Source: a virus (lineage: Duplodnaviria > Heunggongvirae > Uroviricota > Caudoviricetes). Taken from it: a stretch of DNA of 33,771 bases. The stretch is from the IMG/VR virus record IMGVR_UViG_3300025711_000006; one strand, 5' to 3'. Positions 1 through 33,771 of the stretch are shown piece after piece. The notes under the pieces were generated by a model. The model was not told the origin of the DNA, made no database searches, and saw only the letters and a list, made by a program, of their open reading frames with translations. How positions within the stretch are numbered: position 1 is the stretch's first letter; each line of letters begins with the position of its first letter. The position numbers and the translations under genes are program-made.

Positions 1-57
1 GTCTTTCTCTTCTCGCTCAAGGGCATGTGTATTGCTTCGACTTCTTTAAGTCCATGT

Positions 58-85
58 ATTAGATCACACTTTTCTATTTTGTCAA
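58..85 (-). promoter_or_regulatory. sigma70-like promoter, leftward out of the window
   Basis: Minus strand TTGACA (85-80), 16-nt spacer, TGA-TCTAAT (-10 at 63-58, with extended TGn). Upstream context TACCCTATTGAC is shared with the promoter at 2072-2099. Confidence 0.6.
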
Positions 86-125
86 TAGGGTAAGTGCAAT
101 TAAATGCAACTTTCTCAAACTTTTG

Positions 126-202
126 TGGCACTGGCAGCGGGACTTGAACCCACAACAAACCGCTTAGAAGGCGGTTGCTCTATCCAGTTGAACTATGCCA
201 GC
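126..202 (-). tRNA. tRNA-Arg(UCU)
   Basis: Acceptor GCTGGCA/TGCCAGT+G+CCA, anticodon arm ACCGC-CT-TCT-AA-GCGGT, T-loop TTCAAGT, encoded CCA. Confidence 0.95.
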
Positions 203-343
203 AGAAATATCAGGGTTTAACGACCACTACCCCTAACGCGAATCACGCGGGCCAATGTGTGAAGTACAAGCTTGAACCTGGGCCCAGCGTCTTTGGCTGC
301 TCCATGGGCTTGCTACTCAACCAGTACCCAGGCTCTCATTGTG

Positions 344-419
344 TGGTGCATCCACTTGGTAACGATCCAAGTCCTCCAGCTTTTCAAACTGGCGCTTCTA
401 CCTAGTTAGCTTCAGATGC
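344..419 (-). tRNA. tRNA-Phe(GAA) with atypical A8 and T-loop AUCGUUA
   Basis: Acceptor GCATCTG/TGGATGC+A+CCA, anticodon arm CCAGT-TT-GAA-AA-GCTGG, T arm CTTGG-ATCGTTA-CCAAG. Confidence 0.88.
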
Positions 420-427
420 GTAAAACT

Positions 428-571
428 TTAACGGTAGTGACGGCTAATCTTGCCGGATACCGGGTGAGGTGAAGTCAGACCCTTGTTTGGGTGCTGGCCT
501 TTACCATCGGTCTTGCGTGTACGGTCGAACGGGGCATGCTCTTTCGAGGCATCGTAAGGCTTCTTAGCCAT
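428..571 (-). CDS. small basic hypothetical protein (47 aa) inside the tRNA cluster
   Basis: ATG at 571 preceded by AAAGGAAG. Translation MAKKPYDASKEH...KISRHYR. It fills the spacer between tRNA-Glu and tRNA-Phe; the longer track start (622) lies inside tRNA-Glu. Confidence 0.6.
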   Translation of the reverse strand: MAKKPYDASKEHAPFDRTRKTDGKGQHPNKGLTSPHPVSGKISRHYR

Positions 572-591
572 GTGTCTTCCTTTACATAAAA

Positions 592-668
592 TGGTACGGA
601 CGGTGGGACTTGAACCCGACATTACCCGCTTGAAAGGCGGGCGTACTAAACCTTTATACTACGTCCGT
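592..668 (-). tRNA. tRNA-Glu(UUC)
   Basis: Acceptor ACGGACG/CGTCCGT+A+CCA, anticodon arm CCCGC-CT-TTC-AA-GCGGG, T-loop TTCAAGT, imperfect T stem. Confidence 0.92.
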
Positions 669-669
669 G

Positions 670-745
670 TGGCATCCAGGGAAGGAGTCGAACCCTCAAC
701 CAACGGCTTTGGAGGCCGCTGCTCTGCCAATTGAGCTACCTAGAT
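670..745 (-). tRNA. tRNA-Trp(CCA)
   Basis: Acceptor ATCTAGG/CCTGGAT+G+CCA, anticodon arm GCGGC-CT-CCA-AA-GCCGT, T-loop TTCGACT. Confidence 0.95.
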
Positions 746-750
746 AGAAA

Positions 751-835
751 TGGGTGAGGGCACTTCTTAATCGCGGCCCTCAGCGCGATACACACTCTAG
801 GTTGGTTCTAGAGAATCCCAAGGCGCGGGAGTGTG
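751..835 (-). ncRNA. putative structured RNA: three-way junction + H-type pseudoknot ending in CCA
   Basis: Minus strand (A)CACA-C-TCCC/GGGA-TT-CTCTAG/CTAGAG-TGTGT, then ATCGCG-C-TGAGGGC-CGCGAT-TAAGAAGT-GCCCTCA-C-CCA. Structure read by eye. Confidence 0.6.
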
Positions 836-907
836 TGGATGGACAACAGCATGGCGGCTGTATCTTCCGCCTCCACGGCGGGTGCTTTCCAATTAAGCTA
901 TATCCAA
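836..907 (-). ncRNA. non-canonical tRNA-like element (UGG loop, no TTC T-loop)
   Basis: TGGATA/TGTCCA acceptor + T + CCA, D arm GCTT-AATTGGA-AAGC, CCGC-CGTGGAG-GCGG arm, T arm ACAGC-CGCCAT-GCTGT. Confidence 0.6.
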
Positions 908-973
908 CTCGATTTGAAGCCCAGCCTTTACGCACCAATGCACAGACTAGTAGTTTAAATGGTGGCTTCAAAT

Positions 974-1049
974 TGGCAGACCGACTAGGATTTGAACCTA
1001 GGATACGGGAGTCAAAGTCCCGTGTGATAACCAACTTCACTATCAGTCA
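974..1049 (-). tRNA. tRNA-Gln(UUG)
   Basis: Acceptor TGACTGA/TCGGTCT+G+CCA, anticodon arm CGGGA-CT-TTG-AC-TCCCG, T arm CTAGG-TTCAAAT-CCTAG. Confidence 0.95.
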
Positions 1050-1060
1050 ACTGTAAGGTT

Positions 1061-1368
1061 TCTTGTGAACAGCAGCCCAGGGCGTCGTCAGAGTCGATAG
1101 CTACCCACTCATCAACCTTGTATCTGGGATTTTAAAAACTTTGGCCTTTGCACGTTACCTGTTTAAAAGGTTACTAGTTCGAGCTTTGTAACTTTACTGG
1201 TTGAACGTTGAACGTTGACCTTAGTCACTGCGTTCGAGTTCCTTGTCGCAAAGGAGACTCCCCAAAAATGGCGGGGAATTTATCTATATGATTACATACC
1301 AGTAATGTTAGAGGTGATCGGCTCACCCCCAGAAGCCCAGCTAGTTCAGACAACTCGCTGCCACAAGA
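1061..1368 (-). ncRNA. putative ~308-nt structured ncRNA with an internal 7-9-nt periodic repeat tract
   Basis: Five nested long-range helices join the two ends. Internal hairpins and an 11-unit AA(C/G)-ending tract lie at 1139-1219. No credible ORF on the transcribed strand. Sits between the stop codon at 1379 and tRNA-Gln. Confidence 0.7.
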
Positions 1369-1378
1369 GAAAACTGCT

Positions 1379-1996
1379 TTACGCTACTTCGATAATCGTC
1401 TTAGCGTTGACTTCACTCAGGGCGAAGTCCACTTCGAGAAGGAAGCCATCTAGCTCTTCCTGCATCTTAGTGATAATATCGTCCAGGCGGTTTGGGTCCA
1501 CCAGAGCTGCCTTGTGGCGAGCTTCATATGGGCCTGCTACAGCCTGCTGGTCCTGCTCAGTGATCTTGGCGTCACGGCCATACGACTGAGACAGCAGGGC
1601 GTCGATGCGCTGTTGTACTTCGACGTTCTTTTGCTCGACAATAGCCGTGCCCTGGTTCTTCTGGGTCTTGAGCTGTTGGAGCAGTTGTTGTTCCAGAACG
1701 ATCGAGGACTTACGCTCGATGGCTTCGGCCACGGTCATACGCTGGTTAGCGATTTGAACGGTGGTAGTCGCATTGCTGCGAACGATGGCCGACTTCAGGG
1801 CTGTACGCTGGGCAATAAGGCCCTGGACAGACTGAAGGTTGCTGGTAAGGATCTGCTCGGCTTCTTGAATGGAGCCTTTGCCGGTGATCTTACCGCCTAC
1901 GGAAACTGCAATGAATTGGGCGCCTGCACCGCGTTGAATACGGTCGTTGAGGCTTTTAACCTGGGCGAGGGCACGGGTTACGGAAATCTGGGTCAC
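1379..1996 (-). CDS. all-helical coiled-coil protein, DIP1984/'septicolysin'-like family (recognised from memory)
   Basis: GTG start with AGGAAG RBS. Motifs ISVTRALAQVKSLNDRI, AIVRSNATTTV, MTVAEAIERK and DFALSEVNAKTIIEV, with long heptad-like stretches. Confidence 0.8.
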   Translation of the reverse strand: MTQISVTRALAQVKSLNDRIQRGAGAQFIAVSVGGKITGKGSIQEAEQILTSNLQSVQGLIAQRTALKSAIVRSNATTTVQIANQRMTVAEAIERKSSIVLEQQLLQQLKTQKNQGTAIVEQKNVEVQQRIDALLSQSYGRDAKITEQDQQAVAGPYEARHKAALVDPNRLDDIITKMQEELDGFLLEVDFALSEVNAKTIIEVA

Positions 1997-2013
1997 TTAT
2001 ATGTCTTCCTAAT

Positions 2014-2042
2014 CTTACGTTCTTACGGACTTACGATCTTAC
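2014..2042 (-). repeat. 4x GTAAG at exact 8-nt period in the leader of the coiled-coil gene
   Basis: Plus-strand cttac at 2014, 2022, 2030, 2038. Confidence 0.85.
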
Positions 2043-2071
2043 TGTTGCCGCTTCGGCAAACTTGAGACGCC

Positions 2072-2099
2072 ATAATACACGATTCTCATGCCCGGTCAA
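2072..2099 (-). promoter_or_regulatory. sigma70-like promoter for the coiled-coil/ncRNA/tRNA operon
   Basis: TTGACC (2099-2094), 16 nt, TATTAT (2077-2072), followed by a 5' hairpin TTGCCG/CGGCAA (2045-2059). Confidence 0.65.
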
Positions 2100-2189
2100 T
2101 AGGGTAAATGAAAAAAGTGTAAGAGAAAATCGCGCTTAGTGTACGAGAAAACGTGAACTAAGGCCAGACAAAACCGGATCAAGTCAGCG

Positions 2190-2218
2190 GTTATACCACG
2201 AAAGTTCCGGTTTGTCAA
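2190..2218 (-). promoter_or_regulatory. sigma70-like promoter (second, upstream)
   Basis: TTGACA (2218-2213), 17 nt, TGG-TATAAC (2195-2190). Confidence 0.7.
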
Positions 2219-2228
2219 TAGCCATTAG

Positions 2229-2525
2229 CTAATTTCTTTCAATCTCGATGCGGGCCATCTGGCAGTGGGGGCGTCCGTCCCTCCGACTTTCCATGATGGC
2301 CAGTGTCTTGAGCACAGCCACTACCGTGTTGTGCTCATCCTCGAATACACCCCCCTGTTCAAGTTGCTGCAAGCTCATCTCCGTGACCTGTGCTGCTTCC
2401 GCGAATTGAGTAGGGGTAAGCCCTAGCTTCTTTCTCCGTTCGCCTACCTGACCGCCGATATCCATGCGGGTATCCTGGCTTTCTGTAGCGAAGTCCCTTA
2501 CTGCCTCTCTATGTGCCGATGGCAT
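2229..2525 (-). CDS. XRE/Cro-like helix-turn-helix protein
   Basis: IGGQVGERRKKLGLTPTQFAEAAQVTEMSLQQLEQG matches the XRE HTH pattern. ATG 2525 has a GGGGAG RBS; an alternative start is 2465. Confidence 0.75.
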   Translation of the reverse strand: MPSAHREAVRDFATESQDTRMDIGGQVGERRKKLGLTPTQFAEAAQVTEMSLQQLEQGGVFEDEHNTVVAVLKTLAIMESRRDGRPHCQMARIEIERN

Positions 2526-2589
2526 TACAACTCCCCGAAACTACTTCACTGTGGTTCGATGCTCGGCACTTCCTTACAGACTTCCTGTA

Positions 2590-3036
2590 TTACGCGGCGT
2601 CCTTAGTGGTGCGAGGTGCTTGTGATATTGCTGCGTTGTCTGCGACTTCCAGGGCTAGAAAATGCTCGTCAAAACTTTCAGCCCTTTCTTCGTAAAGCTC
2701 AACCACCATCCAGCGTCCGTCAGGCATCTTCTGGATAGTGCTTACTGCTCGGCCTTGCCTCTCCACTACCTGCAAGGAGGTGGGCAGTGCTTGCTTGGGG
2801 CTTCGGCGCCCTTTCTGCATTGCGGCACTTTCGGCAACCCTTTTTGCTACTGCATAACTTGGTAATTCGTCATGGATGATCTTTTTATACACCTCCACCA
2901 CTGTATATTTACCGTCAGGCATTTTCATAATCGTACTTACCGCACGACTAGACTTGTAGCATATCCTCAGCCCGAGTTGCTTATCTGCAATTTTAATCAC
3001 GGGCTTAGCGAGAATACTCTCTGCTGTTTTCGTCAT
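2590..3036 (-). CDS. hypothetical protein with an internally duplicated ~45-aa domain
   Basis: RAVSTIMKMPDGKYTVVEVY (aa 31) and RAVSTIQKMPDGRWMVVELY (aa 96). Confidence 0.75.
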   Translation of the reverse strand: MTKTAESILAKPVIKIADKQLGLRICYKSSRAVSTIMKMPDGKYTVVEVYKKIIHDELPSYAVAKRVAESAAMQKGRRSPKQALPTSLQVVERQGRAVSTIQKMPDGRWMVVELYEERAESFDEHFLALEVADNAAISQAPRTTKDAA

Positions 3037-3113
3037 TTGATCGTCAACCTCATTAATCGAATAGCACTGATTAAGCGGCCAGCATACACCGCCATCATCT
3101 AGAGTTGGTGGCG

Positions 3114-3142
3114 ATTGTACGGAAGTGAGCGAGTTTTCACAA
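3114..3142 (-). promoter_or_regulatory. possible promoter for the 2590-3036 gene
   Basis: TTGTGA, 17 nt, TACAAT, followed by an 8-bp hairpin (CGCCATCA/TGGTGGCG on the plus strand). Confidence 0.45.
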
Positions 3143-3167
3143 ATTGGCTATTTCTATGGTGCGCACA

Positions 3168-3368
3168 CTACGCGATAGAAGTATCAGACTTTTGCTGTTC
3201 ACGCAAGTACTTGTTGACGGTCCTACAGCCCTCGGCCAGCGTGTGGGCGGTTTCTAGGTAGGGGCGGGCTTCTTCGTTGCTCTCTTCGATGCAGACGCGG
3301 CAACGGCCACTGGCGGGCATAACGTCTGTGAGGCCGTGGACTGGGCACACGGCTAGGTAGGCTTCCAT
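3168..3368 (-). CDS. small putative Zn-ribbon protein (66 aa)
   Basis: ATG 3368 with CCAGGAG RBS; CPVHG...CRVC motif. Confidence 0.65.
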   Translation of the reverse strand: MEAYLAVCPVHGLTDVMPASGRCRVCIEESNEEARPYLETAHTLAEGCRTVNKYLREQQKSDTSIA

Positions 3369-3447
3369 GCGGACTCCTGGGGGATGAGTTGGTGGGGTGG
3401 CTAGTGCCACGGGGGAGGGGCTCTATTAAGGCTTGCGCCTGCGCGCT

Positions 3448-3574
3448 TATAGAATTCTTAATAGAGTAAAAGAATAGAGGTAAAGAATAGAATTCTTAAT
3501 AGAGTTATATAATAGAAGAGATAAGTAATAGAGTAGTTAAATAATAGAGTACTTAATAGAATTACTTAATAGAG
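3448..3574 (+). repeat. AT-rich array of 10 (A/T)ATAGA(G/A) direct repeats; putative replication origin
   Basis: ATAGA at 3449, 3461, 3474, 3487, 3499, 3512, 3528, 3544, 3556, 3569, plus an inverted copy at 3421-3428. Lies between divergent transcription units. Confidence 0.8.
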
Positions 3575-3602
3575 TTATTAATTCTAAGTTAAAGGTCAAC
3601 TG

Positions 3603-3630
3603 ACCTTAACACGTTTTTCCCTGCTGTCAA
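3603..3630 (-). promoter_or_regulatory. possible leftward promoter
   Basis: TTGACA (3630-3625), 16 nt, TGT-TAAGGT. Confidence 0.4.
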
Positions 3631-3712
3631 GGGCCATAGTGCCACCATGCTTAAAATAATAAAATAAACAGGGGATAGACGGGGAGTGTACGAGATTTTC
3701 TATTTTGGGTAG

Positions 3713-3740
3713 TTGACTCTGCTCCGCTCGCTGCTACGAT
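3713..3740 (+). promoter_or_regulatory. sigma70-like promoter for the rightward arm
   Basis: TTGACT (3713-3718), 16 nt, TGC-TACGAT (3735-3740), with AT-rich upstream sequence. Confidence 0.65.
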
Positions 3741-3757
3741 GGCTCCCCAGCAACACT

Positions 3758-3793
3758 GTAAGGACGTAAGACGGTAATGAACGTAAGTGTAAG
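3758..3793 (+). repeat. GTAAG/GTAAT array (spacing 8,8,9,6)
   Basis: Copies at 3758, 3766, 3774, 3783, 3789. Confidence 0.7.
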
Positions 3794-4094
3794 AGAAACC
3801 ACCCCCGCCTACACAGAGCAGATGAATAGCCTGGAGGCAGCAGGGGTTCGCATCACCATGGTGGAGTTTGAGCAGTTCGCAGACTTCGAATTTGAGCCTC
3901 CTGCAACGTTCTTCACCCGCTCTGCGATGGGGCAGTACTACTTCTACCATACCCGTGCCAGGGCGAAGGCCCAGGAAGCGTGTGATGACCTCTTTGGGAA
4001 GGGCCGGTACACGGTCAACGCCTCGAAGATCCAGAAGGGCAAGGGCGGGCTTACCTGCACCGGAACCCAGACACGGCGGGGGCAGAAGCGATGA
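3777..4094 (+). CDS. hypothetical protein with a basic C-terminal tail
   Basis: First ORF after the promoter; ATGA overlap with the next gene. Start uncertain (3777 or 3822). Confidence 0.7.
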   Translation: MNVSVRETTPAYTEQMNSLEAAGVRITMVEFEQFADFEFEPPATFFTRSAMGQYYFYHTRARAKAQEACDDLFGKGRYTVNASKIQKGKGGLTCTGTQTRRGQKR

Positions 4095-4423
4095 TGATGC
4101 CTGATGAAGCGGTACGGAAATGCAAGGGGTTCCCTCACCACTTCGTCACCGAGGATGGCCGGGTTTGGAGCGCTCGCAGCGGTCGATATCTGACCCCTAC
4201 GTGCATCACCCCTCGACCGGAATACCCCGACCAGCAGTACCTTCGGGTGAAGCTGGCTGGCAAGGCCCGCTACGTGCATAAGCTGGTAGCTGATGTGTGG
4301 ATGGAAGCGCCTGAAGAGGCTTCCAGGGTGAGGGTTCTAGACCGGTTGAGCTTGGCCCCGAACGCAGGCAATCTTGCCTGGGAAAGTTACAAGGATATTG
4401 CCCCGCCTAATGTAAGTCGGTAA
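4091..4423 (+). CDS. NUMOD4/HNH_3-like protein, probably nuclease-dead
   Basis: GFPHHFVTEDGRVWS (NUMOD4-like), YVHKLVA and NAGNLAW present. The expected VxH motif reads VRVLD. Confidence 0.7.
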   Translation: MMMPDEAVRKCKGFPHHFVTEDGRVWSARSGRYLTPTCITPRPEYPDQQYLRVKLAGKARYVHKLVADVWMEAPEEASRVRVLDRLSLAPNAGNLAWESYKDIAPPNVSR

Positions 4424-4448
4424 GAACGTAAGACGGTAAGGAAGTAAG
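4412..4448 (+). repeat. 5x GTAAG at exact 8-nt period
   Basis: Copies at 4412, 4420, 4428, 4436, 4444; ATG at 4452. Confidence 0.9.
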
Positions 4449-4451
4449 ACA

Positions 4452-4841
4452 ATGAAATTCATCTCTGCTGAGTTCGAGCGGTTCGTAGCTGAATACTATG
4501 TAGGGAAGTCCCGGTCTGCTATTGAGCGGGATATCCCCTGGAAGCTCAGCCTCATGAGTTTCCGTAACATGATGAGAGCGACGGTGTGTCCATACACAGG
4601 CGTGCTGATGACAAAGCCGAACCTGTCCACACCGAAGCCTACGGATATCACGATTGACCGCATCGACAACACCAAGGGTTATATCCCAGGGAACGTCATG
4701 GCGATTAGTCGTATGGCGAATAACTTCAAGAGCATTTTCGAGAACCCGAAGTACCCGCTCGATATGGGAACAGCAACTGTTGCATTGTCCCGTATGAACA
4801 AGCGAGTGACCAAGGCTAAGGACATTGCTGCGAAGAAATAA
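4452..4841 (+). CDS. His-Me finger/HNH-like endonuclease-family protein
   Basis: CPYTG...TIDRIDNTKGYIPGNV...ANNFKS resembles the phage DRIDxxKGY-type nuclease motif. Confidence 0.65.
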   Translation: MKFISAEFERFVAEYYVGKSRSAIERDIPWKLSLMSFRNMMRATVCPYTGVLMTKPNLSTPKPTDITIDRIDNTKGYIPGNVMAISRMANNFKSIFENPKYPLDMGTATVALSRMNKRVTKAKDIAAKK

Positions 4842-4884
4842 ACGGTGGGAATGACTCCCGCTACGTTGCAATACATGGAGCAGT

Positions 4885-5673
4885 ATGGGAAGTAAAAGAA
4901 CGCAACAAGCGGTGAAGCAAAGCCGTGAAGTAGTTAAGCAAGAGCGTGGTGGTCGCCCTCCTAAGAAAGAGAGCTTCCAGGCGGAACGGGAGGCACGGGT
5001 TATTGCTCTCTCCGCGAAGAGTGCTCCACAGAAGCTGGCCCTGGCTGCATTCATGGCTAAGCAGATGGTTGTACTTTCCGGCTCTGCTGGTACTGGTAAA
5101 ACTGAGTTGATGGCCTGGTGGGCCAGCAAACAGTGGTTGGAAGGCCAGATCGACAACATCGTGATTTGCCGACCGCACCAGTCCCTGGGTAATGACTACG
5201 GCGCTGTAACGGGGAACGATACACAGAAGCTCTTGCCGTTCTGCATGAGCATGCTGATGAAGTTCAAGAAGTACCTGGGCATTGGGATCCTGCAAAACAA
5301 CTTCCGCTATGAAGTACAGGAAGGGTTGTTCCAAGAGGCTTCCGGCATCCAGATCGTGCCTATCGAGAAGATCCAGGGCCTTTCCTTCGGACCCAAAACG
5401 ATCATCCTGGCCGATGAGCTTCAGAACGCCTTCCCGGCCCAGATCAAGGCCCTGGTTACACGCATGGAGGAAGGCTGTCAGCTCCTTTGTGCAGGGGATA
5501 TCACCCAGTCGGCCCTCAAGCCTGCTGAGAACGGCCTGAAGAAGCTGGAAGAGGCCCTGGCGGCTCACCCTCACGATGATGCTGTGGTGGTGAAGTTCTC
5601 GCCAGAGCACAACTGCCGGTCGGGCATCTCGGGTCACTTGGCCTCGATCTTCGAGAAGCAGGGGGCATGGTGA
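4885..5673 (+). CDS. phoH: PhoH-like ATPase
   Basis: Walker A GSAGTGKT, ILADELQN, AGDITQS. Confidence 0.9.
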   Translation: MGSKRTQQAVKQSREVVKQERGGRPPKKESFQAEREARVIALSAKSAPQKLALAAFMAKQMVVLSGSAGTGKTELMAWWASKQWLEGQIDNIVICRPHQSLGNDYGAVTGNDTQKLLPFCMSMLMKFKKYLGIGILQNNFRYEVQEGLFQEASGIQIVPIEKIQGLSFGPKTIILADELQNAFPAQIKALVTRMEEGCQLLCAGDITQSALKPAENGLKKLEEALAAHPHDDAVVVKFSPEHNCRSGISGHLASIFEKQGAW

Positions 5674-6335
5674 TGACTGAGTGTGCAAAGAAGGTGGATG
5701 GGTTCCCCGGCGAGATGGTGATGATGCCAATCGCTGGCCAGCGGCCCAAGAACATCATCGCTCGCCAGAAGGTGTTTACGGAGTATGTGGTTCCGATCAC
5801 TACCCCGATTGGTGAGATTGATGAGTTTGGTGAGGAAGTCGAGATTCTTGCTCACGCCACGGAAGATGATGAGGTGTATATCCAACTCTCTTCCCCAGGC
5901 GGAAGTTTGGAAACTTGCGACTACCTGTGTCGCCGAATGGATGAATGCCGAGCAAAGATCGTCGCTGAGATTGGTTTGACTTGTGCCAGCGCTGCTTCAG
6001 CTATGGCTCTGCATGCTGATGAATGGGTGATCTACGACAGCAGCACGATGATGATTCATGCCTGCTCCTATTCTCCAGGGTTCGGTAAGGAATCAGATGT
6101 ACGGGTGAGCGTTGCTTATACAGAGCGTGTTAACCGTGAGTGGGTGGAGCGGACTTACCGTGGGTTCCTGACCGACGATGAATTCGTGCAAATCCTCGAC
6201 AACGGGAAGGACTTGTACTTCTACGCAGAAGACTTGCGTGAGCGTCTGCCTAAGTACGCAGCGTACCGGGCTGAGCGTGAAGAGGCGGAGTTCGCAGAGA
6301 TGCGCCGTCTCTATGAAGAGGCTGAGCAAGATTGA
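5673..6335 (+). CDS. clpP: ClpP-like (S14) serine protease
   Basis: IQLSSPGGS, CASAAS (catalytic Ser), MIH (catalytic His). Start could be 5667, 5670 or 5673. Confidence 0.8.
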   Translation: MTECAKKVDGFPGEMVMMPIAGQRPKNIIARQKVFTEYVVPITTPIGEIDEFGEEVEILAHATEDDEVYIQLSSPGGSLETCDYLCRRMDECRAKIVAEIGLTCASAASAMALHADEWVIYDSSTMMIHACSYSPGFGKESDVRVSVAYTERVNREWVERTYRGFLTDDEFVQILDNGKDLYFYAEDLRERLPKYAAYRAEREEAEFAEMRRLYEEAEQD

Positions 6336-6341
6336 TTGTAC

Positions 6342-6361
6342 GGCGCCCGTTCGCGGGCGCC
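6342..6361 (+). terminator. GC-rich hairpin with UUCG loop after clpP
   Basis: GGCGCCCG-TTCG-CGGGCGCC. The weak U-tail (AATTT) means it may be a stabiliser rather than a terminator. Confidence 0.5.
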
Positions 6362-6380
6362 AATTTAGGACTGATGAGTA

Positions 6381-6761
6381 ATGCCGTTTAAGTTCACTGA
6401 AGAAAATAATGAGACAACCGAGCTTTCTGAAGATTTTGTGCCCCACTGGGCCGACAAGAAACTCAATGGCGAGCTAGAGGTGTATGCCCAACTTTCATCC
6501 CGCGATGGACGCAAGCTGGGAAATGCAATCATCTATCGGGTATTTGAAGAGGCGGTATTACCATCCTTCCTGAAGGATCAAGCTCCGCTCTATGAAATTG
6601 TGACTGACTTCGGACATATGCTCCGACTCAACACAAGTGAAATTGAAGAGGCTTACCATCCCCCAGAGTACCGGATGAAGAAGCTTCACGCAAAGTTGCG
6701 TCGAGAGTACATGCGTAACTACTTGGCGATGGAATGGGCGGTGGTCAATGCGAGCAAGTGA
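6381..6761 (+). CDS. hypothetical protein
   Basis: Co-oriented ORF packed into the operon, preceded by AGGA. Confidence 0.7.
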   Translation: MPFKFTEENNETTELSEDFVPHWADKKLNGELEVYAQLSSRDGRKLGNAIIYRVFEEAVLPSFLKDQAPLYEIVTDFGHMLRLNTSEIEEAYHPPEYRMKKLHAKLRREYMRNYLAMEWAVVNASK

Positions 6762-6978
6762 ACTAATTTCTCGTTCCAGGCACGTTAGGCTGCTGTCCGG
6801 TGATATGCCTGTGCTACTTCAGGCAGATGATGAAGGCAACTCTTACACATATGCCGAGGGTGTGGGTACTTGCTACGTGACCGACGACCTGCAAACCACC
6901 TTTGATAACTTGGCCGAGGCTGAAGAGTACGGGCTGTATGAAGAAGACCTGACCCAGGTTCTAGTGATCTACCCATGA
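6748..6978 (+). CDS. small acidic hypothetical protein
   Basis: Overlaps both neighbours in operon fashion. Confidence 0.65.
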   Translation: MRASELISRSRHVRLLSGDMPVLLQADDEGNSYTYAEGVGTCYVTDDLQTTFDNLAEAEEYGLYEEDLTQVLVIYP

Positions 6979-7463
6979 GGCTGAAGCATATGCTGGCCTA
7001 CCTTGAGTGTGCTGAAGTATTCGCCAAGTGTAGTGTCGGGCAACGGTTGAAAGTGGGTACGGTCATTGTCAAGGGCAACAGGATCATCTCTTGTGGGTAC
7101 AACGCTTTACCAGAGCATCTGGATGGCCCCCTGGAGGATTCCAGCGGCAATACGAAGGCCGAGGTAAGGCACAGCGAGAAGAACGCTCTGATGGGCCTTG
7201 TCCGGTCCTCTGAGAGCGCTAAGGGTGCAATGATGTTCTGCACCCACTCATGCTGCTACCTATGCGCTGTAGACATTGTGGACGCCGGTATTGAGCGTTT
7301 TGTGTTCCGCAACTTCTACCGCGATGATGCAGGGATACAGCACCTGATGAAGGCCGGTGTGGAAGTCTTCTTAGCGGTTGGCGATAAGCTCACGCTGTTG
7401 AAGTTGCAAGACTTCGAACCTATGTCGCCTCGCTGCAAAGAGTCTTGCAACTGCGCAATGTAA
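6975..7463 (+). CDS. dCMP deaminase
   Basis: ISCGYN, HSEKNAL (HxE) and CCYLCA (PCxxC-like) zinc motifs. Confidence 0.9.
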   Translation: MRLKHMLAYLECAEVFAKCSVGQRLKVGTVIVKGNRIISCGYNALPEHLDGPLEDSSGNTKAEVRHSEKNALMGLVRSSESAKGAMMFCTHSCCYLCAVDIVDAGIERFVFRNFYRDDAGIQHLMKAGVEVFLAVGDKLTLLKLQDFEPMSPRCKESCNCAM

Positions 7464-7476
7464 GTAAGGAAGGAAT

Positions 7477-8046
7477 ATGTTTCGCCGGGCTAATTTGCAC
7501 TTCTATGCAATGGCCCTGGTCATTGCCCTGGTAATGCACCCTTGCAATTGGGCCCCAGAGCCCGAACGCAAAGAGAGCGTCCCGGTAGAGCTGAAACACG
7601 TTGAGGCACCAAAGCCAAAGGCCGTGGCCATCGAGCTTACCGATGCTTCCAGGCAGCGCCGCTGCAAGGCGAGCCGGGAATGCGCAAAGATGGCTGAGGC
7701 CCTGGTGTACGAAGCCAGGGGCGAATCCCTCATGGGGGCTGTAGCAGTTGGCTATGTAATTGTTGAACGGACGAAGAACCCCACCCGCTGGCCTAAGACG
7801 GTGAGAGGGGTTATCTCCCAGAAAGACCAGTTCTCATATATCGGTAAGCGGCAGAAAGTAAAGCCAAAGCCGGAAGATTGGGAAAGGGCGTATATAACAA
7901 GTTACCAGATTCTCCATGGGGAGGTTAAGAACCCCATCGGACAATCTGACCATTACCACACGTTGAAAGTAAGACCTAAGTGGGCGAAGAAGATGCAATA
8001 CGTCGCCACTGTAGGCAGTCATAAATTTTACAGGGATATCAAATGA
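7477..8046 (+). CDS. SleB-like cell wall hydrolase (Hydrolase_2) with N-terminal hydrophobic anchor
   Basis: ALVYEARGES, AVGYVIVER, VISQKDQFS, HYH, PKWA, HKFY. Confidence 0.88.
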   Translation: MFRRANLHFYAMALVIALVMHPCNWAPEPERKESVPVELKHVEAPKPKAVAIELTDASRQRRCKASRECAKMAEALVYEARGESLMGAVAVGYVIVERTKNPTRWPKTVRGVISQKDQFSYIGKRQKVKPKPEDWERAYITSYQILHGEVKNPIGQSDHYHTLKVRPKWAKKMQYVATVGSHKFYRDIK

Positions 8047-8315
8047 GCGTCATTGTCGCACTTGCCATCGAAAGCAATATTAGCCTCTCCAACTGCATTG
8101 TTGTAGCTGATAATCCAGACGATGCAGTAGAGAAACTAATCGCTGGCCTTGAGATGTTCCAGGGCGAAGAGATTTGCCTGATTTGTGCGGATGTTCTGCG
8201 TAGCCCCACACTCGATGGGCAGCAAGCAGAAGAGTTTCGCCGCACAGTCGAAGTCCTCTTTGAAGAGTCCGTGCCAGAGTTGTTCACCGCAGGCTACTTC
8301 GCGGAGGAAGAGTAA
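8043..8315 (+). CDS. hypothetical acidic protein
   Basis: ATGA-coupled ORF in the operon. Confidence 0.65.
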   Translation: MSVIVALAIESNISLSNCIVVADNPDDAVEKLIAGLEMFQGEEICLICADVLRSPTLDGQQAEEFRRTVEVLFEESVPELFTAGYFAEEE

Positions 8316-8524
8316 TGGGCGAAATTCACGTAAAACTCACTCCGCTCGATGTAGACGGGAAACTGCTGCAAGTCGGTGATCGTGTTGCATTCTGCCTGGG
8401 CGGGAAGGGCACGGAAATGCGACTAGGCGAAGTAATCAAGGTCACGGCTAAGCAAGTGCTGATCCAGCACCGTGGTAAGAATCAGACCACAGCACGCGCC
8501 TTCGACGCAGTTGCCAAGGTGTGA
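8315..8524 (+). CDS. small SH3/KOW-like hypothetical protein
   Basis: DVDGKLLQVGDRVAF...GEVIKVT pattern; TAATG coupling. Confidence 0.65.
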   Translation: MGEIHVKLTPLDVDGKLLQVGDRVAFCLGGKGTEMRLGEVIKVTAKQVLIQHRGKNQTTARAFDAVAKV

Positions 8525-9825
8525 CTTTGGCAGAGCACATCAAGGAAACGCTGTACGGGCTAACGAAGCGTGCAGAAATCAAGGTCTGGGAAATTGAGGT
8601 TGGGCACTTAGCAGATGGATCTTCGTCAGTAATCATTGTTCGGCATGGCCGCTCTGGTGGTGCAGCTACTCAGCAGGTAACGCGGATTGATGAAGGTAAG
8701 CAGGGCCGCACAGTAATCGAGCAGGCTATATTCGAGGCGAAGGCGAAGATCAAGAGGCAGTTGGATAAAAACTACCGCCATAACGTAGCGGAACTATTCG
8801 ACTTGCCACTCCTGCCGATGTTGGCTACCGATTACCGGAAGCAAGGTCACAGGATGGATTATGACGGTGGAGTCTATGTTTCCGATAAGTTGGACGGATT
8901 AAGGCTCCTGGCGAAGTGCTTCTTTGATGAGAACCTTGGCCACCGGGTTATCACTCTGGAGAGTCGAACTGGCCAACCGTATTCGATCCCCCACATTGAA
9001 GCGGAGCTTCTGGGAATCATGGCTACTGGTGATGTGCTCGATGGTGAGGCATATCTTCACGGCGAATGCCTGGAAGATATCACCTCGGCAGTGAAACGCA
9101 CGGACACACATGCGGCCATTGATAAGGCCGAGCGAAAGTGTGTCAAGGCCGACAAGATGGAGAAGGATCCAAGAGTATCTGATGATGAGTGGTACAAGGC
9201 GAATGAGGCGGCACACGCCGACATGCGCGAAGCGCTACTTATTCACCAGATTCGACCAAAGCTTCAGTTTGTGGTTTTCGATGTTCCAAGCGGTAAGCCG
9301 TGGCATGAACGCTGCGAAGAGCTACACAAGATTTCTCAAGAGCGCTTTGTTCCGGGCGGTTTTGTTAGGTCAGTCGAGTACGCCCTTGTCTTCTCTGAAG
9401 ACGCGATGCGTAACCTTCACCGGCTCGCTGTTGAACAGGGCTATGAAGGCGTCATGCTACGCAATCGCAATGGGCTCTATGAAAGCGGCAAGCGGTCGGC
9501 TGATCTTCAGAAGTACAAAGAGTTCCTTGATGCAGAGTTTCAAGTAATTGGTTACACCCTAGACCTTGAAGGGAAAGTCGTCTGGAAGTGTAAGAACGAC
9601 ATTAACGACCTAGACTTCTTTGTAATCTTTGGCACTGAGGCTGAGAAAGCCGCAATGCTTTCAGAGATTGAGGCCAGGCATGCTGCTGGCCTGCCCTGGC
9701 TAGTCCGGGCCCTGAAAGTTAAGTTTCAAAAGCGATATAAGAAAACGTTGTTGCCGCAGTTCCCCACTGGGGAGATGTTCCGCGATGGCAATTTTGTGAA
9801 TGGTGAGTTTGTTCCTTATGAGTAA
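8521..9825 (+). CDS. lig: ATP-dependent DNA ligase with N-terminal WGR-like domain
   Basis: KLDGLR (adenylation Lys), LDGE, FVVFD, EGVMLR, KYK and OB-fold C-terminus. Confidence 0.92.
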   Translation: MTLAEHIKETLYGLTKRAEIKVWEIEVGHLADGSSSVIIVRHGRSGGAATQQVTRIDEGKQGRTVIEQAIFEAKAKIKRQLDKNYRHNVAELFDLPLLPMLATDYRKQGHRMDYDGGVYVSDKLDGLRLLAKCFFDENLGHRVITLESRTGQPYSIPHIEAELLGIMATGDVLDGEAYLHGECLEDITSAVKRTDTHAAIDKAERKCVKADKMEKDPRVSDDEWYKANEAAHADMREALLIHQIRPKLQFVVFDVPSGKPWHERCEELHKISQERFVPGGFVRSVEYALVFSEDAMRNLHRLAVEQGYEGVMLRNRNGLYESGKRSADLQKYKEFLDAEFQVIGYTLDLEGKVVWKCKNDINDLDFFVIFGTEAEKAAMLSEIEARHAAGLPWLVRALKVKFQKRYKKTLLPQFPTGEMFRDGNFVNGEFVPYE

Positions 9826-10363
9826 CATCTGGTTTACCTCGGACACACACTTTGGCCACAACCGTGTACAGCAGTTTTGCCCAGATACCCGGCCCCAATG
9901 CTCGCTTGATGAACACGATGAGCTACTGATTTACAACTGGAACCAGTGTGTACGCCCAGGGGACCGGATCTATCACCTAGGAGACTTCTCCTTTGCGAGC
10001 GTGGAGCAAACCGAACGGATCTTGCAGCGCCTGAAGGGCGATAAACACATCATCCTGGGCAACCACGATGCTGCATTGGCTGCACCAAAGTTCGGCAACT
10101 ACTTCGCTTCACGGTCGCTGTACAAAGAGATTCGAATCGAGCATCAGAAAGTAGTGATGTTCCACTATCCGATTCATGAGTGGAATCAATGCCACCGTGG
10201 TGCCTTCCATTTGTTTGGCCACGTGCATGCGACCTATGGAAGTGTTCGGGGCAGAAGTTTGAATGTGGGAATCGACAACCGCCCTAACGCGGATATGTCT
10301 CCCTGGAATTGGGAAGAGATTAAGGCTCTTCTCGACAAAAAAGAAATTATTGAACATCACTGA
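9818..10363 (+). CDS. calcineurin-like metallophosphoesterase
   Basis: SDTHFGH, HLGDF, GNHD, FGHVH. ATG 9818 overlaps the ligase end. Confidence 0.88.
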   Translation: MSNIWFTSDTHFGHNRVQQFCPDTRPQCSLDEHDELLIYNWNQCVRPGDRIYHLGDFSFASVEQTERILQRLKGDKHIILGNHDAALAAPKFGNYFASRSLYKEIRIEHQKVVMFHYPIHEWNQCHRGAFHLFGHVHATYGSVRGRSLNVGIDNRPNADMSPWNWEEIKALLDKKEIIEHH

Positions 10364-10374
10364 TGGAAATTATA

Positions 10375-11469
10375 ATGAGGAAGTTGTTTGTACCGCTGCT
10401 TGCGATGGGTATGGTCGTCTTTACTGACGTTTCTTTTGCGGCGTTTGGTGGTTCGCGTGGTTCAAGTGGTGTTTCCCGCAGCTACAGTCGCCCAGCTACT
10501 CCTACATATAGCAAACCGGCTACCACTTACAAGGCGCCTTCGTACTCGGCTCCAAGCTCGACTCCAAGCTACAGCACTCGCAGCAGCAACAACAGCGGCT
10601 ACTCGCGCAGCTACAGCAACGGTAACAGCTCTAACTACTCGCAAGGCAACTACCGCGACACAAGCCGAAGCGATTACAACTACAACAACCGCAGCTCGAC
10701 CATGCGCGATATCGGCGTCACCGCCGCAGGCGTAGGTGGCGGCATCCTGGCAGCTCAGGCTATCACCGCCCTGATTAGCAGCCCTGGCCACCCTGGTATG
10801 TACACCCACCCGCAGTATCCGGGCCAGTACTTCAACCAAGCCGGTGTTCCGATGCCAGCGCCTGTACAGCAGCCCCAGGTAGTGCCGTCGCAGTATGAAG
10901 CACCGCCAGTGCAGCAGTACACCCAGCCGCGTTCGCAGCAGGCCCCGGCGCCGGTAGTGATCTATCAGGCTCCACAGCAGCAGGAGCAGGGCACCACGTT
11001 CTTCGGAGCGCTGTGGGGTTCCCTGTGGTTCGTACTGAAGCTGGCCTTCTTCCTGGGCGTAGTTGGTGCCTTGGCTTACGGCGCGTTCCGCTTGTTCCGA
11101 CTGGGCAAGGCTAAAGTAGCTGAAGAGAAGGTAAACATGAAGTTCGATACATACCGCGAAGGTAAAGAGCTGGATAAGCTCGCCATGGATATCTTCTACA
11201 AGTTCCAGGCGAACAGCGATAACGAAGCATTCGTGCGTAACAACACCCGCTATCTGCCCGTTAAAGAGTGCTTATCGCCTGCTTCCGAAGTGATCGAGTA
11301 CGAACACAAGTTCATCGACTGCAAAGTTGAGCAAGGCAAGCTTCGCGGCACCATCTTGTACCGTGCTGTGCTGAATGATGGGTCTGGTGATGTACGCATT
11401 AACCAGTATTGGAACTTCGAGAAGGAAGATGGCTTCTGGAAGCTGATCGGGTTTGAACAGAATGATTGA
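10375..11469 (+). CDS. membrane/exported protein with low-complexity linker and C-terminal Tim44-like domain
   Basis: Signal-peptide-like N-terminus (MRKLFVPLLAMGMVVFTDVSFA), S/Y/N- and P/Q-rich repeats, a TM segment, and C-terminal QYWNFEKEDGFWKLIGFEQ typical of Tim44/NTF2-like folds. Alternative start 10363. Confidence 0.7.
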   Translation: MRKLFVPLLAMGMVVFTDVSFAAFGGSRGSSGVSRSYSRPATPTYSKPATTYKAPSYSAPSSTPSYSTRSSNNSGYSRSYSNGNSSNYSQGNYRDTSRSDYNYNNRSSTMRDIGVTAAGVGGGILAAQAITALISSPGHPGMYTHPQYPGQYFNQAGVPMPAPVQQPQVVPSQYEAPPVQQYTQPRSQQAPAPVVIYQAPQQQEQGTTFFGALWGSLWFVLKLAFFLGVVGALAYGAFRLFRLGKAKVAEEKVNMKFDTYREGKELDKLAMDIFYKFQANSDNEAFVRNNTRYLPVKECLSPASEVIEYEHKFIDCKVEQGKLRGTILYRAVLNDGSGDVRINQYWNFEKEDGFWKLIGFEQND

Positions 11470-12073
11470 GTACCGGAAGGGTTGTGTGGTTGAAGCGTTC
11501 AAAACTGGACGCTACTACGCCCTACTGCATCAAGCGAACTGCTTCAACACCATGAACTCGGGGGTGGCGAAAGCCATCCGCGAAGAGTTCCCAGAAGCAT
11601 ATGCAGCAGACTGCAAGACGATCAAGGGCGACCAGTTCAAACTGGGCACCTACAGCTATGCGGCAATCAATAAACTATCGGGCTACATCGTGAATCTGTA
11701 TGGCCAGTACAACTACGGCTACAACGGGACCAAGTTCACGATTCCTGACCAGCTTGAAGCCGCTATGGCCGCATTCGCTCGCCACTTCCGAGTAGGTGGT
11801 GAGCTTGGCCTGACTATCTGCCTGCCGCGACTTGGTTGCGGCCTGGGCGGGGCCTCCTGGGAAGACGACGTGCTACCCATGATCGAACGACAACTTATTA
11901 CCCGTGGGTTCGAAGTCCACGTTTATGACCGCGAAGGCGAAGTATGCAAATCTCCAAAAGCTCCTGGCATTACCGATTCAACAGCTTCATCCAGGGCGAC
12001 TCGTTCCGTGATCGAGCGGGCAATCGCAAGTACACAACCTGTTCGTACATCCGAACTACTCTACGAAGTGTAA
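11462..12073 (+). CDS. macrodomain (Appr-1-p processing) protein
   Basis: HQANCFNTMNSGVAKAI, NLYGQ, PRLGCGLGG. Confidence 0.88.
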   Translation: MIEYRKGCVVEAFKTGRYYALLHQANCFNTMNSGVAKAIREEFPEAYAADCKTIKGDQFKLGTYSYAAINKLSGYIVNLYGQYNYGYNGTKFTIPDQLEAAMAAFARHFRVGGELGLTICLPRLGCGLGGASWEDDVLPMIERQLITRGFEVHVYDREGEVCKSPKAPGITDSTASSRATRSVIERAIASTQPVRTSELLYEV

Positions 12074-12378
12074 TCCAGGGCATTGCCTGCTCTGCTGTAG
12101 TCGCCTTTGGTGTAGCCCTGGCTGCGCTGTACGCCTTCTGCATGATCCAAGTTCCGATTGCAGCAGTGTTCGGCTTTACGATCTACAAGGGCACCATGAT
12201 TCCGTGCATTGTCGGCTGGGGAATGGTGATGTTTTGGACGTTCTTTGCCTTGGTGAAGTACACCCTGGCGAAGCTGCGCCCTAAGTTGAACGAACTGCAA
12301 GAGCGGAAGTTGTCCCTGGTCGAGCAACGCATTAAGGATGGCAAAGAAGGCATCTGCACCATTGTGGAAGTTGTATGA
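11944..12378 (+). CDS. hypothetical membrane protein
   Basis: Two hydrophobic segments; ATGA coupling to the next gene. Confidence 0.7.
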   Translation: MQISKSSWHYRFNSFIQGDSFRDRAGNRKYTTCSYIRTTLRSVIQGIACSAVVAFGVALAALYAFCMIQVPIAAVFGFTIYKGTMIPCIVGWGMVMFWTFFALVKYTLAKLRPKLNELQERKLSLVEQRIKDGKEGICTIVEVV

Positions 12379-12647
12379 CCGAAGGAATCATCGCCGGGGT
12401 AGTCTTCTACTTCGCATGCTGGGGGATTTATCGCCTCATCAAGAAGTGGAAGAAGCATAGGAATACTCGCAAGCTGGAATCGGGCCCCACCAATTCGACA
12501 CGCTACGGCAGTGAAGAACTGGATAATGCCATGGATAAACTGAATGGCATCTTGGTGGAGTTAGTGGACTTGGCGGATACCCCGCAATCACGCAAGAAAA
12601 ATTCAAGCTCAGATGACGATACCTGGGGAGGGATCGACTATGATTAA
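12375..12647 (+). CDS. hypothetical protein with N-terminal TM helix
   Basis: GIIAGVVFYFACWGIY followed by a basic patch. Confidence 0.65.
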   Translation: MTEGIIAGVVFYFACWGIYRLIKKWKKHRNTRKLESGPTNSTRYGSEELDNAMDKLNGILVELVDLADTPQSRKKNSSSDDDTWGGIDYD

Positions 12648-13491
12648 ATACCGTATCGGAGCCTCTACTTGCCATGTATCGGTAAGTAAGTTCCCTGGCG
12701 GTGAAGTGAAGGCCGATATTAATGTCGGCAGCACTAATCCAAGTCCAGACACAAGAGCAATCCGTGTTGACGCCTCACTACAAACCAGTGACGACATTAT
12801 TGCACTGCTGTTGACTGTGGATGCACTCCGCCGCCACTTCCCACGGGCTGAGATGGACCTGTGGATGCCGTATATGCCGTATGCTCGCCAGGACCGCCCG
12901 TGCGTTAATGGCGAAGCTCTAAGTATGGCCGTTATGGGCAACCTGATTAATTCGTGCGGCTTTAGTACCGTACTGACTCTGGATGCCCATAGCGATGTTG
13001 CACCCGCAGTAATTAAGAACTGCGAAAACATGCCGCAGGCAAATATCTTCAAAAAGATCGTTGACAACTTTGCGGATTACTATATTGTAGCGCCGGACGC
13101 AGGGGCTTATAAGAAAGCACATAAACTTGCGAACTATCTGGGCGCCAAGGGCGTCATCTGTGCAAACAAAGTACGCAACGTTGCTACCGGCAAGATTGAA
13201 GACACTGTAGTCTCTGATGATGTTGAGGGTTTGAACCTGCTGGTCGCTGATGATATCTGCGACGGCGGTAGAACTTTCACTGAGCTGGCCACCCTGTTGC
13301 GAGCCAAGAAGTGTGCAGCGTTGAAGTTGGTGGTGACTCACGGCTTGTTTACTAAGGGCCTGGAAGTACTGACCGATGAAGGTATGTACGACAAAGTTTA
13401 CACCACCAACTCATATCACACAGACGCCGCTGGCAATACCGACCAATTCGGTATGGTCAACGAAAAGGTCGAGTGGATCACTGTTATCTAA
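12640..13491 (+). CDS. prs: ribose-phosphate pyrophosphokinase-like protein (Adps-like)
   Basis: KFPGGE, PYMPYARQDR, DAHS, VAPDAGA, DDICDGGRT, VTHGLF. ATG 12640 with GGAGG RBS. Confidence 0.9.
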   Translation: MIKYRIGASTCHVSVSKFPGGEVKADINVGSTNPSPDTRAIRVDASLQTSDDIIALLLTVDALRRHFPRAEMDLWMPYMPYARQDRPCVNGEALSMAVMGNLINSCGFSTVLTLDAHSDVAPAVIKNCENMPQANIFKKIVDNFADYYIVAPDAGAYKKAHKLANYLGAKGVICANKVRNVATGKIEDTVVSDDVEGLNLLVADDICDGGRTFTELATLLRAKKCAALKLVVTHGLFTKGLEVLTDEGMYDKVYTTNSYHTDAAGNTDQFGMVNEKVEWITVI

Positions 13492-13520
13492 GTAAGTCCG
13501 TAAGTTAGTAAGTCAGGAAG
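13492..13520 (+). repeat. GTAAG x3 + GGAAG at exact 8-nt period
   Basis: Copies at 13492, 13500, 13508, 13516; TTG start at 13527. Confidence 0.8.
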
Positions 13521-13526
13521 GCACAA

Positions 13527-15224
13527 TTGAATCTCTTCGCTCCGTTTAACAGCGACGGCTATAAGCTCGGCCACGCTGCGATGTACGCTGATGGCACTGA
13601 AAGTGTGTACAGCAACTTAACCCCTCGCTCCGACCGCATTTATCGCCAAAAGGCCACCCGATTCTACGACGGCAAGCTAGTTGTGATCGGCGTCCAGGGC
13701 GCTGTTATGGAGATTGTGGAGAACTGGCAACGGTTCTTCGATATGGATAAGGGCATTGCTATTGCCCGCTTCAAACTGCTCTGTGACCATTACCTGGGCC
13801 CAGGCGTTGTAAGTACCGATAATCTGGCCGAACTCCACGACCTGGGCTTCCTGCCGCTGGAAATCAAAGCCATCGAAGAGGGCCGCAAGGTTCCGATGGG
13901 TATTCCGGTACTGACTATCCGCAACACTGCGAAGCACGCCTATTGGCTGGTGAACTTCCTCGAAACCACGATTAGCGACCTCACGTGGAAGCCGATGACG
14001 AACGCCACGATTGCCGGTGAGTACAAGGCAATGCTGAGGCACTACGCCCAGGTCACTGGTAGTGATCCAGCCGGTGTGCTGTTCCAGGCTCACGACTTCT
14101 CGGCACGTGGTATGAGCGGCCCTGAAGACGCAGCTCGCAGCGGCTTTGGCCACCTCGCTCACTTCCTGGGTACGGATACCCTGGGTGCGGTGCTTTACGC
14201 CATGGAGTACTACGGGGCTAAGGACTTCGTTGCAGCCTCCGTACCGGCCACTGAGCACGCTGTAGCTACAAGCAACATCCTGAAGATCGAGCGTGAACTG
14301 AATCACGATATGGCCGACCGCCTGGAAGCGGAAATGCTGTTTATGCGTGACCTGATTACACGCAAGTTCCCGACCGGCATTGTTTCCTACGTTGCAGACT
14401 CGTTCGATTTCTGGGCTGTACTGACTGATATCCTGCCGCAACTGAAGGACGTTATTCTGGCCCGCCAGAGCAACGGCATCACCCCAGGCAAGTTGGTGAT
14501 CCGCCCAGACTCAGGTGATCCGGTACAAGTTATTTGCGGCATGAAACCGGTGATCGGTGAGAACCGCAAGGCTGTTGAGTTCAATACTGTTACTGAAGTC
14601 CATCAGGCTATCAAGTACCGTATTTTCAACTTCGAGAAAGTAGACTGCGTGAAGATTGGCGGAAAGTTCTATCCACTGACTGTGAAGGAAGGCTACACCT
14701 CCATCGGTTATTCCCCAATTCCATATGAAGTCGTTGCAGGTGCTGTCCGAACTCTGTGGAACACCTTCGGGGGCACTGTAACTGAGAAGGGATACAAGCT
14801 GCTTGATGAGCACATTGGTCTGATCTATGGCGACTCAATCACTCCACAGCGTTGCCTGGAGATTCTGGAACGCCTGGAGTTCGCTGGCTTTGCCTCGGCA
14901 AACGTAGTGTTCGGCGTGGGCTCATATACATACCAGTGCAACACCCGCGATACGTTCGGATTTGCAGTTAAGGCGACTCACACCGTGGTAAACGGACAAA
15001 GCATCTCGATCTTCAAGGATCCGAAGACCGATAGTAAGAAGAAGTCTGCACGTGGGCTGCTGTTTGTTGGTCGCTGCTCTGAGGGCTACCACCTAGAAGA
15101 TGATGTACCTCCTGAGCAGGAAGCCGCAGAAGAGAACTTGCTGAAGCTGCTGTTCAAGAATGGTGAGTTTGTTCGCCAGACCACCCTGGATCAAATTCGC
15201 ATGCGGCTGGAGGGCAGCTTATGA
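13527..15224 (+). CDS. nadV: nicotinamide phosphoribosyltransferase-like protein (Nampt/Namat-like)
   Basis: SDGYKLGH, HDFSARG, GTDT, PATEHAV, DSFD, IRPDSGDP, IYGDSIT, FGVGS. Confidence 0.92.
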   Translation: MNLFAPFNSDGYKLGHAAMYADGTESVYSNLTPRSDRIYRQKATRFYDGKLVVIGVQGAVMEIVENWQRFFDMDKGIAIARFKLLCDHYLGPGVVSTDNLAELHDLGFLPLEIKAIEEGRKVPMGIPVLTIRNTAKHAYWLVNFLETTISDLTWKPMTNATIAGEYKAMLRHYAQVTGSDPAGVLFQAHDFSARGMSGPEDAARSGFGHLAHFLGTDTLGAVLYAMEYYGAKDFVAASVPATEHAVATSNILKIERELNHDMADRLEAEMLFMRDLITRKFPTGIVSYVADSFDFWAVLTDILPQLKDVILARQSNGITPGKLVIRPDSGDPVQVICGMKPVIGENRKAVEFNTVTEVHQAIKYRIFNFEKVDCVKIGGKFYPLTVKEGYTSIGYSPIPYEVVAGAVRTLWNTFGGTVTEKGYKLLDEHIGLIYGDSITPQRCLEILERLEFAGFASANVVFGVGSYTYQCNTRDTFGFAVKATHTVVNGQSISIFKDPKTDSKKKSARGLLFVGRCSEGYHLEDDVPPEQEAAEENLLKLLFKNGEFVRQTTLDQIRMRLEGSL

Positions 15225-15424
15225 GTCTGTACGCAGCAGCCGCTGAGATAGTTGATACGCTCACAACCGAGCAGATGAATATGTACAGGCAAGTTACAAA
15301 GGCCGTATATTCAATGGGGCTCGATGACGACAACTTCCACGACGCGGTACTAGCAGTTGAAGCGGTGGGTAAAATTATGAGGTTGTCGCACGAAGCGTAC
15401 TTGGCAAGGCGTTCACTGCACTAG
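15221..15424 (+). CDS. small hypothetical protein
   Basis: ATGA coupling to the Nampt-like gene. Confidence 0.65.
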   Translation: MSLYAAAAEIVDTLTTEQMNMYRQVTKAVYSMGLDDDNFHDAVLAVEAVGKIMRLSHEAYLARRSLH

Positions 15425-15445
15425 CAATACCGTTAGGAAGTAAGT

Positions 15446-16072
15446 ATGGATAACTCGATTCGCAAGGATGCGCCCACTGTGCATGGTGTTGGTGTTAATG
15501 ATGCCGACTATGTAACCCACCCACGCGGCCAGGTGCGATGCAAGTATTACAGCACTTGGTCGCACATGCTGACCCGCTGCTATTGCCATAAATACCAATC
15601 TTCGAGGCCAACGTACATTGGAACTGAAGTTTGCCCAGAGTGGCTAGTATTTTCAAACTTCAAATCATGGATGGAGCAGCAGAACTGGGAAGGCAAACAG
15701 CTAGACAAAGACATAATCCGCCCTGGCAACAAGATATACAGCCCGGAGAACTGTGCATTTGTTAGCGCGGCAGTTAATAAGTTCGTAACTGATAGTGGAA
15801 AAACCCGAGGGGCTTGGCCCATCGGAGTTTACTACAGGCCAGATAGGCATAAGTTTAGGGCGATGGTTTGGAGAGCTGGACAAAAACGTCACCTTGGGTA
15901 TTTCGACACTCCAGAGGAAGCGCACCTTACTTGGGCGAAAGCCAAGCGCGAACAGTTAGATATTTTGATCGAGCAAGAACAGCCGCCTGAAATAGTAGCA
16001 AACGCGCTAATTGTGAAGTACGAACAGATACTGGAACACGCAGTAAAGGCATGTGATGGAACACAGCATTAA
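15446..16072 (+). CDS. free-standing HNH/AP2-type homing endonuclease-like protein
   Basis: YSTWSHMLTRC...EVCPEWLVFSNF...LDKDI..GNKIYSPENC, plus AP2-like GVYY...FRAMV...HLGYFDTPEEAH. Confidence 0.8.
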   Translation: MDNSIRKDAPTVHGVGVNDADYVTHPRGQVRCKYYSTWSHMLTRCYCHKYQSSRPTYIGTEVCPEWLVFSNFKSWMEQQNWEGKQLDKDIIRPGNKIYSPENCAFVSAAVNKFVTDSGKTRGAWPIGVYYRPDRHKFRAMVWRAGQKRHLGYFDTPEEAHLTWAKAKREQLDILIEQEQPPEIVANALIVKYEQILEHAVKACDGTQH

Positions 16073-17870
16073 GAAATACGGGCAGGTCATTGACCTGTCT
16101 GTTCCGGGCCATGTGGCATGCCCGGTTTGCCGGAAGAAGGGCCGAGATAATTCAGGGGATAACCTGGTTGTCTACGGCCTGGACTCTTCCGGTCGCCACA
16201 AAGGTTGTCGTTGTTTCGGGGAATGCGGATGGAGCTACCCCAGCGTGGAGTTCATGGAAGCGAACGGCGGTTATGAAGAAAGGGAAGAAGAGATATCAGT
16301 AGTGGGCAAGCCGTTTAACGAAGAGATTCACAATCAACTCAAGGAAGAGACTGGCGACCGAACCAAAGGTTATCGCGGTATCCGAGATGAAGTTTCAAAG
16401 AAGTTCATGTTGCGTTATCGCTACAGCGAGGAAGATGGCCAAGTAGATGAGGTTTACTACCCTTGCACTAAGAACTACAAGCTCACCGGCTACAAGATCC
16501 GCCGTCACCCGAAAGAGTTCCCCAACCCGTTCGGTGAGACTGGCCTTCAGTGTGACTTGTTTGGTCAAATCTGGTTTAAGACCTTCAATGGCACCGTACT
16601 TATCACTGGTGGTGAGCACGACGCCCTGGCGGCGTACCAGATGCTATTCGATGCACAGAAAAACAAGAACTTCGACCCGGTAGCCGTTGTATCCGGTACA
16701 AGCGGGGAGGGCAGTGTACATAAACAGGTCCAGGCCCAGTATGAGTTCTTCAACCAGTTCAAGAAGATCGTTATCTGCATGGATAACGATGAAGTTGGCC
16801 AGAAGGCCGTAGAGAAGATCGTTAAGGCTCTCCCACGCGGCAAAGTCTTCGTTATGAAGATGCGGAAGAAAGATCCTAACTCCTACATCTACGACAACGC
16901 TTCCGGTCGTGCTGTCCGAGCCGAACAGGACTTCATTAACGACTTCTGGAGCGCTCAGCCGCATACACCGGCAGGGGTATATGCCTCTACCGCGTTGAAA
17001 CAGGCCGCGATGGACCGCGCCGACCTGCCGATCATCAGCTTGCCTGAGTGTTTGGCCGGTGTAGCCGCCCTAAGTGGTGGTGGGATTGTAAAGCAAGAAA
17101 TCTTCCTGCTGCTGGCTAAAACCAGTATCGGTAAGACCACAGCAATGAGCGCCCTTACAGAGCATATGGCCCTGTATGAGCCTAACGAAGTTGTTGGCGT
17201 GCTCTCGCTGGAACAGGACCACGGTAAGTTCTCCTTGAACCTGCTTTCGTATCACCTGGGCAAAGCACTGCACCGTATGACCAAGGAAGAGCGTCAAGCC
17301 TACTTGGAAGAGAACGACGGCAAAATTGACAAGCTGTACATGCGGGACGATGGATCGCCCACGCTGTATGTCTGCGACGACCGTGGCGCTACCTGGGATC
17401 AAATCAAAGAGAAAGTGCTGGAGATGATTATCGGTATGGGCGTGACCCTGCTGATTATCGACCCGTACTCTGACTTGCTATCGGGTATGAGCGTGAGCGA
17501 ACAGGAAGAAGTAGCAACGTGGATTAAGAAGATCATGAAAGAGTATGGCATTACTCCGATCATCGTTTCCCACGTTCGTAAGACAAGCAATGGTGGCAAG
17601 GATTCGCCACTGACTGAGGATGACGCCCAAGGTAGTTCGTTCCTCGTTAAAGCGTCTGGCCTAACTCTCTCTCTGGAGCGGGACAAGCAGAACCCGAACC
17701 CGATCTTGCGGAACAAAACTTCGGTGAACATCCTGAAGAACCGCGACTTCTCGGAGACTGGCCCAGCAGGCGGTATGTTCTATGACATTCCAACTGCACG
17801 CCTGCACGACTTTGACCGCTACATGGAAGTTAATCCACATCTAGCCGCACTATTGGAAGACGAAGAGTAA
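16053..17870 (+). CDS. primase-helicase (Zn finger + TOPRIM + DnaB-like)
   Basis: CPVC...C N-terminus, ITGGEHDALA, MDNDEVG, KDPN, Walker A AKTSIGKT, LLIIDP, SHVRK. Confidence 0.93.
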   Translation: MMEHSIKKYGQVIDLSVPGHVACPVCRKKGRDNSGDNLVVYGLDSSGRHKGCRCFGECGWSYPSVEFMEANGGYEEREEEISVVGKPFNEEIHNQLKEETGDRTKGYRGIRDEVSKKFMLRYRYSEEDGQVDEVYYPCTKNYKLTGYKIRRHPKEFPNPFGETGLQCDLFGQIWFKTFNGTVLITGGEHDALAAYQMLFDAQKNKNFDPVAVVSGTSGEGSVHKQVQAQYEFFNQFKKIVICMDNDEVGQKAVEKIVKALPRGKVFVMKMRKKDPNSYIYDNASGRAVRAEQDFINDFWSAQPHTPAGVYASTALKQAAMDRADLPIISLPECLAGVAALSGGGIVKQEIFLLLAKTSIGKTTAMSALTEHMALYEPNEVVGVLSLEQDHGKFSLNLLSYHLGKALHRMTKEERQAYLEENDGKIDKLYMRDDGSPTLYVCDDRGATWDQIKEKVLEMIIGMGVTLLIIDPYSDLLSGMSVSEQEEVATWIKKIMKEYGITPIIVSHVRKTSNGGKDSPLTEDDAQGSSFLVKASGLTLSLERDKQNPNPILRNKTSVNILKNRDFSETGPAGGMFYDIPTARLHDFDRYMEVNPHLAALLEDEE

Positions 17871-17879
17871 GGAAGTAAG

Positions 17880-20522
17880 GTGCTACCCAAGGATATTACT
17901 TGGGACTTGGAATCGACTGGGCTGCTTAACAGCAGCTCTATCGACTATTCCAGTGTCCCCTATAAGTTGAAGGACGACTTCAAGATTCACTGCATTGTCG
18001 TTGAGTTCGATGACAAGATTGTCGCATTCCACGACGGCCCCAAGTATGTATTCGACGGGCGACCGTTTGTTGTTGACTACTCGGCAGTAAACGATGCGTA
18101 TACATACACCTTCGAAGACTATGAGCCGCTGGAGTACATCCATCGTCCGCTCTCAGACTTCCGCAACTTTCTGGAATGGATCCCAGAGGGTAGCCGTATC
18201 ATCGCGCATAACCAGATCAACTTCGACTTGCTGGTAATCAAGCTGTACTTCGGAGTGGATTACAAGGTGGAAGTGGGTATGGATACCCCGCTGGGTGATG
18301 ACTCCTGGGGCGGCAAGCCGGTTGTGTTTGACGACACAATGATTCGCTCCAAGACGTTGAACCCTGACCGCTTTGGTGGCCACAGCCTGGAGAACCTGGC
18401 TGTAGGTTCCAGCGATGAGAAAATGGACTTCCGCCCACACGTACCACGGGACTTCCGCTTCCTAGTGAGCGGCGCCGATATGGTGTATTACAACATCCTC
18501 GACGTTAAGGCTAACAAACTGGTAGCCAAGAAACTCGACGCTGAGATGACGTTGTGGGATTGGAACGAGAAGTGGCACCCGGCCTTGAAGCTGGAGAAGC
18601 AGACCGTTGAGCTAATCACTCGCCAGGAACACCGGGGGTTCGCCTTCGACAAGGGATTGGCCGAAGAGTGTTTGAGCGAGCTGGATGCAATGATGGAAGA
18701 ACGCCGCGTGAAGATCGAGGCGATTATTCCACCGCGACCAGCCACCAAGGGCTATATGTCGGACTTCACGCCGCCGAAGCTTCAGTTCAAGAAGTCTACG
18801 GGGGAGCCATCTGCGAACATGCAGAAGTTTGCTGTTAAGATCGGCGGCAGCATTATCGAGACGGTAGACGGCTATGAGATGGAATGGCAGGGCAAGAACT
18901 ACAAGCTACCGTTGCCCGAAGGTGTTCCACTTGTAACGACAATGAAGTCAACGATCAACGATACGACCCACATCAAAGAGTGGCTTGTATCGCTCGGCTG
19001 GCAACCGATGGAGTACAAAGAGAAAGACCTGACCGTCGATGCGAAGAAGAATAAGCTTTCGCCTGAGAAACTTGATGCTGCGATTGACCGCTACATTGAG
19101 CAGACCATGTATAGCGAGTTCCGAAAAGACCGTATGGACTTCCTTGAGGTTGATCCGAGAGGCAATGAAGGCTTTGTGCGTAAGAAGCTGCGCGACTTCT
19201 TCCTGATGCGTAAACAGCGTGGTGGTGGGCTAAAGGTTCAAACAAACCCAAGCTTCACCGTAGGCCAAGAAAAGGAGATTTGCCCTAATCTGAAAGTCCT
19301 CGCTGAGAGCCGGGAAGAACTGAATTGCATCACGGATATCACGGAGTACCTGACCTACCGTCACCGTCGTAACTCTATCCTGGGTGGTGGACAAACCTTC
19401 GAGGACTTCGAAGACGACACGGACGAACAAACTTCCAAGGGTTACTTGGCGAACATCCGTGAAGACGGACGTATCCCAACCCCGGCTGGTACGTGTGACG
19501 CTGCAACATCTCGGATGCGCCACCGCCTTGTAGTAAACGTTCCACGCTCGACCAGCCTGTATGGCGAGAATATGCGAGCCCTCTTCATGGCAGACAGCAA
19601 TGTCGCATGGCAACTTGGCTATGACTTCAGCTCCCTGGAGGCCCGTATTGAAGGCCACTACTGCTGGATTCACGAACAGGATGAACTGAAGGCATATTGC
19701 AACTCGCTCATTCAGGAAAAGCCGAACGATGTTCACACAATGATGGCGCAGCGTATCAGTGCGATTATTAATAGTGACTTTGGCCGTAGCCCTGCGAAGA
19801 ACGTTAAGTATGGGGCCACGTATGGTGCCCAGGCAGCGAAAATCGCCAAGACCATTGGTTGCTCTCTTGAGATCGGCCAGATGATCTATGACGCCTTCTG
19901 GGAAGCTGCCGAGCCACTAGCATTGCTGAAAGATGCACTGAAGAAAGAGTGGGCCAAGTTCGGTAAGAAACGCATTGTCGGCATTGATGGTCGTCTTGTT
20001 CCAACCCGCTCGGCTCACGCAATCCTCAACAGCCTGTTCCAGGGTGGCGGGGTTGTATGTGCGAAGTTGGTAATGGTGTGGCATGACCGCCTTGCTGCTG
20101 CTGAAGGCATGATCGTGGACTTCTTTACCCAGTCCCTGGACGACGTAAAGGACTGGTGGCAGCAGATGATCGCCATGCACGACGAAGCCCAGGGCGAGGT
20201 TAACCGCTCTTCAGTCAAGTTCAAGGTCTTCACCAAGGAGGCCCTGGGCTGGAAGAAGATCGAGCACGCGGATAAGGCTGAGCGGAAAAAGCTCCAGGCT
20301 GCCGAGGATGCCCGGTGCGAGAAGGTGGCCAGCGATTGGAAGGCCGCTCAGGAAGGTGTCTGGAGCGACGTACAGCACACAGACAAGGCGTGGTTCGTAG
20401 CGTACTGCCGCCAGGGCGAACTCATCTCAGAGGCCGTCCAGCGCGTCAACAGCGCATTCAACCTAAACGTACCGCTCGATGCCGGGTACGTCCTGGGCCG
20501 GTCGTGGAAGGACTGCCACTGA
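17880..20522 (+). CDS. family A DNA polymerase with 3'-5' exonuclease
   Basis: WDLES (ExoI), HNQINFD (ExoII), YNILD, DFSSLEAR (motif A), AKNVKYGATYG (motif B), HDE (motif C). Confidence 0.95.
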   Translation: MLPKDITWDLESTGLLNSSSIDYSSVPYKLKDDFKIHCIVVEFDDKIVAFHDGPKYVFDGRPFVVDYSAVNDAYTYTFEDYEPLEYIHRPLSDFRNFLEWIPEGSRIIAHNQINFDLLVIKLYFGVDYKVEVGMDTPLGDDSWGGKPVVFDDTMIRSKTLNPDRFGGHSLENLAVGSSDEKMDFRPHVPRDFRFLVSGADMVYYNILDVKANKLVAKKLDAEMTLWDWNEKWHPALKLEKQTVELITRQEHRGFAFDKGLAEECLSELDAMMEERRVKIEAIIPPRPATKGYMSDFTPPKLQFKKSTGEPSANMQKFAVKIGGSIIETVDGYEMEWQGKNYKLPLPEGVPLVTTMKSTINDTTHIKEWLVSLGWQPMEYKEKDLTVDAKKNKLSPEKLDAAIDRYIEQTMYSEFRKDRMDFLEVDPRGNEGFVRKKLRDFFLMRKQRGGGLKVQTNPSFTVGQEKEICPNLKVLAESREELNCITDITEYLTYRHRRNSILGGGQTFEDFEDDTDEQTSKGYLANIREDGRIPTPAGTCDAATSRMRHRLVVNVPRSTSLYGENMRALFMADSNVAWQLGYDFSSLEARIEGHYCWIHEQDELKAYCNSLIQEKPNDVHTMMAQRISAIINSDFGRSPAKNVKYGATYGAQAAKIAKTIGCSLEIGQMIYDAFWEAAEPLALLKDALKKEWAKFGKKRIVGIDGRLVPTRSAHAILNSLFQGGGVVCAKLVMVWHDRLAAAEGMIVDFFTQSLDDVKDWWQQMIAMHDEAQGEVNRSSVKFKVFTKEALGWKKIEHADKAERKKLQAAEDARCEKVASDWKAAQEGVWSDVQHTDKAWFVAYCRQGELISEAVQRVNSAFNLNVPLDAGYVLGRSWKDCH

Positions 20523-20557
20523 TTTCAAGTATTTTGTAAAAATGTTGTGGTAGGCGC

Positions 20558-20585
20558 TTGACTCGACGGGGATTTCCTGTATCAT
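20558..20585 (+). promoter_or_regulatory. sigma70-like promoter
   Basis: TTGACT (20558-20563), 16 nt, TATCAT (20580-20585). Confidence 0.6.
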
Positions 20586-20619
20586 GCGCTCACCACCCCA
20601 AGAAAGGGGAGGTAATGCT

Positions 20620-20916
20620 GTGCCCGTAACCCTTACGGATGCGCTGGCCACGGAGCTTGGCCAGCTCTGGGACGATGACGACCCAGTAGAGATAGGTGGA
20701 TTCACATACGTCCTGTATGAAGAGTCCGGCGAAACCAATGAGATGAAAGACGTACTCTGGGATCGCATTTACAAGCGCAATGACGACAAGTACTTCGTGC
20801 AGTATTGCTCGAAACGGGGCGACTATTGGTCCGGTTATGAGCATGACTATGGCGATGAGCTATACGAAGTTAAGGAAGTCGAGACTAAAGTAGTTCAATG
20901 GATGATTGCTGAATGA
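20620..20916 (+). CDS. acidic hypothetical protein
   Basis: GTG 20620 with GGAGG RBS. The track start (20584) lies inside the -10 box. Confidence 0.75.
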   Translation: MPVTLTDALATELGQLWDDDDPVEIGGFTYVLYEESGETNEMKDVLWDRIYKRNDDKYFVQYCSKRGDYWSGYEHDYGDELYEVKEVETKVVQWMIAE

Positions 20917-21356
20917 GTTTCAAGGTTGGCGATAAGGTACGGGTGCTAGAGGACATTGGTTCCCCGACTTATGATTGGGGTAATGTAAGCCCTGGTGAGA
21001 TTGGTGTAGTTACCGAACTGCGTAGCGACACCCACATGATTGTAGATTTCCCCTCCCAGCTCGACTGGAACGCAAATCCGCAAGATATGGAAGTTGTAGC
21101 GACCACAGTTAGCACCTCGGAAGGTGCCCAGGCTGGCCGAGTCGTTGAGGATGTTCTAGCGACCATCGCAAGTGAGCCCAAAGAGAAACGTAAGTCGCCC
21201 GATAAAGTGCTGGCCTACGGTATTCTCAATGCAGACGGCACCCTCAATGGGTGGACAACTGACCGGGATACAGCTCGCACACGGAAGGCAAAACTAGGTG
21301 GTAAGCAAGAAGGCATTACCATTGTTGTATTGAAAGCAGGAAAGGAAATCCGCTGA
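20913..21356 (+). CDS. hypothetical protein, N-terminal SH3/KOW-like domain
   Basis: FKVGDKVRV...GEIGVV...VDFP; ATGA coupling. Confidence 0.75.
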   Translation: MSFKVGDKVRVLEDIGSPTYDWGNVSPGEIGVVTELRSDTHMIVDFPSQLDWNANPQDMEVVATTVSTSEGAQAGRVVEDVLATIASEPKEKRKSPDKVLAYGILNADGTLNGWTTDRDTARTRKAKLGGKQEGITIVVLKAGKEIR

Positions 21357-21520
21357 TGGCTGGTTACATTGTTCACAACCCCTCCGCAGCATCGAAGTTT
21401 CAAGACGAACTTTATGGTTCGGGCATGCGCGTAGCTAACCCGACCGCAAAGAAGGCCCCCGATGGCCAAGTAGTGGTTCGCTGCACTGTTAGTGGCAAAG
21501 AATTCACTGTGAAAAAGTAA
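21356..21520 (+). CDS. small conserved-looking phage protein (54 aa, absent from the ORF track)
   Basis: TGATG coupling, AGGAAAGG upstream. Translation MAGYIVHNPSAASKFQDELYGSGMRVANP...RCTVSGKEFTVKK. Confidence 0.75.
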   Translation: MAGYIVHNPSAASKFQDELYGSGMRVANPTAKKAPDGQVVVRCTVSGKEFTVKK

Positions 21521-21569
21521 GACCGATAGATAGCAATACAGAAATCAAGTAAGCAAGTAATAGAGAAAG
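21517..21569 (+). repeat. degenerate 7-unit GNAA(G/T) array at exact 8-nt period
   Basis: GTAAG 21517, GATAG 21525, GCAAT 21533, GAAAT 21541, GTAAG 21549, GTAAT 21557, GAAAG 21565; ATG at 21578. Confidence 0.65.
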
Positions 21570-21577
21570 CAAATTAA

Positions 21578-22603
21578 ATGGCATTTAAGACAGTAGGAGC
21601 CCCTGCTGGGGGCAATAGCGAGTCCACAATTGACTTCGAAGCGATTAACCGTTATCGCGTAGAGGCCGCTGGGCTGCAAGATCGTGAAACTCTGGGGGGT
21701 CGTGTTGCAGCAGTAATCGACCTGGGCGTGCAGAAACAAGCGGACGCTGAAACTACCTTCACCGGTACTCCAGAAGAAGAAGAAGCTATCATGGCTGAAT
21801 ACCCTGATACTTACTTCAAAGATGGTATCGACCAAGATACCAAGAAAGAAGTTCGCCTGAAGTGCTGGCCACAAAAGCCAGTGCAGTGTGTGGTACTTGC
21901 AATTGACTTCGATGATATCATTGTCGATATGGCACAAGCCTACGGCGAGCCATCTGATCCGAAGCCTCTTCGCCTGTACACCGGCAACCAGTTCTTCATC
22001 CAAGGCCAGGGCATGGTAGTTGCACGCCCGACGCCTCTGCGTGTTGTGAACCTCGATAAGACCCGCAAAACCAAGCGTTGGTCCCTGGCTCAGAACAACA
22101 TGCTGCACAAGATGGCGGTTGCTGCGAAGCTCATCAAGGCCGACGAACCTTTCCTGCCTGACCGCATTGACGAACTACTGGGTAAAGCGTTCCAGTTTGA
22201 CGCCCAGGTTTACTTCAAGCAGTCCGGCCAGAAGGAATACTTCACCGAGTACCTGCGCTTTGCATCAGCCCTGGGCCGTGGCCAGACAGTTCCTGAGCTG
22301 TCCACCACCCCTTACATCGTTCAATTCGATGAAGAGAACCCAGACTCTGCAATCACTGAGCTACGCCAACACGTTATCAACACCATCAAGGGTGCTGAGA
22401 ACTACAAAGGCTCCGTGATCGAGAAGCAGATTAACACTCTGCGTAAGCGTAAAGAGACTCAAGCGAGTGAAGGTGACGCTGATCCTGATCGTGAAGAAGA
22501 ACAGGAAGAGTCGAAGCCAACTCCGAAAGTTGCAGGCCGTAAGCCTTCTGCATCGAAGCGTGCAGAGATTACCCCAGCCGCTGATGGTGACACTCCCTGG
22601 TAA
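21578..22603 (+). CDS. conserved replication-region protein, candidate ssDNA-binding protein
   Basis: Lies between polymerase and exonuclease; flexible acidic tail ending ADGDTPW. The function is inferred. Confidence 0.8.
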   Translation: MAFKTVGAPAGGNSESTIDFEAINRYRVEAAGLQDRETLGGRVAAVIDLGVQKQADAETTFTGTPEEEEAIMAEYPDTYFKDGIDQDTKKEVRLKCWPQKPVQCVVLAIDFDDIIVDMAQAYGEPSDPKPLRLYTGNQFFIQGQGMVVARPTPLRVVNLDKTRKTKRWSLAQNNMLHKMAVAAKLIKADEPFLPDRIDELLGKAFQFDAQVYFKQSGQKEYFTEYLRFASALGRGQTVPELSTTPYIVQFDEENPDSAITELRQHVINTIKGAENYKGSVIEKQINTLRKRKETQASEGDADPDREEEQEESKPTPKVAGRKPSASKRAEITPAADGDTPW

Positions 22604-22610
22604 AGGGTAG

Positions 22611-22628
22611 GGGGCGGGAAACCGCCCC
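22611..22628 (+). terminator. GC hairpin with GAAA loop
   Basis: GGGGCGG-GAAA-CCGCCCC with a weak U-tail. Confidence 0.5.
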
Positions 22629-22648
22629 ATTCTCAAAGGATTGAGACT

Positions 22649-22822
22649 ATGAAAGTTGGACTTCTAGGACTGATGTTCCTGGTGATGTTCGGCCTCAAAC
22701 TTGCTGGCCCATTGGCTGGAGTTAGTTGGCTGTGGATCACTGCACCACTGTGGATTCCTGCAATCCTCATCGGTGCGTTCTTCACCTACCTTGGCTATAA
22801 AATCTACTCGGCAATGAAATGA
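22649..22822 (+). CDS. small membrane protein (57 aa, absent from the ORF track)
   Basis: AAAGGA RBS. Translation MKVGLLGLMFLVMFGLKLAG...VSWLWITAPLWIP..., a common phage LKL..WSW.W..APLW pattern. Confidence 0.75.
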   Translation: MKVGLLGLMFLVMFGLKLAGPLAGVSWLWITAPLWIPAILIGAFFTYLGYKIYSAMK

Positions 22823-22920
22823 CTCTTCAATCTACTGACTCACAAGCAGCAACCTCCGCACTCTCCACTCTTACTACCAGAGTCGTGAACAGCGTAACCA
22901 ATTCGCAAGGAAGCAACAGC

Positions 22921-23118
22921 ATGACCGCAGAACAATTTGCCTATTGGCTCCAGGGCTTTGCCGAGCTGAATAACGGCGCCCTCCCGAACGAAACTCAGTG
23001 GCGTTCTATCAATGACCACCTGAAAACCGTATTCCACAAAGTGACGCCTTACTACTCTGGCGGCATTACTACATCTCCAGGCCAGAGCATCACGACTCTT
23101 GGCTCTGTAGTCTGCTAA
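22921..23118 (+). CDS. conserved small phage protein
   Basis: MTAEQFAYWLQGFAEL...QW..I..HL pattern; AAGGAAG RBS before ATG 22921. Confidence 0.75.
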   Translation: MTAEQFAYWLQGFAELNNGALPNETQWRSINDHLKTVFHKVTPYYSGGITTSPGQSITTLGSVVC

Positions 23119-23129
23119 CAAGGACTGTT

Positions 23130-23390
23130 ATGCAAACCGAACAGAAGGAACTGTACGAGCGCTTGGCCGTACTGATTGGCGAACAGATTGTACTTGCAGA
23201 AGACATTAAGCAACTGAAGCAAGACTTCGCCTTCAACAAGAAGAGCAACCCGACCGGACTACCCAAGGAAGTGGTAGCCGATGTTCACGGTGCTGCTAAG
23301 ATCAAGGCTCAGAACGACTACGAAGAGAAGCGTGAAAAGACGCTGAAGGTCTTCAATAAGTTCGAAGAGCTGGAAGGCTACAACGACTGA
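23130..23390 (+). CDS. small helical protein, possibly GapR/DsbA-like DNA-binding
   Basis: AAGGA RBS; the LAEDIKQLKQD...GLPKEVV...KIKA pattern loosely resembles DUF2312/T4 DsbA. Family assignment tentative. Confidence 0.7.
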   Translation: MQTEQKELYERLAVLIGEQIVLAEDIKQLKQDFAFNKKSNPTGLPKEVVADVHGAAKIKAQNDYEEKREKTLKVFNKFEELEGYND

Positions 23391-23397
23391 GATTAGT

Positions 23398-24342
23398 ATG
23401 AGAACGCTGATTATCGACTTCGATACGGTTCTCTACTCTTCTGCTGCACAACAACAGACTAACCGATGCCTAGCAATCCACAAGGAAAGTGGCCGGGAAA
23501 AGTTGTGGGACTCAAAGACTGAGTTCAATACGTGGCTCAAAGGACAGAACCGCTGGACAAAGGAAGACTTCGAGTTCAAGGTTAAATCTGAAGTGACTGG
23601 TGAAGCCAGTCACGCCTTCAGGACCATTGACCAGAAGCTGTCCAACATCATTAACGCCGGTAAGTGTGATGACTTTCTTATTATCATGGAAGGCCCCGGC
23701 AACTTTCGCATGGAACGCGAATCGAGGTTTGTGAACTACAAGGGCTCTCGACCAGAGAAGCCACTGCTGTTTCACAAATGCAAGGAGTTCGTTCGGTCTA
23801 AGTACCGCCACAACCTGCTGATGGCTGTTGATCGGGAAACCGACGACGAAGTTGTTATGCGGAGCTGGGAAAGCTACAACCGTAGCTTCAAGTACAAGGA
23901 CAAGGATGAAGCGAACTACGTCATTGCCTATTGCGATAAGGACATTCCCGCAAATGGCCGTGGCTGGATGTTGAACTACTTCAAACTGGAAGAAGGGATC
24001 TTCTGGAATGATGCTTTCACTCAGAGCTATAACTTCGCTACTCAGTGCCTCACCGGGGATAATGCCGATGAGATTCCGGGTATCGAATATTTGTCTCCTG
24101 AGCTGAAGGAGAAGTACGGCATTCGCGTGAATGGAGTAGGGCCAGCCACAGCAGTGAAGCTGCTGGCCGATTGCAAGACCGAAGCGGACCTAGCTGCACG
24201 GGTTGTTGAGTGCTACAGGGAAACTTACCCAAAGGATTGGCGTGAGCGCCTGGACGACAACGCCTTCTACTTGTACTTGCTGAGAAGCGAGGACGATAAG
24301 TGGGATGCAGCTAGGTATTTTGGAGCTGCCTGGGATGAGTGA
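23398..24342 (+). CDS. 5'-3' exonuclease (FEN/T7 gp6-like)
   Basis: IIDFD, YKGSR, ETDD, DKD, LTGDNADEIPG, GVGPATA (H3TH). Confidence 0.9.
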   Translation: MRTLIIDFDTVLYSSAAQQQTNRCLAIHKESGREKLWDSKTEFNTWLKGQNRWTKEDFEFKVKSEVTGEASHAFRTIDQKLSNIINAGKCDDFLIIMEGPGNFRMERESRFVNYKGSRPEKPLLFHKCKEFVRSKYRHNLLMAVDRETDDEVVMRSWESYNRSFKYKDKDEANYVIAYCDKDIPANGRGWMLNYFKLEEGIFWNDAFTQSYNFATQCLTGDNADEIPGIEYLSPELKEKYGIRVNGVGPATAVKLLADCKTEADLAARVVECYRETYPKDWRERLDDNAFYLYLLRSEDDKWDAARYFGAAWDE

Positions 24343-24856
24343 GCCATGGATTGAGGCTCCCCATCTCTGGCCAACCAAAGCAGCGTTCTTCGCGTTCCTA
24401 CGGGGCAATCTCCGTAGGGCCGTGTGGGAGAAGTGGCCACTCAAGTTCGAGTTCAAGAATGGAATCTGCGAGCCACCTCCACCGGGCTACACCGGCAGAG
24501 CCAAAAGTGGCCACTACTGCGCCCTTACAGGAGTTTGGGTAGGTAAGTCTGCTGCTGAGATTGACCACATTACAGGCCATGTATCCCTGCAAGATTGGGA
24601 GGACGTAGAGCCTTTCGTTCGCCACCTATGTGCGAGCAAAGAGAACATGCAGTACGTGGACAAGGAAGCCCACAAAATTAAGTCGTATGCAGAGCGGATG
24701 GGCATCACTTTTGATGAAGCCCTGGCCATTAAACAGGCCATTTACCTCTGCAAGAACAAACTAGACAAACAATGGCTCATCGACCGTGGAATCAACCCCG
24801 CCTCGAATGAGTCTGGACGCCGCAAGCAAATAGAACGGATCTTGAAGGCTAAGTAA
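24335..24856 (+). CDS. HNH-like nuclease
   Basis: YCALTG...EIDHITG...NMQYV; ATG 24335 overlaps the exonuclease stop. Confidence 0.7.
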   Translation: MSEPWIEAPHLWPTKAAFFAFLRGNLRRAVWEKWPLKFEFKNGICEPPPPGYTGRAKSGHYCALTGVWVGKSAAEIDHITGHVSLQDWEDVEPFVRHLCASKENMQYVDKEAHKIKSYAERMGITFDEALAIKQAIYLCKNKLDKQWLIDRGINPASNESGRRKQIERILKAK

Positions 24857-25182
24857 TGCAGAAGATGTATATCGCGGTTCTGGATGACGCACCAGATTAC
24901 ATGGTGCCCACCCTGGTAGCCCACAGTGCAATTAACGCGCACCGGTACTTCGAAGGTGATGCACGCTACCAAAACTGGTTGGCCAAGTCCTTCAAGAAGG
25001 TTGTTGTGCGAGTAGGGCGTAAGGAGTTCGATAAGATCGCAGCCCGCCTCATTGTGTGGAAGGGTCATGAGAACACCATTTGCGACGGTAAGCCTTCGTG
25101 CCTGGTTGTGCTGCCAATGGATCCGTATGAAGTACCGCCTCTGCTGAGCTTCGCCAAGCTATGGAAGCCCAAGGAACAATGA
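24856..25182 (+). CDS. peptidyl-tRNA hydrolase type 2 (Pth2)-like protein
   Basis: KMYIAV...LVAHSAI...WLAKSFKKVVVRV...LVVLP follows the PTH2 fold pattern. Confidence 0.6.
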   Translation: MQKMYIAVLDDAPDYMVPTLVAHSAINAHRYFEGDARYQNWLAKSFKKVVVRVGRKEFDKIAARLIVWKGHENTICDGKPSCLVVLPMDPYEVPPLLSFAKLWKPKEQ

Positions 25183-25976
25183 GTAAGAAGATTGTAGTTA
25201 TCGGGGATGTGCAGGTTAAGCCTGGGCAAGACCTTTCACATATCCGGCACATGGGCGAATACATTGCCGACAAGCAACCGGATGTAGTTGTAATTATCGG
25301 GGACTGGTGGGACTTCGAGTCGCTATCATCTTACGATAAAGGCAAGAAGAGTTTCGAGGGTCGCCGCCTGAAGGCTGATATCGAAGCAGGTAATCACGCC
25401 ATGGATATCTTGTTTGCTCCTATGCTGGCTCTCCAGAAGCGGCAAAAAGAGAACCGCAAGAAGGTCTACAAGCCTCGCCTAGTGTTCACCCACGGCAACC
25501 ATGAAGATCGCTTCGACCGCTTGGCTGATAATATGCCCGAGTTGGATGGATTTGTTGGCACAGAGACACTTTCGCTGGACAAATGGGGCTTTGAAGTGTA
25601 TGCTTTCCTTCAGCCAGTCGAGATTGAAGGTATCTTCTTCGTCCACTATCTCGCCAACCCCATGACTGGCAAGCCATACGGCGGTACTGCACTTAACCAG
25701 TTGAAAACGGTAGGGCGTAGTTTCGTTGTAGGCCACAAACAAACTCTCGATATCGCCATTCGCCCGACCATTGACGACAAGATGCAGTTCGCTGTTATCA
25801 ACGGCGCGTCTTATCCGCACGACGAAGGCTATAAAGGATTCCAGGGAAACAACCATTTCCGAGGCATCATTGTTCTCAATGAAGCAAAGGATGGCTTTGC
25901 CCTGCCCATGCCTGTATCGCTCCAGTATTTGAAAGAGCGCTACAGTAAAGTTAAAAGTAATTCCGTAAGTCAGTAA
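25179..25976 (+). CDS. metallophosphoesterase
   Basis: IGDVQ, IIGDWWD, GNHE, FVHY, VGHKQ. Confidence 0.85.
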   Translation: MSKKIVVIGDVQVKPGQDLSHIRHMGEYIADKQPDVVVIIGDWWDFESLSSYDKGKKSFEGRRLKADIEAGNHAMDILFAPMLALQKRQKENRKKVYKPRLVFTHGNHEDRFDRLADNMPELDGFVGTETLSLDKWGFEVYAFLQPVEIEGIFFVHYLANPMTGKPYGGTALNQLKTVGRSFVVGHKQTLDIAIRPTIDDKMQFAVINGASYPHDEGYKGFQGNNHFRGIIVLNEAKDGFALPMPVSLQYLKERYSKVKSNSVSQ

Positions 25977-25986
25977 GAAGAGTAAG
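25957..25986 (+). repeat. GTAAT/GTAAG array (spacing 8,8,9)
   Basis: Copies at 25957, 25965, 25973, 25982; ATG at 25990. Confidence 0.7.
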
Positions 25987-25989
25987 TAC

Positions 25990-26535
25990 ATGACCATTCT
26001 GTTTCATATCCCGCGTGAGCCGGGGAACTACACCTATCGCCTTGATGGCAACACCGTAAGTACCGCAAACGGCGTTTATAGCCACGATTTCCCCCCAGAA
26101 ATGATTCTCGACCAGTTTGTCTCTGGCAATTGGGTGATCCTGGGAGAAGTAGACCTTGAAGAAAATAATGAACCTGATTGCAGCTATGGTGTTGCGTCTG
26201 AGCCTGAAGCTGAATCTGAAGTTGGCGGTGCAGTTGCATCCGATGGCGGTTCCAGCTCTTACTACGACATTGCCGTACCAGACTGGTTTATTGAGCGAGC
26301 AATCGAACGTGCCGTCACTGGTGGTACGGGTTACATCAAAACCGAAGAGCTGATTGAAGTCATCTTCAAGAACGACTTCGATGCCGGTAACGCCTTCAAG
26401 AGCCTGATTCGCCTGTGGGGTGCATTCAACGGCGCTGGTAAGGCTGGTAACTCCGTGAGCTACGACAAGCGGAAGATCGAATACAGCCTAGATAAGCTGG
26501 AACAGCGCTTCGAGCGCCAGGGGGAAGCAGAGTGA
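25990..26535 (+). CDS. DUF3310/SaV-like (putative nucleotide kinase-like) protein
   Basis: SDGGSSSYY...FDAGNAFKSLIR...GKAG...YDKRKI pattern. Family tentative. Confidence 0.65.
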   Translation: MTILFHIPREPGNYTYRLDGNTVSTANGVYSHDFPPEMILDQFVSGNWVILGEVDLEENNEPDCSYGVASEPEAESEVGGAVASDGGSSSYYDIAVPDWFIERAIERAVTGGTGYIKTEELIEVIFKNDFDAGNAFKSLIRLWGAFNGAGKAGNSVSYDKRKIEYSLDKLEQRFERQGEAE

Positions 26536-26882
26536 ACATTCCCTTCCCCACGATGGTACGCGCCCTGGTGAAGCCAGGGGCCGCAATTGTTGACTCGCTG
26601 ACGCCAGAGAATGCCCACCTTGCCCATATGGGTATGGGCATCTCTGGCGAGGCCGGTGAGCTGCTGGACGCTATCAAGAAGGCTGTGATCTATAACAAGC
26701 CACTCGACCGCGTGAACGTAGTTGAAGAGTTGGGCGACCTAGAGTTCTACATGCAAGGTCTGCGTGACGCCCTGAGCATTACCCGCGAAGAGGTATTGGA
26801 AGCTAATATCGCCAAGCTGGGTGAGCGCTATGGTGGACGCTACAGCGATAAAGCTGCCCAGGAACGGGCGGATAAACAATGA
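26532..26882 (+). CDS. mazG: MazG-like nucleoside triphosphate pyrophosphohydrolase
   Basis: GEAGELLDAIKK, EELGD, NIAKL..RY. Confidence 0.88.
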   Translation: MNIPFPTMVRALVKPGAAIVDSLTPENAHLAHMGMGISGEAGELLDAIKKAVIYNKPLDRVNVVEELGDLEFYMQGLRDALSITREEVLEANIAKLGERYGGRYSDKAAQERADKQ

Positions 26883-27121
26883 TTTCGGTTTCTGTTGTAT
26901 CCGCAAGTTGGTGTTCTCAGTGTGGCCCATATAAGCGTGCCCTCGAACAGGCTGGGATTGAGTACGGAACTATTGATGCCGACCACCCAGATAACGAGAA
27001 GTTCTTGCACGCTCATGGTGTTCGTGGACTCCCAACCACGATTGTTTACAAAGACAACGTGCTCCTGGGCTCGGTAGTTGGAAACAACATCCCGAAGCTG
27101 AAGGAATTGCTGAATGACTAA
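26879..27121 (+). CDS. glutaredoxin/thioredoxin-like protein
   Basis: WCSQC active site and VRGLPT cis-Pro motif; adjacent to ThyX/RNR. Confidence 0.85.
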   Translation: MISVSVVSASWCSQCGPYKRALEQAGIEYGTIDADHPDNEKFLHAHGVRGLPTTIVYKDNVLLGSVVGNNIPKLKELLND

Positions 27122-28067
27122 GATTTCAGCAACCATTATTCAACGTAGCCGGTGCATTCGCACTGGCAAAGAGATTGTAACTTTCGAGCTGGTCTATCAA
27201 CGCATGATTCATGCGGAAATGCTCACGCACCGGGCCTTCAGCCGTAACAGTGCTTCTAGCCGAGCTATCCCTGTTACGAAAGTCGTGGAGATGGTTCGTA
27301 CAGACTGGGCAGAGCCAGAACACTGGGGTAAGAACCAGCCGGGTATGCAGGCGCGTGAAGAGTTGGGTACGTTCGAACTGGAGGTAGTTAAAGACCTTTG
27401 GGCAGAAGCCGCAAACGCTGCCGCCGACTTCTCCGAAGCGATGGCTAAGGTGGGTGCCCATAAGCAGGTCGCCAACCGCGTAACTGAGCCGTACCAGTGG
27501 ATGAAAGTCGTACTGACTTACACCGAGGGCGAGAACTTCAGGTGGCTACGCAACCACGAAGATGCTGACCCTACGCTACACGCTCTCACCAAGGCCATGA
27601 TTGCCGAACTGGATTCAAAGCCAGCGTTCGATATCTACCCAGGTGAATGGCATGTGCCGTATGTAAAGCGTGTGCGTGCTGGTAGTGAACTGAAGTACTA
27701 CACCGAAGTGTATCTTGGTGATGATGAGCACGATGTGCAGTACCTCACAGTAGATGAAGCGCTGGCCGTAAGTTCGAGCTGCTGTGCCCAGGTTAGCTAC
27801 CGCACCCTAGATATGAGCCTAGATAAGGCCAAGATGATCTTTAGTCGTCTTGTCGAAAGTGAGCCGGTACATGCCAGCCCGTTCGAACATCAGGCAACCC
27901 CGATGGTTCGCTCTGAGTGGCCAGAGTATATCGACCCAAGTGTATGGCTTAACGATGAGGAAGAGGGCGTTACACACGCAGACCGGGAAGGTAATTACTG
28001 GTCCGGCAACTTCCAAGGATTCATTCAGCATCGCCAACTGATTAAAAACAACGCAAAGAAAGGCTGA
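27114..28067 (+). CDS. thyX: flavin-dependent thymidylate synthase
   Basis: THRAFSRNSASSRAIP signature, HKQVANR, HASPFEHQA. Confidence 0.9.
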   Translation: MTKISATIIQRSRCIRTGKEIVTFELVYQRMIHAEMLTHRAFSRNSASSRAIPVTKVVEMVRTDWAEPEHWGKNQPGMQAREELGTFELEVVKDLWAEAANAAADFSEAMAKVGAHKQVANRVTEPYQWMKVVLTYTEGENFRWLRNHEDADPTLHALTKAMIAELDSKPAFDIYPGEWHVPYVKRVRAGSELKYYTEVYLGDDEHDVQYLTVDEALAVSSSCCAQVSYRTLDMSLDKAKMIFSRLVESEPVHASPFEHQATPMVRSEWPEYIDPSVWLNDEEEGVTHADREGNYWSGNFQGFIQHRQLIKNNAKKG

Positions 28068-28070
28068 GCT

Positions 28071-28472
28071 ATGGTTGATCTAGCCCGTAGTGAGAGCGAT
28101 CTGTATCTGATCGACAACTTTAAGGAAGACTTCGCAGCCAGCCTTAAAGATTTCAATACCAACTACGACGTAGTTGAAGAATGTAACGAGCGTCATGTGT
28201 TCGTGCTTGATCCAGTCATCCTGGCCTACTTGCATACGAATGGCATTGACCAAAACAAACCGGTAGAGATGGTACAGAACCATCACCGTAACGACCGTAA
28301 ACAGGCTGTTTATTGCTATCGGTTTGAAGGCCATGAGCGCCTTGACGAAGAATGGATCCGCAGCGGCGCTGCGACACTAGATGCAATTATTGCGTCTTCC
28401 AAGGATGGAAGTATGCGCTTTGCACTCCGCAGTATGAGTGCAGACGTATCGAGGGAACGAGGCTTCGAGTAA
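28071..28472 (+). CDS. hypothetical protein
   Basis: Co-oriented ORF with AAAGG RBS between thyX and nrdA. Confidence 0.7.
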   Translation: MVDLARSESDLYLIDNFKEDFAASLKDFNTNYDVVEECNERHVFVLDPVILAYLHTNGIDQNKPVEMVQNHHRNDRKQAVYCYRFEGHERLDEEWIRSGAATLDAIIASSKDGSMRFALRSMSADVSRERGFE

Positions 28473-30329
28473 GTGTTAGACGGCTATATTAGACAGCACC
28501 TAGGTGTACAAGTAGACCTTTCGCGTGACGCATCTCTGCCAGAACAAGGCTTTGCGATGTTGACCCGGAAGGGCTTCTACAAGAAAGATTGGGAAACCAG
28601 TCCACAGGAAGGATTCGCACGGGCAGCAAGTTGCTATTCGTTCGGTGACTACGCCCTGGCACAGCGTATCTATGATGCTGCGTCTAAAGGCTGGTTCACT
28701 AACGCAAGCCCAGTACTCTCGAACGCAGTTGAAATCAATTGGCCGTACTTCGGTCCAGATGAGTTCAAAGAGGCGGGCGACTGGCTGGAGAAGAACGTAA
28801 AGCCAGATGGTATGCCCATCAGTTGCTTCCTGACCAAAGTAAGTGACAACAAGCAATCCCTGGTTGAAACCCGCAGTGAGACTGAATGGCTCTCGATGAT
28901 GGGTGGTGGTGTGGGTGTTTGGTTCGGCAACCGGGCCCCGGATGAGAAATCGACCGGTGTTATGGCTCACGCTGCTGGTTATGACGCGGATACCCTGGCT
29001 TTCAAGCAGAAGGAATCCCGTCGCGGCAGCATTGCAGCCTACTTGGACGTAGATCACCCGGAAATCATGCAATTCATTCGAATGCGTGACCCGGTAGGTG
29101 GCGACCCGAACAAGAAGTGTTTCAACTTGAACAACGCGGTAACTCTTACCGACAAGTTCATGGTTGCAGTAATCAAAGGTGAAGACTACGAACTGATTGA
29201 CCCTAAACATGGTCCTACAGGTCGTTTCCTGAATGCCCGCGAAGTACTGGAACTGATTCACCAGATGCGTTTCGAAACTGGTGAGCCTTATATCCTGTTC
29301 CGTGATACGGTTAACCGTCTCCGTCCAGGCTGGATTCGCAACCCGCATTATTATGTGGGTCAAAGCAACCTATGCAGCGAGATTATGCTGTGGACTTCTG
29401 AGAAGCGTACCGCTGTATGCTGCCTGTCCTCGCTTAACCTTGAAAAATATGATGAATGGAAAGATACGACCCTAGTTGCGGACTTGATTCGCTACTTGGA
29501 CAACGTACTGGAGTTCTTCATTCGACTGGCACCGCCAGAGCTGAAAAAGGCTGTTTACTCCGCGAAGAAAGAACGCGCCCTGGGCCTGGGTACACTTGGC
29601 TGGCACTCTTACTTGCAAAGTAAGATGATCCCGTTTGAGAGCGGTGGGTTTAACAGTGCTATCCAGCACACCCACATGATCTACAAGCGCCTGCGTGAGC
29701 AAGGTATCGCATCTAGCCTCCAGCTCGCCCTGGAGCGTGGTGAAGCGCCGGATTGTGCCGGTAGCGGCATGCGGAACAGCCACCTGTTTGCAATCGCCCC
29801 GAACGCTTCCAGTTCTAGCCTGGTTGGAGCTTCACCGAGCATCGAGCCGTGGGCAGACAACTGCTTTGTTGCTGATGGGCGGGCAGGTGCCTTCCTCATC
29901 AAGAACAAGTGGCTTGAGCGCCTGTTGCAAGCGAAAGGGATGGATACCCCGGAAGTCTGGGAGTTCATCAAGAATGACGACGGTAGTGTGCAGAACCTGG
30001 ACTTCCTGACCGACTTTGAAAAGTCCGTGTTCAAGACGTTCAAGGAAACTGCCCCGATGTGGATCATCGAGCAGGCAGCAGCACGTACCCCGTACATTTG
30101 CCAGGGAACCAGCTTGAACATCAAGGTTCCGCACAACATCACGAAGCAAGAGATGATGGATATCACCATTACCGCTTGGCACCGTGGTTTGAAGGCCCTG
30201 TACTACTGCCGTGCCGAAGGCACTGCAAAAGCAGATATCGGGACCGGTGGGGAAAAGCCACTAAACGCAGTACCAGTGAAGAAAAAAGTTGAGTACGCGG
30301 ATACTACTTGTCTTGCGTGCGAGGGATAA
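28473..30329 (+). CDS. nrdA: class I ribonucleotide reductase alpha subunit (no ATP cone)
   Basis: PISCF, GGGVG, SNLCSE, CCLSSLN, IAPNASSS, LYYCR, C-terminal CLACEG. Confidence 0.95.
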   Translation: MLDGYIRQHLGVQVDLSRDASLPEQGFAMLTRKGFYKKDWETSPQEGFARAASCYSFGDYALAQRIYDAASKGWFTNASPVLSNAVEINWPYFGPDEFKEAGDWLEKNVKPDGMPISCFLTKVSDNKQSLVETRSETEWLSMMGGGVGVWFGNRAPDEKSTGVMAHAAGYDADTLAFKQKESRRGSIAAYLDVDHPEIMQFIRMRDPVGGDPNKKCFNLNNAVTLTDKFMVAVIKGEDYELIDPKHGPTGRFLNAREVLELIHQMRFETGEPYILFRDTVNRLRPGWIRNPHYYVGQSNLCSEIMLWTSEKRTAVCCLSSLNLEKYDEWKDTTLVADLIRYLDNVLEFFIRLAPPELKKAVYSAKKERALGLGTLGWHSYLQSKMIPFESGGFNSAIQHTHMIYKRLREQGIASSLQLALERGEAPDCAGSGMRNSHLFAIAPNASSSSLVGASPSIEPWADNCFVADGRAGAFLIKNKWLERLLQAKGMDTPEVWEFIKNDDGSVQNLDFLTDFEKSVFKTFKETAPMWIIEQAAARTPYICQGTSLNIKVPHNITKQEMMDITITAWHRGLKALYYCRAEGTAKADIGTGGEKPLNAVPVKKKVEYADTTCLACEG

Positions 30330-30332
30330 GTT

Positions 30333-31349
30333 TTGAGCGTATTTAAAGAGAGCCAGTCATACCGGCCATTCACTTACTCATGGGCGGCTGACGCCGCCCA
30401 GCGTCACGCAATTGAGATGTTCTGGGATGTACACCAGATCAACTTGCAGGACGACATTCAGCAGTACTTCTCGAAAGAGGGCATGAAGACGGCTACCGTC
30501 TCTCACGACCAGAATAAGGGCTTGCTTGATGCTACCCTTTGCCTGTTTACGGAGATGGATAGCACTGTTGCGGGCGGGTACACTGAAGTACTCCCGTTCA
30601 TTAAGAACAATGAAATCCGCAACATGATGCTGACCTTCGCTGCCCGCGAAGTTACACACCAGCGAGCTTATGCCCTGGCAGCAGAAACCTTCGGCTTTAA
30701 CAACTCCGACTGGATTAAGTTTGCCCAGTACAAAGAGATGGTCGATAAGCTCGATGTAATGGCTGAAGATATGGTGCCTTTCGGGGCCCGTGATGAACTT
30801 CGTGCAGCCATCAAGCTTACACAGATCCTCCTGGGCGAGGGTGTTGGCCTGTTCGGTGCGTTCGCCACTCTGTTGAACATGAAGCGTTGCGGCATTATGA
30901 ACGGCTTCAACGATATCAACGAATGGTCGCTGAAGGATGAGCAAGAGCATGTAATCAACAACATCAGTGTCGTCAAGGAGATGCGTAACGACCTGACCGA
31001 AGTTGAACGCATGGCCCTGGAGTACATCACTCGCCGGTTTATCGACAAGTTCAAAGAGGCAGAGTATCGCTACCTTGAACTGGTATTCGAGATGGGTGGG
31101 GCCGAGGGTTTGACCCTGGCCGAGATGAAGGGTTATATCGACTACTTGTGCCAACTGCGTTTGTTCCAACTGGGGTATTGCCAATTGTCCGAAGTACCAG
31201 TTAACCCGCTGCCTTGGATGGAATGGTTGCTGGGTGCCAACAAGCACTCCAACTTCTTCGAGAAGAAGGTAACGGACTATGTTCACAAAGAGCTTCCAGG
31301 GGAGGTTAATTATAACCGCTACCTGCATATGCTACCGCGTGCAGCATGA
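30333..31349 (+). CDS. nrdB: class Ia ribonucleotide reductase beta subunit
   Basis: FTEMD, EVTHQRAY (radical Tyr present), EG..LF..F, DEQEH, NFFE. Confidence 0.95.
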   Translation: MSVFKESQSYRPFTYSWAADAAQRHAIEMFWDVHQINLQDDIQQYFSKEGMKTATVSHDQNKGLLDATLCLFTEMDSTVAGGYTEVLPFIKNNEIRNMMLTFAAREVTHQRAYALAAETFGFNNSDWIKFAQYKEMVDKLDVMAEDMVPFGARDELRAAIKLTQILLGEGVGLFGAFATLLNMKRCGIMNGFNDINEWSLKDEQEHVINNISVVKEMRNDLTEVERMALEYITRRFIDKFKEAEYRYLELVFEMGGAEGLTLAEMKGYIDYLCQLRLFQLGYCQLSEVPVNPLPWMEWLLGANKHSNFFEKKVTDYVHKELPGEVNYNRYLHMLPRAA

Positions 31350-31468
31350 TTACCTTACTTGATATGGCTGAGTGGACGCTTTACGCCTGGGATGCCTTAG
31401 TTGCCCGCTGTAGAGCAGATACATTGCGAATGGCCAAAACCTTACATATTCGCACGCCTCACGGATGA
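31346..31468 (+). CDS. possible 40-aa peptide
   Basis: ATGA-coupled to nrdB and ends just before the terminator (MITLLDMAEWTLYAWDAL...). Confidence 0.4.
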   Translation: MITLLDMAEWTLYAWDALVARCRADTLRMAKTLHIRTPHG

Positions 31469-31476
31469 GGCTTTAC

Positions 31477-31503
31477 GCCCCGCCTGGTGCGGGGCTTCTT
31501 TTT
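31477..31503 (+). terminator. Rho-independent terminator
   Basis: GCCCCGC-CTGGT-GCGGGGC followed by TTCTTTTT. Confidence 0.85.
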
Positions 31504-31517
31504 GCCTACGAAAAGGC

Positions 31518-31547
31518 TTGACACGGGGAGTGGTTTTCTCGTACACT
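31518..31547 (+). promoter_or_regulatory. sigma70-like promoter containing the TCTCGTACACT motif
   Basis: TTGACA (31518-31523), 18 nt, TACACT (31542-31547), immediately after the terminator. Confidence 0.6.
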
Positions 31548-31571
31548 TCCGCATGTAAGACGGTAATACCA

Positions 31572-32243
31572 GTGACACAGATATTTAAACGGTTCGAAAA
31601 GAACCAGCACGGTAGAGACTTTGTAGTAGGTGATATTCACGGCGAGTTCTTCCTACTTGAACGCAAGCTGAGAGAGATTGGATTCGATAAGCGTTACGAC
31701 CGACTCTTTGCAGTAGGCGACTTGGTGGACCGAGGCCCGCGTAGCGACGAAGCAGTCTTCTACGTGATGAAAGAACCCTGGTTCTACTCGGTAAAGGGCA
31801 ACCACGAACAGTTGCTAATCGACTCCGTGAATTCCACTTTCCCAGACGCACGCGCAATCCACTACGGCAACGGTGGAGGATGGTTCTACGGCCTCCCTGA
31901 GATTGAGCAGCAGTGTATTGCCGCAGTACTGGATGATTTACCCCTGGCCATCGAGGTCGAGACTGATAAAGGTCTGGTGGGGATTGTCCACGCAGAAGTA
32001 CCGCTAGACGACTGGACTCTATTCAAATCGCAATACCATGAAAACCAGATCCGCTTCGAGGCATCAGCCCTGTGGAAGCGTTCACGTATTGACCGTGGAC
32101 GAACCCACCCGGTTGAAGGCGTTGTCGCGGTTTACTGTGGCCATACGCCGGTAGAACGGTACACCGTCCTGGGCAATGTTCATTGCCTTGATACCGGCGC
32201 CTGCTGGGAAGATGGCCACTTTACCATTGTACAGATTCAATAG
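31572..32243 (+). CDS. serine/threonine protein phosphatase (NinI/PphA-like)
   Basis: GDIHG, GDLVDRGP, GNHE, VHAE, CGHTP, DTG. GTG 31572 lies downstream of the promoter. Confidence 0.9.
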   Translation: MTQIFKRFEKNQHGRDFVVGDIHGEFFLLERKLREIGFDKRYDRLFAVGDLVDRGPRSDEAVFYVMKEPWFYSVKGNHEQLLIDSVNSTFPDARAIHYGNGGGWFYGLPEIEQQCIAAVLDDLPLAIEVETDKGLVGIVHAEVPLDDWTLFKSQYHENQIRFEASALWKRSRIDRGRTHPVEGVVAVYCGHTPVERYTVLGNVHCLDTGACWEDGHFTIVQIQ

Positions 32244-32447
32244 TTGGAGCGTTGTGTGTTCGAAGAAGAAGGCTCGGTTGGCCAAGTAATGCCGCAAGAC
32301 CAGTTTACACGCAGGCCGTTTAAGACACTGGAAGCGCTAACCGATTTTATCCGTACTTTCAATATCACCAATGGCGGGTTTGCCTATGGTGAGTTTCCAG
32401 AACTAGGTACTTGCTATTTGCTGGAGTACCCTACAAGGCAGGAATAG
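32244..32447 (+). CDS. hypothetical protein
   Basis: Abuts both neighbours; TTG start uncertain. Confidence 0.55.
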   Translation: MERCVFEEEGSVGQVMPQDQFTRRPFKTLEALTDFIRTFNITNGGFAYGEFPELGTCYLLEYPTRQE

Positions 32448-33002
32448 ATGTACTACGCAGGCATTGGAAGCCGCGATACTCCCGAGAACATAGGTCTAAT
32501 CATGACGGACTTAGCTCGGGAGTTGGAGAAGGCAGGATTCATCCTTCGTTCGGGTGGCGCCAGAGGCGCCGATACGTTCTTTGAGCGTGGAGTAACGGAC
32601 AATGACAACAAGCAAATATTTATTCATAAAGAGAACGTTTTCGGTAAACGCCACCAGCCGCAGGCGGGGGTCTACAATGCTCAGAGATATGCCGACTACT
32701 TGGATGCCGAAGAACTTGCCTCGAAAGTGCATCCCATGTGGCATCGCTGCAACGATTCGGCCCGACAACTACACGCCCGAAACGTGTATCAGGTGCTCGG
32801 CCCTGGCTTTCTGGGGTCTTCAGTAGTTCACAGTAGCTTCCTAGTGTGTTGGGCTATTCCGGACATTCACGGAATCCCTGAAGGCGGTACACGCACTGCC
32901 TGGAGGATTGCTGAGCAGCACAATATCTCTCGTTTTAACCTCGCTCGCCAGGACGACCGCAAGCGGGTATTGGATTGGCTCGAATCAAGGAAGGCTGCAT
33001 GA
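32448..33002 (+). CDS. SLOG/DprA-like family protein
   Basis: YAGIGSRDTP, LRSGGARGAD, HARNVYQVLG, GGTRTA. Confidence 0.8.
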   Translation: MYYAGIGSRDTPENIGLIMTDLARELEKAGFILRSGGARGADTFFERGVTDNDNKQIFIHKENVFGKRHQPQAGVYNAQRYADYLDAEELASKVHPMWHRCNDSARQLHARNVYQVLGPGFLGSSVVHSSFLVCWAIPDIHGIPEGGTRTAWRIAEQHNISRFNLARQDDRKRVLDWLESRKAA

Positions 33003-33202
33003 GCGAACCGCAAGTACTGACCCTGGAGAACTGTTCAATCACCTACACGTATGAAAACGGTAGCGTGACGATCTTCAGCTACACCGGGCAACCCCAGGAC
33101 GCAATCAAAGAGCTGATGGAGCGCTACTTGCTGCCCCAGAAACGCTACTTGGAGCATCCATATCACCCAGGGCAACCCTGGTGGGGTCAAACAGCCCCTT
33201 AG
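32999..33202 (+). CDS. hypothetical protein
   Basis: ATGA coupling, AGGAAGG upstream. Confidence 0.65.
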   Translation: MSEPQVLTLENCSITYTYENGSVTIFSYTGQPQDAIKELMERYLLPQKRYLEHPYHPGQPWWGQTAP

Positions 33203-33299
33203 ACGCTCTCTCAGGCGTTTTAAGCAACATTAAAGGACAAGGGCACCCAGACGTACTGGGCATGCCCCAGAAACGCTTATACCGCGTTATAGGAGCTAT

Positions 33300-33578
33300 A
33301 TGGAGTACTTAGCCGGAATCGGATTCTTGATACTAATGTACGGGAGCTGCGGCTTTGTGTCAAAGATGTTATTCGAGGACTGGTGCAACAACCTTTTTGA
33401 TAGCTGGGAGCTTGCCGAAGCAGTGGCGGTTCTGCTGGCTGTATTTTGGCCCCTGGGCTGGTTGTTGATGATTATCGTAGGTGTTGTGGCCGGTGTTGTA
33501 ATCGCCGCTAGAAGCATTGGCTGGAGTGTTTCAGTAGTTATTGAGCACTACCGGCAGGCTGAGAAGGGTGAGCAATAA
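33300..33578 (+). CDS. hypothetical membrane protein
   Basis: AGGAG RBS; hydrophobic segments including FWP motif. Confidence 0.75.
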   Translation: MEYLAGIGFLILMYGSCGFVSKMLFEDWCNNLFDSWELAEAVAVLLAVFWPLGWLLMIIVGVVAGVVIAARSIGWSVSVVIEHYRQAEKGEQ

Positions 33579-33771
33579 TGTCGCTTTCAATCACCCTAGA
33601 CAACGTGGTCAATCACCCTCGCATTCTAATGGTAATGGAAAATGCCACACAAGCATTTGAGCACGCCCAAGAATACTGCTACCTGCACGGATACAAACTT
33701 GACCGAAGAAAGATGAAGGTCACGATTGATGGAGAAGACAGCTCACTTTGCATCAGGTGGACATGGCCGGA
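33578..33771 (+). CDS. hypothetical protein, truncated by the window end
   Basis: TAATG coupling; open frame MSLSITLDNVVNHPRIL... to the end of the window. Confidence 0.6.
   Translation, partial: MSLSITLDNVVNHPRILMVMENATQAFEHAQEYCYLHGYKLDRRKMKVTIDGEDSSLCIRWTWP

Follow-up and report, generated by a model that had tools for sequence, protein, structure and literature searches.

A spacer in a phage tRNA cluster holds an RNA element consisting of two hairpins, hp1 and hp2, followed by an H-type pseudoknot, and this hp1-hp2-knot module is a well-supported RNA family that occurs in cultivable phages and is not in the RNA catalogues. The element came from a 33,771-nucleotide stretch (the window) of a 105-kb IMG/VR phage genome. 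The minus strand of the window carries five tRNA genes, for Gln, Trp, Glu, Phe, and Arg (ARAGORN and Rfam), and the module lies on the same strand in the 228-nt spacer between tRNA-Gln and tRNA-Trp (Table 1). An earlier note on this DNA had described the element as a list of short pairing strings; by reading the sequence, we located all of them at 746–836 of the minus strand.

Table 1. Positions of the element, its parts, and related features (window coordinates unless a locus is named)
Feature	Position	Strand	Basis or remark
H-type pseudoknot core	755–789	minus	sequence and covariation, alignment A3
S1, ATCGCG/CGCGAT, 6 bp	784–789 with 770–775	minus	sequence
L1, C, 1 nt	783	minus	sequence
S2, TGAGGGC/GCCCTCA, 7 bp	776–782 with 755–761	minus	sequence
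L3, A-rich, TAAGAAGT as DNA, UAAGAAGU as RNA	762–769	minus	sequence
hp1, TCCC-GCGCCTT-GGGA, 4 bp, loop GCGCCUU	816–830	minus	sequence and homologues
hp2, CTCTAG-AACCAAC-CTAGAG, 6 bp, 7-nt loop AACCAAC	795–813	minus	sequence and homologues
P1 5′ strand, ACACA	832–836	minus	pairs with 790–794 here; not conserved
P1 3′ strand, TGTGT (UGUGU)	790–794	minus	2- to 5-nt linker between hp2 and S1 in relatives
Single-stranded tail, 9 nt: C (754), CCA (751–753), TTTCT (UUUCU; 746–750)	746–754	minus	sequence
tRNA-Trp, CCA anticodon, encoded 3′ CCA; gene linked to the knot	670–745	minus	ARAGORN, Rfam
tRNA-Gln	974–1049	minus	ARAGORN, Rfam
Degenerate tRNA-like module, ends in CCA directly 5′ of hp1	836–907	minus	sequence reading
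Gene for a very basic 45-aa protein inside the tRNA cluster	437–571	minus	phrog_11200, no Pfam family
Sister knot before tRNA-Asn	G000:C1 about 623–667 (outside the window); L002:6667–6708; L016:4434–4478; L019:4107–4148; L020:4160–4201; L038:about 2700–2749
Extra module of ~130 nt	L016:2470–2606; L019:2269–2401; L040:1521–1650

The pseudoknot and its hairpins

The earlier note had proposed an H-type pseudoknot, its L1 short and its L3 rich in A, and had named homologue covariation as a check on its stems. We aligned 18 distinct homologues, nearly free of gaps (alignment A3), and scored the alignment on the S1/S2 structure. Standard pairs filled 89.7% of the cells, against 33–51% when the partners were slid by one to three columns. 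Both sides of a pair had changed at 11 of the 13 pairs (45 cells), with five of six pairs affected in helix 1 and six of seven in helix 2. None of 500 shuffles of A3 matched the observed pairing, the double-change counts, or the covariation score. The compensatory changes in both S1 and S2 bear out the proposed fold, and the S1/S2 pseudoknot is strongly supported as a real structure that exceeds chance. Single-sequence folding was unremarkable (z = −1.73 on either strand), and the case therefore depends on comparison with relatives. By nearest-neighbor energies, S1 alone contributes −6.9 kcal/mol and S2 alone −10.7 kcal/mol.

The family core has an S1 of 5 bp and an S2 of 6 bp, and the window copy, with 6 and 7 bp, stands at the long extreme; the outermost pair of each helix, formed in the window, is unpaired in 10 of the 18 aligned sequences. 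Among these homologues, L1 ranges from 1 to 3 nt, L2 from 0 to 1 nt (0 in the window), and L3 from 6 to 10 nt. L1 begins with an invariant C (consensus CA), and L3 is A-rich (consensus UUAUAAAU). The strands run in the order S1-5′, S2-5′, S1-3′, S2-3′, with no nucleotide common to two of them. Because the strands share no nucleotides and the loop lengths suit the grooves that they cross, both helices can coexist. The element thus has what defines a classical H-type pseudoknot, namely a helix order with evolutionary support and groove-compatible loops, and the invariant C of L1 together with the A-rich L3 makes groove triples probable. Read from the complementary strand, the loops would trade lengths, leaving an impossible 1-nt L3, and three G-U cells would turn into A-C; the fold is specific to the tRNA-coding strand, as the earlier note had maintained.

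Luteovirus frameshift knots, such as that of BWYV, are compact H-type structures with a C in loop 1, an A-rich loop 3, and an S2 of 3 bp. The phage knot resembles them in its two stems, its C-initial L1 of 1–2 nt, its lack of a junction nucleotide, and its A-rich L3 running across an S1 of 5–6 bp. It differs in having an S2 of 6–7 bp rather than 3, and it is noncoding, has no slippery site, and sits in a tRNA operon.

Both hairpins were also upheld, with invariant loops and covarying stems that exceed chance. The hp1 loop GCGCCUU is invariant in 19 of 19 homologues and is always followed by GG, and its stem occurs in four versions (TCCC/GGGA, ATCCC/GGGAT, ATCCTC/GGGGAT, and CATACC/GGTATG); in five relatives, the loop carries an insertion. 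Around the hp2 loop, (A)ACCAAC, 19 homologues display 19 different, fully paired stems of 3–8 bp, and the loop measures 6 nt in four relatives. In Ep020, vB_PseuGesM_254, and NoPa, hp1/hp2 are missing or detached from the knot. The invariant loops probably bind a protein or another part of the RNA. Within the module, CCAA in hp2 is the complement of UUGG, which stands at the 3′ edge of the hp1 loop, and GCGC of hp1 is self-complementary.

We searched tRNA-Trp and the phage genome for a consistent partner of the two loops and found none. The loop complements were not enriched in the phage genome (8 + 7 copies of AAGGCGC and 7 + 12 of GTTGGTT on the two strands, with ~6.4 expected per strand). 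AACCAAC of hp2 can pair with GUUGGUU in the variable region of tRNA-Trp only in the window, L002, and L016; the match is absent from L019 and from all other tRNA-Trp genes, and we took it as a coincidence. A T-box-like specifier (UGG in hp1) was rejected, as the module before tRNA-Asn has no counterpart. Elsewhere in the source genome, CGGTTGGTTAG occurs in six copies within ~6.5 kb (G000:C1 25186–31660, minus-strand reading); these copies probably reflect a peptide motif repeated within a large structural gene, with no relation to the hp2 loop.

The two remaining parts of the proposed anatomy, a three-way junction closed by P1 and a C-CCA end 5 nt before tRNA-Trp, are present in the window and have no counterpart in most relatives. 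A P1 of 5 bp can be drawn around both hairpins in the window (−2.3 kcal/mol). In most relatives, hp2 is followed by 2–5 nt and then by S1, and the 5′ flank of hp1 has no pairing partner; the pairing is absent from phiPsa374, VCM, Kremar, REC, PE09, L020, and others. UGUGU also stands 3′ of hp2 in L016 and L019, and in the window, A836 is shared with the upstream pseudo-tRNA, whose CCA it completes. P1 and the three-way junction are peculiar to the window genome and do not rise above chance.

The tail after S2′ is likewise variable. It begins with CCCA only in the window, with CCTA in L002 and L016, with CAAA in L019, and with CTAA in L020; the rest have TCGAA or ACGAA. RCCA is missing from 15 of the 18 homologues, yet all of the phage tRNA-Trp genes encode CCA. 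Since the tails differ among relatives, we rejected the CCA as a functional 3′ end of the family. AUUUCU or AUUCU also stands 5′ of tRNA-Asn and tRNA-Gly in the same genome, and UUUCU, the last five nucleotides of the tail, is this phage's usual tRNA leader. The 9-nt tail is probably the RNase P leader of tRNA-Trp.

Relatives and position before tRNA genes

Relatives were retrieved via two neighbor genes, a 205-aa gene upstream of the element and the gene for the 45-aa basic protein downstream, and the module was then located in these loci by motif search and a purpose-written pseudoknot finder. The 205-aa gene led to L002; the 45-aa protein led to L016 and L018 in IMG/VR, eight metagenome loci, and 63 cultured phage records. 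The cultured phages are Pseudomonas phages, namely Otagovirus, Flaumdravirus, and relatives, plus one Pectobacterium/Dickeya phage; they include phiPsa374, VCM, KIL1–5, PHB09, PPSC2, and the vB_PpuM phages. With the phiPsa374 copy as query, blastn found the module in 47 phage records, just one of which has a feature annotated under it.

Searches starting from the window copy itself returned little. Blastn of the window region against phages recovered tRNA genes only, and the exact pattern of the window knot had no match in IMG/VR. A pattern spanning the tRNA-Trp junction found only the L002 contig, and one built on the TCGAAT tail gave 11 matches, of which one was true. Rfam 15, at the gathering score and at E values up to 10, reported five tRNAs and nothing on the element; the models with no match on it include tRNA, Tymo_tRNA-like, HDV-like, pistol, hatchet, twister, and preQ1. 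The comparison with HDV-like/theta ribozyme models that the earlier note had called for thus gave no match at E up to 10. Literature searches yielded no description of an hp1-hp2-knot motif, and a search on Otagovirus found no transcriptome paper.

The distance between knot and tRNA-Trp is fixed. At most loci, 8–10 nt separate the end of the knot from tRNA-Trp or from a degenerate tRNA-Trp missed by ARAGORN (as in VCM and Ep020). This spacing is kept whether the upstream neighbor is tRNA-Gln, tRNA-Ser, tRNA-Tyr, or a protein gene, and the tRNA-Trp genes linked to the knot fall into two clearly distinct sequence types. The two tRNA-Trp genes overlooked by ARAGORN lie at L039:1745–1822 (VCM, where the gene is unannotated) and L042:2138–2215 (Ep020); that of VCM has an enlarged D region, and that of Ep020 has a poorly paired acceptor stem.

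The sequence upstream of the knot differs between loci: the window has a structured spacer, phiPsa374 and NoPa have a DUF7338 gene, and L025 and L026 have a small-protein gene. In Otagovirus and the Pseudomonas putida phages, the DUF7338 gene (PF24027) is inserted between tRNA-Gln and hp1 (L038:1020–1580; L046:1579–2145), and the hp1-hp2-knot module forms the 3′ UTR of that gene at these loci. The small-protein gene of L025 and L026 encodes 45 aa and directly precedes the knot and tRNA-Trp.

In some genomes, the knot and tRNA-Trp are apart. An extra structured module of ~130 nt separates them in L016, L019, and KIL4, and an insertion does so in PHB09 and REC. Besides a long-range stem, the ~130-nt module contains a conserved UAUUUGGCCCUCC stretch and a terminal hairpin whose stem covaries and whose loop reads ACxxACUCAA.

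We scanned all loci for knots with a score of at least 10.5 that end 6–12 nt upstream of a tRNA. Such knots preceded 27 of 345 tRNAs and none of 345 shuffled upstream regions, and tRNA-Trp and tRNA-Asn accounted for 22 of the 27. The tRNA-Asn knots form a sister family of the same architecture, 8–10 nt before tRNA-Asn in 13 of 23 cases, including the source genome outside the window. The sister knot has different stems, an ACAG-type S1, and a similar A-rich L3 (CUAAAUAAG); comparison between phages shows covariation in its S1 and S2 too, and 5′ of it lies a hairpin whose loop is CUCCC. Further knot leaders may precede tRNA-Arg (KIL4 and PHB09) and tRNA-Ala (L018 and L021).

The surrounding cluster contains other features. 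The degenerate tRNA-like module upstream of hp1 has all four arms, with noncanonical T and anticodon loops, and has counterparts in L020, L023 (ending in A-CCA), and L024. Immediately past the CCA of tRNA-Gln begins a 10-bp long-range stem (912–973, minus strand), in which AUUUGAAGCC pairs with GGCUUCAAAU around ~42 enclosed nucleotides; it covaries in L002, L016, and L019, and in the Ala-Asn spacer of this genome, a comparable stem-closed domain begins past a tRNA-like gene. Two other minus-strand stretches outside the tRNAs are conserved in L002 and L016: the spacer between Phe and Arg (203–343) and the long RNA that precedes tRNA-Gln (1050–1378). A promoter-like motif, TTACCCTATTGAC, with a −10-like box stands at the operon start and again past tRNA-Arg (about 2093–2105 and 83–95, minus strand), and L002 and L016 have the motif too. 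Conservation of the 45-aa basic protein extends to 63 phage records and 86 protein clusters, and the protein is a putative RNA-binding partner of the element. The Pfam and PHROGs assignments of neighbor genes were uninformative (an HTH protein, phrog_11200 of unknown function, phrog_1491 "tail fiber protein," and DUF7338).

A proposed 3′ cap and its alternatives

We tentatively favor a reading in which the element is processing punctuation combined with a 3′ cap, the knot protecting an RNA end made by RNase P; we would give it somewhat less than an even chance. The hp1-hp2-knot would be transcribed as a three-part module within the phage tRNA operon, with the pseudoknot as its working part. 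We infer that host RNase P would cut the operon transcript at the 5′ end (+1) of tRNA-Trp, so that the knot, followed by a short tail, would become the 3′ terminus of the upstream RNA, and that the tail would be just long enough for RNase P to act on the tRNA. The knot would then mechanically block the 3′–5′ exonucleases PNPase, RNase II, and RNase R and so stabilize the upstream RNA. In the window, the RNA capped in this way would be structured spacer RNA; in Otagovirus, it would be the mRNA of DUF7338, and in L025 and L026, that of the small protein.

The cap reading is favored because a robust knot stays constant near the RNase P site while the upstream content varies, which is the pattern expected if the knot caps any RNA that precedes it, and also because compensatory changes in S1 and S2 have kept the pseudoknot geometry. 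The constrained position before tRNA-Trp and the independent tRNA-Asn family of like architecture point the same way. A plain hairpin would insulate the tRNA, yet a knot with triplex-type loops has been conserved, which suggests that mechanical stability is needed. Several observations weigh against the cap. The knot is separated from tRNA-Trp in the five genomes named above, a 9-nt tail would still let RNase R engage, and the cap explains neither the invariance of the hp1 and hp2 loops nor the preference for tRNA-Trp and tRNA-Asn. Moreover, other gene-tRNA junctions of the same operons, such as the small-protein gene before tRNA-Phe/tRNA-Glu, have no knot, so the device is not general at such junctions. 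Among the functional readings of the earlier note, nuclease blocking or processing nonetheless agrees best with the anatomy that is conserved, and a mimic that could be charged is unlikely.

Two precedents have a similar layout. One is phage T5, some of whose annotated stable RNAs adjoin the 5′ end of a tRNA; the other is eukaryotic. The 3′ end of MALAT1 arises when RNase P cuts at the tRNA-like mascRNA, and a triple helix protects it (PMC8457004, PMC13170383). The phage element and the MALAT1/MEN-beta ENE may thus be analogous in that a compact triplex-type structure would guard an RNase P-made 3′ end. The MALAT1 structure is a U-A-U triple helix that takes in the 3′-terminal A tract and leaves no overhang, whereas the phage element is an H-type pseudoknot with a tail of 8–10 nt and a true tRNA next to it, and its protective role is one that we infer.

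The same geometry could instead serve the downstream tRNA in cis. The knot would keep the structured leader from mispairing with tRNA-Trp or tRNA-Asn and would present a defined, single-stranded leader of 8–10 nt to the RNase P holoenzyme or order the processing steps. That the spacing is fixed in two independent families is consistent with such a role, and so is the linkage to tRNA-Trp, which survives upstream swaps (Gln, Ser, Tyr, or a gene) and holds for two tRNA-Trp types. A simple hairpin would suffice for this purpose, however, such leaders are missing before most tRNAs of these operons, and the knot is detached from the tRNA in five genomes; we consider a cis leader rather unlikely.

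The hairpin loops raise another alternative, to which we likewise assign a low probability. Invariant loops on freely changing stems are a signature of sequence-specific recognition, and the hp1-hp2-knot might be released as a protein-binding or trans-acting small RNA of ~85–95 nt whose loops GCGCCUU and AACCAAC are read by a phage protein (e.g., the 45-aa basic protein), a host protein, or a target RNA. Such a role would be compatible with the cap. The small-protein gene co-occurs with the module in phage records, but this co-occurrence is biased, the loci having been retrieved using the 45-aa protein itself. Stable RNAs are known from the tRNA region of phage T5; against a small RNA, the loop complements occur in the phage genome at near the expected frequency, and three genomes have lost or detached hp1/hp2.

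Mimicry of a tRNA appears improbable. S2 stacked on S1 (11–13 bp) would stand for an acceptor/T-arm minihelix, and its length does equal that of a tRNA minihelix; hp2 would stand for an anticodon arm reading CCA, and the loop, A-A-CCA-A-C, indeed centers the Trp anticodon triplet in a module that travels with tRNA-Trp. The element could then be a pseudo-substrate that RNase P cuts in L1, a decoy or ligand of tRNA-Trp factors, or an aminoacylated RNA. Bacterial RNase P cleaves small pseudoknot model substrates in loop 1 provided that they end in RCCA (PMC12710915). The element shares with these substrates a small H-type knot and a single-stranded L1, and the window has C-CCA and its two closest relatives A-CCU; an RCCA-like tail is confined to the window, and most homologues lack the RCCA that the substrates require. 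These tRNA-Trp genes have G73, whereas the discriminator position of the element is C, U, or A; the hp2 loop has A rather than U at position 33 and is 6 nt long in four relatives. A T-loop and a D-loop are absent, the sister module before tRNA-Asn has no loop bearing GUU, and the Rfam tRNA and tRNA-like models give no score on the element.

The mimic in its plant-virus form, a pseudoknotted acceptor followed by NCCA, was a specific proposal of the earlier note and did not hold up. As in the plant-virus tRNA-like structures (Tymo_tRNA-like, RF00233), a hairpin loop pairs just before the 3′ tail, with NCCA in the window genome only; unlike them, the element is internal to a transcript rather than at a genome 3′ end, and its CCA is unconserved. 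A search with these models gave no match on 746–840 at E up to 10 and one weak Tymo match (E 9.7) on tRNA-Glu (592–655), and the element sequence has no T-loop or D-loop motif from which a tRNA elbow could be built. A related idea, that the excised module acts in trans as a decoy or regulator of tRNA-Trp, with the knot as acceptor/T minihelix and the hp2 loop displaying CCA, so as to engage a host or phage factor specific to tRNA-Trp (e.g., the synthetase, a nuclease that cuts anticodons, a modification enzyme, or RNase P), seems to us quite improbable.

A small self-cleaving ribozyme of pistol-like or HDV-like/theta type that aids tRNA precursor processing is highly improbable: the pistol P1/pseudoknot core is also a hairpin loop pairing downstream past an A-rich linker, and theta ribozymes are reported to flank phage tRNAs (PMC10879173), but no Rfam ribozyme model matched at E up to 10, the order hp1, hp2, S1, S2, S1′, S2′ differs from the nested double pseudoknot of HDV, an L2 of 0 leaves no P3 between S2-5′ and S1-3′, the pistol P2, P3, and G-U cleavage strand are missing with just 8–10 nt past S2′, and the conserved bases sit in hairpin loops rather than junctions. 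We therefore rejected the HDV-like/theta class on strand order and the pistol class as alike only in its core. A preQ1-type or other pseudoknot riboswitch was rejected as well, with no Rfam match at E up to 10 and a tRNA, not a coding gene, downstream.

Known RNAs of phage tRNA clusters and significance

Phage tRNA clusters are known to encode structured RNAs other than tRNAs, and we regard the element as a variant of these. It lies between a pseudo-tRNA or tRNA-Gln and tRNA-Trp on the same strand, as such an RNA would. The T5 record NC_005859 annotates several stable RNAs, RNA I among them, and some directly adjoin the 5′ end of a tRNA: RNAIII does so at tRNA-His and RNAX at tRNA-Arg. RNase P would make the 3′ ends of these two. 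A scan of T5 revealed no pseudoknot leader at the family cutoff of 10.5; the best score was 9.75, before tRNA-Asn, and a further match of 10.0 before tRNA-Leu falls within the neighboring tRNA. Phage T4 has rnaC and rnaD, stable RNAs of its tRNA gene cluster. The element shares with the T5 and T4 RNAs a non-tRNA structure on the tRNA strand within the cluster; it has no sequence similarity to them.

Phage tRNA clusters are usually annotated as tRNAs and junk spacers, and here a spacer holds a motif of ~85 nt with textbook covariation. At least 47 sequenced, laboratory-cultivable phages of Pseudomonas and Pectobacterium carry the motif; one of them, phiPsa374, is a biocontrol phage for kiwifruit canker. 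A role in the processing or stability of the phage tRNA operon is more likely for this uncatalogued element than one as a tRNA mimic that can be charged. The fixed distance to the RNase P site of tRNA-Trp and the twin before tRNA-Asn suggest a general device, which would couple tRNA excision to the fate of the neighboring RNA and would be a bacterial counterpart of the MALAT1 solution. If the cap idea is true, the motif could be used as a compact 3′-end stabilizer for engineered bacterial transcripts.

What the first reader, a model, noticed from the sequence alone, without database searches (positions are those of the whole stretch)
1061..2042. Candidate protein-RNA system: coiled-coil protein gene followed by a ~308-nt structured RNA displaying a periodic repeat tract
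Seen: directly after the stop of the 205-aa helical protein, the transcribed (minus) strand forms five nested long-range helices. They are TCTTGTG/CACAAGA (1368-1362/1067-1061), GCAGC/GCTGC (1361-1357/1076-1072), GTTGTC/GACGAC (1354-1349/1089-1084), TAGCTG/TAGCTA (1343-1338/1103-1098) and TCTGGGG/TCCCAGA (1333-1327/1129-1123). These enclose short hairpins (ATTAC/GTAAT, TTCCCC/GGGGAG, TCCTT/AAGGA) and a weakly pairing tract: GTCAAC GTTCAAC GTTCAAC CAGTAAAG TTACAAAG CTCGAAC TAGTAAC CTTTTAAAC AGGTAAC GTGCAAAG GCCAAAG. That is 11 AA(C/G)-ending units with spacings 7,7,8,8,7,7,9,7,8,7, followed by TTTTTAAAATCCC. The RNA ends 11 nt before tRNA-Gln, so RNase P processing could release it. Recalled, not verified: the protein resembles DIP1984/'septicolysin'-annotated coiled-coil proteins, which I associate with similar AA-periodic downstream regions. 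Inference: an oligomeric ring binds one repeat per subunit, in the manner of TRAP, forming a phage ribonucleoprotein of unknown function. It may autoregulate through the four GTAAG units in its own leader (2014-2042).
Basis: partly seen in the sequence, partly recalled or inferred. Interest (0 to 1): 0.92.

Follow-up and report, generated by a model that had tools for sequence, protein, structure and literature searches.

The report
Uncatalogued phage RNA partnering DIP1984-like gene
Right behind a small phage gene of unknown function lies a real, knotted, roughly 315-base RNA carrying a row of evenly spaced 7-to-9-base units. The same gene-plus-RNA pair recurs from phage T5 to Bacillus chromosomes but is in no RNA catalogue, so it is probably an undescribed protein-RNA particle.

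Summary
The observation largely holds. Directly after the 205-aa gene (1379-1996, minus strand) lies a structured RNA of about 315 nt (about 1057-1373).

- **Helices:** Helix 2 pairs in a register shifted by 3 nt. Helix 5 is not conserved. Its 3' strand (CCCAG, 1128-1124) pairs instead with CUGGG (1080-1076), a pseudoknot kept in 71 family members.
- **Repeats:** the 11 AA(C/G) units at 7-9-nt spacing are real (0 of 20,000 shuffles) and conserved.
- **Spread:** the gene-RNA pair recurs in 78 of 78 distinct phage loci (T5, Bacillus, Vibrio and jumbo phages) and in 80 of 80 bacterial loci. Rfam 15 has no match.
- **Protein:** its best structural match is 3KDQ, which I take from memory to be DIP1984.
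- **Untested:** protein binding to the repeats, a TRAP-like ring and autoregulation. The GTAAG leader repeats occur only in the nearest relative.
- **Expression:** no data could be obtained.

This scan has reported the same gene-RNA pair before on other DNA (T5-like phages, bacteria).

Verdict: a real member of an uncatalogued, widespread RNA family tied to one protein gene. Function is unknown; a ribonucleoprotein is most likely.

The parts
2072..2099 (-). Promoter-like site TTGACC-16 nt-TATTAT for the gene-RNA-tRNA transcription unit
   Evidence: Consensus scan, 10 of 12 matches. Relatives have TTGACA-N17-TACAAT at the matching place. Function not tested.
2014..2042 (-). Four GTAAG units at 8-nt spacing in the 5' leader, just before the Shine-Dalgarno sequence
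   Evidence: Read from the sequence. Shared only with the nearest relative L006 and absent from 10 other relatives.
1379..1996 (-). Gene for a 205-aa helical protein (PHROG 1491; distant DIP1984/DUF6847-like fold)
   Evidence: ORF. PHROG 1491 E 7.7e-67. AlphaFold2 pLDDT 90.9. Best PDB match 3kdq. 3551 clusters in the 50%-identity library at E <= 0.001.
1057..1373 (-). Whole structured RNA (about 315 nt), from 6 nt after the stop codon to 8 nt before tRNA-Gln
   Evidence: Conserved full length in 13 relatives. No Rfam 15 match even at E <= 5. Pairing fits the gene-sense strand only: 95.7% paired with 54 G.U cells, against 81.9% on the other strand.
1356..1368 (-).
   Evidence: Covariation.
1061..1074 (-). 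P1, 3' strand: 1067-1061 pairs with 1362-1368 and 1074-1069 pairs with 1356-1361; U1068 is bulged
Evidence: In distant phages P1 has quite different sequences but stays complementary for 12-20 bp, flanked by C|GAA(A)A and GCU|G.
1349..1354 (-).
   Evidence: GC/AU and UA/CG exchanges.
1084..1089 (-). P2, 3' strand
1338..1343 (-).
   Evidence: Up to four pair types per position.
1098..1103 (-). P3, 3' strand
1230..1337 (-). Variable region with local hairpins. Some relatives carry a T-arm, a YrlA-type tRNA-like module or a whole tRNA at this place.
   Evidence: Not alignable beyond close relatives. T-loops at matching positions in about 10 loci, and tRNA-Thr nested in L068. YrlA model 44.5 bits in phage RAY, with a gathering score of 69.
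1139..1220 (-). Periodic tract: 11 units ending in AA(C/G), spaced 7-9 nt, followed by UUUUUAAAAUC leading into P5
   Evidence: Family-wide spacings peak at 7-8 nt and their multiples: 49% of spacings are 7-9 nt, against 14% in shuffles. The stretch from just upstream of the tract (window 1222) to P5 is 91-105 nt in 34 of 37 members.
1124..1128 (-). P5 pseudoknot, 5' strand (CCCAG)
   Evidence: Pairs with 1076-1080. 99-100% paired in 71 members, with flanking positions unpaired. It is the only helix RNAalifold finds in 35 diverse sequences.
1076..1080 (-). P5 pseudoknot, 3' strand (CUGGG), between P2 and P1 and next to the invariant GCUG
974..1049 (-). tRNA-Gln, first gene of the downstream tRNA array. 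Its 5' processing would set the RNA's 3' end.
   Evidence: ARAGORN and Rfam. The processing step is an inference.

Best explanation
**Shown**
- Positions 1057-1373 (minus strand) encode a member of a large, uncatalogued family of structured RNAs that almost always sits directly 3' of one protein gene (PHROG 1491, with a DIP1984/DUF6847-like fold).
- A long closing stem (P1-P3) and a 5-bp pseudoknot (P5) tie both ends of a stretch of about 95 nt that is predicted to pair more weakly than the closing stems. It is built from 7-9-nt units with a conserved A-rich core.

**Inferred**
- The RNA is made as the tail of the gene's own transcript. It is freed at the 3' end by RNase P cutting at tRNA-Gln; in relatives a terminator does this job.
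- It assembles with several copies of the protein encoded just upstream. Each heptad would offer one site, and the conserved basic N-terminal half of the protein would be the RNA-binding face.
- The particle would be self-contained, because no third gene is conserved next to the pair.

**Speculative**
- Its task concerns tRNA or RNA surveillance, or counter-defence. In phages the pair sits inside tRNA arrays, and some members carry tRNA-like modules.
For: - **Structure:** covariation of the closing helices and of P5. Pairing is strand-specific through G.U pairs.
- **Periodicity:**. Conserved tract length.
- **Phage loci:** an iterated nucleotide profile hits 77 of 78 distinct phage loci at the expected place and nowhere else in 254 kb on both strands. 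The 78th locus was confirmed by eye.
- **Bacterial loci:** 79 of 80 by profile, the last by covariance model.
- **Whole genomes:** in five whole bacterial genomes the model finds the gene-adjacent copy each time. One further match is a partial copy with no gene.
- **Neighbours:** bacterial copies are flanked by unrelated housekeeping genes.
- **Start of the RNA:** in the 14 aligned Pseudomonas-phage sequences it starts 5-25 nt after the stop codon, with no promoter or terminator between.
- **Protein charge:** the N-terminal half has net charge +1 to +10 and the C-terminal half -4 to -11 in all 50 aligned members.
- **tRNA link:** tRNA genes lie within about 1.2 kb, always on the same strand, in 40 of 78 phage loci.
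Against: - No binding, expression or processing data exist here.
- Strict gene-RNA neighbourhood would also follow from a purely cis-acting 3' element.
- The protein has no recognised RNA-binding domain and no net charge overall.
- Predicted unpaired probability of the tract is only 0.41, against 0.24-0.25 for the closing stems, so it may fold on itself.
- tRNA neighbourhood is rare in the bacterial loci, 6 of 80.
- The genome has neither RtcB nor a Ro60/TROVE gene, so the link to RNA repair rests on analogy.
Confidence: 0.5

Rival explanations
1. RNA-only machine or scaffold, in the manner of ROOL and GOLLD. The RNA folds, and perhaps self-assembles, on its own. The neighbouring protein is only co-expressed, for example as a chaperone, a processing factor or an unrelated passenger.
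For: - The genomic habit matches ROOL and GOLLD: phages and prophages, often near tRNA islands, with tRNAs sometimes inside a linker (PMC12286853).
- Here tRNA arrays neighbour 40 of 78 phage loci, and tRNA or tRNA-like inserts occur in the variable region.
- The RNA is elaborately structured, with a pseudoknot.
Against: - ROOL and GOLLD have no fixed protein neighbour (PMC12286853). Here the same gene precedes the RNA in every full copy examined.
- At about 315 nt this RNA is much smaller than GOLLD, many members of which exceed 800 nt (PMC12286853).
- A long periodic tract with conserved A-rich cores looks more like a binding array than a folded core.
Confidence: 0.2
2. Cis-acting 3' untranslated element. 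The structure controls stability, termination, translation or processing of the upstream mRNA or of the downstream tRNA precursor, and has no life as a separate RNA.
For: - It is always on the same transcript, starting a few nucleotides after the stop codon.
- A terminating ribosome would overlap the 5' strand of P1.
- It ends at a terminator or a tRNA.
Against: - About 300-400 nt with a conserved pseudoknot, a length-conserved periodic tract and optional tRNA-like modules is far more than known 3' stabilisers need.
- Primary-sequence motifs (GCUG, AAAUC, C|GAAAA) are kept from Pseudomonas phages to Bacillus chromosomes.
- A partial orphan copy exists without the gene.
Confidence: 0.12
3. Decoy or sponge for a host factor. 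The repeated A-rich units would titrate a host RNA-binding protein or a nuclease that attacks tRNA or mRNA, independently of the phage protein.
For: - Multi-site sponge RNAs are an established kind (CsrB/RsmZ for CsrA, CrcZ for Hfq; from my own knowledge).
- The location inside phage tRNA arrays and the tRNA-like inserts fit a counter-measure to tRNA-targeting defences.
Against: - The pair also stands alone in bacterial chromosomes among housekeeping genes, where a decoy against the cell's own factors is less obvious.
- The units are conserved across hosts as different as Bacillus, Vibrio, Escherichia and Pseudomonas. The target would therefore have to be universal.
- This reading does not explain the obligatory neighbour gene.
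Confidence: 0.1
4. A DNA-level element (iterons of a replication origin, a packaging site or a recombination site) rather than an RNA.
For: Periodic short repeats and inverted repeats can mark origins. In the Pseudomonas-phage relatives a primase/helicase gene lies about 1 kb downstream.
Against: - Compensatory changes keep helices whose strands lie 250-300 nt apart.
- 54 of the paired cells are G.U, which would be A-C mismatches on the other strand: 95.7% paired on the gene-sense strand against 81.9% on the other.
- The element keeps the strand and position of the gene in every locus.
Confidence: 0.03

Closest known systems
Ro60 (Rsr) with bacterial Y RNAs of the YrlA type (Rfam RF02553; Chen et al. 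2014, PMC4201824)
   Same: - A non-coding RNA whose 5' and 3' ends form a long stem and which is encoded next to its protein partner, in bacteria and phages.
- Some family members (phage RAY, L092, L077) carry the same kind of tRNA-like module: T-arm, capped acceptor stem, D-arm. The YrlA model scores 44.5 bits, E 2.7e-7, in RAY.
- A short CGAA-containing motif sits near the 5' end of the stem. YrlA has GNCGAAN0-1G; here it is C|GAA(A)A.
   Different: - The window RNA has no YrlA match and no clear tRNA-like module.
- It is three times longer than Y RNAs (80-130 nt).
- It has a pseudoknot and a periodic tract that Y RNAs lack.
- The partner is a 205-aa helical protein, not a Ro60 ring, and the genome has no TROVE gene.
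TRAP (MtrB) on the Bacillus trp leader, and HutP on the hut leader
   Same: Evenly spaced short RNA units that could each meet one subunit of a protein oligomer.
   Different: - TRAP sites are 11 (G/U)AG triplets with 2-3-nt spacers in an mRNA leader (from my own knowledge). Here the units are 7-9 nt with an AA core, lie in a closed loop of a separate 3' RNA, and span about 13-14 periods.
- The protein is a helical bundle with no likeness to TRAP.
- No ring has been shown.
ROOL (RF03087) and GOLLD (RF01998), large ornate phage and prophage RNAs
   Same: They are phage-borne, often in or beside tRNA islands, sometimes with tRNAs nested in a variable linker. They have pseudoknotted structures and unknown function (PMC12286853).
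   Different: - There is no sequence or structure match.
- This RNA is much smaller.
- Those RNAs have no fixed protein neighbour and form RNA-only cages.
- This RNA is tied to one gene and has a periodic single-stranded tract.
DIP1984 / DUF6847 protein family (PF20935, NF038048; crystal structure 3KDQ, function unknown)
   Same: It is the best structural match of the protein model: Foldseek probability 1.0, and Z 9.9 over 149 of 152 residues. Sub-threshold profile hits also point there.
   Different: - It is about 55 residues longer.
- All sequence scores fall far below the families' cut-offs: 15.7 bits against 70.
- Profile against the 3KDQ sequence gives E 0.12.
- No function is known for either.

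Membership tests
Uncatalogued RNA family that follows PHROG 1491 / DIP1984-like genes (defined here from 78 phage and 80 bacterial loci) | Starts just after the stop codon of the gene, on the same strand | tested here: met
   The P1 5' strand begins 8-10 nt after the stop at 1379. Same position in relatives.
Uncatalogued RNA family that follows PHROG 1491 / DIP1984-like genes (defined here from 78 phage and 80 bacterial loci) | Closing helix P1 formed by the two ends, with invariant GCUG at the start of its 3' strand | tested here: met
   Window 1356-1368 with 1061-1074, and GCUG at 1076-1073.
Uncatalogued RNA family that follows PHROG 1491 / DIP1984-like genes (defined here from 78 phage and 80 bacterial loci) | 5-bp pseudoknot between the AAAUC-proximal segment and the segment 5' of GCUG | tested here: met
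   1128-1124 with 1080-1076; 99-100% paired in 71 members.
Uncatalogued RNA family that follows PHROG 1491 / DIP1984-like genes (defined here from 78 phage and 80 bacterial loci) | Periodic tract of about 91-105 nt built from units of about 7 nt | tested here: met
   94 nt in the window, with spacings of 7-9 nt.
PHROG 1491 | Profile match over the full length | tested here: met
   E 7.7e-67, residues 1-204 on profile positions 2-209 of 211. Nothing found here supports the family's label 'tail fiber protein': the gene lies among early and tRNA genes, and the model is a helical bundle.
DIP1984 / DUF6847 (NF038048, PF20935) | Score above the curated cut-off of the family model | tested here: not met
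   NF038048 scores 15.7 bits against a cut-off of 70, E 0.013. The window protein has no PF20935 hit; 11 of 50 relatives have sub-threshold hits, best E 0.0032.
DIP1984 / DUF6847 (NF038048, PF20935) | Fold of the solved member 3KDQ | tested here: met
   Top hit in both searches: Foldseek probability 1.0, TM 0.45/0.58, and VIA-align Z 9.9 with rmsd 8.0 over 149 residues. For helical bundles such Z values can arise from a common arrangement.
Y RNA / YrlA (RF02553) with Ro60 | Match to the Rfam covariance model at the gathering score | tested here: not met
   No hit in the window at E <= 5. The relative in phage RAY reaches 44.5 of 69 bits, for the tRNA-like part only.
Y RNA / YrlA (RF02553) with Ro60 | A Ro60/Rsr (TROVE) gene nearby | tested here: not met
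   No TROVE match in the 105-kb genome, which CheckV rates 100% complete.
Y RNA / YrlA (RF02553) with Ro60 | tRNA-like domain | tested here: inconclusive
   None recognisable in the window's variable region. One is present in some relatives.
TRAP-type ring on repeated RNA triplets | About 11 (G/U)AG triplets separated by 2-3 nt | tested here: not met
   The units have an AA(C/G) core and a period of 7-9 nt.
TRAP-type ring on repeated RNA triplets | Protein of the TRAP (MtrB) family forming an 11-mer ring | tested here: inconclusive
   No Pfam match to such a family, and the model is a helical bundle. The oligomeric state could not be determined with these tools.
ROOL / GOLLD | Match to RF03087 or RF01998 | tested here: not met
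   No match.
tmRNA | tRNA-like acceptor/T-arm domain plus a tag reading frame | tested here: not met
   ARAGORN finds no tmRNA in the window, and no Rfam tmRNA family matches.

The most novel reading that the evidence does not exclude
The gene and its RNA make an autonomous ribonucleoprotein of a kind not yet described, shared by large phages (including the model phage T5) and by bacterial chromosomes. Many copies of a DIP1984-like protein would line a pseudoknot-closed loop of about 13-14 heptads. The particle would act on tRNA or damaged RNA, as Ro60-Y RNA particles do, or would shield phage tRNAs from host nucleases.
Probability: 0.3. Interest if true: 0.9.

Novelty: categorically new. Interest (0 to 1): 0.8.

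Why it matters
- **An overlooked RNA gene.** If the pair is a particle, a conserved non-coding RNA gene of about 300-400 nt has gone unannotated in hundreds of sequenced phages. These include T5, T5-like Salmonella and Escherichia phages, Bacillus phage Bcp1 and Erwinia jumbo phages, and also Bacillus, Lysinibacillus and Brevibacillus chromosomes.
- **A first functional handle.** It would give one to a protein family of more than 3,500 sequence clusters that databases label 'tail fiber protein', 'septicolysin' or 'hypothetical'.
- **A tractable model.** T5 and E. coli are easy to work with, so the question of what phage tRNA islands carry besides tRNAs becomes directly testable.
- **Annotation.** The 'tail fiber' label of PHROG 1491 has no support in the evidence gathered here.
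- **Standing in this scan.** The same pair has been reported here before on other DNA, so this window adds a member and structural detail rather than a first sighting.

Tried and rejected
- **Rfam 15:** at gathering scores, and at E <= 5 on 1-2300, only the five tRNAs and chance matches appeared.
- **Full-length covariance model:** I used nucleotide profiles and a 170-position model of the tract plus 3' domain instead.
- **Duplex test of 5' against 3' ends:** with cross-locus controls it timed out once. The repeat was too permissive to be clean: own -42.1 against cross -35.0 kcal/mol. I replaced it with anchored helix counts.
- **Homodimer prediction of the protein:** no verdict. Score 0.67, but one unrelated control scored 0.49. 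It counts neither for nor against oligomerisation.
- **Expression evidence:** Presence, ends and a possible head-to-tail joint of the RNA remain untested.
- **Sequence searches of the protein against PDB chains:** nothing significant.
- **Literature:** searches for DIP1984, septicolysin, DUF6847, PF20935, T5 non-coding RNAs and phage Y RNAs found no paper that describes this RNA or links the protein to RNA. A 2026 preprint on tRNA mimics concerns other RNAs.
- **Small protein in the gap:** rejected. The only ORF is 42 aa with a TTG start (1225-1353) and lies in the variable part. The conserved part is full of stops and of indels that are not multiples of three.
- **tmRNA-like reading:** rejected.
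- **RtcB or Ro60 partner in this genome:** none found.
Full report
**What is in the window**

On the minus strand there is a promoter-like site (TTGACC-16-TATTAT, 2099-2072). It is followed by a leader with four GTAAG units (2042-2014) and a 205-codon gene (1996-1379). After only 6-10 nt come about 315 nt without a credible reading frame (1373-1057). Then comes tRNA-Gln (1049-974), the first of five tRNA genes on the same strand. No terminator-like site, and only a weak promoter-like match (9 of 12, inside the gene at 1500-1473), lies between the gene's start and the tRNA. Gene, gap and tRNAs therefore look like one transcription unit.

**Check of the observation**

The single-sequence fold recovers the long-range closing helices: -95.5 kcal/mol, z = -2.0.

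The real test came from relatives. Five Pseudomonas phages (phiK7A1, UAVern, Bitten, ventosus, psageK4) and eight distinct viral contigs carry the same gene at 50-73% protein identity. All have a homologous stretch of 290-330 nt right behind it.

- On the 14-sequence alignment, 25 pairs of the closing stem are 95.7% paired.
- 16 of those pairs show changes on both sides that keep the pair.
- No column shuffle out of 500 reaches this. Sliding the 3' partners by 1-3 columns drops pairing to 31-58%.
- 54 paired cells are G.U. On the opposite strand pairing falls to 81.9%. The structure therefore belongs to an RNA of the gene's sense.

- *Helix 2.* Because the window reads GCUGCUG, helix 2 can pair in two registers.
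- *Helix 5.* Helix 5 (1333-1327 with 1129-1123) is not kept in relatives: 59% paired.
- *What replaces it.* Its 3' strand, CCCAG at 1128-1124, pairs with CUGGG at 1080-1076, which lies between P2 and P1. Across 71 distinct family members these five positions are 99-100% paired. The neighbours on either side are 0% and 25% paired. The middle position takes UA, AU, CG, GC, UG and GU.
- *Topology.* One strand lies inside P2/P3 and the other outside, so this is a pseudoknot. RNAalifold on 35 diverse sequences of the 3' half returns exactly this helix and nothing else.

**The periodic tract**

- *In the window.* The 11 units at 1220-1139 end at spacings of 7,7,8,8,7,7,9,7,8,7. A run of ten such spacings never occurred in 20,000 shuffles of the tract; the maximum was 4.
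- *In close relatives.* The AA of each unit is an invariant column while the spacers vary.
- *Across the family.* Spacings between A-rich cores peak at 7 and 8 nt and at their multiples (14-15, 21-22). 49% of spacings are 7-9 nt, against 14% in shuffles. The heptad frame is visible column by column in an alignment of 35 distant members.
- *Length.* The distance from just upstream of the tract (window 1222) to P5 is 91-105 nt in 34 of 37 members: 94 in the window and 105 in T5. The distance between the two P5 strands is 50-54 nt in 29 of 37.
- *Pairing.* The tract is predicted to be less paired than the stems, but not free: unpaired probability 0.41 against 0.24-0.25.

**How far the pair reaches**

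- *Phage records.* The protein has tblastn matches in 740 phage records, 716 of them nearly full length. They include T5 (gene T5.085), many T5-like Salmonella and Escherichia phages, Bacillus phage Bcp1, Vibrio phages, 145-kb Klebsiella phages and Erwinia jumbo phages.
- *Four distant phages.* In T5, Bcp1, Cody and RAY the annotation leaves a gap of 360-480 nt right after the gene. The gap shows the same A-rich periodic tract and, in T5, complementary ends.
- *Profile search.* A nucleotide profile started from the Pseudomonas-phage RNAs and iterated six times hits 77 of 78 distinct loci behind the gene. Run over the full loci (254 kb, both strands), it hits the expected place 83 times and nothing elsewhere. 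The one miss, a G+C-rich locus, has the tract, the AAAUC motif and a complementary P5 on inspection.
- *Closing helix.* In distant members P1 has unrelated sequences yet stays complementary for 12-20 bp. It always abuts C|GAA(A)A on the 5' side and GCU|G on the 3' side.
- *Bacterial genomes.* 80 loci (Brevibacillus, Bacillus pumilus group, Lysinibacillus, Solibacillus, Paenibacillus, Clostridia, Sericytochromatia and others) encode the protein at 32-45% identity. 79 have the RNA by profile. The 80th has it by the covariance model R1, E 2e-11.
- *Bacterial neighbours.* In Bacillus altitudinis and a Lysinibacillus chromosome the neighbours are a homocysteine methyltransferase, permeases, a subtilase and a methyltransferase. 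These are not phage genes.
- *Whole genomes.* R1 finds six matches in five whole bacterial genomes. Five are the gene-adjacent copies. One is a partial copy (tract plus P5) after a dapdh gene with no protein gene nearby.
- *Family size.* The protein family counts 3,551 clusters at E <= 0.001 in the 50%-identity library.

**The protein**

- *Family matches.* Pfam and NCBIfam give nothing above threshold. PHROG 1491 matches at E 7.7e-67. Its label 'tail fiber protein' has no support in the context or in the model.
- *Model.* AlphaFold2 with 50 sequences gives a confident model, pLDDT 90.9. It has long helices plus four short strands from the N terminus, the middle and the C terminus.
- *Best solved match.* This is 3kdq, an uncharacterised Corynebacterium diphtheriae protein: Foldseek probability 1.0 and E 4.6e-3, and Z 9.9 against 7.5 for the next entry. 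I take 3kdq to be DIP1984 from memory and from earlier notes of this scan. A 'Septicolysin' entry appears among the AlphaFold DB matches.
- *Sequence support is weak.* NF038048 gives E 0.013, PF20935 is sub-threshold in 11 of 50 members, and the profile against the 3kdq sequence gives E 0.12. Family membership is not established.
- *Charge pattern.* A conserved split is the only hint of a nucleic-acid face. In all 50 members the N-terminal half carries net +1 to +10 and the C-terminal half -4 to -11.

**Links to tRNA**

In 40 of 78 phage loci there are tRNA genes within about 1.2 kb, 149 in all, every one on the gene's strand. In the window the RNA heads the array.

The variable region of some members holds a T-arm hairpin (L007, L008, L011, L013). 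Others hold a module with T-arm, capped acceptor stem and D-arm (RAY, L092, L077), or a complete tRNA-Thr (L068). In RAY the Rfam YrlA model matches this module at 44.5 bits, E 2.7e-7, below the gathering score of 69.

YrlA RNAs are the tRNA-mimicking partners of bacterial Ro60, encoded next to it in bacteria and phages (PMC4201824). This genome has neither a TROVE gene nor RtcB. Only 6 of 80 bacterial loci have a tRNA nearby. The tRNA link is thus a habit of the phage copies, not a defining feature.

**The leader**

The four GTAAG units are real, but they are shared only with the closest relative, L006, which has three to four. The other ten relatives have a promoter about 35 nt before the start codon and no such units. 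Autoregulation through them is possible in this lineage, but it cannot be part of the general mechanism.

**Most likely mechanism**

*Shown:*
- A conserved, pseudoknotted RNA of the gene's sense.
- A length-conserved periodic tract closed into a loop by P3 and P5.
- Near-exclusive pairing with one gene, in phages and bacteria, with no third conserved partner.

*Inferred:*
- The RNA is the 3' part of the gene's transcript. It is trimmed at the 3' end by RNase P here and ended by an intrinsic terminator in relatives.
- It assembles with several copies of the protein along the tract.
- The long closing duplex (20 bp in T5) could also be a processing site that frees both ends at once. That is conjecture.

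*Odds:* I put about 0.5 on a protein-RNA particle of this kind, and about 0.15 on the specific TRAP-like ring with one unit per subunit.

*Rivals:* an RNA-only assembly like ROOL or GOLLD (0.2), a cis-acting 3' element (0.12), a decoy for a host factor (0.1) and a DNA element (0.03).

The homodimer prediction gave no verdict.

**Known or new**

Rfam 15 has no family for this RNA. The searched literature holds no paper on it or on an RNA link for DIP1984/DUF6847.

Earlier notes of this scan describe the same gene-RNA pair on other DNA: T5-like phages, candidate-phyla and gut bacteria, and jumbo phages. Those are unchecked AI notes. I re-derived the pairing, the T5 case, the 3KDQ likeness and one pseudoknot independently here. 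I could not test their claim of a head-to-tail joined RNA.

The window is therefore a further, well-resolved member of a family that is new to the catalogues, not a first sighting within this scan.

Noticed in passing
window 746-973 (minus strand): A 228-nt stretch between tRNA-Gln and tRNA-Trp has no tRNA call. Other first-reader notes on this window propose a pseudoknotted RNA (751-835) and a tRNA mimic (836-907) there. Rfam gave no match in it at E <= 5.
   Followed up: no
window 2590-3036 (minus strand): The 148-aa ORF contains an internal duplication: twice a segment of the form RAVSTI.KMPDG...VVE.Y. It has no Pfam or PHROG family. It lies just upstream of a small helix-turn-helix gene (2229-2525).
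   Followed up: no
L189:1501-1662 (Lysinibacillus sp. RS11 chromosome, minus strand): An orphan partial copy of the RNA (periodic tract, AAAUC motif, P5-like pairing; model R1 E 2.2e-8) lies after a diaminopimelate dehydrogenase gene. It has no DIP1984-like gene and no 5' closing strand. It is probably a decayed remnant.
   Followed up: partly
L067 and L087 (both from one 349-kb viral contig): One jumbo-phage contig carries two copies of the gene about 157 kb apart, each followed by its own copy of the RNA.
   Followed up: partly
L068:1938-2014; L022:2247-2310; L092 and L077, about 100-190 nt after the stop codon: The variable region of the RNA can hold a complete tRNA-Thr (L068). It can also hold a permuted tRNA-like module of the YrlA type: T-arm, capped acceptor stem, D-arm. 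The tRNA insert parallels the tRNAs nested in GOLLD linkers.
   Followed up: partly
window 1355-1357 and the matching site in distant loci: [quoted passage not shown] The likeness is too short to weigh.
   Followed up: no
protein P0220 (474 aa): One library protein matches the 205-aa profile in three stretches. It looks like a tandem or fused form of the family.
   Followed up: no
window 1-663: These bases lie off the 105,402-bp viral record that holds the rest of the window, and the record ends at window position 664. The gene-RNA module therefore sits within about 700 nt of the record's end, and the tRNA array runs across it.
   Followed up: no

What the first reader, a model, noticed from the sequence alone, without database searches (positions are those of the whole stretch)
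2014..31567. GTAAG units with a strict 8-nt period in many 5' leaders
Seen, always on the sense strand just before a start codon: 2042/2034/2026/2018 (minus, 4 copies, 8-8-8); 3758-3793 (8,8,9,6); 4412-4448 (5 copies, 8-8-8-8); 13492-13520 (8-8-8); 15432/15440; 17867/17875; 21517-21569 (7 degenerate units, all 8 apart); 25957-25986 (8,8,9); 31555/31563; and a GGAAG/GTAAG pair at 2585/2577 (minus). An 8-nt period does not match the DNA helix but suits a multimer reading ssRNA, and the unit resembles the GTAAAG/GTAAC units of the ncRNA tract. Inference: a phage-wide translational regulon, with the ncRNA as a possible sponge. Alternatives: an 8-nt period places TAA in all three frames (a translational insulator), or TAAG is a partial Shine-Dalgarno/standby site. 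The 2014-2042 array has no upstream ORF to insulate.
Basis: partly seen in the sequence, partly recalled or inferred. Interest (0 to 1): 0.8.

Follow-up and report, generated by a model that had tools for sequence, protein, structure and literature searches.

The report
Periodic GTAAG rails in phage leaders
A small clade of 105-kb Pseudomonas-type phages has put rows of the word GTAAG, spaced exactly 8 bases apart, in front of about a dozen early and middle genes. These rows are strongly conserved and are not ordinary ribosome-binding sites, so something unidentified probably reads them to control translation.

Summary
GTAAG pairs 8 nt apart occur 12 times in the window (0.15 expected) and 20 times in the 105-kb genome (0.44 expected). 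In an unbiased scan it is the top periodic 5-mer.

- **Position:** all arrays lie outside genes on the sense strand. They sit 0-30 nt before a start codon or overlap it. Seven begin at or supply the upstream stop codon; three or four sit at the 5' end of sigma70-type early transcripts.
- **Distribution:** two relatives (G002, L531) carry arrays at the same leaders. Six other relatives have none.
- **Conservation:** between G000 and G002, silent sites are 51% identical. Array cores are 73/73 identical and spacers 21/27. Unit number changes by whole units, so the arrays are selected, not neutral microsatellites.
- **Not Shine-Dalgarno:** generic units pair with the 16S tail at only -1 to -2.6 kcal/mol.
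- **Not the partition protein's sites:** they do not co-vary with the phage's 8-bp-periodic partition centromere.

My best reading (about 0.4) is an RNA-level operator rail for an unidentified single-strand-binding factor that controls translation. The rivals are a factor-free ribosome landing pad with three-frame stops, and a DNA operator for a ribbon-helix-helix-type protein.

The ncRNA-sponge and coiled-coil-protein ideas are not supported. An earlier scan note reports 8-bp GTAAG arrays in another ParA-bearing element.

The parts
2014..2042 (-). Four exact GTAAG units, 8-8-8, in the 5' UTR of the 205-aa helical protein gene (1379-1996, GTG start). AGGAAG, the real SD, lies at 2005-2010.
2045..2059 (-). 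Small hairpin (TTGCCG-AAG-CGGCAA) 3 nt upstream of the first unit. The 5' structure plus single-stranded tract resembles the layout of a standby site.
   Evidence: An array-less relative keeps a hairpin and SD here without units.
2072..2099 (-). Sigma70-like promoter TTGACC-16-TATTAT (10 of 12). It places the 2014-2042 array at about +23 to +51 of the transcript.
2569..2585 (-). GGAAG-TCT-GTAAG-GAAG pair about 45 nt upstream of the XRE-type HTH gene (2229-2525). Conserved in G002.
3713..3740 (+). Sigma70-like promoter TTGACT-16-TACGAT with a TG extension. Conserved in G001 and G002. The array starts about 11 nt after the predicted transcript start.
3758..3793 (+). Array GTAAG, GTAAG, GTAAT, GTAAG, GTAAG with spacings 8, 8, 9, 6. 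The ATG of ORF 3777-4094 is formed by the GTAAT-G unit.
   Evidence: G002 and L531 have the same layout, and the gene call in L531 starts at that ATG.
4412..4448 (+). Five exact units, 8-8-8-8. The stop codon of ORF 4091-4423 is the TAA of unit 2. The ATG at 4452 of a 129-aa degenerate HNH-like protein follows the last unit by 3 nt, in register.
   Evidence: There are 4 units in G002 and 3 in L531, always ending GTAAGAC(A/C)ATG.
7460..7476 (+). GTAAGTAAGGAAGGAAT before the ATG at 7477 (cell-wall hydrolase). The first unit supplies the stop of ORF 6975-7463. This one is largely an ordinary SD.
13492..13520 (+). Three exact units plus GGAAG, 8-8-8. They fill the whole gap between the stop of the PRPP-synthetase-like gene (13489-13491) and the conserved TTG start of NAMPT (13527).
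   Evidence: G002 has 4 units, L531 has 5, and G001 and L152 have 2 degenerate units.
15432..15444 (+). GTTAG-GAA-GTAAG before the ATG at 15446 of an HNH endonuclease gene that is absent from G001 and G002.
17867..17879 (+). Two units, GTAAG-GAA-GTAAG. The first supplies the primase/helicase stop and the second abuts the GTG start of DNA polymerase (17880). Identical in G002.
21517..21569 (+). Seven units in 8-nt register: 2 exact and 5 degenerate (GATAG, GCAAT, GAAAT, GTAAT, GAAAG). This is an A-rich 57-nt leader of the 341-aa gene 21578-22603. The first unit supplies the upstream stop.
25957..25986 (+). GTAAT, GTAAG, GTAAG, GTAAG with spacings 8, 8, 9. The stop of the metallophosphatase gene (25161-25976) lies in unit 3. 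ATG at 25990. No SD is detectable (best -2 kcal/mol).
   Evidence: G002 keeps the array but has a different downstream gene.
31518..31567 (+). Promoter TTGACA-18-TACACT (31518-31547), then GTAAG-ACG-GTAAT (31555-31567) at the extreme 5' end of the transcript. The GTG start at 31572 opens a GDIHG-motif phosphatase. There is no SD. This array occurs only in G000.

Best explanation
The GTAAG-N3 arrays are a lineage-specific cis element of the translation-initiation regions of early and middle mRNAs.

They are transcribed in the sense direction as purine-rich, weakly structured GUAAG-NNN tracts. Each tract starts either at the stop codon of the upstream gene or at the very 5' end of a sigma70-type early transcript. 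Each runs to within 0-30 nt of the next start codon, and sometimes into it.

Most likely they are operators. A row of identical 5-nt sites at a fixed 8-nt step lets a sequence-specific single-strand RNA-binding factor assemble side by side over the ribosome-loading zone. The factor could be phage- or host-encoded and is not yet identified. At least 14 genes in this genome would then be co-regulated at translation, and the number of units (2 to 7) would set each gene's affinity. This is the logic of T4 RegA and gp32 with a new kind of site.

Shown:
- the anatomy and the statistics;
- the sense-only orientation;
- conservation against a half-saturated neutral background;
- variation by whole units;
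- restriction to one clade;
- the units are not Shine-Dalgarno sequences.

Inferred:
- the arrays act as RNA;
- a dedicated reader exists;
- the effect is on translation.
For: 1. Sequence-specific selection. Four-fold degenerate sites between G000 and G002 are 51% identical (471 of 924). In the six arrays that keep their register, cores are 73/73 identical and spacers 21/27. All five core positions are kept, including G1 and G5. Neither a stop codon nor 16S pairing needs those two positions.
2. The period is kept through indels. The leader of the 129-aa gene has 5, 4 and 3 units in G000, G002 and L531, always ending 3 nt before the ATG. NAMPT has 4, 4 and 5.
3. Regulon-like distribution. About 10 of 14 leaders carry arrays in both G000 and G002. 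Arrays are also gained at single leaders, such as 31555 in G000 only. They are absent from G001, L152, L532-L534, phiPMW and G003 at the same genes; G004 has a single chance-level pair.
4. RNA-level anatomy.
   - 12 of 13 arrays in G000 are on the sense strand, 0-30 nt before a start. Nearly all arrays in G002 and L531 are placed the same way.
   - Orientation flips with the genes at the divergent promoter region, 2014-2042 (minus) against 3758-3793 (plus).
   - Start codons are embedded in units (GTAAT-G at 3777, and in L531).
   - Arrays sit inside operons where no promoter is seen, for example between primase and polymerase.
5. The units are not SDs. Their energies are -0.9 to -2.6 kcal/mol, against -4 to -6 for the terminal GGAAG or AAGGAA units and -12.8 for a consensus SD.
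6. Array leaders are more single-stranded than other leaders. The unpaired probability is 0.53 against 0.44, P = 0.001.
7. A precedent exists for unstructured, repeat-bearing translational operators that include the upstream UAA stop: RB69 RegA SELEX gave UAA triplets, and the gp32 operator has a 5' structure followed by UUAA(A) repeats (PMC3014915).
Against: - No reader was found. RegA, CsrA, Hfq, TRAP, CSD and S21 families are absent from G000, G001 and G002.
- The 35 genes shared by G000 and G002 but not G001 are almost all ORFans.
- No gene in the early region tracks array presence across seven relatives.
- From my own knowledge, no known RNA-binding protein reads an 8-nt step, whereas 8-bp steps are known for DNA-binding ribbon-helix-helix proteins.
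- Three or four arrays lie at +1 to +50 of promoters, where a DNA operator would also fit.
- The register between the last unit and the start codon is not fixed across genes (0-29 nt).
- There are no expression data.
Confidence: 0.4

Rival explanations
1. A factor-free translation module. The arrays are unstructured purine-rich spacers that act as a ribosome landing pad or standby site (30S and protein S1). For three or more units they also place a strong UAAG stop in all three frames just before the next start. Every incoming ribosome then terminates and can re-initiate. The period is a relic of growth by 8-nt tandem duplication.
For: - Seven intercistronic arrays in the window start at, abut or contain the upstream stop codon.
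- Several array genes have no usable SD (25990, 31572, 3777), so something else must recruit ribosomes there.
- The 5' hairpin plus single-stranded tract at 2014-2059 matches the architecture of the S1-dependent tisB standby site (PMC6690012). Unstructured 5' tails do enhance initiation (PMC5934652).
- Array leaders are more open.
- G001 and L152 show a two-unit proto-form, GAAAGTCA-GGAAGACA. This suggests expansion from a stop-plus-SD seed.
Against: - It does not explain why all five core positions are 73/73 conserved while spacers drift.
- It does not explain why indels keep the 8-nt register.
- Sister phages manage the same genes without arrays.
- The start regions behind arrays are not more structured than others (0.51 against 0.47 unpaired, not significant), so a standby rescue is not obviously needed.
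- Promoter-proximal arrays have no upstream ORF to terminate.
- A 4-nt period would cover three frames more cheaply.
Confidence: 0.25
2. A DNA-level operator. A ribbon-helix-helix-type or similar protein binds the tandem 8-bp units as double-stranded DNA. It represses or blocks transcription of early and middle genes, for example while the phage is maintained as a plasmid.
For: - An 8-bp step is the known binding mode of ParG (PMC3130281) and of MetJ met-boxes (MetJ repressor: PMC2775130; the 8-bp tandem-box detail is from my own knowledge).
- This genome has a ParA module whose centromere is 8-bp periodic and contains GTARRT units.
- Three or four arrays lie at +1 to +50 of sigma70-like promoters.
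- An earlier scan note (e1-1980600, unchecked by me) reports 8-bp GTAAG/CTTAC arrays upstream of every transcription unit in another ParA/RHH-bearing element.
Against: - Orientation is sense-only in about 23 of 25 arrays in G000 and G002.
- Many arrays sit between cistrons, touching start codons, with no promoter nearby.
- The arrays do not follow the partition protein. Centromere boxes are GCGT/GAGT in G000 and GGGT in G001. They are GGGT/GGAT with CAAT spacers in G002. ParA is only 41% and 34% identical to G000's in G002 and G001. Yet the leader units are GTAAG in both G000 and G002.
- There is no ParG or RHH_1 Pfam match in G000. This is inconclusive, because such proteins are short and diverse.
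Confidence: 0.15
3. Target or decoy for an enzyme that recognises UAAG in single-stranded RNA. Candidates are an RNA ADP-ribosyltransferase or a sequence-specific endoribonuclease. Modification or cleavage in the untranslated leader would change mRNA stability without blocking elongation.
For: - The P. aeruginosa toxin RhsP2 binds UAAG motifs preferentially and ADP-ribosylates the 2'-OH there.
- A 6x GUAAGA cassette was locally stabilised by it (PMC13768812).
- The host of this phage group is Pseudomonas. A relative lies in a Pseudomonas sp. assembly and relatives carry an MvaT-like gene.
- The phage carries NAD-salvage genes.
Against: - No ART family was detected in G000, G001 or G002.
- RhsP2 needs no periodicity.
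- The genome has 730 TAAG words, so a few dozen in leaders are a poor decoy.
- The link rests on motif likeness only.
Confidence: 0.05
4. Neutral or selfish repeats. The arrays would be slippage-born octamer microsatellites, or recombination scars at junctions of mobile gene cassettes, with no function of their own.
For: - Unit number varies between relatives.
- Some arrays precede mobile HNH genes, or genes that differ between relatives (15446, 25990).
- Octamer tandem repeats with a GTAAG core are common in viral and bacterial DNA. Four-unit GTAAG arrays are no more frequent in IMG/VR than the permuted controls: 95 stretches against at least 120 each for GAATG and GATAG.
Against: - The units are not identical copies, because the spacers differ within arrays.
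- Cores are 73/73 conserved where neutral sites are 51% identical.
- Arrays persist at orthologous leaders in three genomes.
- They are sense-only and tied to start codons.
Confidence: 0.05

Closest known systems
T4/RB69 RegA translational operators (review PMC3014915)
   Same: - One phage factor represses about 30 early and middle mRNAs.
- It binds unstructured, A-rich sites at or just 5' of the start codon.
- RB69 RegA selects UAA-triplet repeats, and the upstream gene's UAA stop can be part of the site.
- Sites have graded affinities.
   Different: - No RegA homologue is present (PF01818).
- RegA sites have no fixed long period and no conserved 5-mer.
- Here the word is GUAAG at an 8-nt step, in 2-7 copies.
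T4 gene 32 autogenous operator (PMC3014915, PMC535899)
   Same: [quoted passage not shown] A single-strand-binding protein coats the tract cooperatively.
   Different: - It is a single autoregulated gene, not a dispersed set.
- Recognition is largely sequence-independent.
- Only one array here (2014-2059) has an adjacent 5' hairpin.
TRAP and HutP RNA targets (from my own knowledge)
   Same: Multimeric proteins read rows of short identical words, (G/U)AG, on single-stranded RNA at a fixed step.
   Different: - Their steps are 5-7 nt, not 8.
- They have single operons as targets.
- They control attenuation as well as translation.
- No TRAP homologue is present.
ParG operator OF and centromere parH of TP228; MetJ met-boxes (PMC3130281, PMC2775130)
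   Same: Tandem units at an 8-bp step, with variable copy number and conserved short boxes with drifting spacers. A ParA module with such a centromere exists in this very genome.
   Different: - These are read as double-stranded DNA, in either orientation, at promoters.
- Here the arrays are sense-only, abut start codons inside operons, and do not co-vary with the centromere boxes.
Ribosome standby sites (tisB, MS2 coat; PMC6690012, PMC5934652)
   Same: A single-stranded tract upstream of the start region, sometimes with a 5' structure, that pre-loads 30S subunits.
   Different: - Standby tracts need no particular sequence or period.
- They serve structured start regions. The start regions here are not unusually structured.
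PeSL cassettes of T4-type phages (Arbiol et al. 2010, PMC2839356; cited from an earlier scan note, not read by me)
   Same: Short, repeated regulatory modules precede many accessory early genes and mark junctions where gene content differs between relatives.
   Different: PeSLs are a promoter plus a stem-loop. The elements here are periodic, unstructured words and also precede core genes such as NAMPT and DNA polymerase.

Membership tests
Shine-Dalgarno sequence | Stable pairing with the 3' end of 16S rRNA, 5-10 nt before the start codon | tested here: not met
   Generic units (GTAAG plus TCA, ACG, TCC or AAC) give -0.9 to -2.6 kcal/mol. Only the terminal GGAAG or AAGGAA units reach -4 to -6, and a consensus SD gives -12.8. 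The leaders of 25990 and 31572 never exceed about -2.
RegA-type translational regulon | A RegA (PF01818) repressor encoded by the phage | tested here: not met
   Six-frame search of G000, G001 and G002 found no match. The tool's control genomes also gave no hit, so its sensitivity is unproven.
RegA-type translational regulon | Unstructured sites overlapping or just 5' of start codons of many early and middle genes | tested here: met
   12 of 13 arrays lie 0-30 nt before starts. Array leaders have a higher unpaired probability than others. No arrays occur in the structural gene block at 3-35 kb of the genome.
gp32-type autogenous operator | A 5' pseudoknot or structure that nucleates cooperative coating of an unstructured repeat tract in the protein's own mRNA | tested here: inconclusive
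   One array has a 5' hairpin (2045-2059). No SSB gene was identified; the 341-aa gene behind the 7-unit leader has no Pfam or PDB match.
RHH tandem operators (ParG OF/parH, MetJ) | Tandem units at an 8-bp step | tested here: met
RHH tandem operators (ParG OF/parH, MetJ) | A cognate RHH protein in the genome whose specificity co-varies with the sites | tested here: not met
   No PF09274 or PF01402 hit in G000. Centromere boxes differ between G000 and G002 while the leader units are the same.
RHH tandem operators (ParG OF/parH, MetJ) | Sites at promoters, working in either orientation | tested here: not met
   Only 3-4 of about 14 arrays follow a promoter-like site. Orientation is sense-only.
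Ribosome standby site | A single-stranded tract that serves a start region sequestered in structure | tested here: not met
   The tract is single-stranded, but start regions behind arrays are not more paired than others (0.51 against 0.47 unpaired, P = 0.11).
Neutral microsatellite / VNTR | Near-identical units and no conservation beyond the neutral rate | tested here: not met
   There are 18 different 8-mers among 30 units. Cores are 73/73 identical against 51% at four-fold sites.
TRAP/HutP-type RNA targets | NAG triplets at a 5-7-nt step, read by a ring protein of that family | tested here: not met
   The step is 8 nt. There is no PF02081 match in the three genomes. HutP was not searched.

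The most novel reading that the evidence does not exclude
A clade of Pseudomonas phage-plasmids runs a phage-wide post-transcriptional regulon. An as yet unknown single-strand RNA-binding multimer reads GUAAG words at an 8-nt step laid over ribosome-loading zones. It is encoded by one of the ORFan genes or by the host. Copy number (2-7) sets a hierarchy of repression or activation. No described RNA-binding protein has this geometry.
Probability: 0.3. Interest if true: 0.8.

Novelty: new variant of a known kind. Interest (0 to 1): 0.6.

Why it matters
If the arrays are operators, they would define a new recognition geometry for bacterial or phage RNA-binding proteins: five bases read every eight. 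They would also give a compact, tunable and portable translational control module.

The natural series of 2 to 7 units, and the array-less sister phages, make a ready experimental design. A relative is present in a cultured Pseudomonas isolate's assembly.

Even under the plainer readings, the arrays are useful. They show how a phage lineage can rebuild a dozen ribosome-binding regions in parallel with one repeated word. They also warn annotators that these leaders lack classical SDs and use GTG or TTG starts.

Tried and rejected
1. **TAAG as multiple Shine-Dalgarno sites.** Rejected on duplex energies.
2. **The partition centromere-binding protein as reader.** Rejected because centromere boxes differ between G000, G001 and G002 while leader units do not.
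3. **The ncRNA tract at 1061-1368 as sponge.** It has no GTAAG and no 8-nt period.
4. **The 205-aa helical protein and the 129-aa HNH-like protein as lineage-specific readers.**
   - Both have homologues in array-less relatives.
   - PDB sequence searches and ESM Atlas look-ups gave no functional lead.
5. **Gene-content subtraction.**
   - 35 genes are shared by G000 and G002 but not G001, nearly all without Pfam families.
   - No gene in the early region tracks the arrays across seven relatives.
   - A 69-aa ORF (8315-8524) has a sub-threshold Phage_ProQ_C_like hit (16 bits against a cut-off of 27). It has no tblastn match in the array-bearing G002 but has one in the array-less L533.
6. **Six-frame family scans of G000, G001 and G002.** All were negative: RegA, CsrA, Hfq, S21, TRAP, CSD, two ADP-ribosyltransferase families, ParG and RHH_1.
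7. **Rfam.** It finds only the five tRNAs.
8. **Collection-wide scans.**
   - Four-unit GTAAG arrays in IMG/VR are mostly plain (GTAA)n or octamer microsatellites.
   - They are not more frequent than the permuted controls.
   - A pattern typical of this phage's units finds only G002 and one unrelated contig.
9. **Literature.** I found no description of such arrays in phage leaders.

Full report
**What the window is.** Positions 664-33771 are the reverse strand of the last 33 kb of a 105,402-bp IMG/VR phage record, G000. It carries:
- a tRNA cluster;
- a divergent early control region;
- replication and nucleotide-metabolism genes: PhoH-like ATPase, ligase, PRPP synthetase-like, NAMPT, primase/helicase, DNA polymerase and ribonucleotide reductase.

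The nearest cultured relative is Pseudomonas phage phiPMW, with NAMPT 58% identical. A relative's contig lies in a Pseudomonas sp. assembly, and relatives encode an MvaT-like protein. The host is therefore Pseudomonas or close to it. Earlier notes of this scan describe a ParA partition module and call the phage a probable phage-plasmid.

All listed arrays are at the stated coordinates; three are partly degenerate and I add one at 7460-7476.
- Same-strand GTAAG pairs 8 nt apart occur 12 times in the window and 20 times in the genome.
- From the observed GTAAG density I expect 0.15 and 0.44. Markov simulations never exceed 1.
- A scan of every 5-mer at spacings 5-14 puts GTAAG at 8 first.
- All 13 arrays with at least two exact units lie outside predicted genes. 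Twelve have a same-strand gene start from -2 to +29 nt after the last unit; the other lies in the partition centromere.
- None lies in the structural gene block at 3-35 kb of the genome.

**Anatomy.** The unit is an 8-mer, GTAAG-D-M-M. Position 8 is never T, and TCA is the commonest spacer. There are 18 different 8-mers among 30 units, so these are not identical copies. There are two settings.
- *Intercistronic.* The array fills the gap between two genes. In seven cases in the window the upstream stop codon is the TAA of a unit or abuts or precedes the first unit: gene ends 4423, 7463, 13491, 15424, 17870, 21520 and 25976.
- *Promoter-proximal.* Three arrays in the window follow sigma70-like promoters:
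  - TTGACC-16-TATTAT before 2014-2042 (minus);
  - TTGACT-16-TACGAT before 3758;
  - TTGACA-18-TACACT before 31555.

  They therefore sit at about +1 to +50 of early transcripts. The first also has a small hairpin 3 nt upstream.
- Arrays end 0-13 nt before the start in most cases. At 3777 the ATG is made by a GTAAT-G unit. Starts include TTG (NAMPT) and GTG (polymerase, 1996, 31572).

**The units are not Shine-Dalgarno sequences.** Duplex energies with the 16S 3' end are as follows.

| Sequence | Energy (kcal/mol) |
|---|---|
| Generic units | -0.9 to -2.6 |
| Terminal GGAAG or AAGGAA units | -4 to -6 |
| Consensus SD | -12.8 |

Where a real SD exists, it is the last or second-to-last unit. 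The leaders of 25990 and 31572 have none.

**Distribution among relatives.**

| Genome or locus | Relation to G000 | GTAAG pairs at 8 nt |
|---|---|---|
| G002 (107 kb) | primase 86% identical | 14, at the same leaders |
| L531 (20 kb of an ENA contig) | P0001 homologue 86% identical | 8, again at the same leaders |
| G001 | primase also 86% identical | 0 |
| L152, L532, L533, L534 | more distant relatives | 0 |
| phiPMW, G003 | more distant relatives | 0 |
| G004 | more distant relative | 1 |

G001 has no alternative periodic word in its leaders either. At the NAMPT leader, G001 and L152 keep a two-unit proto-form, GAAAGTCA-GGAAGACA. phiPMW has an unrelated leader there. The arrays therefore most likely expanded in the G000/G002/L531 lineage.

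**Selection.** Four-fold degenerate sites of four core genes are only 51% identical between G000 and G002 (471 of 924).
- In the six arrays that keep their register, cores are 73/73 identical and spacers 21/27.
- Length differences come in whole units. The leader of the 129-aa gene has 5, 4 and 3 units in G000, G002 and L531, always ending GTAAGAC(A/C)ATG. NAMPT has 4, 4 and 5.
- This rules out neutral microsatellites. It shows selection on the whole 5-mer and on the step.

**RNA or DNA?** An 8-bp step is the binding mode of ribbon-helix-helix proteins such as ParG and MetJ (PMC3130281, PMC2775130). This genome's partition centromere (44.5-45.5 kb) is 8-bp periodic, with GCGT/GAGT boxes and GTARRT-like units. 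An earlier scan note reports 8-bp GTAAG arrays in another ParA-bearing element (not checked by me). So the DNA reading is a serious rival. Four points count against it.
- Orientation is sense-only in about 23 of 25 arrays of G000 and G002.
- Arrays touch or contain start codons inside operons.
- Centromere boxes differ between G000, G001 and G002, and ParA is 41% and 34% identical. Yet the leader word is GTAAG in both G000 and G002.
- There is no ParG or RHH_1 match in G000.

**Search for a reader.** It failed.
- Known RNA-binder families are absent.
- The 35 genes shared by G000 and G002 but not G001 are nearly all ORFans.
There the helical protein's gene follows a promoter, a hairpin and an ordinary SD.
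- The ncRNA tract proposed as a sponge has no GTAAG and no 8-nt period.

**Reading.** I rank the explanations as follows.

| Explanation | Confidence |
|---|---|
| RNA-level operator rail for an unidentified cooperative single-strand binder, with RegA/gp32-like logic (PMC3014915) | 0.40 |
| Factor-free landing pad with three-frame stops | 0.25 |
| DNA operator for a ribbon-helix-helix-type protein | 0.15 |
| Target or decoy for a UAAG-specific RNA enzyme, prompted by RhsP2 of P. aeruginosa (PMC13768812) | 0.05 |
| Neutral repeat | 0.05 |

The remaining 0.10 is unassigned and covers explanations not considered here.

**Wider context.**
- Four-unit GTAAG arrays in IMG/VR are mostly plain microsatellites. 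They are not more frequent than the permuted controls.
- Some Bacteroidota genomes hold hundreds of variable-spacer GTAAGAYN arrays at gene ends, often paired as hairpins. The phage arrays are unpaired and lie in leaders, so I treat this as a separate phenomenon.

**Limits.**
- Gene calls are my own heuristic.
- Promoters are consensus matches only.

Noticed in passing
window 3460-3575: Nine AATAGA(G/A) words at 12-16 bp spacing form an AT-rich tract between the divergent early promoters (2072-2099 minus, 3713-3740 plus). It looks like an iteron or operator tract, perhaps an origin or the binding region of the neighbouring XRE-type HTH protein (2229-2525).
   Followed up: partly
G000:C1:44540-45460 (outside the window); G001 29.2-31.1 kb; G002 90.5-92.4 kb: The partition centromeres flanking ParA are 8-bp (4+4) periodic, but their boxes differ between relatives: GCGT/GAGT in G000, GGGT in G001, and GGGT/GGAT with CAAT spacers in G002. 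Specificity has been swapped.
   Followed up: partly
L173, L174, L179 and others (Danxiaibacter flavus); L186 (Saprospiraceae MAG): These Bacteroidota genomes hold hundreds of dispersed GTAAGAYN arrays at an 8-nt step with variable spacers: 523 and 240 three-unit matches, against 27 and 5 for the reversed control. In Danxiaibacter the arrays usually start 5-34 nt after a same-strand stop codon; arrays in other bacterial genomes of the same scan often face an inverted copy. This is a separate, genome-wide repeat family that deserves its own look.
   Followed up: partly
window 13527 (and L531, G001, G002, L152): NAMPT starts with a TTG that is conserved in five relatives, in the context CA(C/T)AATTGAAT. 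phiPMW uses ATG.
   Followed up: partly
window 15446-16072: This free-standing HNH endonuclease gene between NAMPT and primase is absent from G001 and G002. It is probably a recent mobile insertion that carries its own short GTTAG-GAA-GTAAG leader.
   Followed up: partly
window 1-663: The first 663 bases, including tRNA-Arg and tRNA-Phe, are not in the IMG/VR record G000. The source contig is longer than that record; the protein cluster of the 129-aa gene lists a 107,722-bp contig.
   Followed up: no
window 8315-8524: A 69-aa ORF has a sub-threshold match to Phage_ProQ_C_like (PF24203; 16 bits against a cut-off of 27). It could be a small RNA-chaperone-like protein, but it does not track the arrays.
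   Followed up: partly
G000:C1 about 54-61 kb (L118): A 5' UTR word CCTAGTAAGGCA, followed by AAGGAAG-type SDs, recurs before several ORFan genes. TATAG at 11-nt spacing is the second most periodic 5-mer of the genome. Both belong to the promoter-operator cassettes noted earlier by this scan.
   Followed up: no
L531-L534 (relatives), about 7-8.5 kb upstream of the 129-aa gene: All four relatives encode an MvaT_DBD protein, a Pseudomonas H-NS-like xenogeneic silencer.
   Followed up: no
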